Source of the DNA: an uncultured delta proteobacterium
Lineage (GTDB): Bacteria > Desulfobacterota > Desulfobacteria > Desulfobacterales > JAHEIW01
Length of the DNA stretch: 64,000 nucleotides
Assembly: GCA_963706575.1 (NCBI GenBank)
Contig: CAVPNL010000006.1
Span: 288,001-352,000, forward strand
Direction: 5' to 3'
The notes under the pieces were generated by a model that saw only the letters and a program-made list of their open reading frames with translations, ran no database searches and had not been told where the DNA came from. The position numbers and the translations under genes are program-made. The stretch's first letter is position 1. The number at the start of each line of letters is the position of its first letter. Shown here piece after piece: positions 1-64,000 of this stretch.

Positions 1-2090
1 TTGCAGACCTCCAGAACATTGTCGATAGTCGTGTTATGATTTTCAGCATGCTTTCCAAGAACCTCTTTGAGGGTCTCGCTGTAGAACTCAAACTTTTTGG
101 TTTTGGTCTTCATGTTGCTCCACTTTTTGCGATACGGGTAGGGGTCGGAATTCCAGACGCCGGCTTTGACGAAATCCTCCCAGCCGTTGAATTTGTCTCC
201 GCCTTTGTATTTAGCCGGATCCCACAGGTTCTGGGTGGCATATTTAAGGGCATAGAGCGCAAATTCTTTTTCGTTGGTCGGCGCTTTGCCGGTCTCCGGA
301 TCCTCGTAGGTTTTGTAGTGGTCAAGCAGATTGCTAAAACCTCTTTCATTCAGCTTTTCGGCAATCAGCCAGGGGATTTCGGTCTCATCGATCTTGTATT
401 CCCACACCGGCTCGACAATCGGATGCATGAGCGTCACCTGCCGGTATCCGTTGCCGATCGATTTGACATACCCCCATTTTTCAGCCATGTGATGGGTATC
501 GGGCAGCAGGATATCGGCGAACCAGGAAAACTCGGAAGCGTTGGTGGTGATGTGCACCAGAAAAGGTATCTTGGCCAGGGCACGCTCCCAGCGTTCAGGC
601 TGCGGACAGGAGAAGGTAAAGTTATTCATGTATCCAATCGCCACTTTGATTTCATTGGGGTCCGCGTTCAGAATGCCGTCGGCCGCATTGTTGGTAACCA
701 CGCCTCCGCCGGGTTTCTTGTTCAGTACGGGAAACTCCAACCGGCCGCGATGGTCGATTTTTCCATGCTTTTTACCTTTTTTGGCGATTTCATCCATAAA
801 ATCATCGGGTTTCGGAAACTTGCTGGTGTATTCTTTGTTGCTCTGTTGGGTGCCGCCGACATTGTCCACGGCCCCGACGATGCCGTTTAAGGCGTGCACC
901 GCCATGCTGGCGTAAGCGCCGCGGACCTGCATGCAGGGTCCGCCGCCCAGCCAGGAAATGGCGCGCGGTGCCGCCTGGCCGTAACCGACAGCGACCCGTT
1001 TGATCTGCTCTACCGGCAGGCCGGTTATTTTTGCAGCCCACTCCGCTGTTTTGTCCTTCAGCTCCAGATTCCACCACGCGACAATACCGTTGGTGTGTTT
1101 TTCTTCAAACAGTTCTTCATCAACATATTGTCCGGCCACAAAGCGATTTTCGCCGTCCGTAAAATCGCCGACGAAGTCTTTGTACCAGAGCCCTTCGGTG
1201 AGCAAAATGTGCGCAATGGCGACCGCCAGCGCACCATCCGTGCCGGGTTTGATCGGCAGCCACTCATCGGCCTTGGCTGCGGTGGCCGAAAGTCGCGGTT
1301 CGGCAATTGCAATCGTTGCGGAATCAATGGCATCTCCCCAGGCAGAAGAATAATAAGATACCTGCCGGTTGGCGGCCAGGGGGTCGGCGCCCCATAAAAG
1401 AATGTACCGGGCCCTTTTAACATCATACTGCCGGTAACCCCAATACGCCTCTGTGTAGTAAGGGCCGAATTTTTCCGCTTCCGCACAGATCGCACTGTGG
1501 GAAATGTTGTTGGGTGAGCCGATAATTTTGGTCATGCGATCATAGAGGACATCTCGCATGTACGTATACCGACCGCGCATGAGCATGTATTTGTAGGTTT
1601 CGTTGTTGTTTCTGAGCTCCATGATCTTGTCGGCAATGGTGTTCAAGGCTTCGTCCCAGGAAATGGGCACATATTTCGGATCCTCGTTGCGTCCCTTTTT
1701 AGGATTGGTCCGTTTCATGGGGGTTTTGATTCGATCCGGGTCATATATCTGCTGCAAAGCCAGATGGGATCTCGGACAACTCGCACTTCCATTCACCTTC
1801 GAATTCGGATTTCCCCGGACTTTTACCGCCCTGCCGTCGACGACGTACACCTGTTTGGAGCACCAGGAGGTACATCCCTGACAGGTGGCCGATTGCCACG
1901 CCCCGGCTCCGCCGGAGGTCGTTTCACTGGCTTGCGCTAGTGCCCGAAACGCTGGCTTGACGGATCCGCCGAGGGCAATTGCACCTCCGGTGGCGGCTGA
2001 GGCTCTTTTTATGAAAGATCTTCTTGTAATTTTGTAATCATTTAGAAAATCCTTCATCATGGCTTTCTTTTTGTTCTGTTTCATCTCCAT
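1..2090 (-). CDS. arrA: Respiratory arsenate reductase catalytic subunit (Mo-bisPGD, Tat-exported); 3' end runs off the window
   Basis: Manual translation from ATG 2090 (SD GGAGG) is open to base 1. It shows a Tat motif TRRSFIK, Fe-S motif CQGCTSWC...CPR, RTNPKKGR, the ArrA-type RGRY motif, and NNISHSAICAE with the Mo-ligand Cys. Confidence 0.95.
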   Translation of the reverse strand, partial: MEMKQNKKKAMMKDFLNDYKITRRSFIKRASAATGGAIALGGSVKPAFRALAQASETTSGGAGAWQSATCQGCTSWCSKQVYVVDGRAVKVRGNPNSKVNGSASCPRSHLALQQIYDPDRIKTPMKRTNPKKGRNEDPKYVPISWDEALNTIADKIMELRNNNETYKYMLMRGRYTYMRDVLYDRMTKIIGSPNNISHSAICAEAEKFGPYYTEAYWGYRQYDVKRARYILLWGADPLAANRQVSYYSSAWGDAIDSATIAIAEPRLSATAAKADEWLPIKPGTDGALAVAIAHILLTEGLWYKDFVGDFTDGENRFVAGQYVDEELFEEKHTNGIVAWWNLELKDKTAEWAAKITGLPVEQIKRVAVGYGQAAPRAISWLGGGPCMQVRGAYASMAVHALNGIVGAVDNVGGTQQSNKEYTSKFPKPDDFMDEIAKKGKKHGKIDHRGRLEFPVLNKKPGGGVVTNNAADGILNADPNEIKVAIGYMNNFTFSCPQPERWERALAKIPFLVHITTNASEFSWFADILLPDTHHMAEKWGYVKSIGNGYRQVTLMHPIVEPVWEYKIDETEIPWLIAEKLNERGFSNLLDHYKTYEDPETGKAPTNEKEFALYALKYATQNLWDPAKYKGGDKFNGWEDFVKAGVWNSDPYPYRKKWSNMKTKTKKFEFYSETLKEVLGKHAENHNTTIDNVLEVC

Positions 2091-2138
2091 ATTACCTCCC
2101 TTCGTTAACCTTCTTAAACCTTAAAGATGGTTCAAGAA

Positions 2139-2528
2139 TTAATTGGTTGATGGTTTACCGGAATTCGCCTCATTATTTTCAATCGATCGCAGCCAGTAAA
2201 AAAGTTCATCCGGATCGATCGGCCGATTGAGACAGGCATAAATGTGGTAGCAGATCGCGTCTTTTAGCTCCGGGTGAAACGGATGTTTGGATAAGCAAAA
2301 AAAATAGACTCCCGGGAATTTTAGGGTGAGTTCCCTCACGGTTCGATTGTCTGCCGCCACCGTGTCGATATCCCATAATATTGCCTGGCATTTAGTATCC
2401 TTGATGCGTTGTTCTAAATTGTGAGTTGAATATTGTGAGGCTGCTTTAAATTGACCCGTTTCCAGCAGTTCGCAGAGCTCCCGACATTGTTTTTTATCGG
2501 CATCGATCACCAATATTGATTTTTTCAT
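2139..2528 (-). CDS. Stand-alone atypical response-regulator receiver protein
   Basis: ILVIDAD...LWDID...NRPID receiver fold with no output domain; lies directly upstream of arrA. Confidence 0.8.
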   Translation of the reverse strand: MKKSILVIDADKKQCRELCELLETGQFKAASQYSTHNLEQRIKDTKCQAILWDIDTVAADNRTVRELTLKFPGVYFFCLSKHPFHPELKDAICYHIYACLNRPIDPDELFYWLRSIENNEANSGKPSTN

Positions 2529-2587
2529 TTGCTCACGGGCTCCTCGAACGAAACCGGCATGAAATCAGGAAGAATAAAAGATCTTAG

Positions 2588-2602
2588 TACCACAACGTAG
2601 CA
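2588..2602. promoter_or_regulatory. Putative operator (YRCCAC-N3-GTGGYR family) overlapping the sigma54 -12 element
   Basis: TACCACAACGTAGCA, 12/15 match to TGCCACAWTGTGGCA. Confidence 0.5.
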
Positions 2603-2614
2603 AGGGTTATGCCA
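2599..2614 (-). promoter_or_regulatory. Sigma54 (-24/-12) promoter of the REC-arrA operon
   Basis: Minus strand TGGCATAACCCTTGCT: exact GG-N10-GC spacing, close to consensus TGGCAC-N5-TTGC. Confidence 0.88.
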
Positions 2615-2778
2615 GAACGAACCCGAAAATCGTCAGGTGTTCAATTTAGGAGCATTTATGCGACAGGTTTAAATTTAAGCAATTGAAATTTAATCAAATA
2701 AAATTGAAGAGAAAAAGCTGGGAATTGAAAATTTAATTTCAGTAGAAGGGTGAATTGCAGGCAGGATTTTTTTAAACC

Positions 2779-2861
2779 TGTACGGGTTACAGACATAAAA
2801 ACTGGCGATATATTAGATTCTCATTTATATTAAACGGTTAGCTGTGTACGAATCCCGGACA
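2779..2861. promoter_or_regulatory. Pair of candidate enhancer (UAS) palindromes for the sigma54 activator
   Basis: TGTACGGGTTACAGACA (2779-2795) and TGTACGAATCCCGGACA (2845-2861), pattern TGTMCG-N5-CRGACA, 66 bp apart. An AT-rich tract separates them from the promoter. Confidence 0.65.
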
Positions 2862-2886
2862 CATTATTCAGCCTCAAACACATGAA

Positions 2887-3261
2887 TTATAATAGTGGCT
2901 TAAAAACCTCGCAGGATCGACAGATTTTCATTTTCTCTTTCCAATCCTTTTGGCTCATTCCTTCACAAATGGTTCCATTTATAAACCAGCAGAGATCGCC
3001 CGATCCAAACTCCCAGGCCGGGCAATCGCGTTTTTGCTGGGGCGGACATTTTTTTACAAACCAGCAGGGCTTTTGCTTTATGCCCTTTTGTTCCAATCTG
3101 GATACCAGGAAAAAGACCTGACGTTCGACATGCACCGGCACGGATCGCCAGCCCTGCTCATAGCTGTGAATGGCTTTCAGAGATGTCCCCAGCAGTTCGG
3201 CCATCTGTTTCTGGGTCTTGGCCAACCGCTTTCGATATTTTTTGAATTCGTTCTTATTCAT
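2887..3261 (-). CDS. XRE-type HTH regulator with C-terminal Cys-rich two-CW domain (paralog 1)
   Basis: KTQKQMAELLGTSLKAIHSYEQG HTH followed by CW..KKC......CPAW.....CWFINGTIC...C..CEVF (7 Cys). Confidence 0.85.
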   Translation of the reverse strand: MNKNEFKKYRKRLAKTQKQMAELLGTSLKAIHSYEQGWRSVPVHVERQVFFLVSRLEQKGIKQKPCWFVKKCPPQQKRDCPAWEFGSGDLCWFINGTICEGMSQKDWKEKMKICRSCEVFKPLL

Positions 3262-3366
3262 GTTTTCTTGTCGCGTGGGTTATCGACCAGGTTGCGTCGC
3301 TCTATGCAAAAAACCATGCCAGATGAGAGATACTAACATTACAGGGAAGCAGGGCCAAGCAAAAAA

Positions 3367-3381
3367 TGCCACATTGTGGTA
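3367..3381. promoter_or_regulatory. Putative operator upstream of two-CW regulator 1
   Basis: TGCCACATTGTGGTA, a near-perfect palindrome about 105 bp upstream of the start codon. Confidence 0.7.
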
Positions 3382-3400
3382 TTTTTCATTGCTCTAACCC

Positions 3401-5599
3401 CTAATGAATCGTTGGTTTGTTAATCTGATATTTTTTAAGTTTGTCATATAGCGTACTGCGGCTGATCCCCAGATGTAAGGCGGCCTTTTTCTTGTTCCAG
3501 TCGCATTCCTCCAAAACTTCCTGGAGCAATTTTTTCTCATTTTCAACGATCGTCCCCGGGGCTTCCGAAGAAATAGCCGGAGCAGCATCCCGAATGGCAG
3601 AGGGCAGATCCGAAATTTCGACTTTGCTTCGCTTGGCTAAAACGGCGGCGTGCTCAATGCTGTTTTCCAGTTCGCGAACGTTCCCCGGCCAGGGGTAATC
3701 CAGCAGCAGCCCCATGGCTTCCGAGCTGAAATCCTGAATTTCTTTATGCTGTTCAAGGGCAAATTTGGATAAAAAATGACGCGCCAGCAACGGAATATCG
3801 TTGCGCCGTTTTCTTAACGGGGGCAGGTGGATTGGAATAACATTGAGACGATAAAAAAGATCCTCACGAAAGGTTCCGTTTTTTACTTCTTGAATTAGAT
3901 CCTTATTGGTGGCGGCGAGAATGCGAACATCGACCTTGAGTTTCTCTTCGCCTCCGACACGTTCGAATTTTTGACTTTGCAAGACCCGCAGCAGCTTGAT
4001 CTGGGCTGAAGGCGCAATTTCGCCGATTTCATCTAAAAATACGGTACCGCCGTCTGCTTGTTCAAAACGTCCGAATTTTTGCCGGATGGCACCGGTAAAG
4101 GCGCCTTTTTCATGACCGAAGAGTTCGCTTTCCAAAAGTGTTGCCGGATAAGCTGAGCAGTTGATCACGACAAACGGATTATCCCTCCGTGGGCTCTGCC
4201 GATGAATGGCCCGGGCGACCAGTTCTTTACCGGTCCCGCTTTCCCCCTGAATAAGAATCGTTGCATCGGTGGGCGCGATATCTTCTATTAAACGATACAT
4301 ATTTTGCATCTTTGGGTCTTTACCAACCAGCCCGCTGAATTCAGCAGTATGTTCGATACGAGTCTTCAGCTCGCGGATCTCTTCTTCATGGATTGCCGAA
4401 CGGCGAATGGCGCCGGCAGTCTGGTTCAAAATCAGATCAATAATGTCCAGCTCTTTGGTGACACAGTTACAATTTCCGGGACAAGCGATCAGCAGCGCCC
4501 CTTGAAGTTGATTCTCGCTGCGCAGGGGGAAAACGATCAGATCTTGTGCGGTTTTAAATTCTAAGGGTAAAAATGTTGTGTTGGATGGTTCGACTTTAAC
4601 AAATTTGGATTGGTCTAAACCGAAAACAAGCGCAGCTGCCCTTTGCGTGGCGGCAATATCCAGAGTTCTGGATTCCTTCGCGGTTTGCAGGAAGATATTG
4701 TCGCCATTGCTACTGAATATCAACATACATAGATCCTTACAGGTGACAATGCTTTGCAGTTTTTTGATTAAATAGGCGCAAACATCCCTTAAATGAGTCA
4801 ACGCGCCGATTTCCTGGGCAATGGTAAATGATGTGTGTGTTTGCCGGTGGGCCCGATCGAGCTGACCGGTTTTCTCTTCAAGCCGCTGGGTGTAGTCCTT
4901 TATTCGAGTGACCATGTGGTTAAAAGAAGATGTCAATCTTCCGACTTCGTCCCGGCTGTTTAAAGGGACATTTAATTCAAGATTACCTTCATCAATTTTT
5001 TCAGCAGCTTTTGCCAATGCCGCCAAAGGCCTGGTTACACGTTTGATGAAGAAAAGGCTTCCACCGATTGCGAATAAAAGAATCGAAAAAGTTATTACGC
5101 TCATTTGAAGCCATAATTGTTTTACCTGGTCACGGAAAGGTTTTTCAGTGACGCCCAGCCGGAGGGTGCCGGCTTTTCCTGCAAAAATGGGCCAGGCAAT
5201 ATCCAAATATCGCTCTCCTTCGGTGGATACGATTTCTTTATGTCGATTATAATTATCCAGGACAATATCATTGACCCCTATAAGTTCGATTGGTATCCCC
5301 TGTGTAAATGTGTGAGCCAGAACCTGGTTTTCTTTAATAATAAAGATGTAGGCTGCGTGAGGCGTACTGGTCATATGGTAATCAAGCATTTTTTGAAGCG
5401 CCACCAGGTCATTGGTCAGGATCTTATCAGTGGCATCCAGCGCAACTGCCTGGGCTATATTTTCGGCCTGAGCGCTTAATGATGAAAACAGACTGCTACT
5501 ATACCGTTGGGTCACAACCAGCGAAATAAGTAATCCGCTACCGATAACCATAAGCGAAACGGCCATCAACAATTTATTTTTCAGACTTTGTGGGCGCAT
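3401..5599 (-). CDS. Membrane-anchored sigma54-dependent activator (TM-periplasmic sensor-TM-HAMP-GAF-AAA+-Fis HTH)
   Basis: Two TM segments, HAMP (DEVGRLTSSFNHM), Walker A GESGTGKE, GAFTGA, Walker B LDEIG, WPGNVREL and a C-terminal HTH. Start placed at MRPQS (SD GGAGG). Confidence 0.92.
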   Translation of the reverse strand: MRPQSLKNKLLMAVSLMVIGSGLLISLVVTQRYSSSLFSSLSAQAENIAQAVALDATDKILTNDLVALQKMLDYHMTSTPHAAYIFIIKENQVLAHTFTQGIPIELIGVNDIVLDNYNRHKEIVSTEGERYLDIAWPIFAGKAGTLRLGVTEKPFRDQVKQLWLQMSVITFSILLFAIGGSLFFIKRVTRPLAALAKAAEKIDEGNLELNVPLNSRDEVGRLTSSFNHMVTRIKDYTQRLEEKTGQLDRAHRQTHTSFTIAQEIGALTHLRDVCAYLIKKLQSIVTCKDLCMLIFSSNGDNIFLQTAKESRTLDIAATQRAAALVFGLDQSKFVKVEPSNTTFLPLEFKTAQDLIVFPLRSENQLQGALLIACPGNCNCVTKELDIIDLILNQTAGAIRRSAIHEEEIRELKTRIEHTAEFSGLVGKDPKMQNMYRLIEDIAPTDATILIQGESGTGKELVARAIHRQSPRRDNPFVVINCSAYPATLLESELFGHEKGAFTGAIRQKFGRFEQADGGTVFLDEIGEIAPSAQIKLLRVLQSQKFERVGGEEKLKVDVRILAATNKDLIQEVKNGTFREDLFYRLNVIPIHLPPLRKRRNDIPLLARHFLSKFALEQHKEIQDFSSEAMGLLLDYPWPGNVRELENSIEHAAVLAKRSKVEISDLPSAIRDAAPAISSEAPGTIVENEKKLLQEVLEECDWNKKKAALHLGISRSTLYDKLKKYQINKPTIH

Positions 5600-5603
5600 A
5601 CTT

Positions 5604-6539
5604 CTAATCCTCCAGCGATGCAAGTTCCAGATTTATTTTCCGGATGCTGTCATACCATTTATCTTTTGGTAATATAAATTTATCGATCATCAATTCTTTT
5701 AAAATCGCTTTCCCCTGTGGATCCTGATGCATGGTAAATAGCAGTATGCGAATTTTTGTCATGAGTTCAGATGATATAGAGTTTGAGGCCACCATTGGCG
5801 GTATGCCGTAGGGTTCTGATTTGCGAATAATGCGGGTTTTGGATGTGAAAATAGGATTTTTGTTGTTGTAATATTCCCAGATCAAACCGTCGACGGCGGC
5901 ACCGTCCACCAGGCCTTTGGCCACCGCCAATATGGCGTTGTCATGGCTGTAGGTGTAAATCGTTTTTTCAAAAAACGTTTCGGCTGTTTCTCCCATTTGC
6001 CAGAGCCAGTAAGTCGGGACCAACTTACCCGAATTCGAGTCGGGATCGGTAAACGCAAAAACACGTCCTCTGAGATCTTCGAGTGTTCGGAATTCACTCG
6101 TCTTATTTATAATCAAATAAGAATGATAAAAATGGCTGTTCTGAACCTCGGGTGTTGCCACCAACTGAAACCCATATTTTTCCTTGCCGACAACATAGGG
6201 TCCAGAGCATATAAAGGCCAAATCGATCTGGCCCTTGGCCAACAGTTCATTGATCTCCCCATAAGTTTTGCGCTGGATAAACTGAATTTCACGCCCCATT
6301 TTTTGGCCAATGTAGTCCAACAACTGCCGGTAATAGACGAAAGTTTCCTTAGGTGATATTATTGCGGCTACCGCAACTTTTAGCTGCGCGGATTCAGGAT
6401 CTGAACTTATCGGACGATCCACCGTCACAGTTTTAGAGAAATCAACCACAACGGCATCGCTGTCTTTGCCGCAGCCTGAAACATAAATCCCGATAAAAAA
6501 TATCAGGCAACCGATAATCAGTTTTGTCTTGTTTCCCAT
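5604..6539 (-). CDS. PhnD-family periplasmic oxyanion-binding lipoprotein, AioX/ArxX-like
   Basis: Lipobox VSGC, AFICSGPY (Cys at the AioX-like position), FTDPDSNSG, YSHDNAI, GAAVD; adjacent to the arr regulator. Confidence 0.85.
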   Translation of the reverse strand: MGNKTKLIIGCLIFFIGIYVSGCGKDSDAVVVDFSKTVTVDRPISSDPESAQLKVAVAAIISPKETFVYYRQLLDYIGQKMGREIQFIQRKTYGEINELLAKGQIDLAFICSGPYVVGKEKYGFQLVATPEVQNSHFYHSYLIINKTSEFRTLEDLRGRVFAFTDPDSNSGKLVPTYWLWQMGETAETFFEKTIYTYSHDNAILAVAKGLVDGAAVDGLIWEYYNNKNPIFTSKTRIIRKSEPYGIPPMVASNSISSELMTKIRILLFTMHQDPQGKAILKELMIDKFILPKDKWYDSIRKINLELASLED

Positions 6540-6607
6540 GCTGATGCGCCTTTCGAATTATACTGCAAACCTGTTCGTGTCTGAAAATCGTACACACAGT
6601 CTGGACA

Positions 6608-6622
6608 TACCACCATGTGGTG
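6608..6622. promoter_or_regulatory. Putative operator just downstream of a -35-like TTGACC (minus strand)
   Basis: TACCACCATGTGGTG. Confidence 0.55.
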
Positions 6623-6764
6623 GTTTTGGTCAACAAAATAATGCCATTGCTAATATTCTTCTAAAAAATACGATTTATGCCAGCGAAAAAAATCGTTTAA
6701 AGAAAAAAGACCGGTTACAATTGGAAGCGGTGTTAAAGTCTGAAACAAAAATCAACCCTTGAAC

Positions 6765-6779
6765 TGCCACGTTGTGGTG
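6765..6779. promoter_or_regulatory. Putative operator just downstream of a -35 TTGACA (minus strand)
   Basis: TGCCACGTTGTGGTG followed on the + strand by attttTGTCAA. Confidence 0.6.
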
Positions 6780-6976
6780 ATTTTTGTCAAGATAATTTTT
6801 CAATTTTAACAGGAATATCTTAGCGGATGGGCTTTACGAACGATTAGCGTACTGGATGGTAAGTTAATTATGGTCGGTGCAGGATCGTAGAAAGTATTAA
6901 ATTTTATTATGAGATATCATAAGACTTTAAGTTGCTTCTTAATAATTTCTGAATCGAATTGTTTTATCTTCATGCG

Positions 6977-8359
6977 TTAATGACCGGAATAGGCATCCTT
7001 CAAAACCTCGATCGGGTGAATGACCTTGTGAGGCGTAAGTTGGGTAAACTGCAGGCGGCAGCTCAGACAATCGGTCACGATATTATCAGGGCTGAGCGCT
7101 TTTATTTTGTGCATCAATCTGCCCCCCAGTTGAATCGACGCGTGGTGAAATTCTCTTTTAAACCCCATAATACCGGCCATGCCACAGCAAAAAAGGTTTC
7201 CATTGATGAGCTCCAGGGTGATGCCGGGGATTATTTTCAGCAGGTCCAGATACGGCCGCCCGATATTCTGCTCTCTTAAGTGGCAGGGAGGGTAATAGAC
7301 CATATGGCTAGATACCGGGCCGAATGTTGTCTGGAGTTCGCCTGATTTTTGAAGACCGGCTAAATAATCACCCAGATCATATGTATTTTCCGCCACCTGA
7401 ATGCGCTTAAGGGGACTCAAAGTTGAAAAATACCCTTCGTCTTTGAGAATCTTTTCGTACATAGCCTTTTTGACGTGTTCAAACTCCCGGTTCACCGGAT
7501 TATTCGATGCTTTTTCTTTCGGGAGTTTGAAATAAGCCTCATCCGCACCCACGGACTCCTGATATTCAGAGGAATAATAAGCGCCTTCCTTTAAGATATT
7601 TCTTAACATAAACCCGCAGGTCGGACAGGAGCAGACGATGTCATAGCCGCTCTCCACCGCCTCGGCCAGGCGATCCAGATTGAAACGCACAAATTCCATT
7701 GTCAATTTTCGGTCGCCCTCCAGCAGGCTTGGCATGCCGCAGCACTTTTGTTCCGGATAGTAGACCTCGATACCATTGTGTTGAAAAACTTCAACCGCGG
7801 CCTTTGGTACATCCGGGAACAGATAATTTGCCGTGCAACCTGAAAAATAGGCTATTTTTCGATTGGGCTGCTTCTGGGGTTGAGTATTTAAGCTGTTCTT
7901 TTTAGCCCACTGGGGAAAATTTTCTTGCGGAAATACTGGAATCCGGCGCTCCGGGTGAATTCCCGTGGCCGATTTAAAGAGTTCGCCGGTGAGCTTATGC
8001 TTGAAAAGAAAATTGGTCATCCGGGGAAACATGCCGCACAGCTTTCCGACGCGTTCAACATCCTCCAGGGTGCGCACGCCGAATTTTAGCCCATCTCTTT
8101 CGATGAATTGCGTTTTGGCCTTGATGATGTCTGCGCGGATATTCGGACACGGGCACAGCGCGCAGAAGTTGCACAGATCAACCAGTTTTCGAAGCTCATC
8201 AGAGCTAATCTTTTTACCCGTTTCGATCTCCTTATCATACAATCTGTATAACTCCGGAAACATGAGACAGTCTGAATCCATCAGGAATCGACAGACATCG
8301 CAATCCGAACAGGCGTCCACCACCATTCTTGCAGTGTTTTCAGGCTCATTATTTTCCAT
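6977..8359 (-). CDS. GlpC/HdrD-like Fe-S oxidoreductase (ferredoxin motifs plus two CCG domains)
   Basis: CSDCDVC, CNFCALC, YFSGC, CCGMP, CPTC, PCH, CCGMAG, DCLSCRLQ. Confidence 0.85.
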   Translation of the reverse strand: MENNEPENTARMVVDACSDCDVCRFLMDSDCLMFPELYRLYDKEIETGKKISSDELRKLVDLCNFCALCPCPNIRADIIKAKTQFIERDGLKFGVRTLEDVERVGKLCGMFPRMTNFLFKHKLTGELFKSATGIHPERRIPVFPQENFPQWAKKNSLNTQPQKQPNRKIAYFSGCTANYLFPDVPKAAVEVFQHNGIEVYYPEQKCCGMPSLLEGDRKLTMEFVRFNLDRLAEAVESGYDIVCSCPTCGFMLRNILKEGAYYSSEYQESVGADEAYFKLPKEKASNNPVNREFEHVKKAMYEKILKDEGYFSTLSPLKRIQVAENTYDLGDYLAGLQKSGELQTTFGPVSSHMVYYPPCHLREQNIGRPYLDLLKIIPGITLELINGNLFCCGMAGIMGFKREFHHASIQLGGRLMHKIKALSPDNIVTDCLSCRLQFTQLTPHKVIHPIEVLKDAYSGH

Positions 8360-8402
8360 TTACGGATTCGGTTTTCTCCCAGCTTTCATCATCAATGTAG
8401 CG

Positions 8403-9155
8403 CTAAATATTTAATGCTAAATAAGACTTGCGGCTAAACCTGTGAAGCACCGGAGTGCCCATACCGTGCCGGATGGCCTTTAGCAGTCTTCTCTCTTTCA
8501 GGGGGACCGTACCGGCGAGCATGTGCACGGGGAGGTGATCAAAGGCCCTGGCAACCATCGGTGTACTGGGACCCAGCATCAAGGTTTTTACTTTACCATG
8601 AACGTTTGCCAGTATTTCTTCGGTGCTGTTATTCAAAATCGAGGTCGATGTCAGAAACAGCACATCCGCCCGGCTTTTCAGGTTTTTATAAAAATCCGCC
8701 TTCCGGCCGAGCCCGCGGGATTGATCGAGGATATCGAGAACAGCTTCTCTTTGTTCAAAACGCTTGATCAAAGGGCCAAAGTAGCCAACCATCGCAACGT
8801 TTGTTCCCTTTGTGATTTTAAACTGTTCGAACATGATTTCGTTATTTTCATCTTCCGGTAACTGCAGCGCATGTTGATAGTTCAGCGCATTGACAAGGGC
8901 CAGCGCCATGCTTCTTTCAATCGGTTGGTCGCTTTTTATTTTTTCCAGTAGCGCAACTGCCGGCCGGTCTTCGTAATCAGTGGCTTCGTTTAACAGCATA
9001 CAGGATTTTTTATCTTCAAAATAGGTATAGGCGATCCCGATACCGCCGTCAGAAGTGGCCACAGCAGTATACCCCAGGCCGAGGCACAACAGTTCCACCC
9101 GTATTTTTTCAGCGTTATCCCTAAATAAGTTGAATAATTTGTCGTTGATGATCAT
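8403..9155 (-). CDS. DUF364/DUF4213-like (putative heavy-metal chelation, Rossmann-like) protein
   Basis: GLGYTAV..GGIGIA, ALVNAL, VAMVGYFGP, LTSTSILN, LGPSTP. Start moved to MIIND because the ORF-track start lies inside a repeat. Confidence 0.75.
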   Translation of the reverse strand: MIINDKLFNLFRDNAEKIRVELLCLGLGYTAVATSDGGIGIAYTYFEDKKSCMLLNEATDYEDRPAVALLEKIKSDQPIERSMALALVNALNYQHALQLPEDENNEIMFEQFKITKGTNVAMVGYFGPLIKRFEQREAVLDILDQSRGLGRKADFYKNLKSRADVLFLTSTSILNNSTEEILANVHGKVKTLMLGPSTPMVARAFDHLPVHMLAGTVPLKERRLLKAIRHGMGTPVLHRFSRKSYLALNI

Positions 9156-9195
9156 GGCTTTACCTTTATTAACTCCGGTGTCAGGGTGTTTTATC

Positions 9196-9269
9196 GTCAT
9201 GCCCGCGCTAGGCGGGCATCCCGCTTCTGCCGCAAAACATTTCTGGATTCCCGCCTTTGCGGGAATGAC
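9196..9269. repeat. Inverted pair of short palindromes of the GTCATTCCCGC..GCGGGAATC type
   Basis: GTCATGCCCGCGCTAGGCGGGCATCC ... GGATTCCCGCCTTTGCGGGAATGAC. Confidence 0.75.
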
Positions 9270-9303
9270 ACATGTGGAATGAAAAAACTTCCCGACCCCT
9301 CAA

Positions 9304-9786
9304 TTAACGGCTTTTGCTGAAATTCGGTATCCACTTGCCCGTCTTTTTCTTATATGCAATGTAGTTCAGTCCCCATTTTGCTTTCAGCAGTTTTTCCTCG
9401 TAGCCGGCGATATAATTATAGAATAGTGCAATTAGCACCAGCAGAGTAAGGCAAAACAGAGACGCTGTAGAAACCGTCATGCCGAAGTAAATTAAAATAC
9501 TGCCCAAATATAATGGGTGCCTGACGTATCGGAATGCTCCGGTAGATACAACTTCGTTAGCACGTTGATCTCCGCTGATAACCACATGACCGGACTTGAA
9601 AAGGTAAAAAGCGGCAGCCAATGCAGCCCCCAGGATAATTAAACGAATTACCAGCGGGATGCTATCCGCCAAAAATGTGGAGCGGTGCAGGATAAATGAA
9701 TCCAGGATCCATATAACAAGAAACAAACCGAACAGAATCAGCTGCCCTGCGTCTCCCAGGGGATGTTCACCGTTTTTTTCTCGCAT
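9304..9786 (-). CDS. Isoprenylcysteine carboxyl methyltransferase (ICMT/PEMT) family membrane protein
   Basis: TGAFRYVRHPLY and EEKLL..W..Y..Y motifs. Likely start MREKN with SD AAGGA. Confidence 0.85.
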   Translation of the reverse strand: MREKNGEHPLGDAGQLILFGLFLVIWILDSFILHRSTFLADSIPLVIRLIILGAALAAAFYLFKSGHVVISGDQRANEVVSTGAFRYVRHPLYLGSILIYFGMTVSTASLFCLTLLVLIALFYNYIAGYEEKLLKAKWGLNYIAYKKKTGKWIPNFSKSR

Positions 9787-9796
9787 CTTTCCTTTC

Positions 9797-10273
9797 TCAT
9801 GGCGTCCTTGTTTTGTAAATATCATCCATATGAATATGAACATGTTCGTAAGTCCAGCGAATAAAGCGTTCCAGCTTGCCGTGCCCATGAAACGCATGCC
9901 GCCCTTCACGGTCAAAGTCAGCATCCGACATCGTGCTAACGATTGAGATCGTATCTTCGCGGACCGATTTAAATTGCGCGATGAGTTCATCAATGTTCAA
10001 TCCGTCCAACTTTTTGGGTTGGGACCGGTTATAACGCTCAATATCAAAATCTTCCGGTGAGCCGAGACCACCGGCTAAGATATCGCGGAACAACCACTGC
10101 ATCGCGCGTTCGATGGTGACAAAATGGGCCAACACCTGTTGAACCTTCCATTTAGCCCCATCCTGATAGACCTGAATGCCAAGCTCATCCGGTGATAAAG
10201 ATCGGAAAAATGCAATGGAATCTTCCAGATTTTTTTCGAGCTCAGCCATGATATGTGTGCGTCGGTCTTTCAT
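9797..10273 (-). CDS. DinB-superfamily protein
   Basis: W.VQQVLAH ... HVHIH metal-binding pattern; SD AAGGAG. Confidence 0.8.
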   Translation of the reverse strand: MKDRRTHIMAELEKNLEDSIAFFRSLSPDELGIQVYQDGAKWKVQQVLAHFVTIERAMQWLFRDILAGGLGSPEDFDIERYNRSQPKKLDGLNIDELIAQFKSVREDTISIVSTMSDADFDREGRHAFHGHGKLERFIRWTYEHVHIHMDDIYKTRTP

Positions 10274-10341
10274 CAAACTGCTCCTTTTATCAGACGATAG
10301 GTTTTATTACTGCCTTCCTGCCGAGGTGTCACCGAAAAAAA

Positions 10342-11112
10342 CTACGGCGAAGGATCCATGACCATATTGGCATCCTGCAACGCATTATTGGCTGCCTGAT
10401 CAACGTATGCCTGGATTCTGGGGCGTATCTTAGCGAGTTCGGTTTGTGGAATATTTTTTATGTTCGCCGGCCAATTAAAGTTGTCCATTCTTGCCCTGGT
10501 CAGGCTCGGGCGACCGGCGCCGATTCTGGCAACCGGCCGCGTCTGGAAAACGACAACACGGATCTGGGCGTATGGATGCACCCAGCTATTTCTGATGCCG
10601 ACCACCCCGAGCACGGTCCGCCTCGTAAAAAGGCCATAACCCTCAAGCACAATCGAATCATCATGTATTTTCCAGGGGCTTTCGCCTTTGAAGCTCTGCA
10701 CCATTATGATGACATCCAGATCATGGCTTTTCGCCTCGCTTTCAATAAAATCGACCAGATCCTGTGAAATACTTCTGCGGGTTGCGGCAGCACCGATTTG
10801 ATCCGAAAGCTGCTTCAGGCGGGATTGGACCTGCGGAGACCGAATGGGAACAACCACAAAGCGCTTATCCTTTTGTAAAGAATCCGCCAACTGGGTGTCC
10901 ACATAGGCCGGCATATCCCAATCCACCTTAATTTGTCTGGTAAAACTATTTATTCGGTCTATGGTTATATGGCGATGGGTCAGGTATGATTCCAGGCTGT
11001 TCATGATGCCGACCCGGGTGCCGTCTTGAAAGGTGGGTTTCGGCCCGGGATCCGTCGCACAATTGAAACACACAAATGCCGCAATCAGAATTACGATTAA
11101 GGACCGAATCAC
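10342..11112 (-). CDS. Hypothetical lipoprotein
   Basis: GTG start with SD AAGGAGG, hydrophobic signal and a lipobox-like FNC. Confidence 0.65.
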   Translation of the reverse strand: MIRSLIVILIAAFVCFNCATDPGPKPTFQDGTRVGIMNSLESYLTHRHITIDRINSFTRQIKVDWDMPAYVDTQLADSLQKDKRFVVVPIRSPQVQSRLKQLSDQIGAAATRRSISQDLVDFIESEAKSHDLDVIIMVQSFKGESPWKIHDDSIVLEGYGLFTRRTVLGVVGIRNSWVHPYAQIRVVVFQTRPVARIGAGRPSLTRARMDNFNWPANIKNIPQTELAKIRPRIQAYVDQAANNALQDANMVMDPSP

Positions 11113-11199
11113 GCATCCTCCTTTACCCATTCCATGGACCCATGTCTCCTGTTCTGCCTGGTTATTGATGGAAAAGGCTATCACCGGATTGCCGAACAT

Positions 11200-12426
11200 C
11201 TAACGGTAATTAAAATCCGGATTTAAAAGCTGAATTTCAATGATTTCGCCGGCGATCCATTCTTCCCAGCCCTCAGGAATGATAATCAGGGCGTCCTTGC
11301 GAGCCATGGAAATGAGTCGGCTTTTTAGTTTAGCAGGTTTGACGATGAGCTGATGTTTTTCTTTTTCAAGGCGAGCGTGAATAAACTGGGTCCAGTCCTT
11401 ATGGCCGCGGACGGTTTCAGTCAATTGCGCGCGGGTCACTGGAAAAGAAAAGTTGGTTTCGCCTTTCATCTTCATGATTGCCGGAAGTGCCAGCTGCAAA
11501 AAAGCCATCTCGTTGGATGGTGGCCCACCCGGTAAAATGAAAAACGGCTTTTGTTCTAAAAGGCCGAAACCCACCGGTTTTCCGGGGCCCATTCTGACCC
11601 GGCGATAAATTCCCTGCCAATTCAGTTTTGCGACCACATCTAAAATCAGATCGCGTTCACTGCCCCAGGCCCCGCCGCAGGTCACAAAGGCATCCGCTTC
11701 GGAAAGCTGGGCCGTGATGGTGTTTTCAATTTCCTGCCGGCTGTCACCGACAAGCACGGCGGAATACGGAAGGCCGTAAAATGCTAACCAGGAACAAATC
11801 TCGATCATATTGCTAGCATACAGTTTTCCTTCGGTCAACGGTTTTCCGGGCGCCACTACTTCATCACCGCAGGCAATGACAGCCACTTTCGGCACTTTAT
11901 GAACTGCGGCGCTATGCAGGCCGGCTGAGGCGATCAGCCCGATAAGTGCAGGAGACAGTTTTTCGCCTTTTTCGGCAACCGTTTCTGCCCGACGGATGTC
12001 GCTTGCGCGTTCCAGAATATTGCGGCCTTCTTCAGCGATATGGTGTGCAATAATCGCATCAGCGGACGGCTGGCAGAATTCTTCAGACAGGACGGCATTG
12101 GCACCTTCGGGTAAGGCAGCACCGGTGGTGACGCGAACCACCTGCCCAGGGGCAATTTGCAGAGCGGTCACATCACCGGCCGTAAGCTTCCCCACCACTT
12201 TCAATTTTACGGGATTTTCTTCTGTGGCGCCGGCCAGATCCGATGAAATCACGGCATACCCGTCTTTGCGGGACGAGGTGCTGGATGGAGCGTCAACTCT
12301 GGCGACAATATTTTCGGCAAGTATTTTACCGGTCAGTTGATCGAGGGCAAGTATTTCGGTTTCGCCGGCAGCGACATTGGCCAGTGTCAGTTCAAGCGCT
12401 TCTTCAAAACTAATGAATGTTTTCAT
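11200..12426 (-). CDS. moeA: Molybdopterin molybdotransferase
   Basis: SRKDGYAV, TTGAALPEGA, GDEVV, PGKP, LPGGP motifs. Confidence 0.93.
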   Translation of the reverse strand: MKTFISFEEALELTLANVAAGETEILALDQLTGKILAENIVARVDAPSSTSSRKDGYAVISSDLAGATEENPVKLKVVGKLTAGDVTALQIAPGQVVRVTTGAALPEGANAVLSEEFCQPSADAIIAHHIAEEGRNILERASDIRRAETVAEKGEKLSPALIGLIASAGLHSAAVHKVPKVAVIACGDEVVAPGKPLTEGKLYASNMIEICSWLAFYGLPYSAVLVGDSRQEIENTITAQLSEADAFVTCGGAWGSERDLILDVVAKLNWQGIYRRVRMGPGKPVGFGLLEQKPFFILPGGPPSNEMAFLQLALPAIMKMKGETNFSFPVTRAQLTETVRGHKDWTQFIHARLEKEKHQLIVKPAKLKSRLISMARKDALIIIPEGWEEWIAGEIIEIQLLNPDFNYR

Positions 12427-12502
12427 ATCGTCGGTTTATGGTTGCAACTTTGTTGGATTTAGTTAACTGGGAATTTAATATATGTAAAGGTTCCGTTTTG
12501 CA

Positions 12503-12608
12503 AGGGTTCAGGGTTCTGGGTTCAGACGTAGGGCGGGCCTCTGCGCCCGCCGTTCAGAGGTCGGCACGGAGGCCGACCCTACTTTCTAACCGCTGAACCT
12601 GAAACCCA
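12503..12608. repeat. GTAG-type REP doublet (12528-12582) flanked by inverted GGTTCAG/CTGAACC heptamers
   Basis: GTAGGGCGGGCCTCTGCGCCCGCC and the inverted GGTCGGCACGGAGGCCGACCCTAC. Confidence 0.75.
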
Positions 12609-12610
12609 CT

Positions 12611-13144
12611 TTATTTGAAGTCCCGATGGCATTGTGCCATCCGATTTTTCAGATCGCGAATTTCATGCTGGACGATTTCGTATTGGTTTTGCTCCACTGC
12701 TTGTTTGAGGGTGCCCAGATGGTCGATATATTCATCCATGGCCGCTTGCCACTCCGGTTCGGCGAATTTGGCCATCTGGCGGGATTGGCTGACGAATTCC
12801 GTCAGTGCATCGGTATCGGGCATTTTGCCGCCGGCAACGCTTTTTTGGATCATTTTAAAATTGCGGGCCAAGCGCTTTTTGACGGCTTTCCAGGAATCCT
12901 TCCAGGCAATAACTTCCTCCCGGGCCGCTTGCTCGTATTGCTCCAGAGTTGACCAGTGCCATTTTATTTTGGTGTCGATGCGGCCCTTTTTTTCTTTATG
13001 GCTGATTTTAGCCTGCAGCTTATCCGGTATCGACCAGCGGTGCTCTGCAGTTTCAAAATTTCCTTGGCGCAGCGCCGCGACCAGCTGTTCCAGATAATCG
13101 GCCAATTCCTGTCTTTGCATTTCTTTTTTGATTTTATTTTTCAT
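12611..13144 (-). CDS. Amphi-Trp plus XXXCH domain protein (GAK-system type)
   Basis: ELADYLEQLVAAL...KIKWHW amphi-Trp pattern; helical C-terminal domain ending AQCHRDFK. Confidence 0.75.
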   Translation of the reverse strand: MKNKIKKEMQRQELADYLEQLVAALRQGNFETAEHRWSIPDKLQAKISHKEKKGRIDTKIKWHWSTLEQYEQAAREEVIAWKDSWKAVKKRLARNFKMIQKSVAGGKMPDTDALTEFVSQSRQMAKFAEPEWQAAMDEYIDHLGTLKQAVEQNQYEIVQHEIRDLKNRMAQCHRDFK

Positions 13145-14952
13145 CCATCCTCCACGATCTTGATGACGACCAGGGTTACATCGTCCTCGGGCTCCTTGGC
13201 CTGCCGGAAACGCGTTAAAGCGGTCAATATTTCCTTCATTATTTCATCGGCGCTCGCGGTGGCCTTATGACGAATAATGTCTTTTAGCGGTTCTTTGCCG
13301 AAAGGGTTGCCGGATATATCGAATGTCTCCCAGATTCCATCTGTTCCCAGAAAAATGATTTGGCCTGCGGTCAGATCGGCGTGTTCGTTTTCTTCATATT
13401 GATAGTTTTCATCCCAGCCCAGCGCCAGGCCGGAACCGTAGAGGTCTTCAAACCCGTCACTGGTCGGGTCATACAGAAGTGCGGCGTCATGACCAGCGCG
13501 CACCCATTTCAGCCGATGGTTTTGCGAATCAACCATCAGGTAAAAGAGGGTGGTAAACCGGCCGGTATCATAGATATCCAGCGTGAGGTTGCGGTTGACG
13601 TCGCTGACGATTTGAGCGAGCGTTCCCGGCTGGGCCGAGCGGCTGCGAATCAGCGCACGGGCCGTCGCCATCAAAAGACCGGCAGCGATACCGTGACCGG
13701 AAACATCGCCGACGACGACATTGAATTTGCCATCCGCCGTTGGCGAAATATTGAGGAAATCATAAAAATCACCGCCGGTCTTGTTGCAATAGATACTTTT
13801 GGCGGCGATGTCGAGACCGCTTATAGCCGGAATTTCTTTGGGAAGCAAATTTTGCTGGACTTCTTCAGCAACTTCCAGGGCACTGAGCATACGGTTGTTG
13901 CCGATGGCCAGATCGATCAGATGCGTAACGGTTCGGGCGGTATTAACGACGGTGTTAATAACGTCAGAATCAAATTTTTTGATGCCGTCTTGCTTGTTAA
14001 AGGCAATGATCGATATATCGCCTTCAGCGTAATTAATGTAGCTGGCGATGGCAAAGCCTAAAAACGCCTTAACGCCTTCATCAAACGGGTGCTTGTTTTC
14101 AAACTCTTCCTGGGGCATGGATGGCGGCTTGGTGGCCGTTGCCACACAGCCGTTAATGTCGCATTCCGCTTTGCGCGATGCCCAGATCGGCGCCGAGGAA
14201 TTTTCAGGGACCTGGACCAGCCTGGATTTTATCAGACCATCGGGTTTGCCCTTAAATGCGTATCCGGAAAGGTGTCCTTCTTTATCTTCTCGGGTGATAA
14301 AAACTCCCTGGTAACCTTCTCCTAATATGAGCAGCGCAAGTCTATCGAATATATCATTGTTAACGGCAAGTTCGTTAATTGAGTTGATAATTTCACGGCT
14401 GAATCGTCGAATTGACGACAAACTGACATCCCTTGCTTTACGTGATGATATTTCATCCAACCATATAAGAATGTGATTGCCTGCTCCGATCTTTGTCTTG
14501 GTCTGATACCATTTGTCGGTAATTTTCGAATAGAATTCCAGGGGCTCCGTCTCCCATTCCGATCTTATTTCTTCGGTGGCTTTTAGAATGGTTTTGGCCT
14601 CGGGATTTCCAAACAAATCATGTATTTTTTTGATATTATTTTTTTCAAAAAGCCTTCTGGTATTGCCTGCAGTCGCGACGATCCGGCCGCCTTTGTCGAT
14701 TACAAATACAGGGTCCTGACGTTCTGCCGGAAGTTGACAAAGGATATCCATGTCCCTGTTTTTAAATTTTATCGAGGCTTTGGCAAAGCCCTGCACAAAG
14801 AGGGGCACGATGTAGGGAACTGCTGAAAAAAAAATGCTGTTGCCCTGGAAGACATTGATGCTGGCACCGATTAAAAAAGCGACCAGATAGGTGATTGGGT
14901 TGATTAATTCTTTGCTAAGAAACTTCAGGAAAACCGCGGTGTTTATTGGCAT
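13141..14952 (-). CDS. Membrane-anchored PP2C/SpoIIE (RsbU-like) Ser/Thr phosphatase
   Basis: GGDFYD, GDVSGHG, RAGH, TDGIWE, DDVTL motifs; N-terminal TM and PAS/GAF-like region. Confidence 0.9.
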   Translation of the reverse strand: MPINTAVFLKFLSKELINPITYLVAFLIGASINVFQGNSIFFSAVPYIVPLFVQGFAKASIKFKNRDMDILCQLPAERQDPVFVIDKGGRIVATAGNTRRLFEKNNIKKIHDLFGNPEAKTILKATEEIRSEWETEPLEFYSKITDKWYQTKTKIGAGNHILIWLDEISSRKARDVSLSSIRRFSREIINSINELAVNNDIFDRLALLILGEGYQGVFITREDKEGHLSGYAFKGKPDGLIKSRLVQVPENSSAPIWASRKAECDINGCVATATKPPSMPQEEFENKHPFDEGVKAFLGFAIASYINYAEGDISIIAFNKQDGIKKFDSDVINTVVNTARTVTHLIDLAIGNNRMLSALEVAEEVQQNLLPKEIPAISGLDIAAKSIYCNKTGGDFYDFLNISPTADGKFNVVVGDVSGHGIAAGLLMATARALIRSRSAQPGTLAQIVSDVNRNLTLDIYDTGRFTTLFYLMVDSQNHRLKWVRAGHDAALLYDPTSDGFEDLYGSGLALGWDENYQYEENEHADLTAGQIIFLGTDGIWETFDISGNPFGKEPLKDIIRHKATASADEIMKEILTALTRFRQAKEPEDDVTLVVIKIVEDG

Positions 14953-15109
14953 GTGACGAACCCTCCGGGGGATGACCCATTAGCCGACCGTTCGGCAATG
15001 TCTATGTTTTGCAGATTCGAATCTAAAAGATTCAGGTAAAAATGAAATCCACCTTGAAAGGCGCGATTGGAGAACATCTGTGATGTAGGTGTGTAGGGTG
15101 AAAAAACGT

Positions 15110-15181
15110 GTGTGCCTGTGTGCCTATGTACCTGTGTACGTGTATACGCGTATGCTCGTGTACTCCTATGCTCGTTTGCGG
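15110..15181. repeat. Degenerate tandem octamer array (9 units)
   Basis: gtgtgcct gtgtgcct atgtacct gtgtacgt gtatacgc gtatgctc gtgtactc ctatgctc gtttgcgg. Confidence 0.75.
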
Positions 15182-15199
15182 GTTTGATTTGGATGCGTT

Positions 15200-15655
15200 T
15201 TATTCGTTGCGGTGTTCCTCGATGCTGATCGGATCGCCGCACCGAATTTTTCCCTCTTTCAGCACCCGTGCAAAAACGCCTTCGCGCGGCATTATGCAAT
15301 CGCCGGCTTTGTAGTAAATGGCGCAGCGATTGTGGCACTCTTTGCCGATCTGGGTAATTTCAACCAGAGCATTCAGCCCCAGCCGGATACGGCTGCCCAC
15401 CGGAATGTTTTTCCAGTCAATGCCGGTGGTGGCGATGTTTTCGGCAAAATCGCCGAAAGTTACCTCAAGGCCTTTTTCACGGGCTTTATCTATTTCTTCA
15501 GAGGCCAGAAAACTGACCTGTCGATGCCATTTGCCGGCATGAGCATCGCCCTCGAGACCATGCTCCTTTTTTAAAAAGGCTTCATTAACCGTTACTTTTT
15601 GGGTTCCCTTTTTCTTGCTGGTTGCGATGGACACGATTTTCATTTTCATTTGCAC
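15200..15655 (-). CDS. MOSC domain protein
   Basis: GLEGDAHAG.WHRQVS, GDFAEN, QIGKECH..C, DCIMPREG. Confidence 0.92.
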   Translation of the reverse strand: MQMKMKIVSIATSKKKGTQKVTVNEAFLKKEHGLEGDAHAGKWHRQVSFLASEEIDKAREKGLEVTFGDFAENIATTGIDWKNIPVGSRIRLGLNALVEITQIGKECHNRCAIYYKAGDCIMPREGVFARVLKEGKIRCGDPISIEEHRNE

Positions 15656-15753
15656 CTTTTATTATCGGACCTCATAGCGTTTATTATTCAAAAGCGTACC
15701 TATTTAATAATAATCTCGATTTTCTATATTTAAAGACATTTTTGAGATGGATT

Positions 15754-16353
15754 CTAAATATTGCCAATCAAAAAAATGCCATAAGTCGCTCTGACATTGG
15801 GTAAAAATTTGATAATCTTGCCGTAGCGGTCCTGCGAATGGGCATTAATGGCAACTTCTTTTAAAATTTTCAAACCGACATCATGAATAAATTTTCTAAA
15901 ATCCTTGATGGTAATCACCCGAATATTGGGTGTGTTATACCATTGATAGGGCAGCTGTTTGGTGACCGGCGCATATCCGGAGCTCAGCAGCTGCATCCGA
16001 CAGGCCCAATGACTGAAATTCGGAAAACTGACAATACCCTTTTTGCCGATGCGCATTATTGCACGAATAAGTGTATCCGGCTCATAGACCTGCTGCAACG
16101 TCTGGCTCAAAATGACATAATCAAAAGTTTGTTCCGGATAATCGGGGACTTCCTCATTGATGTCTCCCTGCAGAACCGTTAATCCCTTTTCGATGCATGC
16201 GGCGACCTTTTCTTCCTGCAGTTCGATCCCCGAACCGGTCACCTTTTTTTTATTCATTAAATATCGCAGCAGTTCGCCGTTGCCACATCCCAGATCGAGA
16301 ACATGGGATCCCGGGTCTATCCAGCTGGCGATAATCTGAAGATCATAGCGCAT
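15754..16353 (-). CDS. metW: Methionine biosynthesis protein MetW
   Basis: MRYDL, VLDLGCGNG, ILSQTLQ, SFPNF.HW, WYNTPNI; follows metX. Confidence 0.93.
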   Translation of the reverse strand: MRYDLQIIASWIDPGSHVLDLGCGNGELLRYLMNKKKVTGSGIELQEEKVAACIEKGLTVLQGDINEEVPDYPEQTFDYVILSQTLQQVYEPDTLIRAIMRIGKKGIVSFPNFSHWACRMQLLSSGYAPVTKQLPYQWYNTPNIRVITIKDFRKFIHDVGLKILKEVAINAHSQDRYGKIIKFLPNVRATYGIFLIGNI

Positions 16354-16357
16354 TCTG

Positions 16358-17530
16358 TTATTTTGTGTTTTCACGGCAGACACGTTCTAAAAATCCTTTG
16401 ATCAAAGTTGTCAATCGTGGGTTGGGGATTAAAAAGGCGTCGTGGCCCCACTCGGCTTCGATTTCACAAAAGCTTACATCCAGTCCGTTTTTCTTCATGG
16501 CTTTGACCATGGCCTTGGATTGGTAGGTTGGGTAGAGCCAGTCGGAAGTAAAGGATACCACCAGAAATTTGGCTTTGGCCTTTGAAAAGGCTTTTACCGC
16601 TGAGCCTTCACCGTATTGATTTCCCATGTCATAATAATCGCTGGCCTTGGTGATGTAGAGAAAGGAGTTGGCATCGAAGCGATCCACAAATTTTTTGCCC
16701 TGATAACGCAAATAACTTTCCACCTGGAAATCTGCATCGAAGTTAAATGAAAAATCGCCCTTATCCTGTAAGCGCCGCCCGAACTTGAGACGCATGGATT
16801 CATCCGATAAATAGGTAATATGGCCGATCATGCGGGCCACCGCCAGCCCCAGATTCGGTTTGGGCCCGTAATAATAGTTGCCGCTGTTCCAGTTGGGGTC
16901 GGCCATGATCGCCTGTCTGGCCACCTCGTTAAAAGCAATGGCCAGGGCCGAGTGTTTGGTAGTGCTGGCCAGTGGAATGGCTGAAACCACCATGTCCGGG
17001 TACCTTACCGCCCACTCCAGCACCTGCATGCCGCCGATAGAGCCGCCGACCACGCACAAAATTTTTTCGATTCCCAGATGATCCATCAGTTTTTTTTGGG
17101 CCGCAACCATGTCGCCGATGGTAACCACCGGAAAATCAAGCGCATAGGGCTGGATATTTTTCGGGTTGGTGCTGCAGGGCCCGGTAGATCCCATACAGCT
17201 GCCGATAATATTGGAGCAGATTACAAAATATTTACCGGTATCAATTCCCTTGCCGGGTCCCACCATAATATCCCACCAGCCGGGCTTTTCGTCGTCTTCC
17301 TTATAATAGCCGGCGGCGTGAGAATCTCCGGAAAGGGCATGCAGAATCAAGATGACATTGCTTTTGTCTGCATTTAATTCACCGTAGGTTTCATAGGCAA
17401 GGGTTACCGGTCCGAGTCTGGCGCCGTTTTCCAGTACCATTTCATCGGGCGGCTCGGCAAAAGTGAAGAATTTCTTCTCCACAATACCCACGGAAATGCC
17501 TTCTTGATCGTGTTCGATATATTCGCTCAT
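16358..17530 (-). CDS. metX: Homoserine O-acetyltransferase
   Basis: HALSGD, GGSIGGMQ, FDANS, SDWLYP, GHDAFL. Confidence 0.95.
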   Translation of the reverse strand: MSEYIEHDQEGISVGIVEKKFFTFAEPPDEMVLENGARLGPVTLAYETYGELNADKSNVILILHALSGDSHAAGYYKEDDEKPGWWDIMVGPGKGIDTGKYFVICSNIIGSCMGSTGPCSTNPKNIQPYALDFPVVTIGDMVAAQKKLMDHLGIEKILCVVGGSIGGMQVLEWAVRYPDMVVSAIPLASTTKHSALAIAFNEVARQAIMADPNWNSGNYYYGPKPNLGLAVARMIGHITYLSDESMRLKFGRRLQDKGDFSFNFDADFQVESYLRYQGKKFVDRFDANSFLYITKASDYYDMGNQYGEGSAVKAFSKAKAKFLVVSFTSDWLYPTYQSKAMVKAMKKNGLDVSFCEIEAEWGHDAFLIPNPRLTTLIKGFLERVCRENTK

Positions 17531-17558
17531 AACCGAAAAACCGTTAAATCTGGATATA

Positions 17559-17623
17559 ACCACGAAAACACGAAAAACTTATCTTTTTTCTTTCGTGTTT
17601 CAGTTTTTTCGTGCTTTCGTGGT
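17559..17623. repeat. ACCAC...GTGGT periodic inverted-repeat element
   Basis: ACCACGAAAACACGAAAA ... TTTCGTGCTTTCGTGGT. Confidence 0.8.
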
Positions 17624-17752
17624 GAATAATTTTTTAATATCAGATTCTACAATGCCAGAAACAAGGCCCCTTTTTTACCGCCCATCCAAATCACGGTGCA
17701 AAAAGGGCCATCTGATTTTGTTACTTGATTTTTTTTATAAGGGCAAGAGAAA

Positions 17753-19039
17753 TCAGGTTTGGGCAAATGCCTGTTCTAAATCCTGCTTGATATCATCAAT
17801 GTGCTCGAGACCGATTGACAGGCGCACAAGATTCGGCGTCAATCCACCGGCTCTTTGTTGTTCTTCGCTTAATTGCGAGTGGGTCGTACTTGCAGGGTGA
17901 ATAACAAGACTTTTGGCATCTCCGACATTTGCCAGATGAGAAAACAGTTTCAGGCTGTCCACAAATTTTTGGCCGGCTTCAAGACCGCCTTTAATCCCAA
18001 AAACCACCATGCCGCCGAAACCGTTTTTAAGGTATTTGCTGGCAACCGGGTAGGTTGGATCATCCTCTAAGCCGGGATAACGCACCCATTCCACGTTGGC
18101 GTGTTCCTTCAGGAATCGAGCCACCGCGGATGCGTTTTCACAATGGCGCTGCATGCGCAGAGGCAGGGTTTCCAATCCCTGTAAAAACATCCAGGCATTG
18201 TCCGGGGAAATACATGCTCCCAGGTTGCGCAGGGGCACCAGCCGCATTCGCAGGATAAAAGCGATGGGATTCATGTCGCCCAGATCATGGGCGTAACGGA
18301 TATCGTGGTAGCTGGGATCAGGCTCGTTGTAGAGCTTAAATTTTGGGTCCTGCCAGTCAAATTTTCCCGAATCGATCACAATGCCGCCAATACCGGTGCC
18401 GTGTCCTCCCATCCATTTGGTGAGGGAATTCACGACGATGTCGGCCCCATGCTCGATTGATTTCAGCAAATAGGGCGAGGTAAAGGTGGCATCGACAATC
18501 AACGGCAGATTGTGGCTGTGGGCAATCTCAGCGACTGCGCTGATGTCTGTAAACTCCAGCACCGGATTGCCGATGGTTTCAATAAATATGGCCCGGGTTT
18601 TATCGGTGATTACATTGGCAAAATTGTCCGGATCGCGGGCATCCGCAAAGTTTACCTGGATGCCGAATTGCGGAAGAATGCAATCAAACATCGTATAGGT
18701 GCCGCCATATAAGTTGGTGGCAGATACGATTTCATCCCCGGCCTCACAGATATTGATAATCGTATAATACACTGCCGATGTACCGGAAGCTAAGGCCAGT
18801 GCTGCTGCTCCGCCTTCCAGCGCCGCAACCCGCTGCTCGAGTACATCCTGGGTGGGATTCATGATTCGGGTGTAAATATTTCCCGGTTCCTTGAGTGCAA
18901 AAAGATTGGCGGCATGTTCGGTGCTGTTGAATACATAAGAAGAAGTGCGGTGCACCGGCACCCCTCTGGCGGTGGTGGCCGGATCGGGTTGCTGGCCGGC
19001 GTGCAGACACTGTGTTTCAAATTTATAATTGTCATTCAT
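17753..19039 (-). CDS. metY: O-acetylhomoserine aminocarboxypropyltransferase (sulfhydrylase)
   Basis: GNIYTRIMNPT, LYGGT, SLTKWMGGHG (PLP Lys), ANVGDAKSL, HPASTTH. Confidence 0.95.
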   Translation of the reverse strand: MNDNYKFETQCLHAGQQPDPATTARGVPVHRTSSYVFNSTEHAANLFALKEPGNIYTRIMNPTQDVLEQRVAALEGGAAALALASGTSAVYYTIINICEAGDEIVSATNLYGGTYTMFDCILPQFGIQVNFADARDPDNFANVITDKTRAIFIETIGNPVLEFTDISAVAEIAHSHNLPLIVDATFTSPYLLKSIEHGADIVVNSLTKWMGGHGTGIGGIVIDSGKFDWQDPKFKLYNEPDPSYHDIRYAHDLGDMNPIAFILRMRLVPLRNLGACISPDNAWMFLQGLETLPLRMQRHCENASAVARFLKEHANVEWVRYPGLEDDPTYPVASKYLKNGFGGMVVFGIKGGLEAGQKFVDSLKLFSHLANVGDAKSLVIHPASTTHSQLSEEQQRAGGLTPNLVRLSIGLEHIDDIKQDLEQAFAQT

Positions 19040-19145
19040 TTTTCGGATCCTATTTTTTAAAGTTGGAATTTTCAGGCGTGCTGACGGTCAGCCAGCACGG
19101 CAGATGATTTTCGGTGAAAGGGTTTATGTTTTTGCTGCAGGAAGC

Positions 19146-19523
19146 TTATCCGATCAGGGGCCCAAATACTTCACAGGTCTTGCAGATCTTCATTTTTTCT
19201 TTCCAGTTTTTCTGAGCCGTACCGTCGCAAATGGTTCCATTGATAAACCAACAAAGCTCACCCGCCCCGAACTCCCAGGCCGGGCATTGGCTTTTTTGTT
19301 CCGGGCTGCATTTTTTAACCTGCCAGCAGGCTTTCAATTTGCCTTTTTGGGAATTTTGCTTAACGGTTAAAAAATACATCTGGCGTTCAACCGCTGCAGG
19401 AACACTGCGCCAACCCTGCTCATAGCTGTGCACGGCCTTAAGCGATACACCCAATAGCTGGGCCATTTGAGCCTGAGTTTTGCCTAATTTTGCTCTAAAC
19501 TCTTTAAACTCTGAACTTTCCAT
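19146..19523 (-). CDS. XRE-type HTH regulator with two-CW domain (paralog 2)
   Basis: Highly similar to 2887..3261, with the same 7 Cys and the SLKAxHSYEQGWRSVP helix. Confidence 0.85.
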   Translation of the reverse strand: MESSEFKEFRAKLGKTQAQMAQLLGVSLKAVHSYEQGWRSVPAAVERQMYFLTVKQNSQKGKLKACWQVKKCSPEQKSQCPAWEFGAGELCWFINGTICDGTAQKNWKEKMKICKTCEVFGPLIG

Positions 19524-19575
19524 AAGATTCTTCCCTTAGCTGAACGTTTATTTATTATAAGGTAAGAATATAATT

Positions 19576-19600
19576 TGATACATTGTGGCAGTTGTGTCAA
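19576..19600 (-). promoter_or_regulatory. -35 TTGACA followed by putative operator TGCCACAATGTATCA
   Basis: Minus strand TTGACA-caac-TGCCACAATGTATCA, upstream of two-CW regulator 2 and metY. Confidence 0.7.
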
Positions 19601-19638
19601 CAAAAAATATATAGAAGTGGTTTCAAAACCCCATCTAA

Positions 19639-20724
19639 TCACAGCGCGGCGCTGATAATGCCGCCGCCCAACACCGTATCATCAGCATAGATTACCGCCG
19701 ACTGTCCGGGGGTTACCGACATCTGTGGTTTTTTAAATAATATCCTGGTTTGCTCCCGATCCGGCGGATAAACCGTTGCATCCGTCTCTTTGTGCCGGAG
19801 GCGGATTTTGACCTGTACGTCCAGCGGCCGCTCGATGCGATCGACGCCAATCAAATTTAAATCGGTGGCAACCAGACCTTTTGAACGATGCTCATGATGG
19901 CTGACAACAATACGATTTTTGGCCGCATCGATTCGACTGACATACAGGGGCTTATGGGAGGCGATGCCAAGGCCGCGGCGCTGGCCGATGGTATAATGGA
20001 TGATCCCCCGGTGTTCCCCGAGGACCTGACCTTTTTCATCCACAATTTCTCCGGCTTCAATTTCGTCTTCAGAAAAAAGAATGGAATAATCCCCGCCGTC
20101 AATAAAATCCTGGCTTTCTTCGCGATCTGCTGTTTCCAGCCCGAGCGCGCGCGCCATCTCCCGGACCTGCTGCTTGGTATGATCTCCCACCGGAAATAGT
20201 GAGCGTGCGAGCTGCTGCGGTCTGAGGCCGTAAAGAAAATAAGTCTGATCTTTAACGCGGTCCGCAGCGCGCTTCAACAAAAAGCGGTTACCCGACTTTA
20301 CAATCCGGGCGTAATGACCGGTGGCAAAATAATCAAAATCGCAACCGGCCTGTCTGGCCTTTTCCAGAAGAAAGCCGAACTTGAGTTTCTGGTTGCACAC
20401 CACGCATGGATTTGGGGTTTTGCCTTCCAGGTATTCGTTTCGGAAGTAATCGATAACATGATTTTTATATTCCTGCCGCAAGTCAATTGCCTGAAACGGA
20501 ATCTTGAGCTTTTCGCAAATGGCGGCCGCCGATTCAACATCTTCTTTCTCGCCGGGGCCGTAGCAGGCATGTTTGGCAGATTCATCAAACTGAATGGATC
20601 CATCATAAATTTCCATGGTAATACCGTAAACTTCATAATCCTGTTTGCGCAGCAATGCTGCGGCAACCGAAGAATCCACGCCACCGCTCAGTCCAACCGC
20701 TACTTTTATTTTTTTATTTTTCAT
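19639..20724 (-). CDS. mnmA: tRNA 2-thiouridine(34) synthase, variant
   Basis: SGGVDS, TPNPCVVCN, ATGHY, KDQTYFL, YTIGQRRGL, VTPGQ. The usual ESQxxCF Cys is absent. Confidence 0.92.
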   Translation of the reverse strand: MKNKKIKVAVGLSGGVDSSVAAALLRKQDYEVYGITMEIYDGSIQFDESAKHACYGPGEKEDVESAAAICEKLKIPFQAIDLRQEYKNHVIDYFRNEYLEGKTPNPCVVCNQKLKFGFLLEKARQAGCDFDYFATGHYARIVKSGNRFLLKRAADRVKDQTYFLYGLRPQQLARSLFPVGDHTKQQVREMARALGLETADREESQDFIDGGDYSILFSEDEIEAGEIVDEKGQVLGEHRGIIHYTIGQRRGLGIASHKPLYVSRIDAAKNRIVVSHHEHRSKGLVATDLNLIGVDRIERPLDVQVKIRLRHKETDATVYPPDREQTRILFKKPQMSVTPGQSAVIYADDTVLGGGIISAAL

Positions 20725-20772
20725 TATAAAATTCTCCAAAGGAGAATCAACCTCATCGAACGACATCCGACT

Positions 20773-20844
20773 ACCACGAAGAACACGAAGAAATATTTAG
20801 CTAAAACCTTTTAAGCGCTTCTTGAACTTCGTGTCCTTCGTGGT
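20773..20844. repeat. ACCAC...GTGGT periodic inverted-repeat element
   Basis: ACCACGAAGAACACGAAG ... CTTCGTGTCCTTCGTGGT. Confidence 0.8.
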
Positions 20845-20856
20845 GAAATATTGTTT

Positions 20857-21705
20857 TTACGATTTCTTCAAGGCCGCATTCAGTGAACCGCTTTTAAAGC
20901 CGTCTAAATCCAGGGTGACATATAAAAAGCCGAATCCGTGAAGCTTTTGGCTGATGGCCTCTCGATGCCGAATGGCCAACTCGAAATCCTCAGGTGCGAC
21001 TTCGATCCGGGCCGTATCGCCGTGGTGCCGCACTCTGAGCACCTTAAAGCCGAGACCGCTCAGAAAATCTTCTGCAGCCTCAATCTGTTTGAGCTTCTCC
21101 ACGCTGACCTCCTGGCCGTAGGCAATTCGGCTGGCCATGCAGGGCATGGCGGGTTTGTCGGCAACTTCCAGGCCGAAAAAGTTGCAGACCGTTCGGATTG
21201 CGGTTTTATCCATTTTCAATTCCAAATAAGGAGCCTGAATGGCGGCTTCGTCAGCCGCCTGCATGCCCGGACGGTAATCACCAAGATCATCAAGATTAAC
21301 CCCGTAAAAAACCGGCCAGGATGAGTGGCTGAAGGGATTGCCCGGCTGCATGCGCAGTTCCTCGATCCTTTCAAACAGGGCTTTCTTGCAATGGTAACAG
21401 CGATCGCTCTGGTTTGCTGCATAAAACGGATTTTGCATTTCGCGAGTATCAATAATTTCTAAAGGAATGTCGTGCGCCTTTGCAAAAGCCACGGCATGGC
21501 GGTATTCCCTGCGCGAAAGCGAGGGGCTGTCTGCCAGAGCGGCCAGCATATTATCTCCTAAATTCAGATGGGCGACATATGCCAGCAGGGCACTGTCGAC
21601 CCCGCCACTGTATGCGATGATGGCCCCTTCATGGCCGGAAAAATACGCTTTTAAATTTGCGGCCCAGGCTTCAGGGGCTAGATTTTGTTTTGCGGTTTTC
21701 TGCAT
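20857..21705 (-). CDS. larE: LarE-family ATP-dependent sulfur transferase (PP-loop)
   Basis: AYSGGVDS, RCYHCKK, DDLGDYRPG, PCMASRIAYG, RVRHHG..ARIE, GFKSGSLN. Confidence 0.88.
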   Translation of the reverse strand: MQKTAKQNLAPEAWAANLKAYFSGHEGAIIAYSGGVDSALLAYVAHLNLGDNMLAALADSPSLSRREYRHAVAFAKAHDIPLEIIDTREMQNPFYAANQSDRCYHCKKALFERIEELRMQPGNPFSHSSWPVFYGVNLDDLGDYRPGMQAADEAAIQAPYLELKMDKTAIRTVCNFFGLEVADKPAMPCMASRIAYGQEVSVEKLKQIEAAEDFLSGLGFKVLRVRHHGDTARIEVAPEDFELAIRHREAISQKLHGFGFLYVTLDLDGFKSGSLNAALKKS

Positions 21706-21733
21706 CTCAGAGTATTTTCAAGAAAAAAGTTTC

Positions 21734-21811
21734 ACCACAAAGGCACGAAGAGTTCAAAGAAAAAAAAATTTATACTGCTTGAGCACTTTGTGAACTTTGT
21801 GCCTTTGTGGT
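21734..21811. repeat. ACCAC...GTGGT periodic inverted-repeat element
   Basis: ACCACAAAGGCACGAAGAGTTCAAAG ... CTTTGTGAACTTTGTGCCTTTGTGGT. Confidence 0.8.
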
Positions 21812-21858
21812 TGAATATTGTTAAATGGCAAATGCTAAGCGATATAAAATCTGGATTT

Positions 21859-21883
21859 TGTTACATTGTGGCAGTTTAGTCAA
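21859..21883 (-). promoter_or_regulatory. -35-like TTGACT followed by putative operator TGCCACAATGTAACA
   Basis: Same architecture as 19576-19600; lies upstream of larE-mnmA. Confidence 0.7.
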
Positions 21884-22093
21884 TGAAAAAAACAACTTGG
21901 ATGGCAATGGGAATTCGGAAGGGTCAACCAAACAAAGGAAAATGGGTTAAGGCAAGAAAATCAAGTCATCTCCCCCCCCCTGTAAAAAGGGGCTGAAGCA
22001 ATAACGTTGTCGCCCTTATTGAAACCTTACAATGTTTTTGAAAAAGTGGTCGGCTGCAAAACCGCATCGCCCTGCGCAACCGCAAGCCGGTTT

Positions 22094-22642
22094 TTACCGG
22101 AGCGTTTCTACATCATCGATCGCGTATTTTATCTTTTTGACTGTTTTGAGCATACGGGTATAAGCCATGGCCAAACCAATGTTTCTTGCCAACACCGACA
22201 GCGAGTCCACATCTTTTTCCGAAATGTCCCAAACGTCATGATGATAGAGTCGCAGGGCTCCGATAACGTTATCATAAAATTTGATGGGAATGGACACGAT
22301 GGCCCCGATGCCTTCTTTTTTAGCATCCTCAGGGTATTGCAGGCGGTCAGTCTTATTTATATCTCGAATGATAATTGGCGTTCCCTCTAATGTCCCGCCA
22401 ATGCTTTTATCTTTTAGAATCGGACCCTTATGGACGTAACTCATGCTTAACCCAAAGCTTGCCAATACTTCCAGCTCTTCTGTTTCCGGATTTATCACAA
22501 AAATCGTACATCCTTTCATTTCAAGCGTTGCGACCAGCAACTGCGTAAGGTGATTGGCCATAATTTCCAGATTATCCGATTGGGCCATTGCTTTGAAGAC
22601 GACTTTAAAAAGATCAATATCTATTTTTTCTTCGGCTGGCAT
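22094..22642 (-). CDS. Stand-alone GAF domain protein
   Basis: GCTIF..LEVLASFGLS, YPEDAKKEGI..IVSIP..IGALRLY. Confidence 0.85.
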   Translation of the reverse strand: MPAEEKIDIDLFKVVFKAMAQSDNLEIMANHLTQLLVATLEMKGCTIFVINPETEELEVLASFGLSMSYVHKGPILKDKSIGGTLEGTPIIIRDINKTDRLQYPEDAKKEGIGAIVSIPIKFYDNVIGALRLYHHDVWDISEKDVDSLSVLARNIGLAMAYTRMLKTVKKIKYAIDDVETLR

Positions 22643-22657
22643 GAAATCCCTCCTTTT

Positions 22658-23122
22658 CTAAGATACAATACAAACAGTGACGCCCTTGAGGGTCATTACG
22701 ACCTTATGTGAAATACTGCCCGAGAAAAAGCGGGTGACCCGAGCATGTTTTCGATTGAGAACAATGATGTCGAACTTATCACTGGTCGCCAGTTCAATAA
22801 TTTCGGAAGCGATATCCTTTTTTCGGGGCCTAAAAATACAATCAACCCGGTTTTCCGGGAAACCACCTTCAATGAGTTTATCCTTGACTTCATCAAGCAG
22901 TGCCTCATATTCCTTAATTTTCTGGGAAAGATAACTTAAGCTTCCCTTGAGTTTGCTTGTTACCGAAGTTGCATCCGTATCAATCTCAGGAATCGGCGTG
23001 TATGCATTAAATACGGTAACTGAAATATTCTCCAACTTCCCGAAGGTGTTGGTCACGAAATTCAGCGCTTTTTGGTCAAGGTGGGTAAAATGATAGGGCA
23101 GCAATAGTTTTTGAGTGGCCAT
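22658..23122 (-). CDS. Universal stress protein family
   Basis: DIASEII..FDIIVL..FFSGSISHKVV..VCIV. Confidence 0.8.
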   Translation of the reverse strand: MATQKLLLPYHFTHLDQKALNFVTNTFGKLENISVTVFNAYTPIPEIDTDATSVTSKLKGSLSYLSQKIKEYEALLDEVKDKLIEGGFPENRVDCIFRPRKKDIASEIIELATSDKFDIIVLNRKHARVTRFFSGSISHKVVMTLKGVTVCIVS

Positions 23123-23587
23123 TGGTTTCCCCCTTAAGGCTTATTCGGGTTTGACAGATATAGGCATATACCTCGCGGCCAGAATAGGAGGTATCAAAAG
23201 AACGGTTCAAGCGAGTAAATAGCGCCTGTGTACCGTATATAAGGACAATTGGAAAGGGTGGATAACAGGATTCGGGTCCGGCGCTGCTGCAGTACCAAGG
23301 TAATTTATCTGCGAGGGTGAGATACCCAGTACGCACAATTGATTATCCGTTTGCAGTGAAAAAAGTCTCATAAAGTGGTGGCATGTGTCAATAAAAAATT
23401 TTGTTTTAAATGGATTTGCATTTAGCCGATTTTTTCTAAAACCGCGATTTCTCAGTATTTAAAACCCTTGATTTTTGCCTGCAAAATTGAAATGGTGTTA
23501 AGCTCCATTTTTTGCGGCTGAAAAATCCAGTCTGAGAATACAAACAGCAAATTAATTATCTGCTAAGCCCCTTACAGGAGATCACCG

Positions 23588-23719
23588 ATGCATCTCAAGC
23601 AGGTTTGTATTTTTCCTCAAAAATTTCCCACTCACGACTGCTATCCGTTTAACCTGGACCTTTTCAGTCAACAGCGCACCATTGCTGTTGCGCAATCCGC
23701 TGCTGAAATTGGGAAATAA
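23588..23719 (+). pseudogene. 5' remnant of a predicted AAA-family ATPase (COG3910-like)
   Basis: SD CAGGAG; MHLKQVCIFPQKFPTHDCYPFNL resembles the N-terminus of that family, but the ORF stops after 43 codons, before any P-loop. Confidence 0.55.
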
Positions 23720-23822
23720 TGTGCGCTATTTTGTCAAAATTTTCTCAGATTCAAAGACAGGCAAGAATTAGAAAATTCCGTAAATATTTGAAATATTGTT
23801 ATTTATTAGTTTTTACAGATTT

Positions 23823-23838
23823 TGGCTTGGATTTTGCT
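23823..23838 (+). promoter_or_regulatory. Candidate sigma54 promoter
   Basis: TGGCTTGGATTTTGCT, GG-N10-GC, about 120 bp upstream of the transglycosylase start. Confidence 0.6.
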
Positions 23839-23956
23839 TTAATACTAGGGATGGTATTAACCTCTTCGATTCCGGTTGGCATTTAGCATTCACCATTACC
23901 ATTTTATGTTGGCCGATACCGGATGTATGTTAACCGGCAACGATATATCCTGGCCC

Positions 23957-26071
23957 ATGAAAAATCACCTAAATAAAATCTTTATTTTAGCAGTATTTCC
24001 CATCGTAGTGGTGTTAGGCTGTTTGCCGGCAGGCGCGGATACCATCATGGAACCGGATACCTTTCCGCTGTATGACAGCCTTCGCCCCAATGTTTCCTTC
24101 TGGAAAAAAATATATACAGAATATTCAACGACCCAGGGGGTCATTCACGATAAGAAAAATCTGGCGATCATCTATGAGATCATTGAACTTAAAGATCGCA
24201 ATCGCCATGGCAGCCGCAAAATCAACAAGGAGCGGATAAAAAGGGTCAAAAAGAAATATAAACGGATCCTCGCCAAACTCGCGCAAGGTGAAGCGCCAAA
24301 CGGGCCCGAGGAACAACGCGTGGCCGCTTTATTCGGAACCCATGCCAAGCCCACCGATTTACGTCACGCCATACGAAATTTGCGATGTCAAGTCGGCCAG
24401 AACGATCCGTTCCGCAAGGGGATCATTCGGTCCGGTGCCTACCTGGCAGAAATGAAACAGATCTTCCGCGATGCAGGTTTGCCCGAGGATCTGGTGTATC
24501 TGCCACACGTGGAATCCTCCTTCAATCCCAAAGCCTACAGCAAATTCGGTGCTGCCGGTATGTGGCAATTCACCCGTTCGACCGGCAAACGCTTTATGAC
24601 CGTCAGCTATGCGGTCGATGAGCGGCGGGATCCCATCTTATCAACGCGAGCGGCCGCTCGGTTGCTGAAAAGGAATTATAAAAAATTTCGCAACTGGCCG
24701 ATGGCCATAACGGCTTACAACCACGGCGTCACCGGCATGCTGCGGGCCAAAAGGCGCAAGGAAAACTATGAAACCATCTTCAAAGAATACCGCAGTCGCA
24801 TATTTAAATTTGCTTCGCGCAATTTTTATTCTGAGTTTTTAGCGGCCCGAGAGGCTGCCCGAGATTATCGACAACATTTCGGTGAGCTCATACTGGATAC
24901 GCCGATGCAAACTCAGGAAGTTGTGCTGGCCGGCTACGGTTCTCTACCGGAAATCGCCGAACATCTCAATCTGGAACTTGCTGTGCTGGGTGACCTGAAT
25001 CCGGCTTTGCGAAACCCTGTGCTCAGTGGACAAAAATATGTGCCGCGCGGTTTTCATTTGAAGCTACCGGCGCAGCCCGATCGGGACTGGAAGCGTGTGA
25101 TCGCTGAACTGGCACCGAAAATCTATAAGAACTACCAGAAGCGCAGCAGCATTTATACCGTTCGCAAAGGCGATACCGCCGGAGAAATTGCTCGCAGTCA
25201 CGGTGTCGAATTAAATGATCTGATTGCCGCCAACAATCTGGATGCGCGGGCCACTATCCATATTGATCAAAATCTAAGAATACCCCTGCCGGGTGACAAG
25301 CCCCCGGTGCTGGCCGCTTTGAAATCCGAACGCGCCAAGCCCAAAGCAGTTCAAAATTCAAAGGTACCAGCGGCACAGCCGCAAACGGAAACATCTGAGC
25401 ACAAGCCAGAAAATCGCGTTGCGCAGATAGAAACGCGGGAATCCCAGCAGTCTCAGATCGATTCCAGCCTTGATTTTGACTCGATTGAATCTAACCGGAT
25501 CATTGAAGCCGCTCTTTTGCAAATGCGGCCCCAAGGTTCCGGGTCCAAAAAAGATCAATCCGCTGTGCGAACAGAGTTACAGGATCCACTGCCTAAGGCA
25601 GTCCTGAGCGCTGATGTGGTACTGGGCCAGCTGGCCATTAAGCGCATCCAGACCGATCAGGGCCGTCCCATCGGTCGCATCCAGGTGGAGGTTGAAGAAA
25701 CCCTGGGGCATTATGCCGAGTGGCTGGAGGTTTCCGCCAGTGAGATTCGGCGGCTGAACGGCCTGCGATATGGAAGGCCCATTCGAATCAACGATTCAAT
25801 TAAAATTCCACTGGGCCGGGTAACCAAAGAGGCGTTTGAAGAAAAGCGATTTGAATTTCACAAGGAACTGGCAGAAGATTTTTTCGCATCTTTTCGAGTT
25901 GAGAAAGTCCAGACCTATTCGGTTAGAAGAGGAGACAACATCTGGACCCTTTCAAAAGAAAAATTTGAAGTACCGCTGTGGTTGATCAAAAAATACAATG
26001 CCCATCTGAACTTCGGTGCGTTGTATCCTTCGCAGGAACTCCTCATCCCGATCATCGAAAAAAACGCCTAA
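23957..26071 (+). CDS. MltD-like lytic murein transglycosylase with multiple LysM domains
   Basis: LPHVESSF, AAGMWQF, AITAYNHG; LysM motifs YTVRKGDT and YSVRRGDN; signal peptide from MKNHL. Confidence 0.9.
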   Translation: MKNHLNKIFILAVFPIVVVLGCLPAGADTIMEPDTFPLYDSLRPNVSFWKKIYTEYSTTQGVIHDKKNLAIIYEIIELKDRNRHGSRKINKERIKRVKKKYKRILAKLAQGEAPNGPEEQRVAALFGTHAKPTDLRHAIRNLRCQVGQNDPFRKGIIRSGAYLAEMKQIFRDAGLPEDLVYLPHVESSFNPKAYSKFGAAGMWQFTRSTGKRFMTVSYAVDERRDPILSTRAAARLLKRNYKKFRNWPMAITAYNHGVTGMLRAKRRKENYETIFKEYRSRIFKFASRNFYSEFLAAREAARDYRQHFGELILDTPMQTQEVVLAGYGSLPEIAEHLNLELAVLGDLNPALRNPVLSGQKYVPRGFHLKLPAQPDRDWKRVIAELAPKIYKNYQKRSSIYTVRKGDTAGEIARSHGVELNDLIAANNLDARATIHIDQNLRIPLPGDKPPVLAALKSERAKPKAVQNSKVPAAQPQTETSEHKPENRVAQIETRESQQSQIDSSLDFDSIESNRIIEAALLQMRPQGSGSKKDQSAVRTELQDPLPKAVLSADVVLGQLAIKRIQTDQGRPIGRIQVEVEETLGHYAEWLEVSASEIRRLNGLRYGRPIRINDSIKIPLGRVTKEAFEEKRFEFHKELAEDFFASFRVEKVQTYSVRRGDNIWTLSKEKFEVPLWLIKKYNAHLNFGALYPSQELLIPIIEKNA

Positions 26072-26214
26072 ACTGGTGTTTAAACCATCATCTTTTGCCC
26101 GAGAGCTGTGTTGTTCGTTGTCGAAAGTCGCTCACGTACTAAATGTACGCTGCCCTCCTTCTCCTCCTCACGCCTTGCCCTCAGACAAAATCTAACGATT
26201 TAAACACCAGTTTA
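26069..26214. mobile_element. ~146-bp MITE-like structured element, copy 1
   Basis: 16-bp TIR TAAACTGGTGTTTAAA/TTTAAACACCAGTTTA; core CTCACGTAC-taaat-GTACGCT...GCCTTGCCCTCAG. Confidence 0.7.
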
Positions 26215-26373
26215 ACTTTTTATAAAGGAGCTTTTATTCTTCTATTTTAATTCAAGCCTTGTTGAACACATTAATCTATAAAATTAAGACGTGAAATCCC
26301 GTCGTCAGGCGGGGCCCTCAACCAAAATCTAAGCCTTTTAGACCTGGTTTAGTTTCAAAAAATTAAAAATCAT

Positions 26374-26492
26374 AAGTGAATAAAGTGAGCTAAAAAGCCT
26401 AAAGTTGAGGCATTCTATCATTATATAAAAAAGATAGAGCAAAGCGATACCTAAACTTTAGGCACTCCGAACTTTAGTTCACTTTAGTCACT
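26374..26492 (-). repeat. AAAGTGNCT periodic inverted-repeat element (inverted orientation)
   Basis: The right end is the near-exact reverse complement of the left ends at 34267 and 39672. Confidence 0.8.
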
Positions 26493-26496
26493 CTCA

Positions 26497-26814
26497 TTAT
26501 ATCGGTGGTGCGATGGTTACCAGTAACCTGAGATTGGTTTTGGCACGCAGGCCGTGAGGCTCGGCAATATCACTGATGACCACGTCACCGGGTTTTGCCG
26601 GCATGGTCGTATCACCTTCTCCTAAAAACTCGCCTTCGCCCTCCAGGATAACCAGGCTTAACTGGCCTTCGATATCGTGGTTGTGAACCGGCAGTTCCTG
26701 GCCGGGTTTGAAATTAAAATTGAGAATTTTAAAATACGGTGAGTCGTGCACCAGCAGTTTTTTAAACGCTTTTTCGGAAAAATCGTTTTCCTCGTAAAGA
26801 TTAAGTTGCTTCAT
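26497..26814 (-). CDS. Cupin domain protein
   Basis: LPVHNHD, ILEGEG, PGD....EPHGL. Confidence 0.88.
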   Translation of the reverse strand: MKQLNLYEENDFSEKAFKKLLVHDSPYFKILNFNFKPGQELPVHNHDIEGQLSLVILEGEGEFLGEGDTTMPAKPGDVVISDIAEPHGLRAKTNLRLLVTIAPPI

Positions 26815-26884
26815 TGCGGCCTCCCGTTATTAAAGATTAATCTGTGTATACACCACCATAGATGAATGTTCGGTGCATAGATCA

Positions 26885-26898
26885 TTGATTTAGGTCAA
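26885..26898. promoter_or_regulatory. FNR/DNR/HcpR-type box
   Basis: TTGATTTAGGTCAA, about 70 bp upstream of the cupin start. Confidence 0.6.
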
Positions 26899-27042
26899 AA
26901 GCGCCTATAAAAAGACCCGCTATCGACGCTATCCTGTATCTTCTTTGCCGATGAGCGGGCCATTATTGCCAGAACCTATCTCAAAAATGCATTTAACATT
27001 CGATGCTAAAGTTTTAAACTTAAAAAAAGTGCTTATAACAAC

Positions 27043-27171
27043 AAATGCACTAAAATTTAAAATGAGCTAAAATGCCTAAAATGAACGACAGCTTTTGGCA
27101 TCACGCAAAGACGCCAAGGGCTTTTTTATTGTTTAAATCAAAATTCTTTGCGGCTTAGCGGCTTTGCGTGA
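27043..27171. repeat. Half AAAATGNCT element plus a CACGCAAAG...CTTTGCGTG periodic inverted repeat
   Basis: aaatgcactaaaatttaaaatgagctaaaatgcctaaaatg; tcacgcaaagacgccaag...ctttgcggcttagcggctttgcgtga. Confidence 0.7.
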
Positions 27172-27220
27172 GCCATAAAATAAAATGGACAGAATTCCTT
27201 ATTTCTGGGGCACAACACCA

Positions 27221-28687
27221 CTAACGAGCGGAATCGGCGCTTGGAGAAATGGTTACATCAATGCGACGATTCATCGCGCGGCCCTTTTCAGTTGAATTCG
27301 AGGCCAGCGGACGCATGGATCCATATCCGACGGCAATGATTTTCTCATAAGGCAAAACGCCATTGGCAACCAGGTATTGACGAACCGCTTCTGCCCGCTG
27401 TTGGGACAGATGCTCGTTTAGCGGTTCCGGTCCGGTGCTGTCGGTATGGCCGCCGATAATGACATCAGGTTCTCCAAAGGCCCGAATGGCACGCTGGACT
27501 TTGCCGAGCAAAGCGTAATTATCCGGCATGATCACCGCTTGTCCCACTGGAAAGCGGATGGCTTTCAGCCGGATAATCAGCTGATTTTCTCTTTTATACA
27601 CTTCAGCTTCACTGGGATCAAAGTAACCTCTGACCTCGCTGAAAAGCTGGTTTAATTGATTTTCGGCCCTAAGCCGCTGCTGCTGCTGACGGCTCTGGCC
27701 TTCGAGCGAAGCGAGCTTGTGCTGCAGATCGGTGATTTCTAATTGCTGTGTTTTGATCTTGTTAGCTGTAAATTCATGGTCAGCCTGCTGAGCGGAAATT
27801 GTCGCCAGAATGCTTTTATTCTGCTGTTCAAATGATTGATCCCTCATATCCGGCGCCGTCAGGCGGCTGGATATGGTGTGCAGGATGGCCTCCATTTTCA
27901 ACGCAGTCTGTTCCGGTGTCATCTGCTGAATTTTGTTGGTCTCTGCGGCAATTTCCATATGGCGGCGCGCCAAAAACAAGGCTTCATTGGCTAGCATACC
28001 CATCTGCTCTTTTTGGTAAGGATTTTCAGTGATAAACGTATCGGCTTCTACTAATTTGTTTTCGGCAGCGGCATAGGATTCCGGAGCAATTTTATCTGAT
28101 TTTTGTTTTTCGGCCGCCCGCAGCAGATTGCGAACTTCACCGATGGTACGAATTTTAATCGCCCTTATTTCCAGCTGGCGAAATTGTTCAGTGACGGCGG
28201 CCTGGTTGCGTTGGGCGTACCCGAGGTTTTCTTTTTCAATCGCCCGGGAGAGGTCTAAAAACTCTTCTTCTACGGCCTGGTAATCTTTGCCGAGCGCGGC
28301 AGCACCGGCTTTACGGGCCAGTTCGCGGCCTTGGATGGCTTCAGCCAGCGAGACTTTGGACACCTCTGCTATTTTTTGGGCGCGGTCAAGCTCCGCCCGA
28401 CTGGTAGCAATTTCATCAAAGATTTTCGACAGTTCAGCACCTTCTTCCAGAAGTCTTTTGGCCTCATTGAGCGAAGACTCCGCTTTGGCAAACCAAGTGG
28501 GTGACAGTACATTTATGTTTTCGTTGCGTGCCATGGCGACATCGTTGTCCAGCTGGTTGATCAGCTGCTGAGGATGCTCTGTTTTTGAAATCGATTCAAC
28601 TTCCAGTTGTCGCCCCCCGCAGGCGGTGAACAAAACAAATATCGTGATAAACAACATGATTGCTGAAAATGAGGTCTTTTGATTCAT
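27221..28687 (-). CDS. OmpA-family lipoprotein with long helical N-terminal region
   Basis: Lipobox FTAC; GHTDSTG, LSQQRAEAV, GYG..RP, NRRID. Confidence 0.88.
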   Translation of the reverse strand: MNQKTSFSAIMLFITIFVLFTACGGRQLEVESISKTEHPQQLINQLDNDVAMARNENINVLSPTWFAKAESSLNEAKRLLEEGAELSKIFDEIATSRAELDRAQKIAEVSKVSLAEAIQGRELARKAGAAALGKDYQAVEEEFLDLSRAIEKENLGYAQRNQAAVTEQFRQLEIRAIKIRTIGEVRNLLRAAEKQKSDKIAPESYAAAENKLVEADTFITENPYQKEQMGMLANEALFLARRHMEIAAETNKIQQMTPEQTALKMEAILHTISSRLTAPDMRDQSFEQQNKSILATISAQQADHEFTANKIKTQQLEITDLQHKLASLEGQSRQQQQRLRAENQLNQLFSEVRGYFDPSEAEVYKRENQLIIRLKAIRFPVGQAVIMPDNYALLGKVQRAIRAFGEPDVIIGGHTDSTGPEPLNEHLSQQRAEAVRQYLVANGVLPYEKIIAVGYGSMRPLASNSTEKGRAMNRRIDVTISPSADSAR

Positions 28688-28957
28688 CTTCCTTAAGCCC
28701 TTTCTATTTCGTTTCATTAATTCGATCGGTGTTCCTACGCGGTGGACCATCTCTCTAAATACTTAGATTTATAATATTACTTTTACAAAATATTTCGCGC
28801 AACAGCAAGTTAAAATAATCTAAAATCGATCGCCGGCCGGCATTCATTTTTTTGAAAAACCCTGCCAGCCGGTGTTGTGCTTTGACCTCAAAGATATTAA
28901 GATGATATGTAGAACGCTAATTGAGCGATAGACGCCCAATTTTATAACGCAGCCGAT

Positions 28958-29698
28958 ATGAAAACAGTCCACATTAAAGATCTCCTCGCCTCACATGCCC
29001 ATGCGAATAATCGCTGTCTCTCCTGTGGCACCGATGAGAACATGGGCCGGCGGAAATACTGTTCAATCGAGTGCCGTCAAAAGCTGCGCTACAGCCTCAA
29101 CATGCGGACGGGCTTGCTAAGAGTCCTGAATACAAAGTTTGGGACCTTTTATTTTACAACATCGTTGCTTTTTTTGGACGTATTGCCTTATGGCTCGATG
29201 AGCCTGTTCAGCTTTCTTTTTCCGCGAACCCCCGGACGAAAACCGGTTGATGACTTCGTTACGATGGCCAATGTACTGGGCAATGCCTGGTGGGCTGAAA
29301 AGCGCCGGACCAACAAACGCTACATTGCCACACAGCATGTTCTGGAAAAAGCCCAAAACCGGAAGACCACTGCAAAATCCATTAAACCTTTCGAAATCGT
29401 AAAACCGGCTCGTACGGCCAAGTCGCTGACGTTTTTAAAGTTGGGCCGTTCGGACCTGGATTCACCCCAGCTGCAGCGGATCATAAAAAGCGCCTACCGG
29501 CAGCAGGCCAAGGTTCACCATCCGGATCATAGCGGCGACGCTGCGGCTTTTCGCAAAGTTCAACAGGCCTACGAGCAGCTGATGGATTGGGCTGAAAACC
29601 CGACATTTACCCGGCGACGCGGCTTTCCGGATAAATGGTTTTATGAAGGCGCCACCAACCGCTGGATCCAGCCGGCACCTATCAAAATAACCTCCTAG
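28958..29698 (+). CDS. DnaJ (J-domain) protein with N-terminal Cys4 Zn-finger-like motif
   Basis: CLSC...YCSIEC; IKSAYR..AKVHHPD..GD...F..V..AY. Confidence 0.8.
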   Translation: MKTVHIKDLLASHAHANNRCLSCGTDENMGRRKYCSIECRQKLRYSLNMRTGLLRVLNTKFGTFYFTTSLLFLDVLPYGSMSLFSFLFPRTPGRKPVDDFVTMANVLGNAWWAEKRRTNKRYIATQHVLEKAQNRKTTAKSIKPFEIVKPARTAKSLTFLKLGRSDLDSPQLQRIIKSAYRQQAKVHHPDHSGDAAAFRKVQQAYEQLMDWAENPTFTRRRGFPDKWFYEGATNRWIQPAPIKITS

Positions 29699-29699
29699 T

Positions 29700-29844
29700 A
29701 AAACTTGTTTTAAAAGCGCATATTTTTCCCGATGGCTGCGTTATTATTCTCTTCAAAATGCTCACGTACTATCGTGTACGCTCCGCTTTTGAAGCGAATA
29801 AAGCCTTGCCCTCAGAAAAAATCTACACTTTTAAAACAAGTTTT
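29700..29844. mobile_element. ~146-bp MITE-like structured element, copy 2
   Basis: 17-bp TIR AAAACTTGTTTTAAAAG/CTTTTAAAACAAGTTTT; core CTCACGTAC-tatcgt-GTACGCT...GCCTTGCCCTCAG. Confidence 0.7.
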
Positions 29845-29912
29845 GGTTTAAATTATTTTAAAAACAAAATTGTTTTGTTAACCGGCTCAACGGGTAAAAC
29901 CGGCCAACGGGT

Positions 29913-31019
29913 TTAACCGATTGCGGCGGCGACCATGGCCTGAACGTTTTCCAGTTTGGCATTGGCTGGAATATCGCAGCCGGATTGCAGAATAAAACCC
30001 AGCGGGCCGAGCTCCCGGATCAGGCGGGAGCAGTATTGGTAAACATCGTCCGGTTGGCTTAAAAACAGCATGGATGCCGGTACATCTCCCATGATGCACA
30101 TATGATTGTCCAGGGTCTTTTTGGCCCGGAAAATATCGGTTTCTCCATCCAGAGCCATGATACATTTACCCGGGGGAAGTTCTTTGAAACGCTCCAGTTC
30201 ACGGGTCCAATCCGAATCCAGGTGCAGCAATGCGATCAGGCCGGCATCAATTACCTCAAGGACCATTTTGCGAAAGTAAGGCCACACAAATCGATTCCAC
30301 ATAGGCGGTGATAACAAACATGGCGCCGAGCGCCAGCCCCCGACCCATACCAGTGGATAACCCAGATCTTTTGCGCGCCGGACGGCCTTACCTGCCAGGT
30401 GCGGCAGAATCGTTTCCATGACCGCTTCGACTTTATGCGGGATTTCGAGCAGATCCATTGCAAATTCCATCAAGGACCGGGCCCCGCACAGAAGCTCGAT
30501 GGGTGTTGTGATGTCTCCGCCGCTGAGCACGGGGATGCCTTGGGTTCGCCATTCAGCGCGGATATCAACGGATTTGCGCAGCGGCGGCAAATATTCGGGC
30601 GGCACATCGTTGAGGATGCGCTCATGTGTCATTTTTTTGAAAAAGTCCGGCCATCCAAGGTCCAGGATGCGGTCATAGTCATTGCGGTCCATCAGCTCCG
30701 TTTCGACCACCTGCCACATCTCATTTTCCGGCAAATCCACACCCGGCACGCGGACCTTGGCCATAAAGTCGTAGCAAAGCGCATATGGCCAAAAAGAACC
30801 ATAGTTCATCGCATCACCTTCACCGACCATGTGAAAGGCCTGAATCATGGTGTCAACATTGGTTCTGGGTGATCTTAGATACGCCGCCATGGGTGTTTGA
30901 GTGACATAGGCGGCAAATCCGGAATACTCCAGAACAACCGGTGTGCGGTCCGGCACCTCGAGAGCTACGGCTTTTAAGATTCTTGTTAACCGCTGGTTAT
31001 ATAGATCCTCAGTACTCAT
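29913..31019 (-). CDS. Uroporphyrinogen decarboxylase superfamily protein (possibly a corrinoid methyltransferase, MT2-like)
   Basis: PDRTPV, LHLD, CIMGDVP, GFILQSGCDIP..AK.ENV.AM. Confidence 0.8.
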   Translation of the reverse strand: MSTEDLYNQRLTRILKAVALEVPDRTPVVLEYSGFAAYVTQTPMAAYLRSPRTNVDTMIQAFHMVGEGDAMNYGSFWPYALCYDFMAKVRVPGVDLPENEMWQVVETELMDRNDYDRILDLGWPDFFKKMTHERILNDVPPEYLPPLRKSVDIRAEWRTQGIPVLSGGDITTPIELLCGARSLMEFAMDLLEIPHKVEAVMETILPHLAGKAVRRAKDLGYPLVWVGGWRSAPCLLSPPMWNRFVWPYFRKMVLEVIDAGLIALLHLDSDWTRELERFKELPPGKCIMALDGETDIFRAKKTLDNHMCIMGDVPASMLFLSQPDDVYQYCSRLIRELGPLGFILQSGCDIPANAKLENVQAMVAAAIG

Positions 31020-31064
31020 GCGAACTCTGCGTCTCTGCGGTGAAAAACTAAAATGGCAGCAAAG

Positions 31065-32738
31065 CTACCGTTGGAAGACGGCGCCTCGATCCGCACTGGA
31101 AACCAGCTGGGCATAGCGGGCCAGGTAACCGCTTTTGATTTTGGGCTCAAATTCCGGCAGTTCGGCGATCCTGTTCCGGATCTCTTCGGCGGTGAGCTGA
31201 ACGTTGAGCGTTTTATTGGGGATATCAATTTCGATGATATCGCCTTCGCGCAGCGCTGCGATGGGGCCTCCGGCGGCGGCTTCCGGCGAAACATGCCCGA
31301 TGGCTGCTCCACGGCTGGCTCCGGAAAAGCGGCCGTCGGTGATCAGGGCCACCTTCTTATCCATGCCCATGCCGGCCAGGGCCGAAGTCGGCGACAGCAT
31401 TTCACGCATTCCGGGTCCGCCCTTGGGCCCTTCGTAACGAACGACAATCACATCGCCTTTTTTGATCCGGTCGCTCATGATAGCCTCGAACACATCTTCT
31501 TCGGAATTGAAAATCCGGGCCGGTCCTGAATGGGTGAGCATTTCTTCAGATACGGCGGCCTGCTTCACAATAGCGCCATCGGGCGCCAGGTTGCCGGTCA
31601 GGATGGCCAGTCCGCCGGTGGCGTGAACCGGCTTTTCAATTGAACGAATAACCCCATAATCCTTCACACCGGCGTTGATTTCGGCCAGCATGTCCCCGAG
31701 TGATTTCCCGTAGACCGTCGGCGGTTCCGTTTTGATGAGTTTGGCTTTTTGCAGTTCGGCCAAAATGGCGGGAATCCCGCCGGCATAAAAAAGATCCACA
31801 ACGTGATGGGGACCTGCGGGAGCGATCGAGGTCAGGTGGGGAACTTTAGCGGTAAACGGGTCAAGATCCCTGAGGGTTAAATCCAGCCCGGCATAGTACG
31901 CCAGGGCCGGAATGTGCAAGGCCGTGTTGGTCGATCCCCCCAGCGCCATATCGGCCGCAATGGCATTGTGAAAGGCGTCTTTCGTCATAATATCCCGCGG
32001 TTTCAGGTCTTTTTCTACCAGGCCTACGATTTTATAGCCGCTTTCTTTGGCCAGCCATATGCGCTCAGAAAAAACAGCAGGGGCGCTGCCATTAAACGGC
32101 AGGGACATGCCCAGCGCTTCAGACAGGTTATTCATGGTGTTGGCCGTAAACATCCCCGAACACGAACCGGCGCCGGGACAGGCGGCGCATTCGAATGTAT
32201 CCAGTTCTTCGCGGGAGATTTTTCCGCTCTTGAAGCGGCCGACAGCCTCAAAAACCTTATCCAGTCCCGTATCTTTTCCATAAACTTTGCCCGGCAACAT
32301 CGGACCTCCGGACAGAAAAATAGAGGGAATGTTGAGTCGGGCAGCCGCAATCAGCATCCCCGGAATAATTTTGTCACAGGATGCCAGCAGAACCAGGCCG
32401 TCAAAGGGATGGGCAACTGCCATGGTTTCAACGGTATCGGCAATGAGCTCCCTGCTGGGGAGTGAATATTTCATGCCTTCATGGTTCATGGCGATTCCGT
32501 CGCAGATGCCGATGGTATTGAAAACCAGCGGGGTGCCACCGGCAGCATAAACACCGGCTTTGACGGCATCGACCAGTTTGTCCAGATGCATGTGCCCCGG
32601 TATGATTTCATTAAACGAATTGGCAATACCGATGATCGGACGGTTCAGCTCCCAGTCCGTGAAGCCATCTGCTCTTAACAGCGAGCGATGCGGTGCTCTT
32701 TCAGGCCCCTTGGTCATTAAATCGCTTCGTTTCGTCAT
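31065..32738 (-). CDS. ilvD: Dihydroxy-acid dehydratase
   Basis: [49 protein letters not shown]. Confidence 0.97.
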
Positions 32739-32755
32739 TTTAATTCTTCCTTGTG

Positions 32756-33154
32756 TTAAGGTTCGGATAGTTCAATCGTTATCCCGTTTAAGGCGCTGGG
32801 TTTGGTCAGGGCAATCTTTTTGCCGCGCAAGCCAATTCTTGGCTTTTGATCCAGCATTTCAATTCCGCGCTGCTTAAGGGCTTTAACATCGTCTTCGATA
32901 TTGTCCGTCAGCAGGCAGAAATGATGAATGGCGTCTCCTTTTTCTTTGATAAACCGGGCCATCATTCCATCTTCACTTGAATCCTGGATAAACTCCAGGC
33001 TAATTCCGCCCAATTCGACAACAGCGCATTTTATCTTGTTTTCCGGAAACTCTTTCATGGCAGGAGATTGAAAATCTACAATTTTAGATAATGCTTTCAA
33101 ACTTACATCGATATCTTTTACGGCAATTCCGAGATGGCCGACCGCTTTTATCAT
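32756..33154 (-). CDS. VOC family protein (methylmalonyl-CoA epimerase-like)
   Basis: [22 protein letters not shown]. Confidence 0.85.
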
Positions 33155-33175
33155 GTCAATTCTCCTTTAGACGGC

Positions 33176-34138
33176 TTATTTTTCACCAACAGGCTTCAGC
33201 AGTTTTTCCACAAATACCGGCACGGGGATAAGCTTCTGGGACAGCATGATTTCTTCGGTTTGTCTCCAGGCGGCCGGATCAATTTTCCCGAATTCAAAAT
33301 CCGGTGTCGGCATCATCAGGATGCGGGTTGCCGGCAGTTGCTGGCGTACAATTTCCTCGGGCGTTTCTTTGTTGTATTTTAAAACGGTATCAATCGCTTT
33401 TTGTTCATTAGCGGGCTTCAGGACTTCCCGCCAGCCTTGCAGCAGTGCCCGGGTGAAATTTTTAACCGTTTCGGGGCGTTCCTCAAGCATTTTGCGGGTG
33501 GTGACCACCGAGTTGGCAACAAAGCGGATGCCCATTTTGCTGGGATCCATCAGGTCAAAGCGTTCTCCGGCTTTTTGCAGCTTGGCACCGATAATAGGGG
33601 CCTGGGCATTGCGATAAAGGGGCCAGAGATCGACTTTACCCTGGTAAAAAGGGGTATAATCGTAGCGCACACTGAAAAGATTCACCTCGCTTTCTCGGAT
33701 ATCATATTTTGCCAGCAGCGCACGCATGATGGTCTCATCATTCCCTCCGTGGGTGATGCCGATGGTTTTGCCTTTCAGGTCCTGCGGTGTTTTGAGCGGT
33801 GTTTTATCCGGTCGATAAATCCAGTGCAGGGGATTGATCTGAAAAAGCTGGGCGATGACAACAATCGGAGCTCCCTTGGAAACCGCTCGAATCACCTGAT
33901 CGGCGGATGCCACCCCAAACTGAGCGTGGCCTAATTCCAGTTCTTTGATGGCATCTTTTTCAGGGCCGCCCGGTTTGACGGTTACCTTAAGGCCATTTTT
34001 AGCAAATAACCCGCTGTCATGGGCATAAAGATCCCCGACCACACTAATATTAAAAAGCCACTTGAGGCGGTAGCTCACTTCTTCCAGAGGTTTTTCGTCA
34101 TCCCGGGCACACCCCGCCAGAACTAGGGTAAGAATCAT
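33176..34138 (-). CDS. NMT1/THI5-like ABC substrate-binding lipoprotein (5' end possibly frameshifted from ATG 34182)
   Basis: Lipobox LAGC; LKW, GL.V....GG, P.DLKGK.IG. Confidence 0.85.
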   Translation of the reverse strand: MILTLVLAGCARDDEKPLEEVSYRLKWLFNISVVGDLYAHDSGLFAKNGLKVTVKPGGPEKDAIKELELGHAQFGVASADQVIRAVSKGAPIVVIAQLFQINPLHWIYRPDKTPLKTPQDLKGKTIGITHGGNDETIMRALLAKYDIRESEVNLFSVRYDYTPFYQGKVDLWPLYRNAQAPIIGAKLQKAGERFDLMDPSKMGIRFVANSVVTTRKMLEERPETVKNFTRALLQGWREVLKPANEQKAIDTVLKYNKETPEEIVRQQLPATRILMMPTPDFEFGKIDPAAWRQTEEIMLSQKLIPVPVFVEKLLKPVGEK

Positions 34139-34266
34139 CGCGATCCCAGCAAACCGATTTTTTGAAGAAGTTTTCGCTGCATGAATTACCCCCTTAGGTT
34201 GTTCCAGCCAAAACCAAATCCTACGCTACTTTTTTCATTCCGGCATGGCTGGCGGAATAAAAGTTC

Positions 34267-34388
34267 AAGTGACTAAAGTGAACTAAAGTTGGGAGTGCCT
34301 AAAGTTTGGAAGCGCCTCTGCGCCATCAATTTTAAAATTGACAGAATACCAAACTTTAGCACTCAACTTTAGTCACTTTAGTCACTTT
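34267..34388 (+). repeat. AAAGTGNCT periodic inverted-repeat element
   Basis: aagtgactaaagtgaactaaagttgggagtgcctaaagt...gacagaatacc...actttagtcactttagtcacttt. Confidence 0.8.
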
Positions 34389-34430
34389 TAGCCAGGCCCG
34401 TTGTATCCGAGCCGGGTTTAATCATAGGCG

Positions 34431-35120
34431 TTAAATACTGCCGAATCGTTTCTTAATAAACCATCCGATCCATTCAAGAAAAACCAGGTATATAGACGTG
34501 CATATACCGATTAAAAAAAGCGCCACCAGTATTTTCGCCAGATCACTTTGATAAAGGGCGATACGAATACTGTATCCGATACCGGCATTGGCTGCAATAA
34601 ATTCTGCCACAATCGTGCCCACCATGGCCAGAGTGGCGCTTCCGACAATAACCGTAATCAGTTTGTGGATATTTTCAAATGCCCGGATTTTGACCTGCAG
34701 ACGCCAGTTCATCCTGAGGGTGGATTCAAAGAAGTGCTCGATTTCCTTGACAGGCTCGGACAATATGCCGATGAAAGAGAGCAGTAAAGGAAAATAGCAG
34801 ATCATCGCCGCAATGAGCAGCCGTGAGGAAAGTCCGTCCCCCAGCAATATAAATATGATCGGTGCCACGGCCACAATCGGGTAGGCTTGAATATTATAAG
34901 CTGCCACCCGGATAAACGAACCGATCCAGATGGTCAGTCGGCCGATAATTCCCACTACAGTTGCCATACAGATGGACAACAGATGGCCCAGGATCGCCAC
35001 ACACAGGGTATTGAGCACTGCCAGCAGGTATAATCCGAAATAGCGACGACAGGTGGTCCAGATTTCTGTAACACCGGGTATGGTGTAATCAGACAGGTTG
35101 AGGCTATATTTCACCAGCAT
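34431..35120 (-). CDS. ABC transporter permease (SsuC/TauC-like; 5' end possibly frameshifted from ATG 35181)
   Basis: QAYPIVAVAP, IVAEFIA..GIGY; multiple TM segments. Confidence 0.85.
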   Translation of the reverse strand: MLVKYSLNLSDYTIPGVTEIWTTCRRYFGLYLLAVLNTLCVAILGHLLSICMATVVGIIGRLTIWIGSFIRVAAYNIQAYPIVAVAPIIFILLGDGLSSRLLIAAMICYFPLLLSFIGILSEPVKEIEHFFESTLRMNWRLQVKIRAFENIHKLITVIVGSATLAMVGTIVAEFIAANAGIGYSIRIALYQSDLAKILVALFLIGICTSIYLVFLEWIGWFIKKRFGSI

Positions 35121-35170
35121 CAGGGCGCCTAAGGCCGATGAAATAGATTATCAAAAATTGATAAACACGC

Positions 35171-35863
35171 CTATGAAGCATTGACGATTTCCAGCATACT
35201 TTGTTCAAGATCCTTTTCTTTCAATACCCGCTGGTCATTAAAATTCTGACCTTGAAGCGACACGGCCTGCGGGGCCTTATAGAGGCTGCGCAACACAAGG
35301 ATCTGTTTGCAAAATTTTGAAACCTCAACCACATTATGGGAGATATACAGGAAACAGCGTTCGGGAAACAGGGATTTGATTTTTAAAATTATTTTTTCTT
35401 TAGTGATTTCATCTACGTTGGCCAGGCTTTCATCCATAATCAGTAAATCAAAGTCCTGTAGCAGGTAGCGGGCTAAATTGGTCCGGTTCTGCTGACCCAG
35501 GGAGAGTTGGGCGAAGCGTGAGTCCAAACAGGGCTGAAGCCCAAATGAATCCACCAGATCTTCCAGACGCTTTAAGTTCGATTGGGGCGTGATCGATTCC
35601 AGGTGCTCACGAATACAGCACCAACCCGGAAGTCTTTCGAGATTATAGGTGTAGAGGACCTGATGGATGTGATGCAGATTAATTTCACCGGCAAAGCCTC
35701 TGATATCGCCGGCAATCATTTTTGCCAGGGTCGTCTTGCCGACCCCCGAAGGTCCGAAGAGGGCGTGGAAGCCCGGTTCGGTCACCTGACAGTTCAGCTG
35801 TCGGAATACATCGCCGACGGATCCTGGATACTTGTAATTTAATTCCTTTAGTTCGAGTCGCAT
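35171..35863 (-). CDS. ABC transporter ATP-binding protein
   Basis: GPSGVGKT, LSLGQ, LIMDE, ISHN. Confidence 0.9.
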   Translation of the reverse strand: MRLELKELNYKYPGSVGDVFRQLNCQVTEPGFHALFGPSGVGKTTLAKMIAGDIRGFAGEINLHHIHQVLYTYNLERLPGWCCIREHLESITPQSNLKRLEDLVDSFGLQPCLDSRFAQLSLGQQNRTNLARYLLQDFDLLIMDESLANVDEITKEKIILKIKSLFPERCFLYISHNVVEVSKFCKQILVLRSLYKAPQAVSLQGQNFNDQRVLKEKDLEQSMLEIVNAS

Positions 35864-35990
35864 CTGTTTTCGTCAAATCGGATCTGCTTCGTTTTACAGG
35901 CGTTTAGCCAGATCCTTTTGGGTTTTCTGAAATTTATTCGCCATCGCCGCTGATTTCCCGGTTGTGATTGCATTGAGGGGGCGGGGAAAT

Positions 35991-37178
35991 TCATATTTGA
36001 ATTAAAGTCTGTTCGGTTCGGGTCAGTCTTTTTAAACCATTTGATGTTACCAGGTAGTCATCTTCCAGCCCCACTACCCCTTTTTGCGGAAAGACAAATT
36101 TAGGCTCCAGCGCCAAAACCATGTCTTTTTCTAAAACGGCATCAAAATGCGGTGAAATGACGGGATACTCATCGATTTCCAGGCCAATTCCATGGCCGAT
36201 GAATTTAACCTGCCCCTCGCCGTATCCCATAAAAAAATCCCCCAGGCCTTCTTCGTTGGCCTTTGCCACCGCCGCAGCATATAGCTCGGCGCATGAAACT
36301 CCCGCATGGGCTTTATCAGTTAAAAGGGAAAGAATATCCCGGGCGCAGGCGTACGCCTTTTTCAAAGGGTCAGAAAGATCGCCGATGACATAGGTTCTAA
36401 ATTGATCGCCGACATAACCATTAATCGCCACGCCGTAGTCAATACCGATGGGTTCATTTTTCTTTATCCTGCGAAAACCGGCACCCTGGGCCATGGCCGG
36501 CGTGTTGCCGGTGCCGCCTTGGGGACTGTTTAACAGTGAGACAGCAGAACCGCTGTCACCGGACAGCACATGCGCGTAGGTCATTTCCTGGTTCCAGCCT
36601 CGCATTCGCAAGGTGCCCATATGCCCTTCGCGGCGGGCGATCATGGCCAGATGGCCGTCGATTTCCAGTTCGGTTATCCCTTCGCGAATTACGCTTTTGA
36701 TTTGGGTTAATCCGGTGTGCAAAATAGCAGTGGCTTTTTCAATCTGTTCAATTTCATATTCCGACTTCAGCATGCGCAGTTTGCGGATGATGCCGGATAC
36801 ATCTGTCCAGCGGCATTGCGAAAGGGTTCGCTGAAACCAGAGGTAAAGATTGGCCGGCAGGACATCCATTTCGAGTCCGGCCGTCGCTATTTGATCAAAT
36901 TTAAAATCATTGAGAACCTGAGGAATTCGATTTTTGTTTTTAACCGCAATAACCTGGTTTAACGAAGATTCAAGCTGTGCGCGTTCGTGGTTCTTTTGCA
37001 CCATCAGGATGGGATCGCCATTGGCAGGCACGAACAAGACGGCGGTTTGAATGGTACCGGTAAAGTAGAATAGATCTGCGTTCTGCAGAATAAAGGCGCC
37101 ATCCAGTTTGGCGACAGCCAGCTCGGCCTGGAACCTGCTGATGCGCTTATCGATTTCCTCTTTTGGTACGGTTTCCAT
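35991..37178 (-). CDS. M24 Xaa-Pro peptidase family protein
   Basis: IDYG..GYVGD, GHGIGLEIDE, LEPK, GLED. Confidence 0.9.
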   Translation of the reverse strand: METVPKEEIDKRISRFQAELAVAKLDGAFILQNADLFYFTGTIQTAVLFVPANGDPILMVQKNHERAQLESSLNQVIAVKNKNRIPQVLNDFKFDQIATAGLEMDVLPANLYLWFQRTLSQCRWTDVSGIIRKLRMLKSEYEIEQIEKATAILHTGLTQIKSVIREGITELEIDGHLAMIARREGHMGTLRMRGWNQEMTYAHVLSGDSGSAVSLLNSPQGGTGNTPAMAQGAGFRRIKKNEPIGIDYGVAINGYVGDQFRTYVIGDLSDPLKKAYACARDILSLLTDKAHAGVSCAELYAAAVAKANEEGLGDFFMGYGEGQVKFIGHGIGLEIDEYPVISPHFDAVLEKDMVLALEPKFVFPQKGVVGLEDDYLVTSNGLKRLTRTEQTLIQI

Positions 37179-37208
37179 TCTTTACACTGCCAGTAATTTC
37201 AAACCATT

Positions 37209-38042
37209 CTATTTCTTCTTTAAATAAAAATACAGGCCAATTCCACCGGCGATCATGATCGCACAAAGTATCTGTCCCATGGAAAATGAGGATAAAACAA
37301 AACCCAGATGCGCATCGGGCTCCCGGAAGTATTCGATGAAAAACCGGACCGTTCCGTAGCCGATAATATATAAAGCCAGCATGGCGCCTTGCGGCACACT
37401 CTTTTTGCGGATACACCATAGAATGACAAAAAGAAAAACCCCCTCGAAGACGGCCTCATAGAGCTGGGATGGATGCCGCAGCGCTTTTTCTGGTGCCTGT
37501 GGAAAATACATACCGATCGGTGAGGTGGTTGCTCGGCCGAATAATTCTCCGTTTATAAAATTTCCGATCCGCCCGAAGGTATAGCCCAGCGGCACCACCG
37601 GCACATATAAATCCATCACTTCCCAGTAGTTAATTTTGGCTTTGCGGACATACCAGGAGACGGCCAGTAATATCCCGATAAGGCCACCATGGTATGACAT
37701 GCCCGAGATGCCGGTAAAGGTAAAGCCGTTTGAAAACGAAAAGGGGAGAAAAATTTCGAGCGGATGGCGCAGGTAATAGGATAAATTGTAGAACAATACA
37801 TAGCCGAGCCGTGCGCCGATAATAAGGCCCACAATGGCATAGGTGGTTAAATCATTAATCTGATTTTTCGAGAACCCAAACCGCTTTTCGTGTTTGATGC
37901 GATAGAGCACCAGAAAATAGGTGAAGGCAAAAGCGACGATATACATCAGCCCGTAATACTGTAGCCTGAACCAGCCGATTTCAAATATAACCGGGCTAAT
38001 GTGTTGCGGTATATGCTGCCACCAGTCCCAGAACGCACTCAT
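37209..38042 (-). CDS. lgt: Prolipoprotein diacylglyceryl transferase
   Basis: YYGLMY, GARLGY, GMSYHGG, GRIGNFINGELFGR, RHPSQLYE, EYFREPD. Confidence 0.97.
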   Translation of the reverse strand: MSAFWDWWQHIPQHISPVIFEIGWFRLQYYGLMYIVAFAFTYFLVLYRIKHEKRFGFSKNQINDLTTYAIVGLIIGARLGYVLFYNLSYYLRHPLEIFLPFSFSNGFTFTGISGMSYHGGLIGILLAVSWYVRKAKINYWEVMDLYVPVVPLGYTFGRIGNFINGELFGRATTSPIGMYFPQAPEKALRHPSQLYEAVFEGVFLFVILWCIRKKSVPQGAMLALYIIGYGTVRFFIEYFREPDAHLGFVLSSFSMGQILCAIMIAGGIGLYFYLKKK

Positions 38043-38129
38043 AAAAACTTTCCTCCCACTCCTTTCAATAAGGTCGGTCAATCATAGGGTATTCTGTTTT
38101 TTATGTCAAAGAGAGGTAGTGTCTCCACC

Positions 38130-38289
38130 AAATGAGCTAAAATTTAAAATGATCTAAAATGCCTAAAATTATAGTTTCGCTCGCACAGCGCAAACGCTTG
38201 CTCCTCGTGGCGCTTCATCTTTTATCATAAAAATGATAGAATACCTAAACTTTAGGCATTTTAGCTCATTTTAGTCATTTTAGGCACTT
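38130..38289 (+). repeat. AAAATGNCT periodic inverted-repeat element
   Basis: aaatgagctaaaatttaaaatgatctaaaatgcctaaa...gatagaatacc...tttaggcattttagctcattttagtcattttaggcactt. Confidence 0.8.
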
Positions 38290-38465
38290 CTGATTTTAGG
38301 GCCCTCGGGATCTGTCTTAGAAGATGAACTACTAATTATGAGACAGCGTGCAGATGGCAGCCGTTAATTTTTAGTTGATATATTTTGCCAGTATGGAATA
38401 CTAGTGTTGTGTCCCAGAAATATTGTCTAAATATTATTAAGAAGTACCGAGGCGTGTTACCCATC

Positions 38466-38527
38466 TGTCATTCCCGCGCAGAGCCTGCCCCCGTCTAGAT
38501 GGGGGCAGGCTCTGCGCGGGAGTGACA
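38466..38527. repeat. 62-bp near-perfect palindrome with GTCATTCCCGC-type ends
   Basis: 31-bp arms, no loop, 2 mismatches, centre TCTAGA. Confidence 0.9.
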
Positions 38528-38643
38528 ATCATTTTGTAACTTATTTTTAGATTTGTGGCCGGCGGCGCTTGCTGGCGGACGTCCTATCCTTTTTCATTCC
38601 TTCCAAAAAAGTCACTGCAACCGGTATGGCGGGATAAGCTTTA

Positions 38644-39666
38644 ATGACCTCATTTGAAAATGCCTCACATTTATTCGATGCATCTGTTGAACGCGTTGCT
38701 GAGGCCACCGTGCGCATCAGCTGGAAAACCCACTTCAAAGACCTTCAGGTTTCAATTTACCATGGCAACTCACCTGAAGCCATGCAGCGCAGCGCGCCCT
38801 TATACCGGATTAAAGGCGAAACCGCTGTCGAAATTTCCGGCCTGAATTCGAATATGCCACACTACTTCGAAATCGCACCGGATAAGGGTAGCGCCAGGGT
38901 TATCAGTGAGCGACGCGTGCCGCTGCAGGGCGCCGTAAATTTCAGAGACCTTGGCGGCTATGCAACCACCACAGGGCAACGCCTAAGGTGGGGCAAGGTT
39001 TTCCGCTCGGATCATCTGTCCAACCTGACGGAGCGCGACATTGATTTTCTGCAGCGCATGAAACTTCATTGTGTTTGCGATTTTCGGACATCGACTGAAG
39101 CCCAACGCAGGCCTGATCGATTTCCGGGAGATGGGCCCGGTGAGCACCTTCACCTGCCGATCGACAATCTAAAATTTGATCCCACCGATTTATTCCAAAA
39201 GCTTAAAAGAGGGGATACGAGCTGGTTGACCAAAGAATTTTTAATTGAGGGTTATATTTTAAATATCGAAGAATTCGCCCCTGTCTGGGGCGAGGTGTTC
39301 AAACGTCTGGCGGACCCCGGTCATCTGCCGCTGGTTTTTCACTGCACCGGCGGCAAGGACAGGGCCGGCACCTGTGCAGCGCTGATTTTGCTTGCTTTGG
39401 GGGTTTCGGAAAAGACGGTCATCTACGACCATGGCCTTTCCAATATTTTTATTCGCGATATGGTCGATGGGATCTATGCGAAATTTGATGCCGCCGGCAT
39501 TGATCGGGAAAAAATCTCACCCTATTTCTCAGCGCCGCGGTACTGTATAGAGGCCCTGCTGGCGCATCTGCGCGAAAAATATGGTTCCCCCGTCGCGTAC
39601 CTCAAATCAAAAGCGGGCGTGACGGAAAAGATGCTGGGACGGATCAGAGAAGAATTGTTGGAATAG
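38644..39666 (+). CDS. Tyrosine/lipid phosphatase family protein
   Basis: NFRDLGGY, FRSD, DFR, HCTGGKDRAG P-loop. Confidence 0.9.
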   Translation: MTSFENASHLFDASVERVAEATVRISWKTHFKDLQVSIYHGNSPEAMQRSAPLYRIKGETAVEISGLNSNMPHYFEIAPDKGSARVISERRVPLQGAVNFRDLGGYATTTGQRLRWGKVFRSDHLSNLTERDIDFLQRMKLHCVCDFRTSTEAQRRPDRFPGDGPGEHLHLPIDNLKFDPTDLFQKLKRGDTSWLTKEFLIEGYILNIEEFAPVWGEVFKRLADPGHLPLVFHCTGGKDRAGTCAALILLALGVSEKTVIYDHGLSNIFIRDMVDGIYAKFDAAGIDREKISPYFSAPRYCIEALLAHLREKYGSPVAYLKSKAGVTEKMLGRIREELLE

Positions 39667-39671
39667 AAGCC

Positions 39672-39801
39672 AAAGTGACTAAAGTGAACTAAAGTTGGAA
39701 GTGCCTAAAGTTTCGGTGTCGCGCTGCTCCATCTTTATAAAAATGACAGAATGCTTTAACTTTAGGCATTTTAGATCACTTTAGTCACTTTAGCTCACTT
39801 T
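39672..39801 (+). repeat. AAAGTGNCT periodic inverted-repeat element
   Basis: aaagtgactaaagtgaactaaagttggaagtgcctaaagt...gacagaatgc...actttagtcactttagctcacttt. Confidence 0.8.
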
Positions 39802-39923
39802 CATTAATTGACATTGTTAGAAATTTACTTTATTATTGATTTTATTATGTAAAACAGACGATTGGCATACCTGAGCGGCATTCCAATTTGGCGGTCTAAT
39901 ACAATGACTAAAGGATCTCGGTA

Positions 39924-40328
39924 ATGGAATCTTCCGATAACCATTCAAAAGAGCCGAACATTTCTGTTGTAACCGCCCGATTGTTTGAAATCATTTTAGA
40001 TATGCCCTTCAAAAGCCGCCGCATCCTATTAAAAGATCTCGAAGCAAAGCATTCACAGGGAAGAAGAAGATTCGCCCGCAAGCCCTATTTTTCGCCGGTG
40101 GATTTTGCAACTCCGGATCGTGCCTTCAGCGGTTTTATTCAAAATATCAGTTCAGGCGGTTTATTGATTGAAACCCGTGAAACTCTTCCCGTCGGCCAAC
40201 AGGTCACCTTATCATTCATGCGACCAAAATCCAGAGATTATGTCAAGGTGGGCGGTGAAGTTGTCCGAAAGATACCCGACGGTTTCGGCGTTAAATTTCA
40301 TGCGCAAGTTGAAGGTATTTCTACCTAA
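39924..40328 (+). CDS. PilZ domain protein
   Basis: RRFAR (RxxxR) and NISSGG (D/NxSxxG), GFGVKF. Confidence 0.88.
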   Translation: MESSDNHSKEPNISVVTARLFEIILDMPFKSRRILLKDLEAKHSQGRRRFARKPYFSPVDFATPDRAFSGFIQNISSGGLLIETRETLPVGQQVTLSFMRPKSRDYVKVGGEVVRKIPDGFGVKFHAQVEGIST

Positions 40329-40342
40329 ATTGAGCGTTTCAA

Positions 40343-40732
40343 ATGAAAAAGAGAATACTGGTTGTTGATGACGAGGATTTTCAGAGAGACCTTTTAAACA
40401 AGCTTCTTTCCAAAGCTGGTTATGAGGTGGCTGAGGCCGAATCTCCGGAAGTGGCACTTGCCATGATGAAAAAGGAGGACTTTCCGGTGATTATTACGGA
40501 TCTGATTATGCTCGATATGGACGGCGTTGAGTTCTGCCAGCGAATTAGAGAAAGAAACTCACAATCGGTCATCATTGCACTAACCGGGTATGCGGATCTT
40601 TACGATCTGGAGAAGCTAAAACAGGTGGGATTTGATAATTACCTGACCAAGCCGATAAAACTGAATAAAATACAACCGGTGGTTGAGGCGGGGTTTGAAA
40701 AACTAAAGCAAAGAAAGAAATCCCGTCGTTAA
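40343..40732 (+). CDS. Single-domain response regulator
   Basis: ILVVDDE, TDLIM..MDG, LTG, TKP. Confidence 0.92.
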   Translation: MKKRILVVDDEDFQRDLLNKLLSKAGYEVAEAESPEVALAMMKKEDFPVIITDLIMLDMDGVEFCQRIRERNSQSVIIALTGYADLYDLEKLKQVGFDNYLTKPIKLNKIQPVVEAGFEKLKQRKKSRR

Positions 40733-41808
40733 TCGTTAATCTCATTAGCAAACGGCCCACTGACGACTTTGTCCCTCCCCGAGTTCTTTGCCTGGTAAAG
40801 ATATTGATCCGCCATTTCGATCAGGTCATCCGGCGAAAAATCCTCGCCGGGCATGTGCTTATCGAAGCCGGTTACCCCGAAGCTGGCGGTGATCGTTATT
40901 TTCTCCCCTTCCCATTTAAATACTTTTTTAGAAATTTGTCTGCGAAGCCTTTCTGCCAGACCGCCGGCATTTTTAAAAGTGGTTTCGGGCAGGACCAGCA
41001 AAAATTCTTCGCCGCCATAACGTGCCAGCCAGTCCATGTCGGAGCGGATCAGAGACATGAGGCGTCTTACAAATTCTTTGAGGACCATATCACCGCATAG
41101 ATGCCCGAAGTTGTCATTGACCCGTTTGAAATGATCGATGTCACATAAAGCCACCGAGAAGGGATGATGATACCTGAAAGCACGCTTAATTTCGTGTTGA
41201 AGGTGTTCATTGAGATAGCCGCGATTGTAACAGCCGGTCAGTGAATCTTTTCTGGATAAAAGCCTGATTTCGCCGTTGGCTTTTTCCAGTGATTTATGCT
41301 TCTTTTTTAAGCGATCATACAGCAGCGTATTTTCCAGCACCAGCGAATACTGTTTGGCCAGCATGGTCAAAAGCTTCATGTTTTCATGGGTCATAGAGCT
41401 TTCTTTAATAGGCGTCTTGACCATGACCGCACCCAGGGTTCTTTTAATCGTGGAAAGCGGCAACATGACGATTGATTTTTCGTTTTCAAAGGCCAGGGCA
41501 GGAATTAAGGCCGGTTGTCTTCTGTTGATTATCCAGGAAAAGATACCGCATTCGATTTGATATTCGATTTCCTTTTTGCAGATGGCTTTTTTATCATCGG
41601 GGTAGACATACTCTAAAACAAATTCATGAGAATCGTCATCAACGACAAAAAGGGCGCAAACTTCAATTTCGATTAAATTTCGGACATCATCTAAAAAGAC
41701 CTCCCATATCTGCCCAATGGATGTCGGGAAATCGATGCGGTCCTGAAATTGTCCCAGATGCTCTATTTTATCAATGAGTTCCAAAAGTGCCGTTTTTTGT
41801 TCGGTCAT
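40729..41808 (-). CDS. GAF-GGDEF diguanylate cyclase
   Basis: DSLTG, DIDHFK.VND..GH..GD, RYGGEEF. Confidence 0.93.
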   Translation of the reverse strand: MTEQKTALLELIDKIEHLGQFQDRIDFPTSIGQIWEVFLDDVRNLIEIEVCALFVVDDDSHEFVLEYVYPDDKKAICKKEIEYQIECGIFSWIINRRQPALIPALAFENEKSIVMLPLSTIKRTLGAVMVKTPIKESSMTHENMKLLTMLAKQYSLVLENTLLYDRLKKKHKSLEKANGEIRLLSRKDSLTGCYNRGYLNEHLQHEIKRAFRYHHPFSVALCDIDHFKRVNDNFGHLCGDMVLKEFVRRLMSLIRSDMDWLARYGGEEFLLVLPETTFKNAGGLAERLRRQISKKVFKWEGEKITITASFGVTGFDKHMPGEDFSPDDLIEMADQYLYQAKNSGRDKVVSGPFANEIND

Positions 41809-41984
41809 TGCGATATTCTCCTAACTGTTGAATATCTTACCAGAAATAATTTTTATAGCAAGCCTTACACACCAGATTGAAAATCGGTTCACAGTCCATT
41901 CCGTTGTAATTTTACACTGGATTTTTTTGGGCGTTCATTATAGCTTTCGAATCAAATTTCCGTTTTTCTCATTTTAGTCTATTT

Positions 41985-42082
41985 ACCACAGAGGCCACAG
42001 AGAGCACAGAGATTGAATATGGCGGGAACAGAGGATTGATTTTTTTTATGGTTATCTCTGTGTGCTCTGAGTGCTCTGTGGT
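41985..42082. repeat. ACCAC...GTGGT periodic inverted-repeat element
   Basis: ACCACAGAGGCCACAGAGAGCACAGAG ... CTCTGTGTGCTCTGAGTGCTCTGTGGT. Confidence 0.8.
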
Positions 42083-42117
42083 GAATAAAGAATTCAAAAC
42101 TTGCTGGAAAATCCAAA

Positions 42118-42846
42118 ATGAGTCACAAGCAGACGGTTACTTTATTTATCCAGTGCCTGGTTGACACCATATATCCCGAGGTGGCCGAAGCCATGGTGGG
42201 TGTTTTACGTCGGTTGGGCATCTCATTAACCTGTCCAACCGATCAAACCTGTTGCGGGCAGCCGGCCTTTAATTCCGGCTATCGCCGGCAGGCCCGTTTT
42301 GCCGCCCAACATTTCATTGACGTCTTCGAAGATTCAGAAATAATTGTCTGTCCGTCGGGTTCCTGCGTAAACATGGTGCGTCACCATTATGAGGATTTGT
42401 TTGAAAACAATTCTGAATGGTTGCGGCGGGCGCGGGATCTTGCAAATCGCACCTATGAATTCAGTGAATATCTGGTGGACGTTCTGGGCGTTGATGAAGT
42501 GGGCGCACACTTTGAGGGCCGGCTAACCTATCATGATTCCTGCCATTTGCTACGCGGTATCGGTGTCAGGCAACAACCGCGCAAACTGCTTCACAAGGTT
42601 TCCGGCGCTGATTTTATCGAAATGCGGGATTCGGATTATTGCTGCGGATTCGGCGGCTCGTTTTCGGTGAAATATTCCGATATCTCGAATGCCATGGTGA
42701 CGGATAAAGTCAAAAACATTATGGATACCGGAGCGGACGTGGTGGTGGGCTGTGATATGGGCTGCTTGATGAACATCCAGGGCAAGCTCAGCCGCATGGG
42801 ATCCGATATTAAGGTCATGCATATCGCCCAAATCCTTGCCTCTTAG
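42118..42846 (+). CDS. lutA: L-lactate utilization Fe-S protein A (LldE/YkgE)
   Basis: Two CCG domains: QTCCGQP, SGSC, YHDSCH, CCGFGG, GCLMNI. Confidence 0.9.
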   Translation: MSHKQTVTLFIQCLVDTIYPEVAEAMVGVLRRLGISLTCPTDQTCCGQPAFNSGYRRQARFAAQHFIDVFEDSEIIVCPSGSCVNMVRHHYEDLFENNSEWLRRARDLANRTYEFSEYLVDVLGVDEVGAHFEGRLTYHDSCHLLRGIGVRQQPRKLLHKVSGADFIEMRDSDYCCGFGGSFSVKYSDISNAMVTDKVKNIMDTGADVVVGCDMGCLMNIQGKLSRMGSDIKVMHIAQILAS

Positions 42847-42882
42847 TGCTCAGCTGAATGTAGTGGAACTCATGAATAATTT

Positions 42883-42954
42883 ACCACGAAAGCACGAAAT
42901 TACGAAAACACGGAAAAAATATTTCGTGCTTTTAATCTTTCGTGTTTTCGTGGT
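42883..42954. repeat. ACCAC...GTGGT periodic inverted-repeat element inside the lut operon
   Basis: ACCACGAAAGCACGAAA ... TTTCGTGTTTTCGTGGT. Confidence 0.8.
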
Positions 42955-43002
42955 TTTACTTCAAATATTTTCATCTTATTCGGTTAATTACAAAATTACA
43001 AA

Positions 43003-44433
43003 ATGACAAAAATAACCACCGAAAATTACGTGGCTGAGGCGCGAAAGGCCATCAAAAACCAGGTGCTGCAAAGGGCGCTGGCTGATTTGCAGAATCGCTT
43101 CGGTCGGGGCACCGCCGAGTGCTATCGCCGGCTGCCTGAAGGACCGGGCCTGCGCTTAAAAGCCCATGAAGTCCGGATGCAAACTGTCGAAAATCTGGAT
43201 GTTGTACTGGAAACACTGGCTGCCAATATTCGCAAAAACGGTGGTCAGGTGTTTTTTGCCGAAGACGGCCAGGCGGCAGTCAATTATTGCCTGGAAGTCG
43301 CGCAGCGGCATAAGGTCAGCCGGGTGGTTAAGGGCAAGTCCATGGTGAGTGAAGAAATCGGTTTAAACGATGCGCTCATCGATAGCGGCATCGATGTATC
43401 TGAAACCGATCTGGGCGAATATATCATTCAACTGGCCGGTGAAACCCCTTCTCACATCATTGCACCTGCGATTCACAAAACCCGCGCTGATGTTGGCAGT
43501 CTGTTTGCCGACAAACTCGATATTCCTTATGAAACGGATCCCCCGCGATTGACCTGGATTGCCAGGAAGGCCCTGCGCGAAAAATTTCTGGCTGCCGATA
43601 TGGGCACTTCGGGCTGCAATATCGCCTGCGCTGAAACCGGCCATATTACCACCGTTTCCAACGAAGGCAATATCCGGATGTCCACGACCCTGCCGAGGGT
43701 CCATATCGCCATCATGGGGATGGAGCGTGTCGCCGCCCGGCTGGAAGATCACGACATGCTTCTAAGGCTTCTATGCCGCGGTGCGGCCGCACAGAATATG
43801 GCGACCTATGTCAGTTATATCGGCGGGCCCCGCTCCGCCCATCAGGCCGACGGCCCGCAGGAATTTCACCTGGTTATTCTAGATAATGGGCGCAGCCGGA
43901 TTCTGGCGGATGAACAATTCCGTGAGATGCTGTGCTGCATCCGGTGTGCGGCCTGTCTGAACGTCTGCCCGGTTTACGCTAAGATCGGCGGGCATTCATA
44001 CGGATATGCCTATTCCGGACCGGTGGGCGCGGTGGTCACGCCGTTGCTGGTGGGGATCAATCGGGCCAAGGATCTGTGCCAGGGAGAAACCCTCTGCGGC
44101 GCCTGTCAGGATATATGCCCGGTCAATATCAATCTGCCGCGGATGCTGCTGGCGTTGCGGACAAAACTGGCTGAAGGCGACACGGCCTGGGGGGTGACAC
44201 CGGCGGACCGCAAGGAAAAGTTCTTATTTCAGGCCTGGTCATGGATGATTCGCAATCGAGGATTGTATGATGTCGCCGTTAAACTTGCAGCAACGGGACA
44301 GAAGCTTTTGACTCAAAAAGACGGCATGATACGCCGTTTGCCGCCACCGATGCATGGCTGGACAAAAGAGCGTGATATAAGGCCCCTGGCGGCGCAATCT
44401 TTCATCAGTCGTTGGAAAAAAGGTACAAAATGA
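43003..44433 (+). CDS. lutB: L-lactate utilization Fe-S protein B (LldF/YkgF)
   Basis: KSMVSEEI, ETDLGEYI, PSHI, NEGN, CIRCAACLNVCP, LCGAC..CP. Confidence 0.93.
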   Translation: MTKITTENYVAEARKAIKNQVLQRALADLQNRFGRGTAECYRRLPEGPGLRLKAHEVRMQTVENLDVVLETLAANIRKNGGQVFFAEDGQAAVNYCLEVAQRHKVSRVVKGKSMVSEEIGLNDALIDSGIDVSETDLGEYIIQLAGETPSHIIAPAIHKTRADVGSLFADKLDIPYETDPPRLTWIARKALREKFLAADMGTSGCNIACAETGHITTVSNEGNIRMSTTLPRVHIAIMGMERVAARLEDHDMLLRLLCRGAAAQNMATYVSYIGGPRSAHQADGPQEFHLVILDNGRSRILADEQFREMLCCIRCAACLNVCPVYAKIGGHSYGYAYSGPVGAVVTPLLVGINRAKDLCQGETLCGACQDICPVNINLPRMLLALRTKLAEGDTAWGVTPADRKEKFLFQAWSWMIRNRGLYDVAVKLAATGQKLLTQKDGMIRRLPPPMHGWTKERDIRPLAAQSFISRWKKGTK

Positions 44434-45185
44434 GCACAGCCAACCAGGAAGAATTTATAAACCGCATAAAACTGGCTTTGGGAAAACCGTTTTCAGAGTC
44501 CCGCCAAAAGGTGGACTTGTTCAGCCGCGAGATGTCCGCTGAAACCAGCGCCATTCTGGAGGGCATCAAAAACCGAACCGCTGAGGAAAGAAAAGAACTG
44601 CTCGAAACCCTGATCGAAGCCGCCGGCCCGATCCATTTAACGGTTAGGACGTGTGTGGATATCAACGCGGTCACCGACGCAATTGCTGAAGTTGTGCGGG
44701 ATAAAGATCCTGAATGGGGGGATAAAAAGCGTGTGGTGGCCTGGCAGCACCCGCTGATCGAAAGCCTGAATCTGCCCGACGCCCTGTCTGAACAGGGAGT
44801 GCCGGTGTTTTATACTGATTTGCAAAAGACCGATGAAGCAAGTCTGCGCCAGGGCATCATCGATTCCTATATCGGAATCACTTCAGCTGATTTTTGCATG
44901 GCGGACACGGCCACCCTGGTCATGCGAACGCGGCCGGGCCAGGCGCGTTCGGTTTCGCTGGTGCCGGCAATCCACATTGCTGTAGTCGAACTCAACCGGA
45001 TCATCGCCGATTTGAAAGAACTTTACGCCCTGTTAAAATGGGATCCGCAGGAGAGCAAAGAAGGTGTAACCAATTGCATGACATTCATATCCGGTCCCAG
45101 TAAAACCGCCGATATCGAGGCCACCATGGTTCACGGCGCGCATGGTCCCCGGGAAGTCTATATTTTTGTAATTACCGCCGAATAG
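44430..45185 (+). CDS. lutC: L-lactate utilization protein C (LldG/YkgG)
   Basis: ISGPSKTADIE..VHGAHGP; ATGA overlap with lutB. Confidence 0.9.
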   Translation: MSTANQEEFINRIKLALGKPFSESRQKVDLFSREMSAETSAILEGIKNRTAEERKELLETLIEAAGPIHLTVRTCVDINAVTDAIAEVVRDKDPEWGDKKRVVAWQHPLIESLNLPDALSEQGVPVFYTDLQKTDEASLRQGIIDSYIGITSADFCMADTATLVMRTRPGQARSVSLVPAIHIAVVELNRIIADLKELYALLKWDPQESKEGVTNCMTFISGPSKTADIEATMVHGAHGPREVYIFVITAE

Positions 45186-45448
45186 TGAAAATCGACTTAA
45201 AAGAAAAAAAATTAATTTGAAGCTTTACAATTTTTTAAATTATTGTCATTTATGCTGTGATAAGCGAGGATCTCTAATAGAAGCCGATCTGATGTTTCTC
45301 TTTCCAACTTAGCGAACCGCTGTTTCCGTTTAGAACATGACACAGAGCCTGTTGCCGTGATGCCTCAAGCTGTAACCGAACTTCAAAAAGAACAAGTTCT
45401 TCTTCGAATTTTCGGTTTAAGCCTTTTGGTTTAAAGAGATTCCATTCC

Positions 45449-45462
45449 TTGATCTAAGTCAA
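45449..45462. promoter_or_regulatory. FNR/DNR/HcpR-type box upstream of qNor
   Basis: TTGATCTAAGTCAA. Confidence 0.65.
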
Positions 45463-45554
45463 ACCGCTTTTCGCTGTGGGGGAATATTTAAGATTGCATC
45501 TGAGGGGTGCGTAAATTTTTCAAACCACTGTTAAAACCAAAAGAGGAGGTGTAA

Positions 45555-47828
45555 ATGTCACTTAAAACATTAAAATGGGCAGCAATTCTGTGTTTTGTTG
45601 TTGCCATGGCCGTCCTGCTGGTCGGCGGCGTCGCCATGAAAAATGACCTGCCGCCTTATCCCGCAAAGGTCGTCGACGCCGGCGGCAACGTACTTTTTGA
45701 GCGCTCGGATATCATTGCCGGTCAGGACGTCTATCAGCGCTTCGGCCTGATGGATCATGGGGCGGTATGGGGTCACGGTTCCCAGAGGGGGTCGGAGTTT
45801 TCGGCCACATCGCTGCACATCGTGGCCGAGGCCATTGGCGATTATCTGGCCCTGGCGGATTACGGTAAAAATTATGCCCAGCTCGATGATCTGCAAAAAG
45901 AGATCATCGATGTTAAGACCAGGGCTGAGATCAAACCCAACCGCTATGATGCCGACAGCGATACGCTCAAACTCACCGACGCTCAGGTCAAAGGTCTTGA
46001 GCGCGTCATGCAACACTGGGAAAAAACCTTTAAAGACGGTGAAATCCGCTATGGTTTTCTTCCCAACACGGTTCCCGAGCAACAGCAGCGTATGCAGATA
46101 TCACGCTTTTTCTTCTGGACGGCATGGGTGGCCTCAACGCTTCGTCCGGGAGAAGACTACTCTTACACCAACAACTGGCCCCCGGACACCCGGGTGGGCA
46201 ACGTCCCGAGTACCGACGCCTTTTTCTATTCCATCGCCGGCGTTCTGGCCCTGCTGGTTGTCCTGGCGCTGTTTGTCTACTGCATTCACCGTTACGGCTT
46301 ATGGTATGGACAAGCCAAAGGGACGGCCCTGGCTGAAAAATTGATCGATATGCCCTTGACCCGCAGCCAGTTTCAAGCCGCCAAATTTTTTGTGGTGGTG
46401 ATTCTGTTATTTTTGCTCCAGACCAGCTTCGGCGGGTTGCTGGCGCATTACACGATTCATCCAGGCAGCTTTTTCTTACCCATCGTAGCAAACCTGATCC
46501 CTTATAGCTGGGCCAAAACCTGGCATTTGCAGCTGATGGTTTTCTGGATTGCCACCACCTGGTTGGCGTCCGCCATCTATCTGGCGCCAATCATCGGCGG
46601 CAAAGAACCGGCCAAGCAGAGCCTTCTGGTTAAGTTGCTTTTCGCTGCTGTCCTGCTTGTGGCTGTGGGCAGCCTGACCGGAGAGGTTCTGGGTATCAAG
46701 GGGATGCTGGGGAATTTATGGTTCTGGCTGGGCCATCAGGGCTGGGAATTTCTGGAGCTGGGCCGTATCTGGCAAATCCTGCTGTTTGTGGGTCTGATTT
46801 TCTGGCTGCTGATCGTGTACCGGGCCGTTGGCGGTCATCTGAAGCGCCACAAGGATGAATTCAGCGCCTTGGTCTGGTTTTACGTGTTCAGCGCCGTGAT
46901 GGTGGTCGGCTTTTTTGGTTTCGGGCTTTTTTACGGCCAGGGCTCGCACCTGACCATGGCGGACTACTGGCGCTGGTTCGTGGTTCACCTCTGGGTGGAA
47001 AGCATCTTCGAGTTTTTCGGTATTGCGGTCATTGCACTGCTGATGGTGGCCATGGGGCTGGCCACGGCCAAGGCCGCTTTAAGGGTGGCTTATTTTACCG
47101 CGGCCCTTACTTTTCTCAGTGGGATTATCGGAACCGCCCATCACTATTACTGGTACGGCGGGGCTGCTTTCTGGATTGGCTGGGGGTCGATATTCTCTTC
47201 GATGGAGCCGGTGCCGTTATTGACGCTGGTGGTGCGCGGTTTAATGGAGTACCGCGAGATCCGTAAAGAGGGCAGGGAGTTCTCTTACAAGTGGCCCCTG
47301 TATTTTCTGGTGGCCGCTTCCTTCTGGAACTTTCTGGGCGCCGGAATCTTTGGCTTCCTGATCAATTTGCCGATTATCAATTTTTTTGAACACGGGACCT
47401 ACCTGACCATGCACCACGGTCATACGGCCATGTTCGGAACCTACGGCATGCTTTCCGTCGCTTTGCTGCTGTTCTCCTGGCGCGGTCTGGTCGACAAGGC
47501 CCACTGGAAAGATGGAATCCTGAAGCTTTCCTTCTGGGGTCTCAACGGCGGGTTGTTTCTGATGGCGTTTGCCACCCTGCTGCCGATCGGGGCCATGCAG
47601 GCCTGGATCTCTTTTAAAGACGGCCTCTGGGTGGCCCGCAGTGCGGATTTCTTCGAGAAGGGCGCCGTCGTCTGGCTCGGAACCTTTCGCGCCCTCCCCG
47701 ACACCATCATCATCGTGCTGGGGGTCCTGCCGCTGGCCTACTTTCTCATCACAACGTATCCGCACCTAAAAGCTGCGGAAATCAAAGACAATGAGTCCGT
47801 GTGGGAACGGCTGGGGATTGAACTCTAA
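45555..47828 (+). CDS. norZ: Quinol-dependent nitric oxide reductase (qNor)
   Basis: YTNNWP, WHLQ, GWEFLELGR, YWRWFVVHLWVE..FE, GTAHHYYW, HGH; many TM segments; SD GAGGAGG. Confidence 0.92.
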   Translation: MSLKTLKWAAILCFVVAMAVLLVGGVAMKNDLPPYPAKVVDAGGNVLFERSDIIAGQDVYQRFGLMDHGAVWGHGSQRGSEFSATSLHIVAEAIGDYLALADYGKNYAQLDDLQKEIIDVKTRAEIKPNRYDADSDTLKLTDAQVKGLERVMQHWEKTFKDGEIRYGFLPNTVPEQQQRMQISRFFFWTAWVASTLRPGEDYSYTNNWPPDTRVGNVPSTDAFFYSIAGVLALLVVLALFVYCIHRYGLWYGQAKGTALAEKLIDMPLTRSQFQAAKFFVVVILLFLLQTSFGGLLAHYTIHPGSFFLPIVANLIPYSWAKTWHLQLMVFWIATTWLASAIYLAPIIGGKEPAKQSLLVKLLFAAVLLVAVGSLTGEVLGIKGMLGNLWFWLGHQGWEFLELGRIWQILLFVGLIFWLLIVYRAVGGHLKRHKDEFSALVWFYVFSAVMVVGFFGFGLFYGQGSHLTMADYWRWFVVHLWVESIFEFFGIAVIALLMVAMGLATAKAALRVAYFTAALTFLSGIIGTAHHYYWYGGAAFWIGWGSIFSSMEPVPLLTLVVRGLMEYREIRKEGREFSYKWPLYFLVAASFWNFLGAGIFGFLINLPIINFFEHGTYLTMHHGHTAMFGTYGMLSVALLLFSWRGLVDKAHWKDGILKLSFWGLNGGLFLMAFATLLPIGAMQAWISFKDGLWVARSADFFEKGAVVWLGTFRALPDTIIIVLGVLPLAYFLITTYPHLKAAEIKDNESVWERLGIEL

Positions 47829-47852
47829 TCTGAATTTCAAGATCTAAAAACC

Positions 47853-47888
47853 AAAAGGCCCGGTTCAAATCGAACCGGGCCTTTTTTT
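47853..47888 (+). terminator. Rho-independent terminator (probably bidirectional)
   Basis: aaaaGGCCCGGTTC-aaatc-GAACCGGGCCttttttt after qNor. Confidence 0.9.
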
Positions 47889-48193
47889 CACAACCGATAG
47901 AGGTACCTCAAGACGGTCCGAGTCTTTGAATGAACCACCGTTTTTTCAAGAATCACGTTGGCTGTTTTGTGAAATTGACACTGGTCTGCTTCGCACCTAT
48001 TTTTTCCGAATTCCTTGCATAAATCAGGACTCAACCGACTTTCATTTTCGGATATAAACCGTTTGACCAACCTGATCGGATCATCCTATAAATGTCTTTA
48101 AGGTATATGTTGAAGGCCCAATTAACCTTGAAGAAGATTGAGTCGAGAAGAAAGCCAGGGTCCGGTACATCGCACATGTTTAGATAAATATCG

Positions 48194-50665
48194 TTGGAGG
48201 GACTAAAATTGCGAAGAGAAGAAGTGGTTAAACTCAGTTTCGGTGATCGCAGCAGCCGAAAATCTCTGCGGGGTCACTTCTTTCGAGTGGCAAGCCCGAT
48301 CGGGTTTGTCGTTGTCATGCTGGCTGCGTTGCTGGCGATTACCGGTTACTCCTACTTTAGCAATCGACGGGATGCGCTGGCGCTGTCGAATGAAGTGCTG
48401 GGGGCGATTGAACGGCGCATCGCCGGAGAACTACAGGCTTTTATTACGCCCGTAGAAGATACGGTTCGGCTCACGGCTAATTTCTTAGAAAATACATCAT
48501 TTGATATTCAAAATCGGGCTTTATTGGAGCCGCTTGCTTTCAGGGTTTTGGGCAATCTTTCGCAGGTTACCAATTTCATTGTTGCTGATCCCCGGGGCAA
48601 TTTTTTAATGATAGCCCGCATGCCGGACGGATCCCTGCACACCAAAATCATCGAGCGCTCCGCGGCAGCGACACAGGTAACCTGGATCCGTCGCGATACA
48701 GAAGGCAACGTGGTTGATGAGCAAACATCCGTTGATGATTCTTACGATCCGCGGAATCGGCCCTGGTACACGGGGGCTGTAAACAGAGAAAAGCCAAACT
48801 GGTCGGATTTCTACATATTTTTTACCAGCCAGACCCACGGCGTGACGATCTCACTGCCGGTTATGGAAAAAAACGATGAACGCCTGGGTGTATTCGGCCT
48901 GGATATTGAATTGAAAGAGATCAGCGCGTTTCTGGAGACCTTAAAAATCGGCCAGAACGGTGAGGCCATTATTATCAATGAAGACGGTTATATCGTTGCC
49001 CATCCGGAGATCAAAAAAATGGTGAAAAGGGAAGGCGATGTATACAAACCCATCCGGGTGGAAGAACTGGGAAACCCGGTTTTAAATCGTGCATACAACC
49101 GCTTTCGCATCGATGGGTATGGTCATCGAGATTTGATCGTTGACGGTCAGCGCTATCTCAGTGCTGCTTTCATGCTTCCCCAAGAAACCGGACTCGATTT
49201 ATCGGTATTTGTTTTTGTTCCGGAAGAGGACTTTGTCGGCTTTGTTTCACGCAACAATCGTACCATTTTGCTGATGTCCTGCGGCATAGTCGTCCTGGCA
49301 GCAATTATGGCTGGTCTGCTGGTTTTCCAGGGGCTGCGGGCGGAACGCAATGCCCAGCAGGTGCTCGATCGCCAGCATGAACTCGAGGCCCAGAGCCGGG
49401 CCTTTTCCGAGCTGTCATCTAAAGCAGCCGTGTTTGATGCCGAGGATACGGAATCGTTTGGACAGTTAACCGAGGTTGTTGCCGATGCCATCAATTTAAG
49501 ACGTAACAGCCTGTGGAATTTTGATGATGGCGGCCAATTCTTGAAGTGTATCGACAGTTACGATCGCGAAAGCGATGGCCATACGCAGGGGACTGTTCTT
49601 GCGCGGGCCGACTTTGCTCCGTTGTTCGATCTGTTGCAGAACGGCCAAGAGATCAGTGCCCCTGATGCGCAAACCGATGATCGATTGACCGAGCTGTATC
49701 GGGTGTACTTGCAACCGCTGGGCTGTGAATCATTGTTGGCGGTACCGATTCGTTATCATGATTGGACAGCGGGGGCCCTGTGGTTCGAGCACGAGCGACG
49801 GCCCCACGCCTGGTCGACCGAAGAAATTTCTTTTGCCAACGCCATTGCCAACATGCTGGCATTACGGTTTTCAGCGGATCGAAAATCAATGCCCGCGCCT
49901 GCATATCTGAAAGACGAGGCAGACAGCGCCGAAGGTTCCGCTGCCCCAGGGGCGGGAGCAGGCACCGCTGACAGCGATGCTCGGCCCGAACGATCTCCGG
50001 AGAAGACCGATCGTGATGCACGGCAAACGACTGTTGTTTCTGCGGACAGAACAGGCCATTACACTTCGTTTTTGGATCGTCTGGCAGCCGCTGGCATTGA
50101 TCCTGACCAAATGGCTGCTGATGTTTTTACGGATACGACGGTCCTGGCCCTCCGATTTACAAATCCCATATCGCTTGCCGTGCGTATTACGGATACCGAA
50201 TCAACGACGATGGTTGAGCTCATGGTCGGCTATCTGGAAGAGCTGGTTGCATCCCGGGGCATCGAATATATGAAAATTATGGGGGATGAGATCGTCTGTG
50301 CGGCAGGAATCGATCCCGGCGCTAAAGACCATGCCCGTTTGATTGCCGACCTGGCGCTTAACCTCCAGAATCGCTGTACCGGCTTGTTTGCATCAATGAA
50401 CACCCCTATGGAGTTCCGCATCGGAATCGACACCGGGGCCGTTATGGGCAGTTCGGTGGGTCGCGAAGTGAAAACATACAATATCTGGGGCGAGGCCGTT
50501 CGTTTTGCATCAAAGATGGCAGAATCCGGCATAGCGGGTGGAATCCAGGTTTCGCAAACCACCTATCGACGTCTGCGAGCCGATTACCTTTTTCAGATGC
50601 GCGGCAGCTATTATTTGCCCAGCATCGGTGAGACGTCAACCTATCTTCTGACAGGACGAATATGA
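48194..50665 (+). CDS. Membrane Cache-GAF-class III nucleotide cyclase-like protein, catalytically degenerate (start uncertain)
   Basis: TM, YDPRNRPWY Cache motif, TM, GAF, KIMGD, RIGIDTG, IWGEAVRFASKM. Confidence 0.85.
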   Translation: MEGLKLRREEVVKLSFGDRSSRKSLRGHFFRVASPIGFVVVMLAALLAITGYSYFSNRRDALALSNEVLGAIERRIAGELQAFITPVEDTVRLTANFLENTSFDIQNRALLEPLAFRVLGNLSQVTNFIVADPRGNFLMIARMPDGSLHTKIIERSAAATQVTWIRRDTEGNVVDEQTSVDDSYDPRNRPWYTGAVNREKPNWSDFYIFFTSQTHGVTISLPVMEKNDERLGVFGLDIELKEISAFLETLKIGQNGEAIIINEDGYIVAHPEIKKMVKREGDVYKPIRVEELGNPVLNRAYNRFRIDGYGHRDLIVDGQRYLSAAFMLPQETGLDLSVFVFVPEEDFVGFVSRNNRTILLMSCGIVVLAAIMAGLLVFQGLRAERNAQQVLDRQHELEAQSRAFSELSSKAAVFDAEDTESFGQLTEVVADAINLRRNSLWNFDDGGQFLKCIDSYDRESDGHTQGTVLARADFAPLFDLLQNGQEISAPDAQTDDRLTELYRVYLQPLGCESLLAVPIRYHDWTAGALWFEHERRPHAWSTEEISFANAIANMLALRFSADRKSMPAPAYLKDEADSAEGSAAPGAGAGTADSDARPERSPEKTDRDARQTTVVSADRTGHYTSFLDRLAAAGIDPDQMAADVFTDTTVLALRFTNPISLAVRITDTESTTMVELMVGYLEELVASRGIEYMKIMGDEIVCAAGIDPGAKDHARLIADLALNLQNRCTGLFASMNTPMEFRIGIDTGAVMGSSVGREVKTYNIWGEAVRFASKMAESGIAGGIQVSQTTYRRLRADYLFQMRGSYYLPSIGETSTYLLTGRI

Positions 50666-51510
50666 ACGACGAACCCGTCATACCATCAGAAAAAGATGAT
50701 ACCTTGTATACGGCGCCAAAGCTGAGGCGTTTGCTGGCAACCACCGGTCGGTGGACCATTGGCCTATGGCAATGGCCGGTTACATTTATCAGCGATGCCG
50801 TGGCCGTCATCTGGCAAAGTTGCCGCCCGATCACCTGGCGACGTTCGATCCGCATCGAGTTTATGCGCCAGTGTTATCAGGTCGGGGCACAGGCTGTGCC
50901 GTTTATTCTGGTGAGCGGGATCTTCGTGGGATTTGGCATCGTCGCCCAGGCGCTCCATTGGCTAAAGGTCTTTGGCAGTACGGCATTGTTCGGCGGATTT
51001 CTGTCCACTGTTCTGGTACGTGAAATCGCGCCGGTGCTGGTCGGCCTGATTGTGATCGGACGCAGCGGATCAACCCTGTTGGTCGAGTTGGGCACAATGA
51101 AGACCGAAGGCCAGGTTCACATGCTGGATGCCCAGGGCATCGATCCGTTTCTTTATCTGGTGGTGCCGCGGGTTCTGGCATTTTGCGTTTGTATGTTTTC
51201 TCTGACGACGGCTTTTGTGGCGGTGGCCCTGTTAGCGGGATTTGCTTCAGGCAAGCTGTTCGGCTTGATACAATTCACTTTTTTTGATTTTATTAATCGC
51301 GCCATCGGTTCAATGGGCCGGCAGACATATTTATTGTTTACCCTGAAGACCGTTACCATTGGTTTTGTGGTTGCGCTGATATCCTGTAAGACGGCGCTGT
51401 CGCTCACCGATGTTTCGGCCAGGGTACTGGATATCATGCCGCGGGGGTTTGCCAAATCGGCGCTGGCTACCTTGATCATATCTATTGCACTGACAATTTT
51501 ATTGAAATGA
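50662..51510 (+). CDS. MlaE-family ABC permease
   Basis: LVREIAPVL...GRSGS...ELGTMK...MLDAQGIDP..YLVVPR. Confidence 0.9.
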   Translation: MNDEPVIPSEKDDTLYTAPKLRRLLATTGRWTIGLWQWPVTFISDAVAVIWQSCRPITWRRSIRIEFMRQCYQVGAQAVPFILVSGIFVGFGIVAQALHWLKVFGSTALFGGFLSTVLVREIAPVLVGLIVIGRSGSTLLVELGTMKTEGQVHMLDAQGIDPFLYLVVPRVLAFCVCMFSLTTAFVAVALLAGFASGKLFGLIQFTFFDFINRAIGSMGRQTYLLFTLKTVTIGFVVALISCKTALSLTDVSARVLDIMPRGFAKSALATLIISIALTILLK

Positions 51511-51522
51511 AAGCTAAATCGG

Positions 51523-52230
51523 ATGGCGGTGATTCTTCAAAAGCAACGCGTGATTTTACGGTTCGATGATACGGTTTTCGCAAGCACAACCCATGGCCCC
51601 GCTAAGTCTAATGAAGTCGGCCTGAGTGTTTGCAGCGGGGAACTGTTTCTGATCCGTCTGGCGCGCTTTGAGCAAACTGCGACATTTGCAGACGCATGCG
51701 CCGGAATCCTCCAGCCGATCAGCGGCAAGGTATATTTTCTGGGAAGAAACTGGCCGGAGTTGCCTCCCGACCAGGCCAATGCGCTGCGGGGGCGGATCGG
51801 CCGTGTATTCAGGACGGCAAACTGGATCAACCACTTATCGCTGATGGAAAATATATTGCTTTCACAACTTCACCATACCCGCAGGTCTGTCCGCCGATTT
51901 CGTGATGAAGCCGGGAAGCTGGCACAGCAATTTGGTCTTCCGGGACTGCCCCTGGGGCTGCCGGGCGATTTTACACCTGCCGACCTGCGACGCGCTGCCT
52001 GTGTGCGGGCATTTTTGGGTCGACCCCTGCTGATTCTTTTAGAAGAGCCAACTTCCGGAATTTACGCTGAAATCATATCTGCATTGATGACCGCCGTTCG
52101 AGCGGCGCGTGAGCGCGGAGCTGCTGTCATCTGGCTGACACAAAAAAATTTGATCTGGCGTGATCCGACCCTGCCGGTAACCCAGCGATATCGACTGGTC
52201 GCCGGGAAGCTGATGGAGGTGACAATGTGA
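51523..52230 (+). CDS. MlaF-like ABC ATPase homolog with degenerate catalytic motifs
   Basis: GILQPISGKV, LRGRIGRVF, SLMENILL, P.LILLEEPTSG; no Walker A. Confidence 0.8.
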   Translation: MAVILQKQRVILRFDDTVFASTTHGPAKSNEVGLSVCSGELFLIRLARFEQTATFADACAGILQPISGKVYFLGRNWPELPPDQANALRGRIGRVFRTANWINHLSLMENILLSQLHHTRRSVRRFRDEAGKLAQQFGLPGLPLGLPGDFTPADLRRAACVRAFLGRPLLILLEEPTSGIYAEIISALMTAVRAARERGAAVIWLTQKNLIWRDPTLPVTQRYRLVAGKLMEVTM

Positions 52231-53273
52231 AAGAGACGCTGAGGCAACCAAAGTTCCGCTATACGAATGAAACGGTCGGGTTGTTTGTATTGATCACCCT
52301 GCTGATTTTTGTCGCCGGACTGATTTATTCCGGTCAGGTTCGAAAGTGGTTTAACCCCGGGGAAACGCTCAAGGTGGTGCTGCCTGATGAAGGGCTTTTC
52401 GGCCTGACGGAAGGTTCGACAGTCGAGATTCTGGGAACCAAAGCCGGGGAGGTCCGGGATATCGTCATCAATCCCGATCAGAAGATACACGCGAATGTAC
52501 GAATTGATAGCGACATGGCGGTATTCGTTCGCAGCGATTCAAAAGCGACGATACGCAAGACGTTCGGCATTGCCGGTGATGCCTACCTTGAAATTACCCG
52601 GGGCACCGGGGCGCCGCTTGATTGGGAATATGCCGTATTAACCGTCGCGTCGGATCGCAAGACATCCGACACGCTGGCTGAATTGATCGATGAGCTGCGG
52701 GCCAAGGTTTTACCGGTTGTCGACGATGCCCACAAAGCAATCCTTATGCTGACGGCCGTTGCCAAGGATCTGCAGGATCCCGACAAGGGGGTTCAGCAGC
52801 TGATGGCAAATCTGAATTCCATCGCCGATCGGATCGATCGGGGGGAAGGGGCGATCGGGCGCTTGCTCACCGAAGATAAACTTATAAAGGATCTGGAAGC
52901 CCTGATCACCCGGATGGGCCCGATTTTTGACGATCTGGAAAAAATGATTCAAAACGTTTCGGAATTCTCCAAAGAATTCGATATCGAAACCGGTGATATT
53001 CCGCAGATTACCCGAAATCTCAAGAAGACCCTGGCGTCTATGGAAGAGGTGATGAAGGACCTTAGCCAGACCACACCTCAACTACCGCAGATTGCCAAAA
53101 ATGTTGGCGACACCACCGATTCGGTTCCGATACTCGTTTTGCAGGTGCAACAGGTGATGATCGAACTGGAACGTTTGATCCAGCAACTTCAGTCTCACTG
53201 GCTGCTGGGAGGCGGCTCCGGCCAACCGTCGCAGACAGCTACCCGAATATCGCCGCTGGAGGTGAACCCATGA
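52227..53273 (+). CDS. MCE/MlaD domain protein with long helical tail
   Basis: VGLFV TM, GL..GSTVEILG...GEV..I, DSKATI, GDAYLEI..G, GEGAIGRLL. Confidence 0.9.
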   Translation: MKETLRQPKFRYTNETVGLFVLITLLIFVAGLIYSGQVRKWFNPGETLKVVLPDEGLFGLTEGSTVEILGTKAGEVRDIVINPDQKIHANVRIDSDMAVFVRSDSKATIRKTFGIAGDAYLEITRGTGAPLDWEYAVLTVASDRKTSDTLAELIDELRAKVLPVVDDAHKAILMLTAVAKDLQDPDKGVQQLMANLNSIADRIDRGEGAIGRLLTEDKLIKDLEALITRMGPIFDDLEKMIQNVSEFSKEFDIETGDIPQITRNLKKTLASMEEVMKDLSQTTPQLPQIAKNVGDTTDSVPILVLQVQQVMIELERLIQQLQSHWLLGGGSGQPSQTATRISPLEVNP

Positions 53274-54250
53274 TCTCTTATCTTCGCACGCGTTATTGGG
53301 TTGGGCCCATCGGGTTAATCCTGGCTGCTGTCATTTTGACTGTGAGCGGTTGCGGATCTTCACCACCGAAGCAAAAGGGCCCGGCCATCGATGCGGATCT
53401 TGAACGGTTTAATCGGGCAGGGCGACTGGCCTTTGACAAGGGTCGACTGCAGCAGGCTGCCAGTTTTTACCGCAAGGCGCTGGACCGTGCCTATGTGCGT
53501 GACGATACGGCAGCGATCCTTGACGCCCAATACAATCTGGCATTATGTTTAATGAATTTGCAATCCTACGAGGAGGCGCTGCGTGTGGTTCAGGACGCCA
53601 ACAGCGAGATGGCGCGAGCGGGTCGTGGCAATTCGCTGGATTTTCTTCTCCTGGAAGCCACCATCCTTCACCGCCGTGGGAATTTGGAAAAAGCCTGGAA
53701 GATTACAGACCAAATCCTATCGCCTGCGACCAAGGCTTCTGAGGTTGTTAAGAGCAAAACTCACTTCTTGCGGGGATTGATAGCAAGCGAACAGGACGAT
53801 GTTGATCAGTTGCACACGGCAATCGCCTCCCTCGGACAACCGGAACAACCCCGGCTGCGCGCAGATCGTCAGGAGTTGGTGGGGCATCTGGCCATGGCAG
53901 AATATAACTGGGATGCTGCCATGGAAGCATTTGACACAGCGGCGAAACTGCGCCGTGAAGCGCTTAACTATCGAGGTATGGTGAAAGTTCTGGCTCTGGC
54001 AGGCCAAGCCAGCGAAAAGGCGGGACGCCCAAAGGAAGCTTCGATCCGTTACCTTAGAGCCGGGCGTAGCGCCATGTTGCAGGGCCTGTTCGATGACGCC
54101 CGGAAATGGCTGAATCTATCCCTGCAACTTGCAAACAACGCTGGAGAAGATAAAATAAATCAGGAGGCGCGCAGCTTTTTGCTGCAGATAGAAGCGCTAA
54201 CCGCAGGGGCACCGGACAGCTCCGGTGACGAGGCGACTTTGTTAGAATAA
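53270..54250 (+). CDS. TPR-repeat lipoprotein
   Basis: Lipobox VSGC; Ala/Leu-rich TPR-like helices. Confidence 0.8.
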   Translation: MISYLRTRYWVGPIGLILAAVILTVSGCGSSPPKQKGPAIDADLERFNRAGRLAFDKGRLQQAASFYRKALDRAYVRDDTAAILDAQYNLALCLMNLQSYEEALRVVQDANSEMARAGRGNSLDFLLLEATILHRRGNLEKAWKITDQILSPATKASEVVKSKTHFLRGLIASEQDDVDQLHTAIASLGQPEQPRLRADRQELVGHLAMAEYNWDAAMEAFDTAAKLRREALNYRGMVKVLALAGQASEKAGRPKEASIRYLRAGRSAMLQGLFDDARKWLNLSLQLANNAGEDKINQEARSFLLQIEALTAGAPDSSGDEATLLE

Positions 54251-54279
54251 ATATAAATTGCCGGCTCAACGGTTTTCGG

Positions 54280-57200
54280 TTATTGAGCCAATTTATCTGC
54301 TAATTTTAATATCCCATCGAAATCGAAGTCTTCGGTCATTTGAATGAAGCTCTCAGCGATCGGCGCAAATGCCTCGGAGTTGGATTGGAAATTTTCTGCA
54401 ATTGTTTTGATGCGGATGACGTCTCCCATTTCGGCCGCTTCCCGGATACGATCGGCAGCCTGTTTGGCCAGTTCCGGAGGTATTTCCCCTAACGCTGCGG
54501 CAGACGGTTTGGCGGGTTTTTCAGGAGCAGGATGACCCAGAACCCGGACGGATTTGAGGGCCGCCTGGAGTGCTTTTTTCAGTTCGACGAATATCTGATT
54601 CAGCTTCTGTTTGGATAATCCCTTTTTCGGACCGCCTTTTACCTGTTTTTCCATTTCAATCGCCGCCGCCTGAAGATCGGTGGCCGCCAGATTTCCGGCC
54701 AGACCTTTGAGATTGTGAACCAGGCTGTGGGCCTGCTCAAAATCTTTGGCCTCCAGCGCTTGCCGGATTTCATCTGCGGCGCCGGCATATTTGACACCAA
54801 AGTCCAGCAGCAGTTTGCGATAAAGTTTTTCATTCCATTGCAGGCGTTTGAGCCCGTCTTCCAGGTCAAATCCCGGCAGGGAGTTCGGAAATTTTTCGGC
54901 GTCTGGCTCAGATACACCCGTGGCGATTGCTTCTGTGGAAACTTTCGGTTGCTCAGTATGAATTCTCTCTTTATCGGGTTTGATCCATTTCTGCAGAGTT
55001 GAAAACAGCTGGTCCGGGTCAATCGGTTTGGTGACATGGTCGCTCATGCCGGCCGCTATACTTTTTTCCGCATCTCCGGCCATGGCGTGTGCCGTCATCG
55101 CTATGATCGGCACATTTCGGATTTCGGATTTCAGATTTCGGATTTCCCGCGTAGCGGTGTATCCATCCATTACCGGCATCTGAACATCCATGAGCACCGC
55201 ATCATATTCATTTTTATTGATGGCATCGATGGCTTCCTGACCGTTGTTGGCCAGGCTGACGTTGAGCCCGGCACCTTCAAGAATCTCTCGTGCCACCTGC
55301 TGGTTAATTTCGTTGTCTTCCACCAGCAGCACGTGGGCGCCCTGGATGTGCTTCAATACATCGGCTTCTTTTTGCCCTCTGCGGCCAACCCGTGATTTCT
55401 GAGGTACGGCTTCGCCAAATGCCTGCATGGTGGCGTCAAAAAGCACCGAGGGGCTGACAGGCTTGAGCAGAAAGCCGTCCAGCCCCACCTGCTCGGCCTG
55501 TTGCATCACTTCTTCGCGGCCGTAGGCGGTCACCAGGATAATGGCCGGGATTTTTATCAACCCGGGGTGATTTTTGATCCATCGGGAGGCCTCGATGCCG
55601 TCCATCTCGGGCATCTTCCAGTCCATGACCACCAGCTCGAAAGGCTGATCTTGCGGCGCGCTCTCCAGCGCGCTGATCCCCTCGGCTCCGGAGGCGGCCA
55701 CGGTGACCTTGAAGGTAAAGGATTCGAGCATGCCTTTTAAAATCTCTCTGGAAGTGACGTTGTCGTCCACCACCAGGACTTTTGTGCCCCGCAAATCCGG
55801 CAAAGTCACAAAGCGCTTTTCCGCGCGTTCTTTGCCGAGGCCAAAGTTAACGGTGAAACTGAAGGTGGTTCCCTGGCCGTATTCGCTTTCCACCCAGATC
55901 TCGCCGCCCATCATGTTCACCAGTTTTTTGCTGATGGCCAAGCCCAGTCCGGTACCGCCGTATTTGCGGGTGGTGGAGGTGTCGGCCTGGGTAAAGGACT
56001 GAAACAATTTGCCGGTCTGTTCCTCGGTCAGCCCGATACCGGTGTCTCTAACTGAAAATTTCAAAGTGACCCGGTCCTGATTGTGTTCGAGCAGCTCACT
56101 GGACACCACGATTTCACCGGAATCGGTGAATTTGACCGCATTGTTGGCCAGATTGATCAGCACCTGGCCCAGTCTTAACGGATCCCCCACCAGAAAGCGG
56201 GGCACCTCCCAGTTGATATTGAACAGCACCTCCAGGTCTTCTTTTTCCTGGGCTTTGACCGTGACCAGGTTGGCCAGATTGTCCATGACATTTTCCAGGT
56301 TGAAATCGACGGTCTCGATATCCATTTTGCCGGCTTCAATCTTCGAAAAATCCAAAATGTCATTGATGATGCCCAAAAGCGCATCGGCTGATGACTGGAT
56401 TTTTTTCAGATAGTCACGCTGTTTGGGAGATAAATCGGTTTTTAGCGCCAGGTGCGCCATGCCGATGACCGCATTCATGGGCGTGCGGATCTCGTGGCTC
56501 ATATTGGCCAAAAAATCACCCTTTGCTTTGTTGGCCTCGTCGGCGGCGCGCCTGGCACGGATGAGTTCTTCCTCCATCTGCTTGCGCTCGGTGATATCCT
56601 GTTTGACCGCCACGAAATGGGTAATTTCAGCTTCATTGTTTTTTATCGGTGAAATCGAAGCGCTTTCCCAGTATTCCTCGCCGGTTTTCTTTTTGTTAAT
56701 AAAATCGCCCCGCCAGGTTTTGTCGGAAAGAATGGTATCCCACAGATTTTTGTAAAATGATTCTGGAAGATTGCCGGACTTTAAGACCCTGGGGTTGTTT
56801 CCAATGGCCTCTTCTAAGGTATAACCGGTGACTTTGCAAAAAGTGGGGTTGACATATTCAATGGTGCCGTCTTTGGCGGTAATCACAACCGAAGCCGGGC
56901 TGTTCTCGGTTGCCCGTGACAGCTTACGGGCTTGCTCTTGCGCGTTTCGGCCTTCGGTAATATCGACGATGGAACCGGCCATGCGGTAAGCTCGGCCGCT
57001 GTCATCCCACAGCGCCTGACCCATGGTGCGGTACCAACGGTATTCGCCGGATTTGCATCTTAGCCGAATCACTTCATTGAAGGGGGCACGATTGTCCAGG
57101 TGGTTTTGTAATTTGGCGACAATTGCATCGTGGTCAGCGGGGTGCAGGCTGTTTTCCCAGCCGGGAAATGAATCTTCACTTTCATCGCCGGAATAGCCCA

Positions 57201-58692
57201 GTAATTCCTTGAAGCGCTCCGAATACCAGGTTTTGCCGGTCTGCGGCTCTAAATCCCAGAGACCGCCGCCGGCGGCTTTTACGGCCAGCGAAAACCTTTC
57301 TTCACTTTCAGAAAGTTTAGCGGTTCTTTCCTCAACGCGAATTTCCAGCTCATCGTGGGATTTCTGCAATGCACGGCTGGCGCGCTCTTCGATGACCACA
57401 GCAAACACCAGTGAGCCCAGTGCCAGCAAAACCGTGATTGCCAACACCGTCAGGATCACCGTGCGCGTGGTATAATAGGGGCCGAGGGCATCGGCTTCAT
57501 CGATTTCGGTGGTCAGCCCGATTTGCAGCTGATGATCCCATAACCAGGCGCCGTATGCCCGCACGCCCCGGTAGTCCCGGTATCCTGCCACATTCAGGCC
57601 GGATTTTCCCTGGGTTGCTTCCCGGGCCATGAGAGTCAGCGGTTGCTGGTATCTGGGAACCGACGGCCTGAAACCTTTGGTCATATCTCCGCCGGGATCC
57701 CGCACGCTGATGGATAAAATGCTCTTTTCGCCCTCACTGATCAGCCCGATTTTAAGTAGATCTTTATCAAAACGGCTTTCAGAAAGTAGTTTGCCGTAGC
57801 GGTTAAACGCATACGTTTCACCGCTTTTGCCGATTCTTCCCAGCTGAATGATCCGGCTAAAATCCTTGGAGGGATCGACCCGCTGGGCGATAACGGCGAT
57901 AATCTCTTCTTGTTTATTTTTTATCGGAGCGGCGAAGAACATGCTGGCAGAGGCCCTGGGTTTATCTTCAGAAGATGGGCTTAAAGCGACATCAGACCAT
58001 AGGGGCGGCACCATGACGGTCTCACCCTGAAATGCCCGGTTAAGAAGATCCAATGCCTGGCTGGCGATCAGGTTTTTGTTCCCTATAGTATGGTTGCGCA
58101 TGGAGGCGATATTAACAAAATCCGGAGAGATGACAAAAAATCCGGTTAGTCCAGCCCGGTCTCTATTGCGCCTGAAAAAGGCGCGTAATTCCACAAAAGC
58201 TTTACTTTCAAACAAAGATGTTTTGTTGCGGGGGATGCGCAAAAGATTTTCAGTTAGAGAAACCAACTGCGGATCCTCGGCAAGACGGGTCAGCTGAAAC
58301 TTGTTGGATTCGACCCACAGGTTCAGCGATTCCTGAGTGGTTTGCAAAACGATTTGCAGGGCGTTGCCCACCTCGGCTTGAATTTTCTCTTTGACCTTAT
58401 CAAGGGCGAACCAGGCCAGAGCGGACACCAGCAGCATAAAACAGCCGACTAAAATAATTAAAATGCTTAATTTTTGAGTCGATCCGTGCTCTGATGAAAG
58501 CAGATCGCCTCTGGCCCGCTTTAAGCGCCGGAGCAAAAAAACCAGCAGACCCCCGATAATTATTGCGGCAACAATCATCGAAAGCAAAAACATGAAACTG
58601 GTGTCGTTATGCACCAACGTGTCCGCCCAGGCGTTTGGCAGAATTAATAAAAATATTGTCAGGGTGATGAAACCACCCATCCATCGCGGCAT
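54280..58692 (-). CDS. Hybrid sensor histidine kinase (Cache-like, 2 PAS, HisKA, HATPase, 2 REC, HPt)
   Basis: [30 protein letters not shown], two receivers, HNLKG. Confidence 0.95.
55114..55146. repeat. In-frame heptamer tandem repeat inside the kinase gene
   Basis: atttcgg atttcgg atttcag atttcgg atttc, encoding [11 protein letters not shown]. Confidence 0.8.
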
Positions 58693-58814
58693 GCTATACC
58701 TCTTTCATAACGTATTTAGAAATCAAAATAAGTCTTCATATAAAATATTGCAATGATCGATACAAGTTGATTATATTCCGATTTAAAACGAGCCCGCTTT
58801 TCGAGGATTCTGCC

Positions 58815-59966
58815 ATGAACAAAGAAGCGATTAATAAATGGGTATTGTTGCTGCTGGTATTTTTTATTTCAGCGCTTTTTTTGTCGATGATCCGCCAGTT
58901 TCTGATGGCCATTTTCATGGCCGGTATTTTCTCGGCGCTGTCCTATCCTTTGTACCGGCGGTTTGAACGCTGGTTTAAAGGCCGGCGCACCCTGGCCTCC
59001 CTTGCGACCCTTGTTCTGATTATCGTTGTTGTTATTTTACCGCTGGGTGGGTTGCTGGGGATCGTTACCGGCCAGGCGATTAAGGTCGGCGAAGCCGTTA
59101 CACCCTGGGTGTCACGGCAACTCTCCCAACCGGATGCGATATCTGATGCGCTGAAATCTCTTCCGTTTTATGATAAAGTTGAGCCTTACCGCAATCTGAT
59201 TTTAACCAAAGCCGGAGAGTTGGTCGGCCATATCAGCGGCTTTTTAATCAACCGTCTTCGATCCGCTACCCTCGGTACGGTCAACTTCATATTTATGCTG
59301 TTCATCATGCTGTATACGATGTTCTTTTTTTTCATGGACGGCCCAAAATTGATCGATAAAATCCTCTATTACCTGCCGTTAGAGGATCACGATGAGCGCC
59401 TCATGCTGAACAAATTCACCTCGGTCACCCGCGCCACGCTTAAAGGCACGGCGGTCATCGGCATTTTGCAGGGTACATTGGCCGGAGCGGCCTTTGCCGT
59501 GGTGGGGATTGACAGTGCGGTGTTTTGGGGCACCATCATGGCGGTGCTGTCCTTTATCCCCGGCATTGGTACCGCTCTGGTATGGGTGCCGGCGGTAATT
59601 ATTCTGGCCGCCACCGGACACCCGGCCAAAGCCATCGGGCTAGGGGTGTTCTGTGCGGCGGTGGTCGGCAGCATTGATAATCTGCTGCGCCCCATTCTGG
59701 TGGGCAGAGACACCCAGATGCACGAATTAATGATCCTTTTCGGGACGCTGGGCGGCATTATCATGTTCGGTGTGCTGGGCATCATTATCGGCCCGATCAT
59801 CGCGGCCCTGTTTCTAACGGTATGGGAGATCTATGGTGTGGCGTTTCAGGATGTTTTGCCCACTGCGGCCGTCTCCGGGTCAGATGGTAAACCAAAGAAC
59901 TCAGGTGCTGAAATACTTTCCGATGATGTTGACGCTGATGCGGACGCTCCGCCGGAAGACCTTTAA
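58815..59966 (+). CDS. AI-2E family transporter
   Basis: FFFMDG, QG.L.G, IP.IG..LVWVP, DNLLRP, GG...FG..G.I.GP. Confidence 0.92.
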   Translation: MNKEAINKWVLLLLVFFISALFLSMIRQFLMAIFMAGIFSALSYPLYRRFERWFKGRRTLASLATLVLIIVVVILPLGGLLGIVTGQAIKVGEAVTPWVSRQLSQPDAISDALKSLPFYDKVEPYRNLILTKAGELVGHISGFLINRLRSATLGTVNFIFMLFIMLYTMFFFFMDGPKLIDKILYYLPLEDHDERLMLNKFTSVTRATLKGTAVIGILQGTLAGAAFAVVGIDSAVFWGTIMAVLSFIPGIGTALVWVPAVIILAATGHPAKAIGLGVFCAAVVGSIDNLLRPILVGRDTQMHELMILFGTLGGIIMFGVLGIIIGPIIAALFLTVWEIYGVAFQDVLPTAAVSGSDGKPKNSGAEILSDDVDADADAPPEDL

Positions 59967-60346
59967 ACATATGCCGTGGCTGTAATTTCCACCCGAGTGC
60001 CGAAAGGCAGACTGCCCGCCTGGATACAGGTTCGCGCCGGGCGGTTTTCTTTAAAATATTTTTTATAGACTTCGTTAAAGCGGGCGTACTCTTCGATGTC
60101 GAGTAGATAAACGGTAACCGTTAAAACCTTGTCCAGCGAAGATCCGGCCTCTTCTAAAATAATCCGCAGGTTTTCCAACCCCAGTTCGGCTTCTTCTTCC
60201 ACTGTACCCAGTTTGATTTCATTGGTCTGCGGATCGACCGCTCCCAGACCGGACAAATAAATGATTCCGTTGTGTATGATGGCCTGGGAATAGGGCCCGC
60301 CCGTCACCGCCGCCTTATCGGTTTGAAAAACTATTTTCTCTTCCAT
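59963..60346 (-). CDS. ridA: RidA family reactive intermediate deaminase
   Basis: GPYSQA, NL..IL..AG, FNEVY, PARTC, VEI. Confidence 0.88.
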   Translation of the reverse strand: MEEKIVFQTDKAAVTGGPYSQAIIHNGIIYLSGLGAVDPQTNEIKLGTVEEEAELGLENLRIILEEAGSSLDKVLTVTVYLLDIEEYARFNEVYKKYFKENRPARTCIQAGSLPFGTRVEITATAYV

Positions 60347-60428
60347 CTTTCTCCTATTCATTATTCATCGCAATGCTTTTCGTTTCATCCCCCAAATAGA
60401 GTATGTGGGAGCGGCATTTTGCCGCGAT

Positions 60429-60582
60429 ATACTAGAGTTCATCTCAAAAATGTCTTTTGTCCCAATATCTTTGTTGGAGCCTCGTTTTAAATCCTCGACA
60501 TACAACAGTATGCCTGCGGTTTAAAGCTCGGCCCCGCCGCGATCTTGAACCAAAATCCTATTTTTGAGATGGGTTCTAGTAT
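60429..60582. mobile_element. ~146-bp MITE-like structured element, divergent copy 3
   Basis: TIR ATACTAGAgttCATCTCAAAAAT/ATTTTTGAGATGggtTCTAGTAT; core CTCGACATAC-aaca-GTATGCCTGCG. Confidence 0.65.
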
Positions 60583-60595
60583 TTTGAACCGAGTT

Positions 60596-61291
60596 TTAGA
60601 TGCCGCAGATACGCCTGACCTCGTCATTGTCGATCAACTCTTCAACAGGTCCCTCGTAACAAATCCTGCCGTTGTCGATAATGTAGCCGTAGTCGCTTAA
60701 GGCCAGGGTGAATTTAAAGTTTTGTTCGGCGAGCAAAACGGTTAAGCCGACCTCTTTAAGCTTTTGGATGCGTTCTCCCAGAGTTTTCACCAGCACCGGC
60801 GCCAGCCCTTCGGTGGGTTCATCCAGCAAGAGAAACTGCGGATTGGTCATCAAGGCCCGTCCGACGGCCAGCATTTTTTGCTCGCCACCGCTCAGCAGTC
60901 CTCCCTTGCGGCTATCCATTTCTTTTAAGGCGGGAAATAAATCATAGACTTTTTGTTTATCCCATTGTTCGCCCGCGGCGCTGGCGCGTTCGGCAATTTC
61001 CAGATTCTCGCCGACGGTCAGGTCGGCAAAGATGCGGCGGTCATCCGGCACCCAGCCCATTCCTTGGCGGACGAGTTTATACGGCGGAGTCCCGGTTACA
61101 TCTGCATCATTAAACCGGATTTGACCCTGGGCGGGCGGATTTAAACCCATGATGCTTCTAAATGTGGTGGTCTTGCCGGCGCCGTTTCGTCCCAGCAGAC
61201 AGACGACCTGCCTCTTTTTGACTTTTAAAGACACATCAAAAAGAATGTGGCTCAAGCCGTAATAGGTGTGAATTCCTTCAACCTCGAGCAT
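60596..61291 (-). CDS. livF: Branched-chain amino acid type ABC ATPase
   Basis: GRNGAGKTT, LSGGEQ, LLDEPTEGLAP, AEQN. Confidence 0.92.
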   Translation of the reverse strand: MLEVEGIHTYYGLSHILFDVSLKVKKRQVVCLLGRNGAGKTTTFRSIMGLNPPAQGQIRFNDADVTGTPPYKLVRQGMGWVPDDRRIFADLTVGENLEIAERASAAGEQWDKQKVYDLFPALKEMDSRKGGLLSGGEQKMLAVGRALMTNPQFLLLDEPTEGLAPVLVKTLGERIQKLKEVGLTVLLAEQNFKFTLALSDYGYIIDNGRICYEGPVEELIDNDEVRRICGI

Positions 61292-62025
61292 TATTCGTCT
61301 CCCAGGTAGGCTTGCTGGACTTCGGTGTTCTGTTTCACGGTTTGCGGGTCGCCCTGGACGATGGTGCGGCCCTGCTGCATGACCATGATGCTTTGAGCCG
61401 TGCCAAAAACCACCTCCATGTCATGTTCGCAAAATAAAATCGTCAAGCCATGGTCTGCGGCCAAACGCTGTATCAGCGCCATGGTGGTGGCAGTTTCCTC
61501 CGGCGACATGCCGGCGGTGGGTTCGTCCAAAATCAGCAAGTGCGGTTCATTTCCCAGGGCAATGGCAATCTCCAGGGTGCGCTTGTCTCCGTGGGACAAC
61601 GAACCGGCCACATCCATTTTTTTATCCAATAGACCGACACTTTCCAGAATACGGTGGGTTTCTTCCACCACCAGTTGGGCCGCCGGCTGAAACAACTTAT
61701 CGCTGAGCTTCTGCTGGGAAAGAACCGAGATCTGCACATTGCGAAAGACTGAAAGCCGCGGGAAAACATTGGCAATCTGAAATGAGCGGGCGACGCCTTT
61801 GCGGCAGATGACATGCGGTGGCAATTTGCCGATATCTTCATCGTTTAACAGGATCTTGCCGCTGTCGGGCCGCAACTGCCCGGTAATCAGGTTGAACAAT
61901 GTGGTTTTACCGGCCCCGTTGGGCCCGATCACGGCCACCAGTTGTCCCTTTTCTACGGTTAAATGCGCAGCGTTTACGGCTTTAAAGTCATCAAATGATT
62001 TATGCAAATCCTCAACGTGCAGCAT
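61291..62025 (-). CDS. livG: Branched-chain amino acid type ABC ATPase
   Basis: GPNGAGKTT, LSHG, LDEPTAG, EHDM, AYLG. Confidence 0.92.
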   Translation of the reverse strand: MLHVEDLHKSFDDFKAVNAAHLTVEKGQLVAVIGPNGAGKTTLFNLITGQLRPDSGKILLNDEDIGKLPPHVICRKGVARSFQIANVFPRLSVFRNVQISVLSQQKLSDKLFQPAAQLVVEETHRILESVGLLDKKMDVAGSLSHGDKRTLEIAIALGNEPHLLILDEPTAGMSPEETATTMALIQRLAADHGLTILFCEHDMEVVFGTAQSIMVMQQGRTIVQGDPQTVKQNTEVQQAYLGDE

Positions 62026-62029
62026 TTAT

Positions 62030-63028
62030 TTACTCCATCTGGCCTTCGCTTGCATATTTCGCGCGGGACCGAAAAAGTTGTCGGTAATTATAGCCCATGA
62101 TGCCTTCGGGCAGAAAGAAAATCAGTAAAATTAAAATGATTCCCATAATGAGGGTCCAATATTCTCCGACGTTCTCTATCGGTCCGATATTCTGTATCAT
62201 ACCAACGAAGGTACGCAAGGAGACAATGATGACGGCGCCCAAAATGGGACCGGCAAATGTAAACCAGCCGCCCAGCAGACACATGATGAATATTTCAAGG
62301 GACAATACCCAGAACAGCAGATCCGGAAAAATCGATCCCTCCACCACCACAAAGAGGACGCCGGCAACGCCCCCGAAGAATGTAGCGATGACAATGGCCT
62401 TGAGCTGGTGGCGGCGCACATGGATGCCCACGGCGGCACAGCGCTCCGGGTTGTCGCGGATAGCCTCCAGTGTTGAGCCGAAAGGTGATTTTAAAATCAA
62501 ATACATCAGGACCAAACAAATTCCCAGGACAATCAACACAAAATAATAAGAACTGGTTGTGGATGCGATAAAATCAGGGATCGGGATGCCGTGAATCCCG
62601 TCATCGCCGCCGGTGAGGTCGTACCAACGAAATGCGATGGCCCAGATCAAGGATCCCAGCGAGATCTGCAGCATGCCGAAATACAATCTGTTCAAACGGA
62701 TACAGAATATGCCGATCAGCAAGCCGGCAAAAGCGGCCGCCAGAGGCCCGGCCATAAAAGCGATCCACCATGGCAGAGACGTCTTGGCCAATAACAGGCC
62801 GGCCGTATAGGCACCGACACCGTAAAAGACCCCGTGGTGGAATTGAAATATCATCCCATGGCCCACGCATAAATTTAAGCTCATGGCCAGCAGCACCGTA
62901 ACAAAGATGACGGCCAGAAAATAAATGTAGAATCTCGGCAGGAATGAGGGCGCCAGAAGCAGGATTGCAATAATAGCGACACTTACGCCGAAAGGCTTTT
63001 GCCGGATCATCTCACTAAACAATGCCAA
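62030..63028 (-). CDS. livM: Branched-chain amino acid type ABC permease
   Basis: TGGDDG, SPFG..LEAIRDN, GP.LGA. Confidence 0.9.
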   Translation of the reverse strand: MALFSEMIRQKPFGVSVAIIAILLLAPSFLPRFYIYFLAVIFVTVLLAMSLNLCVGHGMIFQFHHGVFYGVGAYTAGLLLAKTSLPWWIAFMAGPLAAAFAGLLIGIFCIRLNRLYFGMLQISLGSLIWAIAFRWYDLTGGDDGIHGIPIPDFIASTTSSYYFVLIVLGICLVLMYLILKSPFGSTLEAIRDNPERCAAVGIHVRRHQLKAIVIATFFGGVAGVLFVVVEGSIFPDLLFWVLSLEIFIMCLLGGWFTFAGPILGAVIIVSLRTFVGMIQNIGPIENVGEYWTLIMGIILILLIFFLPEGIMGYNYRQLFRSRAKYASEGQME

Positions 63029-63035
63029 TTCCTTT

Positions 63036-63932
63036 CTACCATACCGATTTCAGCATGCCGGTTGGTTTCAAAGTCAAAACAATCACCACCGCAAGGTATG
63101 GAAAGACAATGGCAAATTGCGGCCAGAATAACACACCAAAGGCTTGGGTGATGCCGAATATCAGGGAACCGACCAGGGCGCCCCACATGTTTCCCAGTCC
63201 ACCGATGGTGACGATCAGAAAGGCTTCAATGATGATGTCGTGGTCCATTCCCAGAGTAACACTGGTTATCGGTGAAACCAGGGCACCTCCCAGTCCGGCC
63301 AGCAAACAGCCTAAAACAAATGCGAAGGCAAACACCCAGCTGACATTGATGCCGATGGCACCGACCATTTCCATGTCAACGGCTGCAGCCCGGGCGATTT
63401 TGCCTATTTTGGTCTTACTTGAAAACAACCAGAGGCCGATGGCGACCAGCGGGCCGATGATCAACAGAAACAAATTGTATTTCGGAAAAGGCGATCCAAA
63501 AACAGACACAGATCCCTGGAGCATGGTTGGCGGCATAATCGATCTGTAATCTGCACCCCAGACCATTTTGGTTAAATCCCCCAGGATCAGCATCAGGGCA
63601 AATGTGAACAGCAGCAGCATGAGGTGTTCGCGCTGGTAAAGATGGCAGAACAACGACCGTTCGGCGACCAGGCTGATGAGAGCAACGACGAGTGGCGCAA
63701 AAATCAGGGCCAGCCAGAAGCCGACTGAACCCCCTCCGAACAGCATAGAGATACTGTAGGCCGCAAAAGCGCCGATCATATAAAGGGAGCCATGCGCCAC
63801 ATTGGGAACCCGCAGCACACCGAGCACAAAACTGAGCCCGGAGGTGACAATAAATAAAATCATGGCGCGACTCAGACCGACCAGAAATGTGATGCTCAAA
63901 GCCGATAGAGTTATTGCCTGTCCGCCTTCCAT
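63036..63932 (-). CDS. livH: Branched-chain amino acid type ABC permease
   Basis: NVAHG.LYM.GA, T..G...RA, IGGLG, P.G. Confidence 0.9.
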   Translation of the reverse strand: MEGGQAITLSALSITFLVGLSRAMILFIVTSGLSFVLGVLRVPNVAHGSLYMIGAFAAYSISMLFGGGSVGFWLALIFAPLVVALISLVAERSLFCHLYQREHLMLLLFTFALMLILGDLTKMVWGADYRSIMPPTMLQGSVSVFGSPFPKYNLFLLIIGPLVAIGLWLFSSKTKIGKIARAAAVDMEMVGAIGINVSWVFAFAFVLGCLLAGLGGALVSPITSVTLGMDHDIIIEAFLIVTIGGLGNMWGALVGSLIFGITQAFGVLFWPQFAIVFPYLAVVIVLTLKPTGMLKSVW

Positions 63933-64000
63933 GGTGAAGCTTCCTTAAATCAATTTAAATTAGAAGTATTCATTTAGCTGAATTGAAAATCAATGAAGGA

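Follow-up and report, generated by a model that had tools for sequence, protein, structure and literature searches.

A conserved palindrome as the predicted operator of XRE-two-CW regulators linked to sulfur supply and arsenate respiration genes in Desulfobacterota

The 64-kb window (i.e., the whole stretch of DNA analysed here) carries two genes for small Cys-rich regulators, one next to an arsenate respiration operon and one next to genes of methionine synthesis and tRNA thiolation, and the same palindrome recurs in front of these groups. This raises the question of whether the regulators bind the palindrome, which genes they would control and what they would sense. An earlier note, made from the letters of the window alone, had proposed an undescribed regulon with thiol, Fe-S or metalloid status as its signal. 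Based on comparative evidence, we propose that the palindrome is probably the operator of a dimeric XRE-two-CW repressor, which would sense sulfur and Fe-S supply through a cofactor of its Cys domain.

Regulators and palindromes in the window

Both regulators are two-CW proteins with 7 Cys each, as the earlier note had stated, scoring 50.9 and 51.5 bits against NF045718 (cut-off 35), which is a domain model only. They share 66% identity. The XRE model PF01381 reached 26.1 bits for regulator 2, over its cut-off of 23, and 22.2 bits for regulator 1, and neither protein matched an Rrf2 model, with E-value limits of 0.001 for NCBIfam and 0.01 for Pfam. The structural matches are likewise of the XRE type, with residues 1-63 of the model, the N-terminal XRE HTH, aligning to 2ox6 (Z 10.8, rmsd 2.0, 63 aligned). 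This final model was built from 112 rows and replaced an 18-row model that was poor in the Cys domain (pLDDT 67) and had no PDB match. Six of the Cys are kept in at least 110 of 112 homologues. For residues 60-125, Foldseek, VIA-align, a PDB sequence profile and the ESM Atlas returned HTH matches only or nothing; the domain was available only within the whole-protein model, and hence this is not evidence of a new fold. A homodimer was predicted with a score of 0.52 (best control 0.00), a value reached by 20 of 30 solved pairs and by 1 of 23 single chains, and the runs had at least 66% of contacts in common and a pLDDT of at least 81. In the predicted dimer, the Cys domain of one chain packs against the HTH of its partner.

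The family has more than 3,400 database relatives. The two-CW domain also occurs in fusions with kinases, chemoreceptors and a sigma-54 activator, which, on the far-reaching reading given below, would make it a general sensor module. A search for longer proteins found 5 and missed the kinase fusions. A MOSC domain, whose gene is a recurrent neighbour of the regulator, is fused to it in two database proteins. No mention of the two-CW name or accession NF045718 was found in the literature searched.

The six full palindromes lie where the earlier note had placed them and with the same letters, and a TTGAC hexamer precedes four of them by 4-5 nt (Table 1). The element upstream of usp is a half-site only and scores below 9 bits. 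Within the window alone, the pattern of the earlier note (YRCCAC-N3-GTGGYR) with 2 mismatches occurs 20 times against 17.3 expected, which is not significant; exact matches number 3 in the window and only 11 in the whole 5.67-Mb genome.

Table 1. Genes and predicted regulatory elements of the window
Feature	Position	Strand	Remarks
arrA, respiratory arsenate reductase catalytic subunit, 5' part	3..2090	-	Runs off window; 860 aa in full
Stand-alone receiver-like protein, first gene of arr operon	2139..2528	-	Weak PF00072
Predicted operator, arr	2588..2602		19.6 bits; first three minus-strand bases coincide with sigma-54 -12 element
Predicted sigma-54-type -24/-12 promoter of arr operon	2599..2614	-	
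Candidate enhancer for sigma-54 activator, TGT-N11-ACA type	2779..2795		Differs from palindrome
Candidate activator enhancer, second copy	2845..2861		
Regulator 1, XRE HTH + two-CW domain	2887..3261	-	124 aa, 7 Cys
Predicted operator upstream of regulator 1	3367..3381		24.1 bits, joint best in genome
HAMP + sigma-54 AAA+ + HTH_8 activator	3401..5623	-	Start uncertain
PhnD-like binding protein, AioX/ArrX-like by context	5604..6539	-	TIGR01098 over cut-off, PF12974
Candidate activator enhancer, third copy	6578..6594		
Predicted operator	6608..6622		14.6 bits; 5 nt after TTGACC, minus strand
Predicted operator	6765..6779		16.6 bits; 5 nt after TTGACA, minus strand
MOSC-domain protein	15200..15655	-	
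metW	15754..16383	-	TIGR02081 over cut-off
metX, homoserine O-acetyltransferase	16358..17563	-	NF001209 over cut-off
metY, O-acetylhomoserine sulfhydrylase	17753..19039	-	TIGR01326 over cut-off
Regulator 2, XRE HTH + two-CW domain	19146..19523	-	125 aa, 7 Cys; immediately 5' of metY
Predicted operator, autoregulatory site of regulator 2	19576..19590		18.7 bits; 4 nt after TTGACA
mnmA, tRNA 2-thiouridine synthase	19639..20766	-	NF001138 over cut-off
larE-family sulfur transferase	20857..21705	-	TIGR00268 over cut-off
Predicted operator upstream of larE-mnmA	21859..21873		19.1 bits; 4 nt after TTGACT
usp and GAF genes, recurrent neighbours	22094..23122	-	18/80 loci each
Operator half-site upstream of usp	23378..23383	-	2 nt after TTGACA

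Distribution of the palindrome across genomes

De novo motif discovery upstream of homologues, proposed in the earlier note, recovered the palindrome as TRCCAC-N3-GTGGYA. The top dyad, CCAC-N3-GTGG, occurred in 21 of the 66 non-redundant promoters of homologues, against an expectation of 0.1, and matrix matches of at least 14 bits were present in 50 of the 66 (0.3 in shuffles). Kin are not independent in these or in any other motif, neighbour or co-occurrence count given here. Among 138 distinct regulator genes, 113 have a site upstream and 25 have none at 13 bits. The comparative evidence thus agrees with the claims that the palindrome is the predicted operator of the XRE-two-CW family and that the regulators probably control their own genes. 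Most sites fill the -35/-10 spacer. At a gap of 4-5 nt, the final TA of the palindrome stands 17-18 nt after the -35 box, which is a normal spacing; the operators of MerR-type activators lie in -35/-10 spacers that are longer than usual. Since the right half-site and the extended -10 region overlap, part of the half-site conservation may serve the promoter.

A genome-wide matrix scan yielded about 25 sites scoring at least 15 bits in this genome. With a matrix trained on other genomes only, all 20 of the top matches (at least 16 bits) were intergenic, intergenic DNA making up 21% of the genome, and a refined matrix gave, at 17 bits or more, 16 intergenic matches against 0.6 in shuffles and 0 with the reversed matrix. 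One site, at C6:278502, lies between convergent genes.

A full-length regulator is present in about 40 of 61 genomes. In genomes of other families, the site was detected in 17 of 18 with the regulator (50 matches vs 16 in the control) and in 6 of 18 lacking it (11 vs 11). In a sample of the phylum, the corresponding counts were 34 of 50 against 33 of 250. One genome, G043, has the regulator and no strict motif match.

The predicted recognition helix and the putative operator change together in a kinase-fused clade of the regulator tree, which is a quick tree. In six kinase fusions, K>R at helix residue 29 is accompanied by C>T at the third position of the site in all 12 half-sites, and K29 regulators have T at this position in 28 of 218 half-sites. 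The solo regulator copies of the same two genomes keep C-type half-sites. This covariation is limited to the one clade, as three other R29 proteins are mixed (T 3, C 2, G 1).

Neighbours, targets and the arr operon

The recurring neighbours and targets of the regulator are metYXW, cysEK, nifU/nifS, tusA, larE, mnmA, usp and hdrC. Its neighbours in 80 loci include metX (33), metY (30), metW (25), larE (19), MOSC (17), cysE (12), mnmA (11), nifS (8), cysK (6) and tusA (5). In this genome, a site lies upstream of tusA-nifS-nifU. The nifU promoters of 5 of 12 regulator-bearing genomes carry one, and none of 20 desulfurase promoters from regulator-lacking genomes does. An own site was found at cysE in 4 of 20 genomes and at metY in 4 of 52, and usp promoters have it in 14 of 19 other genomes, a biased sample. 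In this genome, no site was detected at cysE, cysK, a second nifU-nifS, thiI-like, hdrB, tmcD, cooS or ycaO, the best score being 4.4 bits; cysEK has an Rrf2 gene in its vicinity. Many of the strong targets of this genome (pal, rseC-multicopper oxidase, etf/acyl-CoA dehydrogenase, MFS and cytochrome genes) lie outside sulfur metabolism. These points count against the sulfur-supply reading. The regulon proposed in the earlier note thus stands for the conserved link to metY, larE, mnmA and arrA; it is not local but genome-wide, extending to nifU/nifS/tusA, cysE, hdrC, rrf2-hmc, rseC and usp.

The arrA product scores 1145.7 bits against ArrA 6cz7 and has an RGRY motif, (R/K)GRY being the motif named for ArrA in the available text of PMC6549141. 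Against NF041714 it scores 1282.6 bits over the full length, under the cut-off of 1600, with the next best family at 249 bits. The receiver-like gene recurs in 15 of 15 arrA loci with upstream DNA, and a similar sigma-54-type element in 13 of 16. A palindrome is present at 2588 as claimed, but it overlaps this promoter rather than a -35 box. The same arrangement was found in 11 of 14 readable arrA loci, while only 1 of 53 sigma-54-like promoters of this genome has a palindrome. The TGT-N11-ACA motif lies 165 and 231 nt upstream of the arr promoter, and a candidate of this type occurs in 8 of 15 other arrA loci. Arsenate respiration is a conserved member of the predicted regulon, as proposed, but a lineage-specific one, with arrA in 16 of 61 genomes.

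Proposed mechanism, alternatives and known systems

Sulfate reducers of the Desulfobacterales type play a major part in the sulfur cycle of marine sediments, and the literature searched described no regulator of their genes for cysteine, methionine and Fe-S supply. Our best reading is that a dimeric XRE repressor does the job of CymR/IscR in many Desulfobacterota and, in addition, gates arsenate respiration. The regulator very likely binds the palindrome, as the comparative evidence suggests, and, given binding, it likely acts as a repressor. Its core task is probably cysteine and methionine synthesis, sulfur trafficking and Fe-S assembly, like that of CymR and IscR elsewhere. XRE-two-CW proteins would bind the palindrome as dimers, consistent with the structure models; the bound regulator probably blocks RNA polymerase, and it would come off when a metal cofactor in the Cys domain, for which an Fe-S cluster is the likeliest candidate, signals that sulfur or Fe-S supply is running short. 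In arr-bearing lineages, the predicted operator would cover the sigma-54 -12 element, and arr would thus need two inputs: the repressor would have to leave, and the arsenate-sensing activator would have to act from an enhancer of its own.

As to the cofactor, an Fe-S cluster is our lead guess, with chances just short of even. A Zn-thiolate or persulfide switch is possible but less probable, sensing through a partner protein with a structural Zn is distinctly unlikely, and As(III) or Cu(I) as the direct signal is more unlikely still. Direct metalloid sensing is hence the least likely of the thiol, Fe-S and metalloid options raised in the earlier note. A more far-reaching and rather doubtful idea is that a sulfide-labile Fe-S centre in the 7-Cys domain, which has no solved relative, reads the cell's own sulfide production. 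In the absence of such production, one operator would then free sulfur assimilation and relay genes together with alternative respiratory chains (arr, possibly nap, hmc and tmc), making the regulator an undescribed master switch of Desulfobacterota.

The same regulator and operator could also respond to oxidative or nitrosative stress or to the redox state of electron acceptors, with the sulfur genes as a repair arm. A 7-Cys domain suits O2 or NO sensing, and sites precede hcp (hydroxylamine reductase), cooS, cytochrome c', rrf2-hmc, multicopper oxidase, usp and the napA/tusA region, and, in the fused clade, tmcDCB. However, the neighbours that recur most steadily are sulfide-incorporating and sulfur-relay genes, and apart from usp most stress-type targets occur in just 1-4 genomes each, which leaves this explanation unlikely. 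A direct arsenite or copper sensor with a trithiol site, whose regulon shields thiols and Fe-S clusters from metal(loid)s, would fit the conserved arr site, the copper-type targets (multicopper oxidase, YHS, HMA and Metal_resist) and an arsenite methyltransferase in one regulator locus. We consider it very improbable, given that arrA is much rarer than the full-length regulator, that the ars efflux operon is absent among the annotated targets, and that a candidate sensor pair is already encoded in the arr cluster.

Comparably improbable is that the two-CW genes are mere targets and that another, unlinked factor binds the motif, be it an Rrf2 protein or the adjacent sigma-54 activator. Rrf2 genes are found in 42 of 61 relatives and a sigma-54 activator adjoins the regulator in 10 of 80 loci, but the motif follows the two-CW gene and not Rrf2, the activator has its separate TGT-N11-ACA motif, and helix and site co-vary in the fused clade beside C-type solo copies. 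That the palindrome belongs to the promoter itself (as spacer plus extended -10) or descends from ACCAC...GTGGT repeats, and is no operator, is scarcely credible. This genome is rich in such repeats (20 and 83 pattern matches), and 84 of the 113 sites of regulator genes keep one register, 4-5 nt after a TTGAC-like box. On the other hand, sites are also seen 0-2 nt after TTGACA, in tandem, and in two registers on sigma-54 promoters. The left half falls within the spacer, and genomes lacking the regulator show no more of the motif than the control. The relic refutation foreseen in the earlier note fails, as orthologous promoters keep the sites, whose occurrence follows that of the regulator.

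The preferred reading, a repressor tied to sulfur and Fe-S supply, has counterparts with other folds. IscR of E. coli (Rrf2 family) is a regulator of Fe-S supply, and the sites before nifU/nifS/tusA and the regulator's own gene resemble that system. Unlike IscR, the regulator has an XRE HTH, a 7-Cys C-terminal domain and a different operator, heads metYXW and has its site before cysE. CymR of B. subtilis and S. aureus (Rrf2 family) is the master repressor of cysteine metabolism, and the C. perfringens cpe1786-iscS-iscU-trmU cluster is up under cysteine limitation, according to the available text of PMC2940859. As with CymR and the clostridial rrf2-iscS-iscU-trmU cluster, genes of the desulfurase, scaffold, mnmA/trmU, cysE and cysK types surround the regulator; its fold is unrelated, and whereas CymR senses through a CysK complex, the regulator has its own Cys-rich domain. 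Rrf2 was considered as a substitute where the regulator is missing, but among 20 regulator-lacking loci just one has an Rrf2 gene adjacent to nifS, which does not support a straightforward exchange with IscR/CymR.

The met genes in its set liken the regulator to SahR, MetR, MetJ and SamR, methionine regulators of Proteobacteria with ArsR, LysR or other folds, unlike XRE. SahR controls met genes in delta-proteobacteria, and its 20-bp palindrome, ATGAA-N5-TTCAT and the MET box differ from the palindrome found here; the delta groups in the survey table of that source are Desulfovibrionales and Desulfuromonadales (available text of PMC4239095). No published description of the regulator or palindrome was found, with subscription journals, RegPrecise and paper supplements outside the search. 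A named protein family, an exact predicted operator, a target list and a natural specificity variant make binding and signal directly testable, and provide a handle on the uncharacterised two-CW sensor domain.

A second layer of control on arsenate respiration is also predicted. In the AioXSR, ArxXSR and ArrXSR systems, a binding protein and a regulator are encoded beside As oxidoreductase genes, and the available text of PMC6549141 holds no mention of a second control layer on these sensing modules. The PhnD-like protein and sigma-54 activator of the window resemble them; unlike in those systems, the predicted operator of a second factor covers both the sigma-54 promoter and the sensor-gene promoter here.

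An operator conserved with XRE-two-CW regulators

The six full sites of the 15-bp palindrome (consensus from homologues TRCCAC-N3-GTGGYA) and the half-site that the earlier note had located in promoter regions were all found in the sequence, the full sites scoring 14.6-24.1 bits against the refined operator matrix and the half-site <9 bits. The loose pattern alone shows no excess over chance in the window (20 matches seen, 17.3 expected), which holds 3 of the genome's 11 exact matches. Genome-wide, the 20 best matches to a matrix trained on 12 distinct sites, none of them from this genome, were all intergenic, and the refined matrix, whose training set takes in this genome's regulator-2 site, gave 25 intergenic matches of at least 15 bits versus 2.8 in shuffles and 3 with the reversed matrix, intergenic status resting throughout on gene calls from a simple purpose-made caller. 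The inverted ACCAC...GTGGT repeats between genes of the window, related patterns of which match the genome 20 and 83 times, are distinct from the operator.

The expected enrichment upstream of homologues was borne out by de novo motif search, which returned CCAC-N3-GTGG as the top inverted repeat (21 of 66 regions versus 0.1 expected); 50 of these 66 non-redundant regions, which come from 80 loci of best-scoring relatives and are hence biased to kin, score at least 14 bits (0.3 in shuffles). Of 138 distinct regulators whose upstream DNA was long enough, 113 are preceded by a site, the median distance to the start being 71 nt. When 36 genomes of other families were divided by presence of a full-length regulator, the 18 bearers contained 50 strict matches versus 16 for the control (17 genomes with a match), and the remaining 18 contained 11 versus 11 (6 genomes with a match, three of them <85% complete). 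In a 300-genome sample of the phylum, 34 of 50 regulator bearers had a match versus 33 of 250 others, many of the matches being the regulator's autoregulatory site; these co-occurrence counts include kin, which are not independent. The site was found in 0 of 20 desulfurase promoters of regulator-lacking genomes.

The operator is real, conserved and apparently undescribed, and its predicted ownership by the XRE-two-CW regulator is, from sequence comparison, well supported but unproven. Our search of listings and abstract openings of openly accessible papers found no description of the two-CW domain, its accession or the operator motif, and the methionine regulators covered in the available text of PMC4239095 have other motifs.

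In family f83, PAS domains and a histidine kinase are joined to the regulator in one protein of ~750 aa, whose regulator helix carries R instead of K at position 29, plus other changes. Position 3 is T in 12 of 12 half-sites of these fusions versus 28 of 218 for K proteins, while in two genomes holding both fused and solo regulators the solo copies retain C-type half-sites. Since the six fusions fall in one clade, the covariation counts as one event; three other R29 proteins gave a mixed result at this position. A kinase carrying a DNA-binding domain is unusual, and in five loci two T-variant operators lie between the fusion and a divergent tmcD-tmcC-tmcB operon.

Regulator structure, promoter position and proposed mode of action

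The structure model from a 112-row alignment (pLDDT 95.1) has an XRE fold in residues 1-63 (Z 10.8, rmsd 2.0, 63 aligned). C66, C72, C80, C91, C114 and C117 are retained in at least 110 of 112 homologues, and C99 in 100. A homodimer was predicted at 0.52 versus 0.00 for the best control (20 of 30 solved pairs reach this mark, as does 1 of 23 single chains), the runs sharing at least 66% of contacts at pLDDT of at least 81. Part of the modelled Cys domain (residues 81-107) touches the HTH of the partner chain at residues 22-26 and 51-59, so a change in the Cys domain could shift the DNA-reading helices. The two-CW sensor domain is uncharacterised; it had no match in 14 of 14 control genomes, and elsewhere it is fused to MOSC, a sigma-54 activator and chemoreceptor-like proteins (tandem copies), the last two assigned by eye from the sequences (P0146, P0220, P0265, P0271, P0273).

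Autoregulatory sites begin 4-5 nt past a TTGAC-like box in 84 of 113 cases, so that the operator occupies the spacer and its final TA lies where the -10 box would begin; some of the rest begin 0-2 nt past TTGACA, and 15 of 113 are tandem. In 7 of 8 arr-operon promoters inspected, the operator's first three bases coincide with the sigma-54 -12 element; in the eighth they come directly after it. A protein search gave 16 arrA loci, one without upstream DNA and one with a gap; 11 of the 14 readable promoters (10 of 13 leaving out this genome) score at least 13 bits, and the others comprise one of 10 bits, one decayed and one without a site (G053). In 4 of the 14 (two with sites of at least 13 bits, plus those with the 10-bit and the decayed site), the element lies ~8 nt downstream of -12. 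Only 1 of 53 sigma-54-like promoters of this genome carries the site. These varying registers across polymerase-binding DNA would suit a repressor.

We propose that the dimer probably represses while its Cys domain is loaded, and that a shortfall of sulfur or Fe-S supply would release it from DNA, freeing genes of cysteine and methionine synthesis, sulfur relay, tRNA thiolation and cluster assembly. The predicted cofactor is, at slightly less than even confidence, an Fe-S cluster, favoured because the domain is Cys-rich, turned up in this analysis solely in lineages of anaerobes, serves repeatedly as an input module and would control nifU/nifS in the manner of IscR. The regulator would then be a ligand-gated XRE repressor filling the role of IscR or CymR. 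The regulator would work like both proteins as presented in the accessible parts of PMC11672702 and PMC2940859, but these belong to the Rrf2 family, in which profiles and structure match do not place it.

Predicted regulon and the arr cluster

Neighbours of the regulator at 80 loci include metX (33), metY (30), metW (25), larE (19), usp (18), GAF (18) and MOSC (17), and more rarely cysE (12), moeA (12), mnmA (11), the activator (10), nifS (8), cysK (6), tusA (5) and hdrC/hdrB (5). The order site-regulator-metY-metX-metW-cysE-cysK occurs in distant families (G049, G026), and in others (G029, G039, G057) a site separates the regulator from nifU-nifS(-cysE-cysK). Own-promoter sites in other genomes, counts inflated because many loci were retrieved via the motif, were found for usp (14/19), receiver/arr (7/9), binding protein (7/8), larE (7/23), nifU (5/12), cysE (4/20), metY (4/52), hdrC-like (4/8), ycaO (4/4), YHS (4/5) and rseC (3/3). 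Further sites in this genome precede tusA-nifS-nifU (divergent from napA), rrf2-hmcAB (tandem), fmdE, rseC-multicopper oxidase, etf/acyl-CoA dehydrogenase, pal, an MFS gene and cytochromes. The matrix scan found none at its cysE, cysK, second nifU-nifS, thiI-like, hdrB, tmcD, cooS and ycaO genes, which speaks against a neatly delimited sulfur regulon.

An hdrC-hdrB(-hdrA)-like set, which may be a sulfide source for cysteine synthesis, recurs beside cysK/cysE/nifS or directly 3' of the operator. Tandem operators also precede a group of four small genes that lack annotation, one of them with weak likeness to DsrE; the group follows a marR-dsrE2-tusA-tmcC/B-like cluster, and G022, G023, G025 and G058 have homologues with sites. 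The Rrf2 gene heading hmcAB encodes 115 aa versus 143-152 aa in G022/G023, and may be truncated or frameshifted in this genome.

The window (C6:288001-352000) belongs to a 5.67-Mb genome that encodes dsrA, and the regulator's relatives in the databases carry the label Desulfobacterales. On the minus strand, arrA is followed by a receiver-like gene, regulator 1, the HAMP-sigma-54 activator and the PhnD-like binding protein, and further on by metW-metX-metY, regulator 2, mnmA, larE, GAF and usp. Beyond the window edge, the arr operon continues with arrB-like, NrfD-type and TorD-like genes; cofactor genes, tusA-nifS-nifU and napA come after it. The ArrA assignment is supported, despite a score below the NCBIfam cut-off, by 1145.7 bits to 6cz7 and by the RGRY motif, as given for ArrA in the available text of PMC6549141, where XSR modules at As oxidoreductase genes are also described. 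As arr encodes a Mo/Fe-S enzyme for use when sulfate is not the acceptor, gating by the same signal would be coherent.

A second motif, of TGT-N11-ACA type, is a candidate enhancer of the kinase-less neighbouring sigma-54 activator; 3 of its 11 genome matches lie within the window, and 8 of 15 other arrA loci have it too. The activator would thereby have a motif of its own, in keeping with the two-CW regulator as owner of the palindrome. An equivalent cassette of binding protein, activator, regulator and receiver also precedes a molybdoenzyme other than ArrA (L107), whose best match is PhsA-type (323 bits, below cut-off).

Coordinates of sites, genes and loci (window numbering unless a contig, C4 or C6, or a locus, L, is named)
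Feature	Position	Strand
Full operator sites	2588; 3367; 6608; 6765; 19576; 21859	
Half-site (usp)	23378	
Regulator 1	2887-3261	minus
Activator	3401-5623	minus
Binding protein	5604-6539	minus
Regulator 2	19146-19523	minus
TGT-N11-ACA motif	2779-2795; 2845-2861; 6578-6594	
Sigma-54-like element, spacing one base too long, between the 3367 operator and regulator 1	3314-3330	minus
Inverted ACCAC...GTGGT repeats	20780-20845; 21735-21810	
napA operon with DsrO/DsrP-like partners, divergent from tusA-nifS-nifU, operator in between	L036:3776-9314 (C6:272776-278314)	
Further strong site between convergent nifU and tauE	C6:278502	
Rrf2 gene heading hmcAB	L038:4474-4821 (C4:518550-518897)	
Four-gene group with tandem operators	L039:4978-6338	
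Cassette preceding other molybdoenzyme	L107:8781-15082	
hdrC-hdrB(-hdrA)-like sets	L350:1935-7325; L111:8465-14294; L062; L087; L101; L102; L113	
XRE-two-CW + PAS + histidine kinase fusions, family f83 (L311-L316)	e.g. L311:1281-3542	minus
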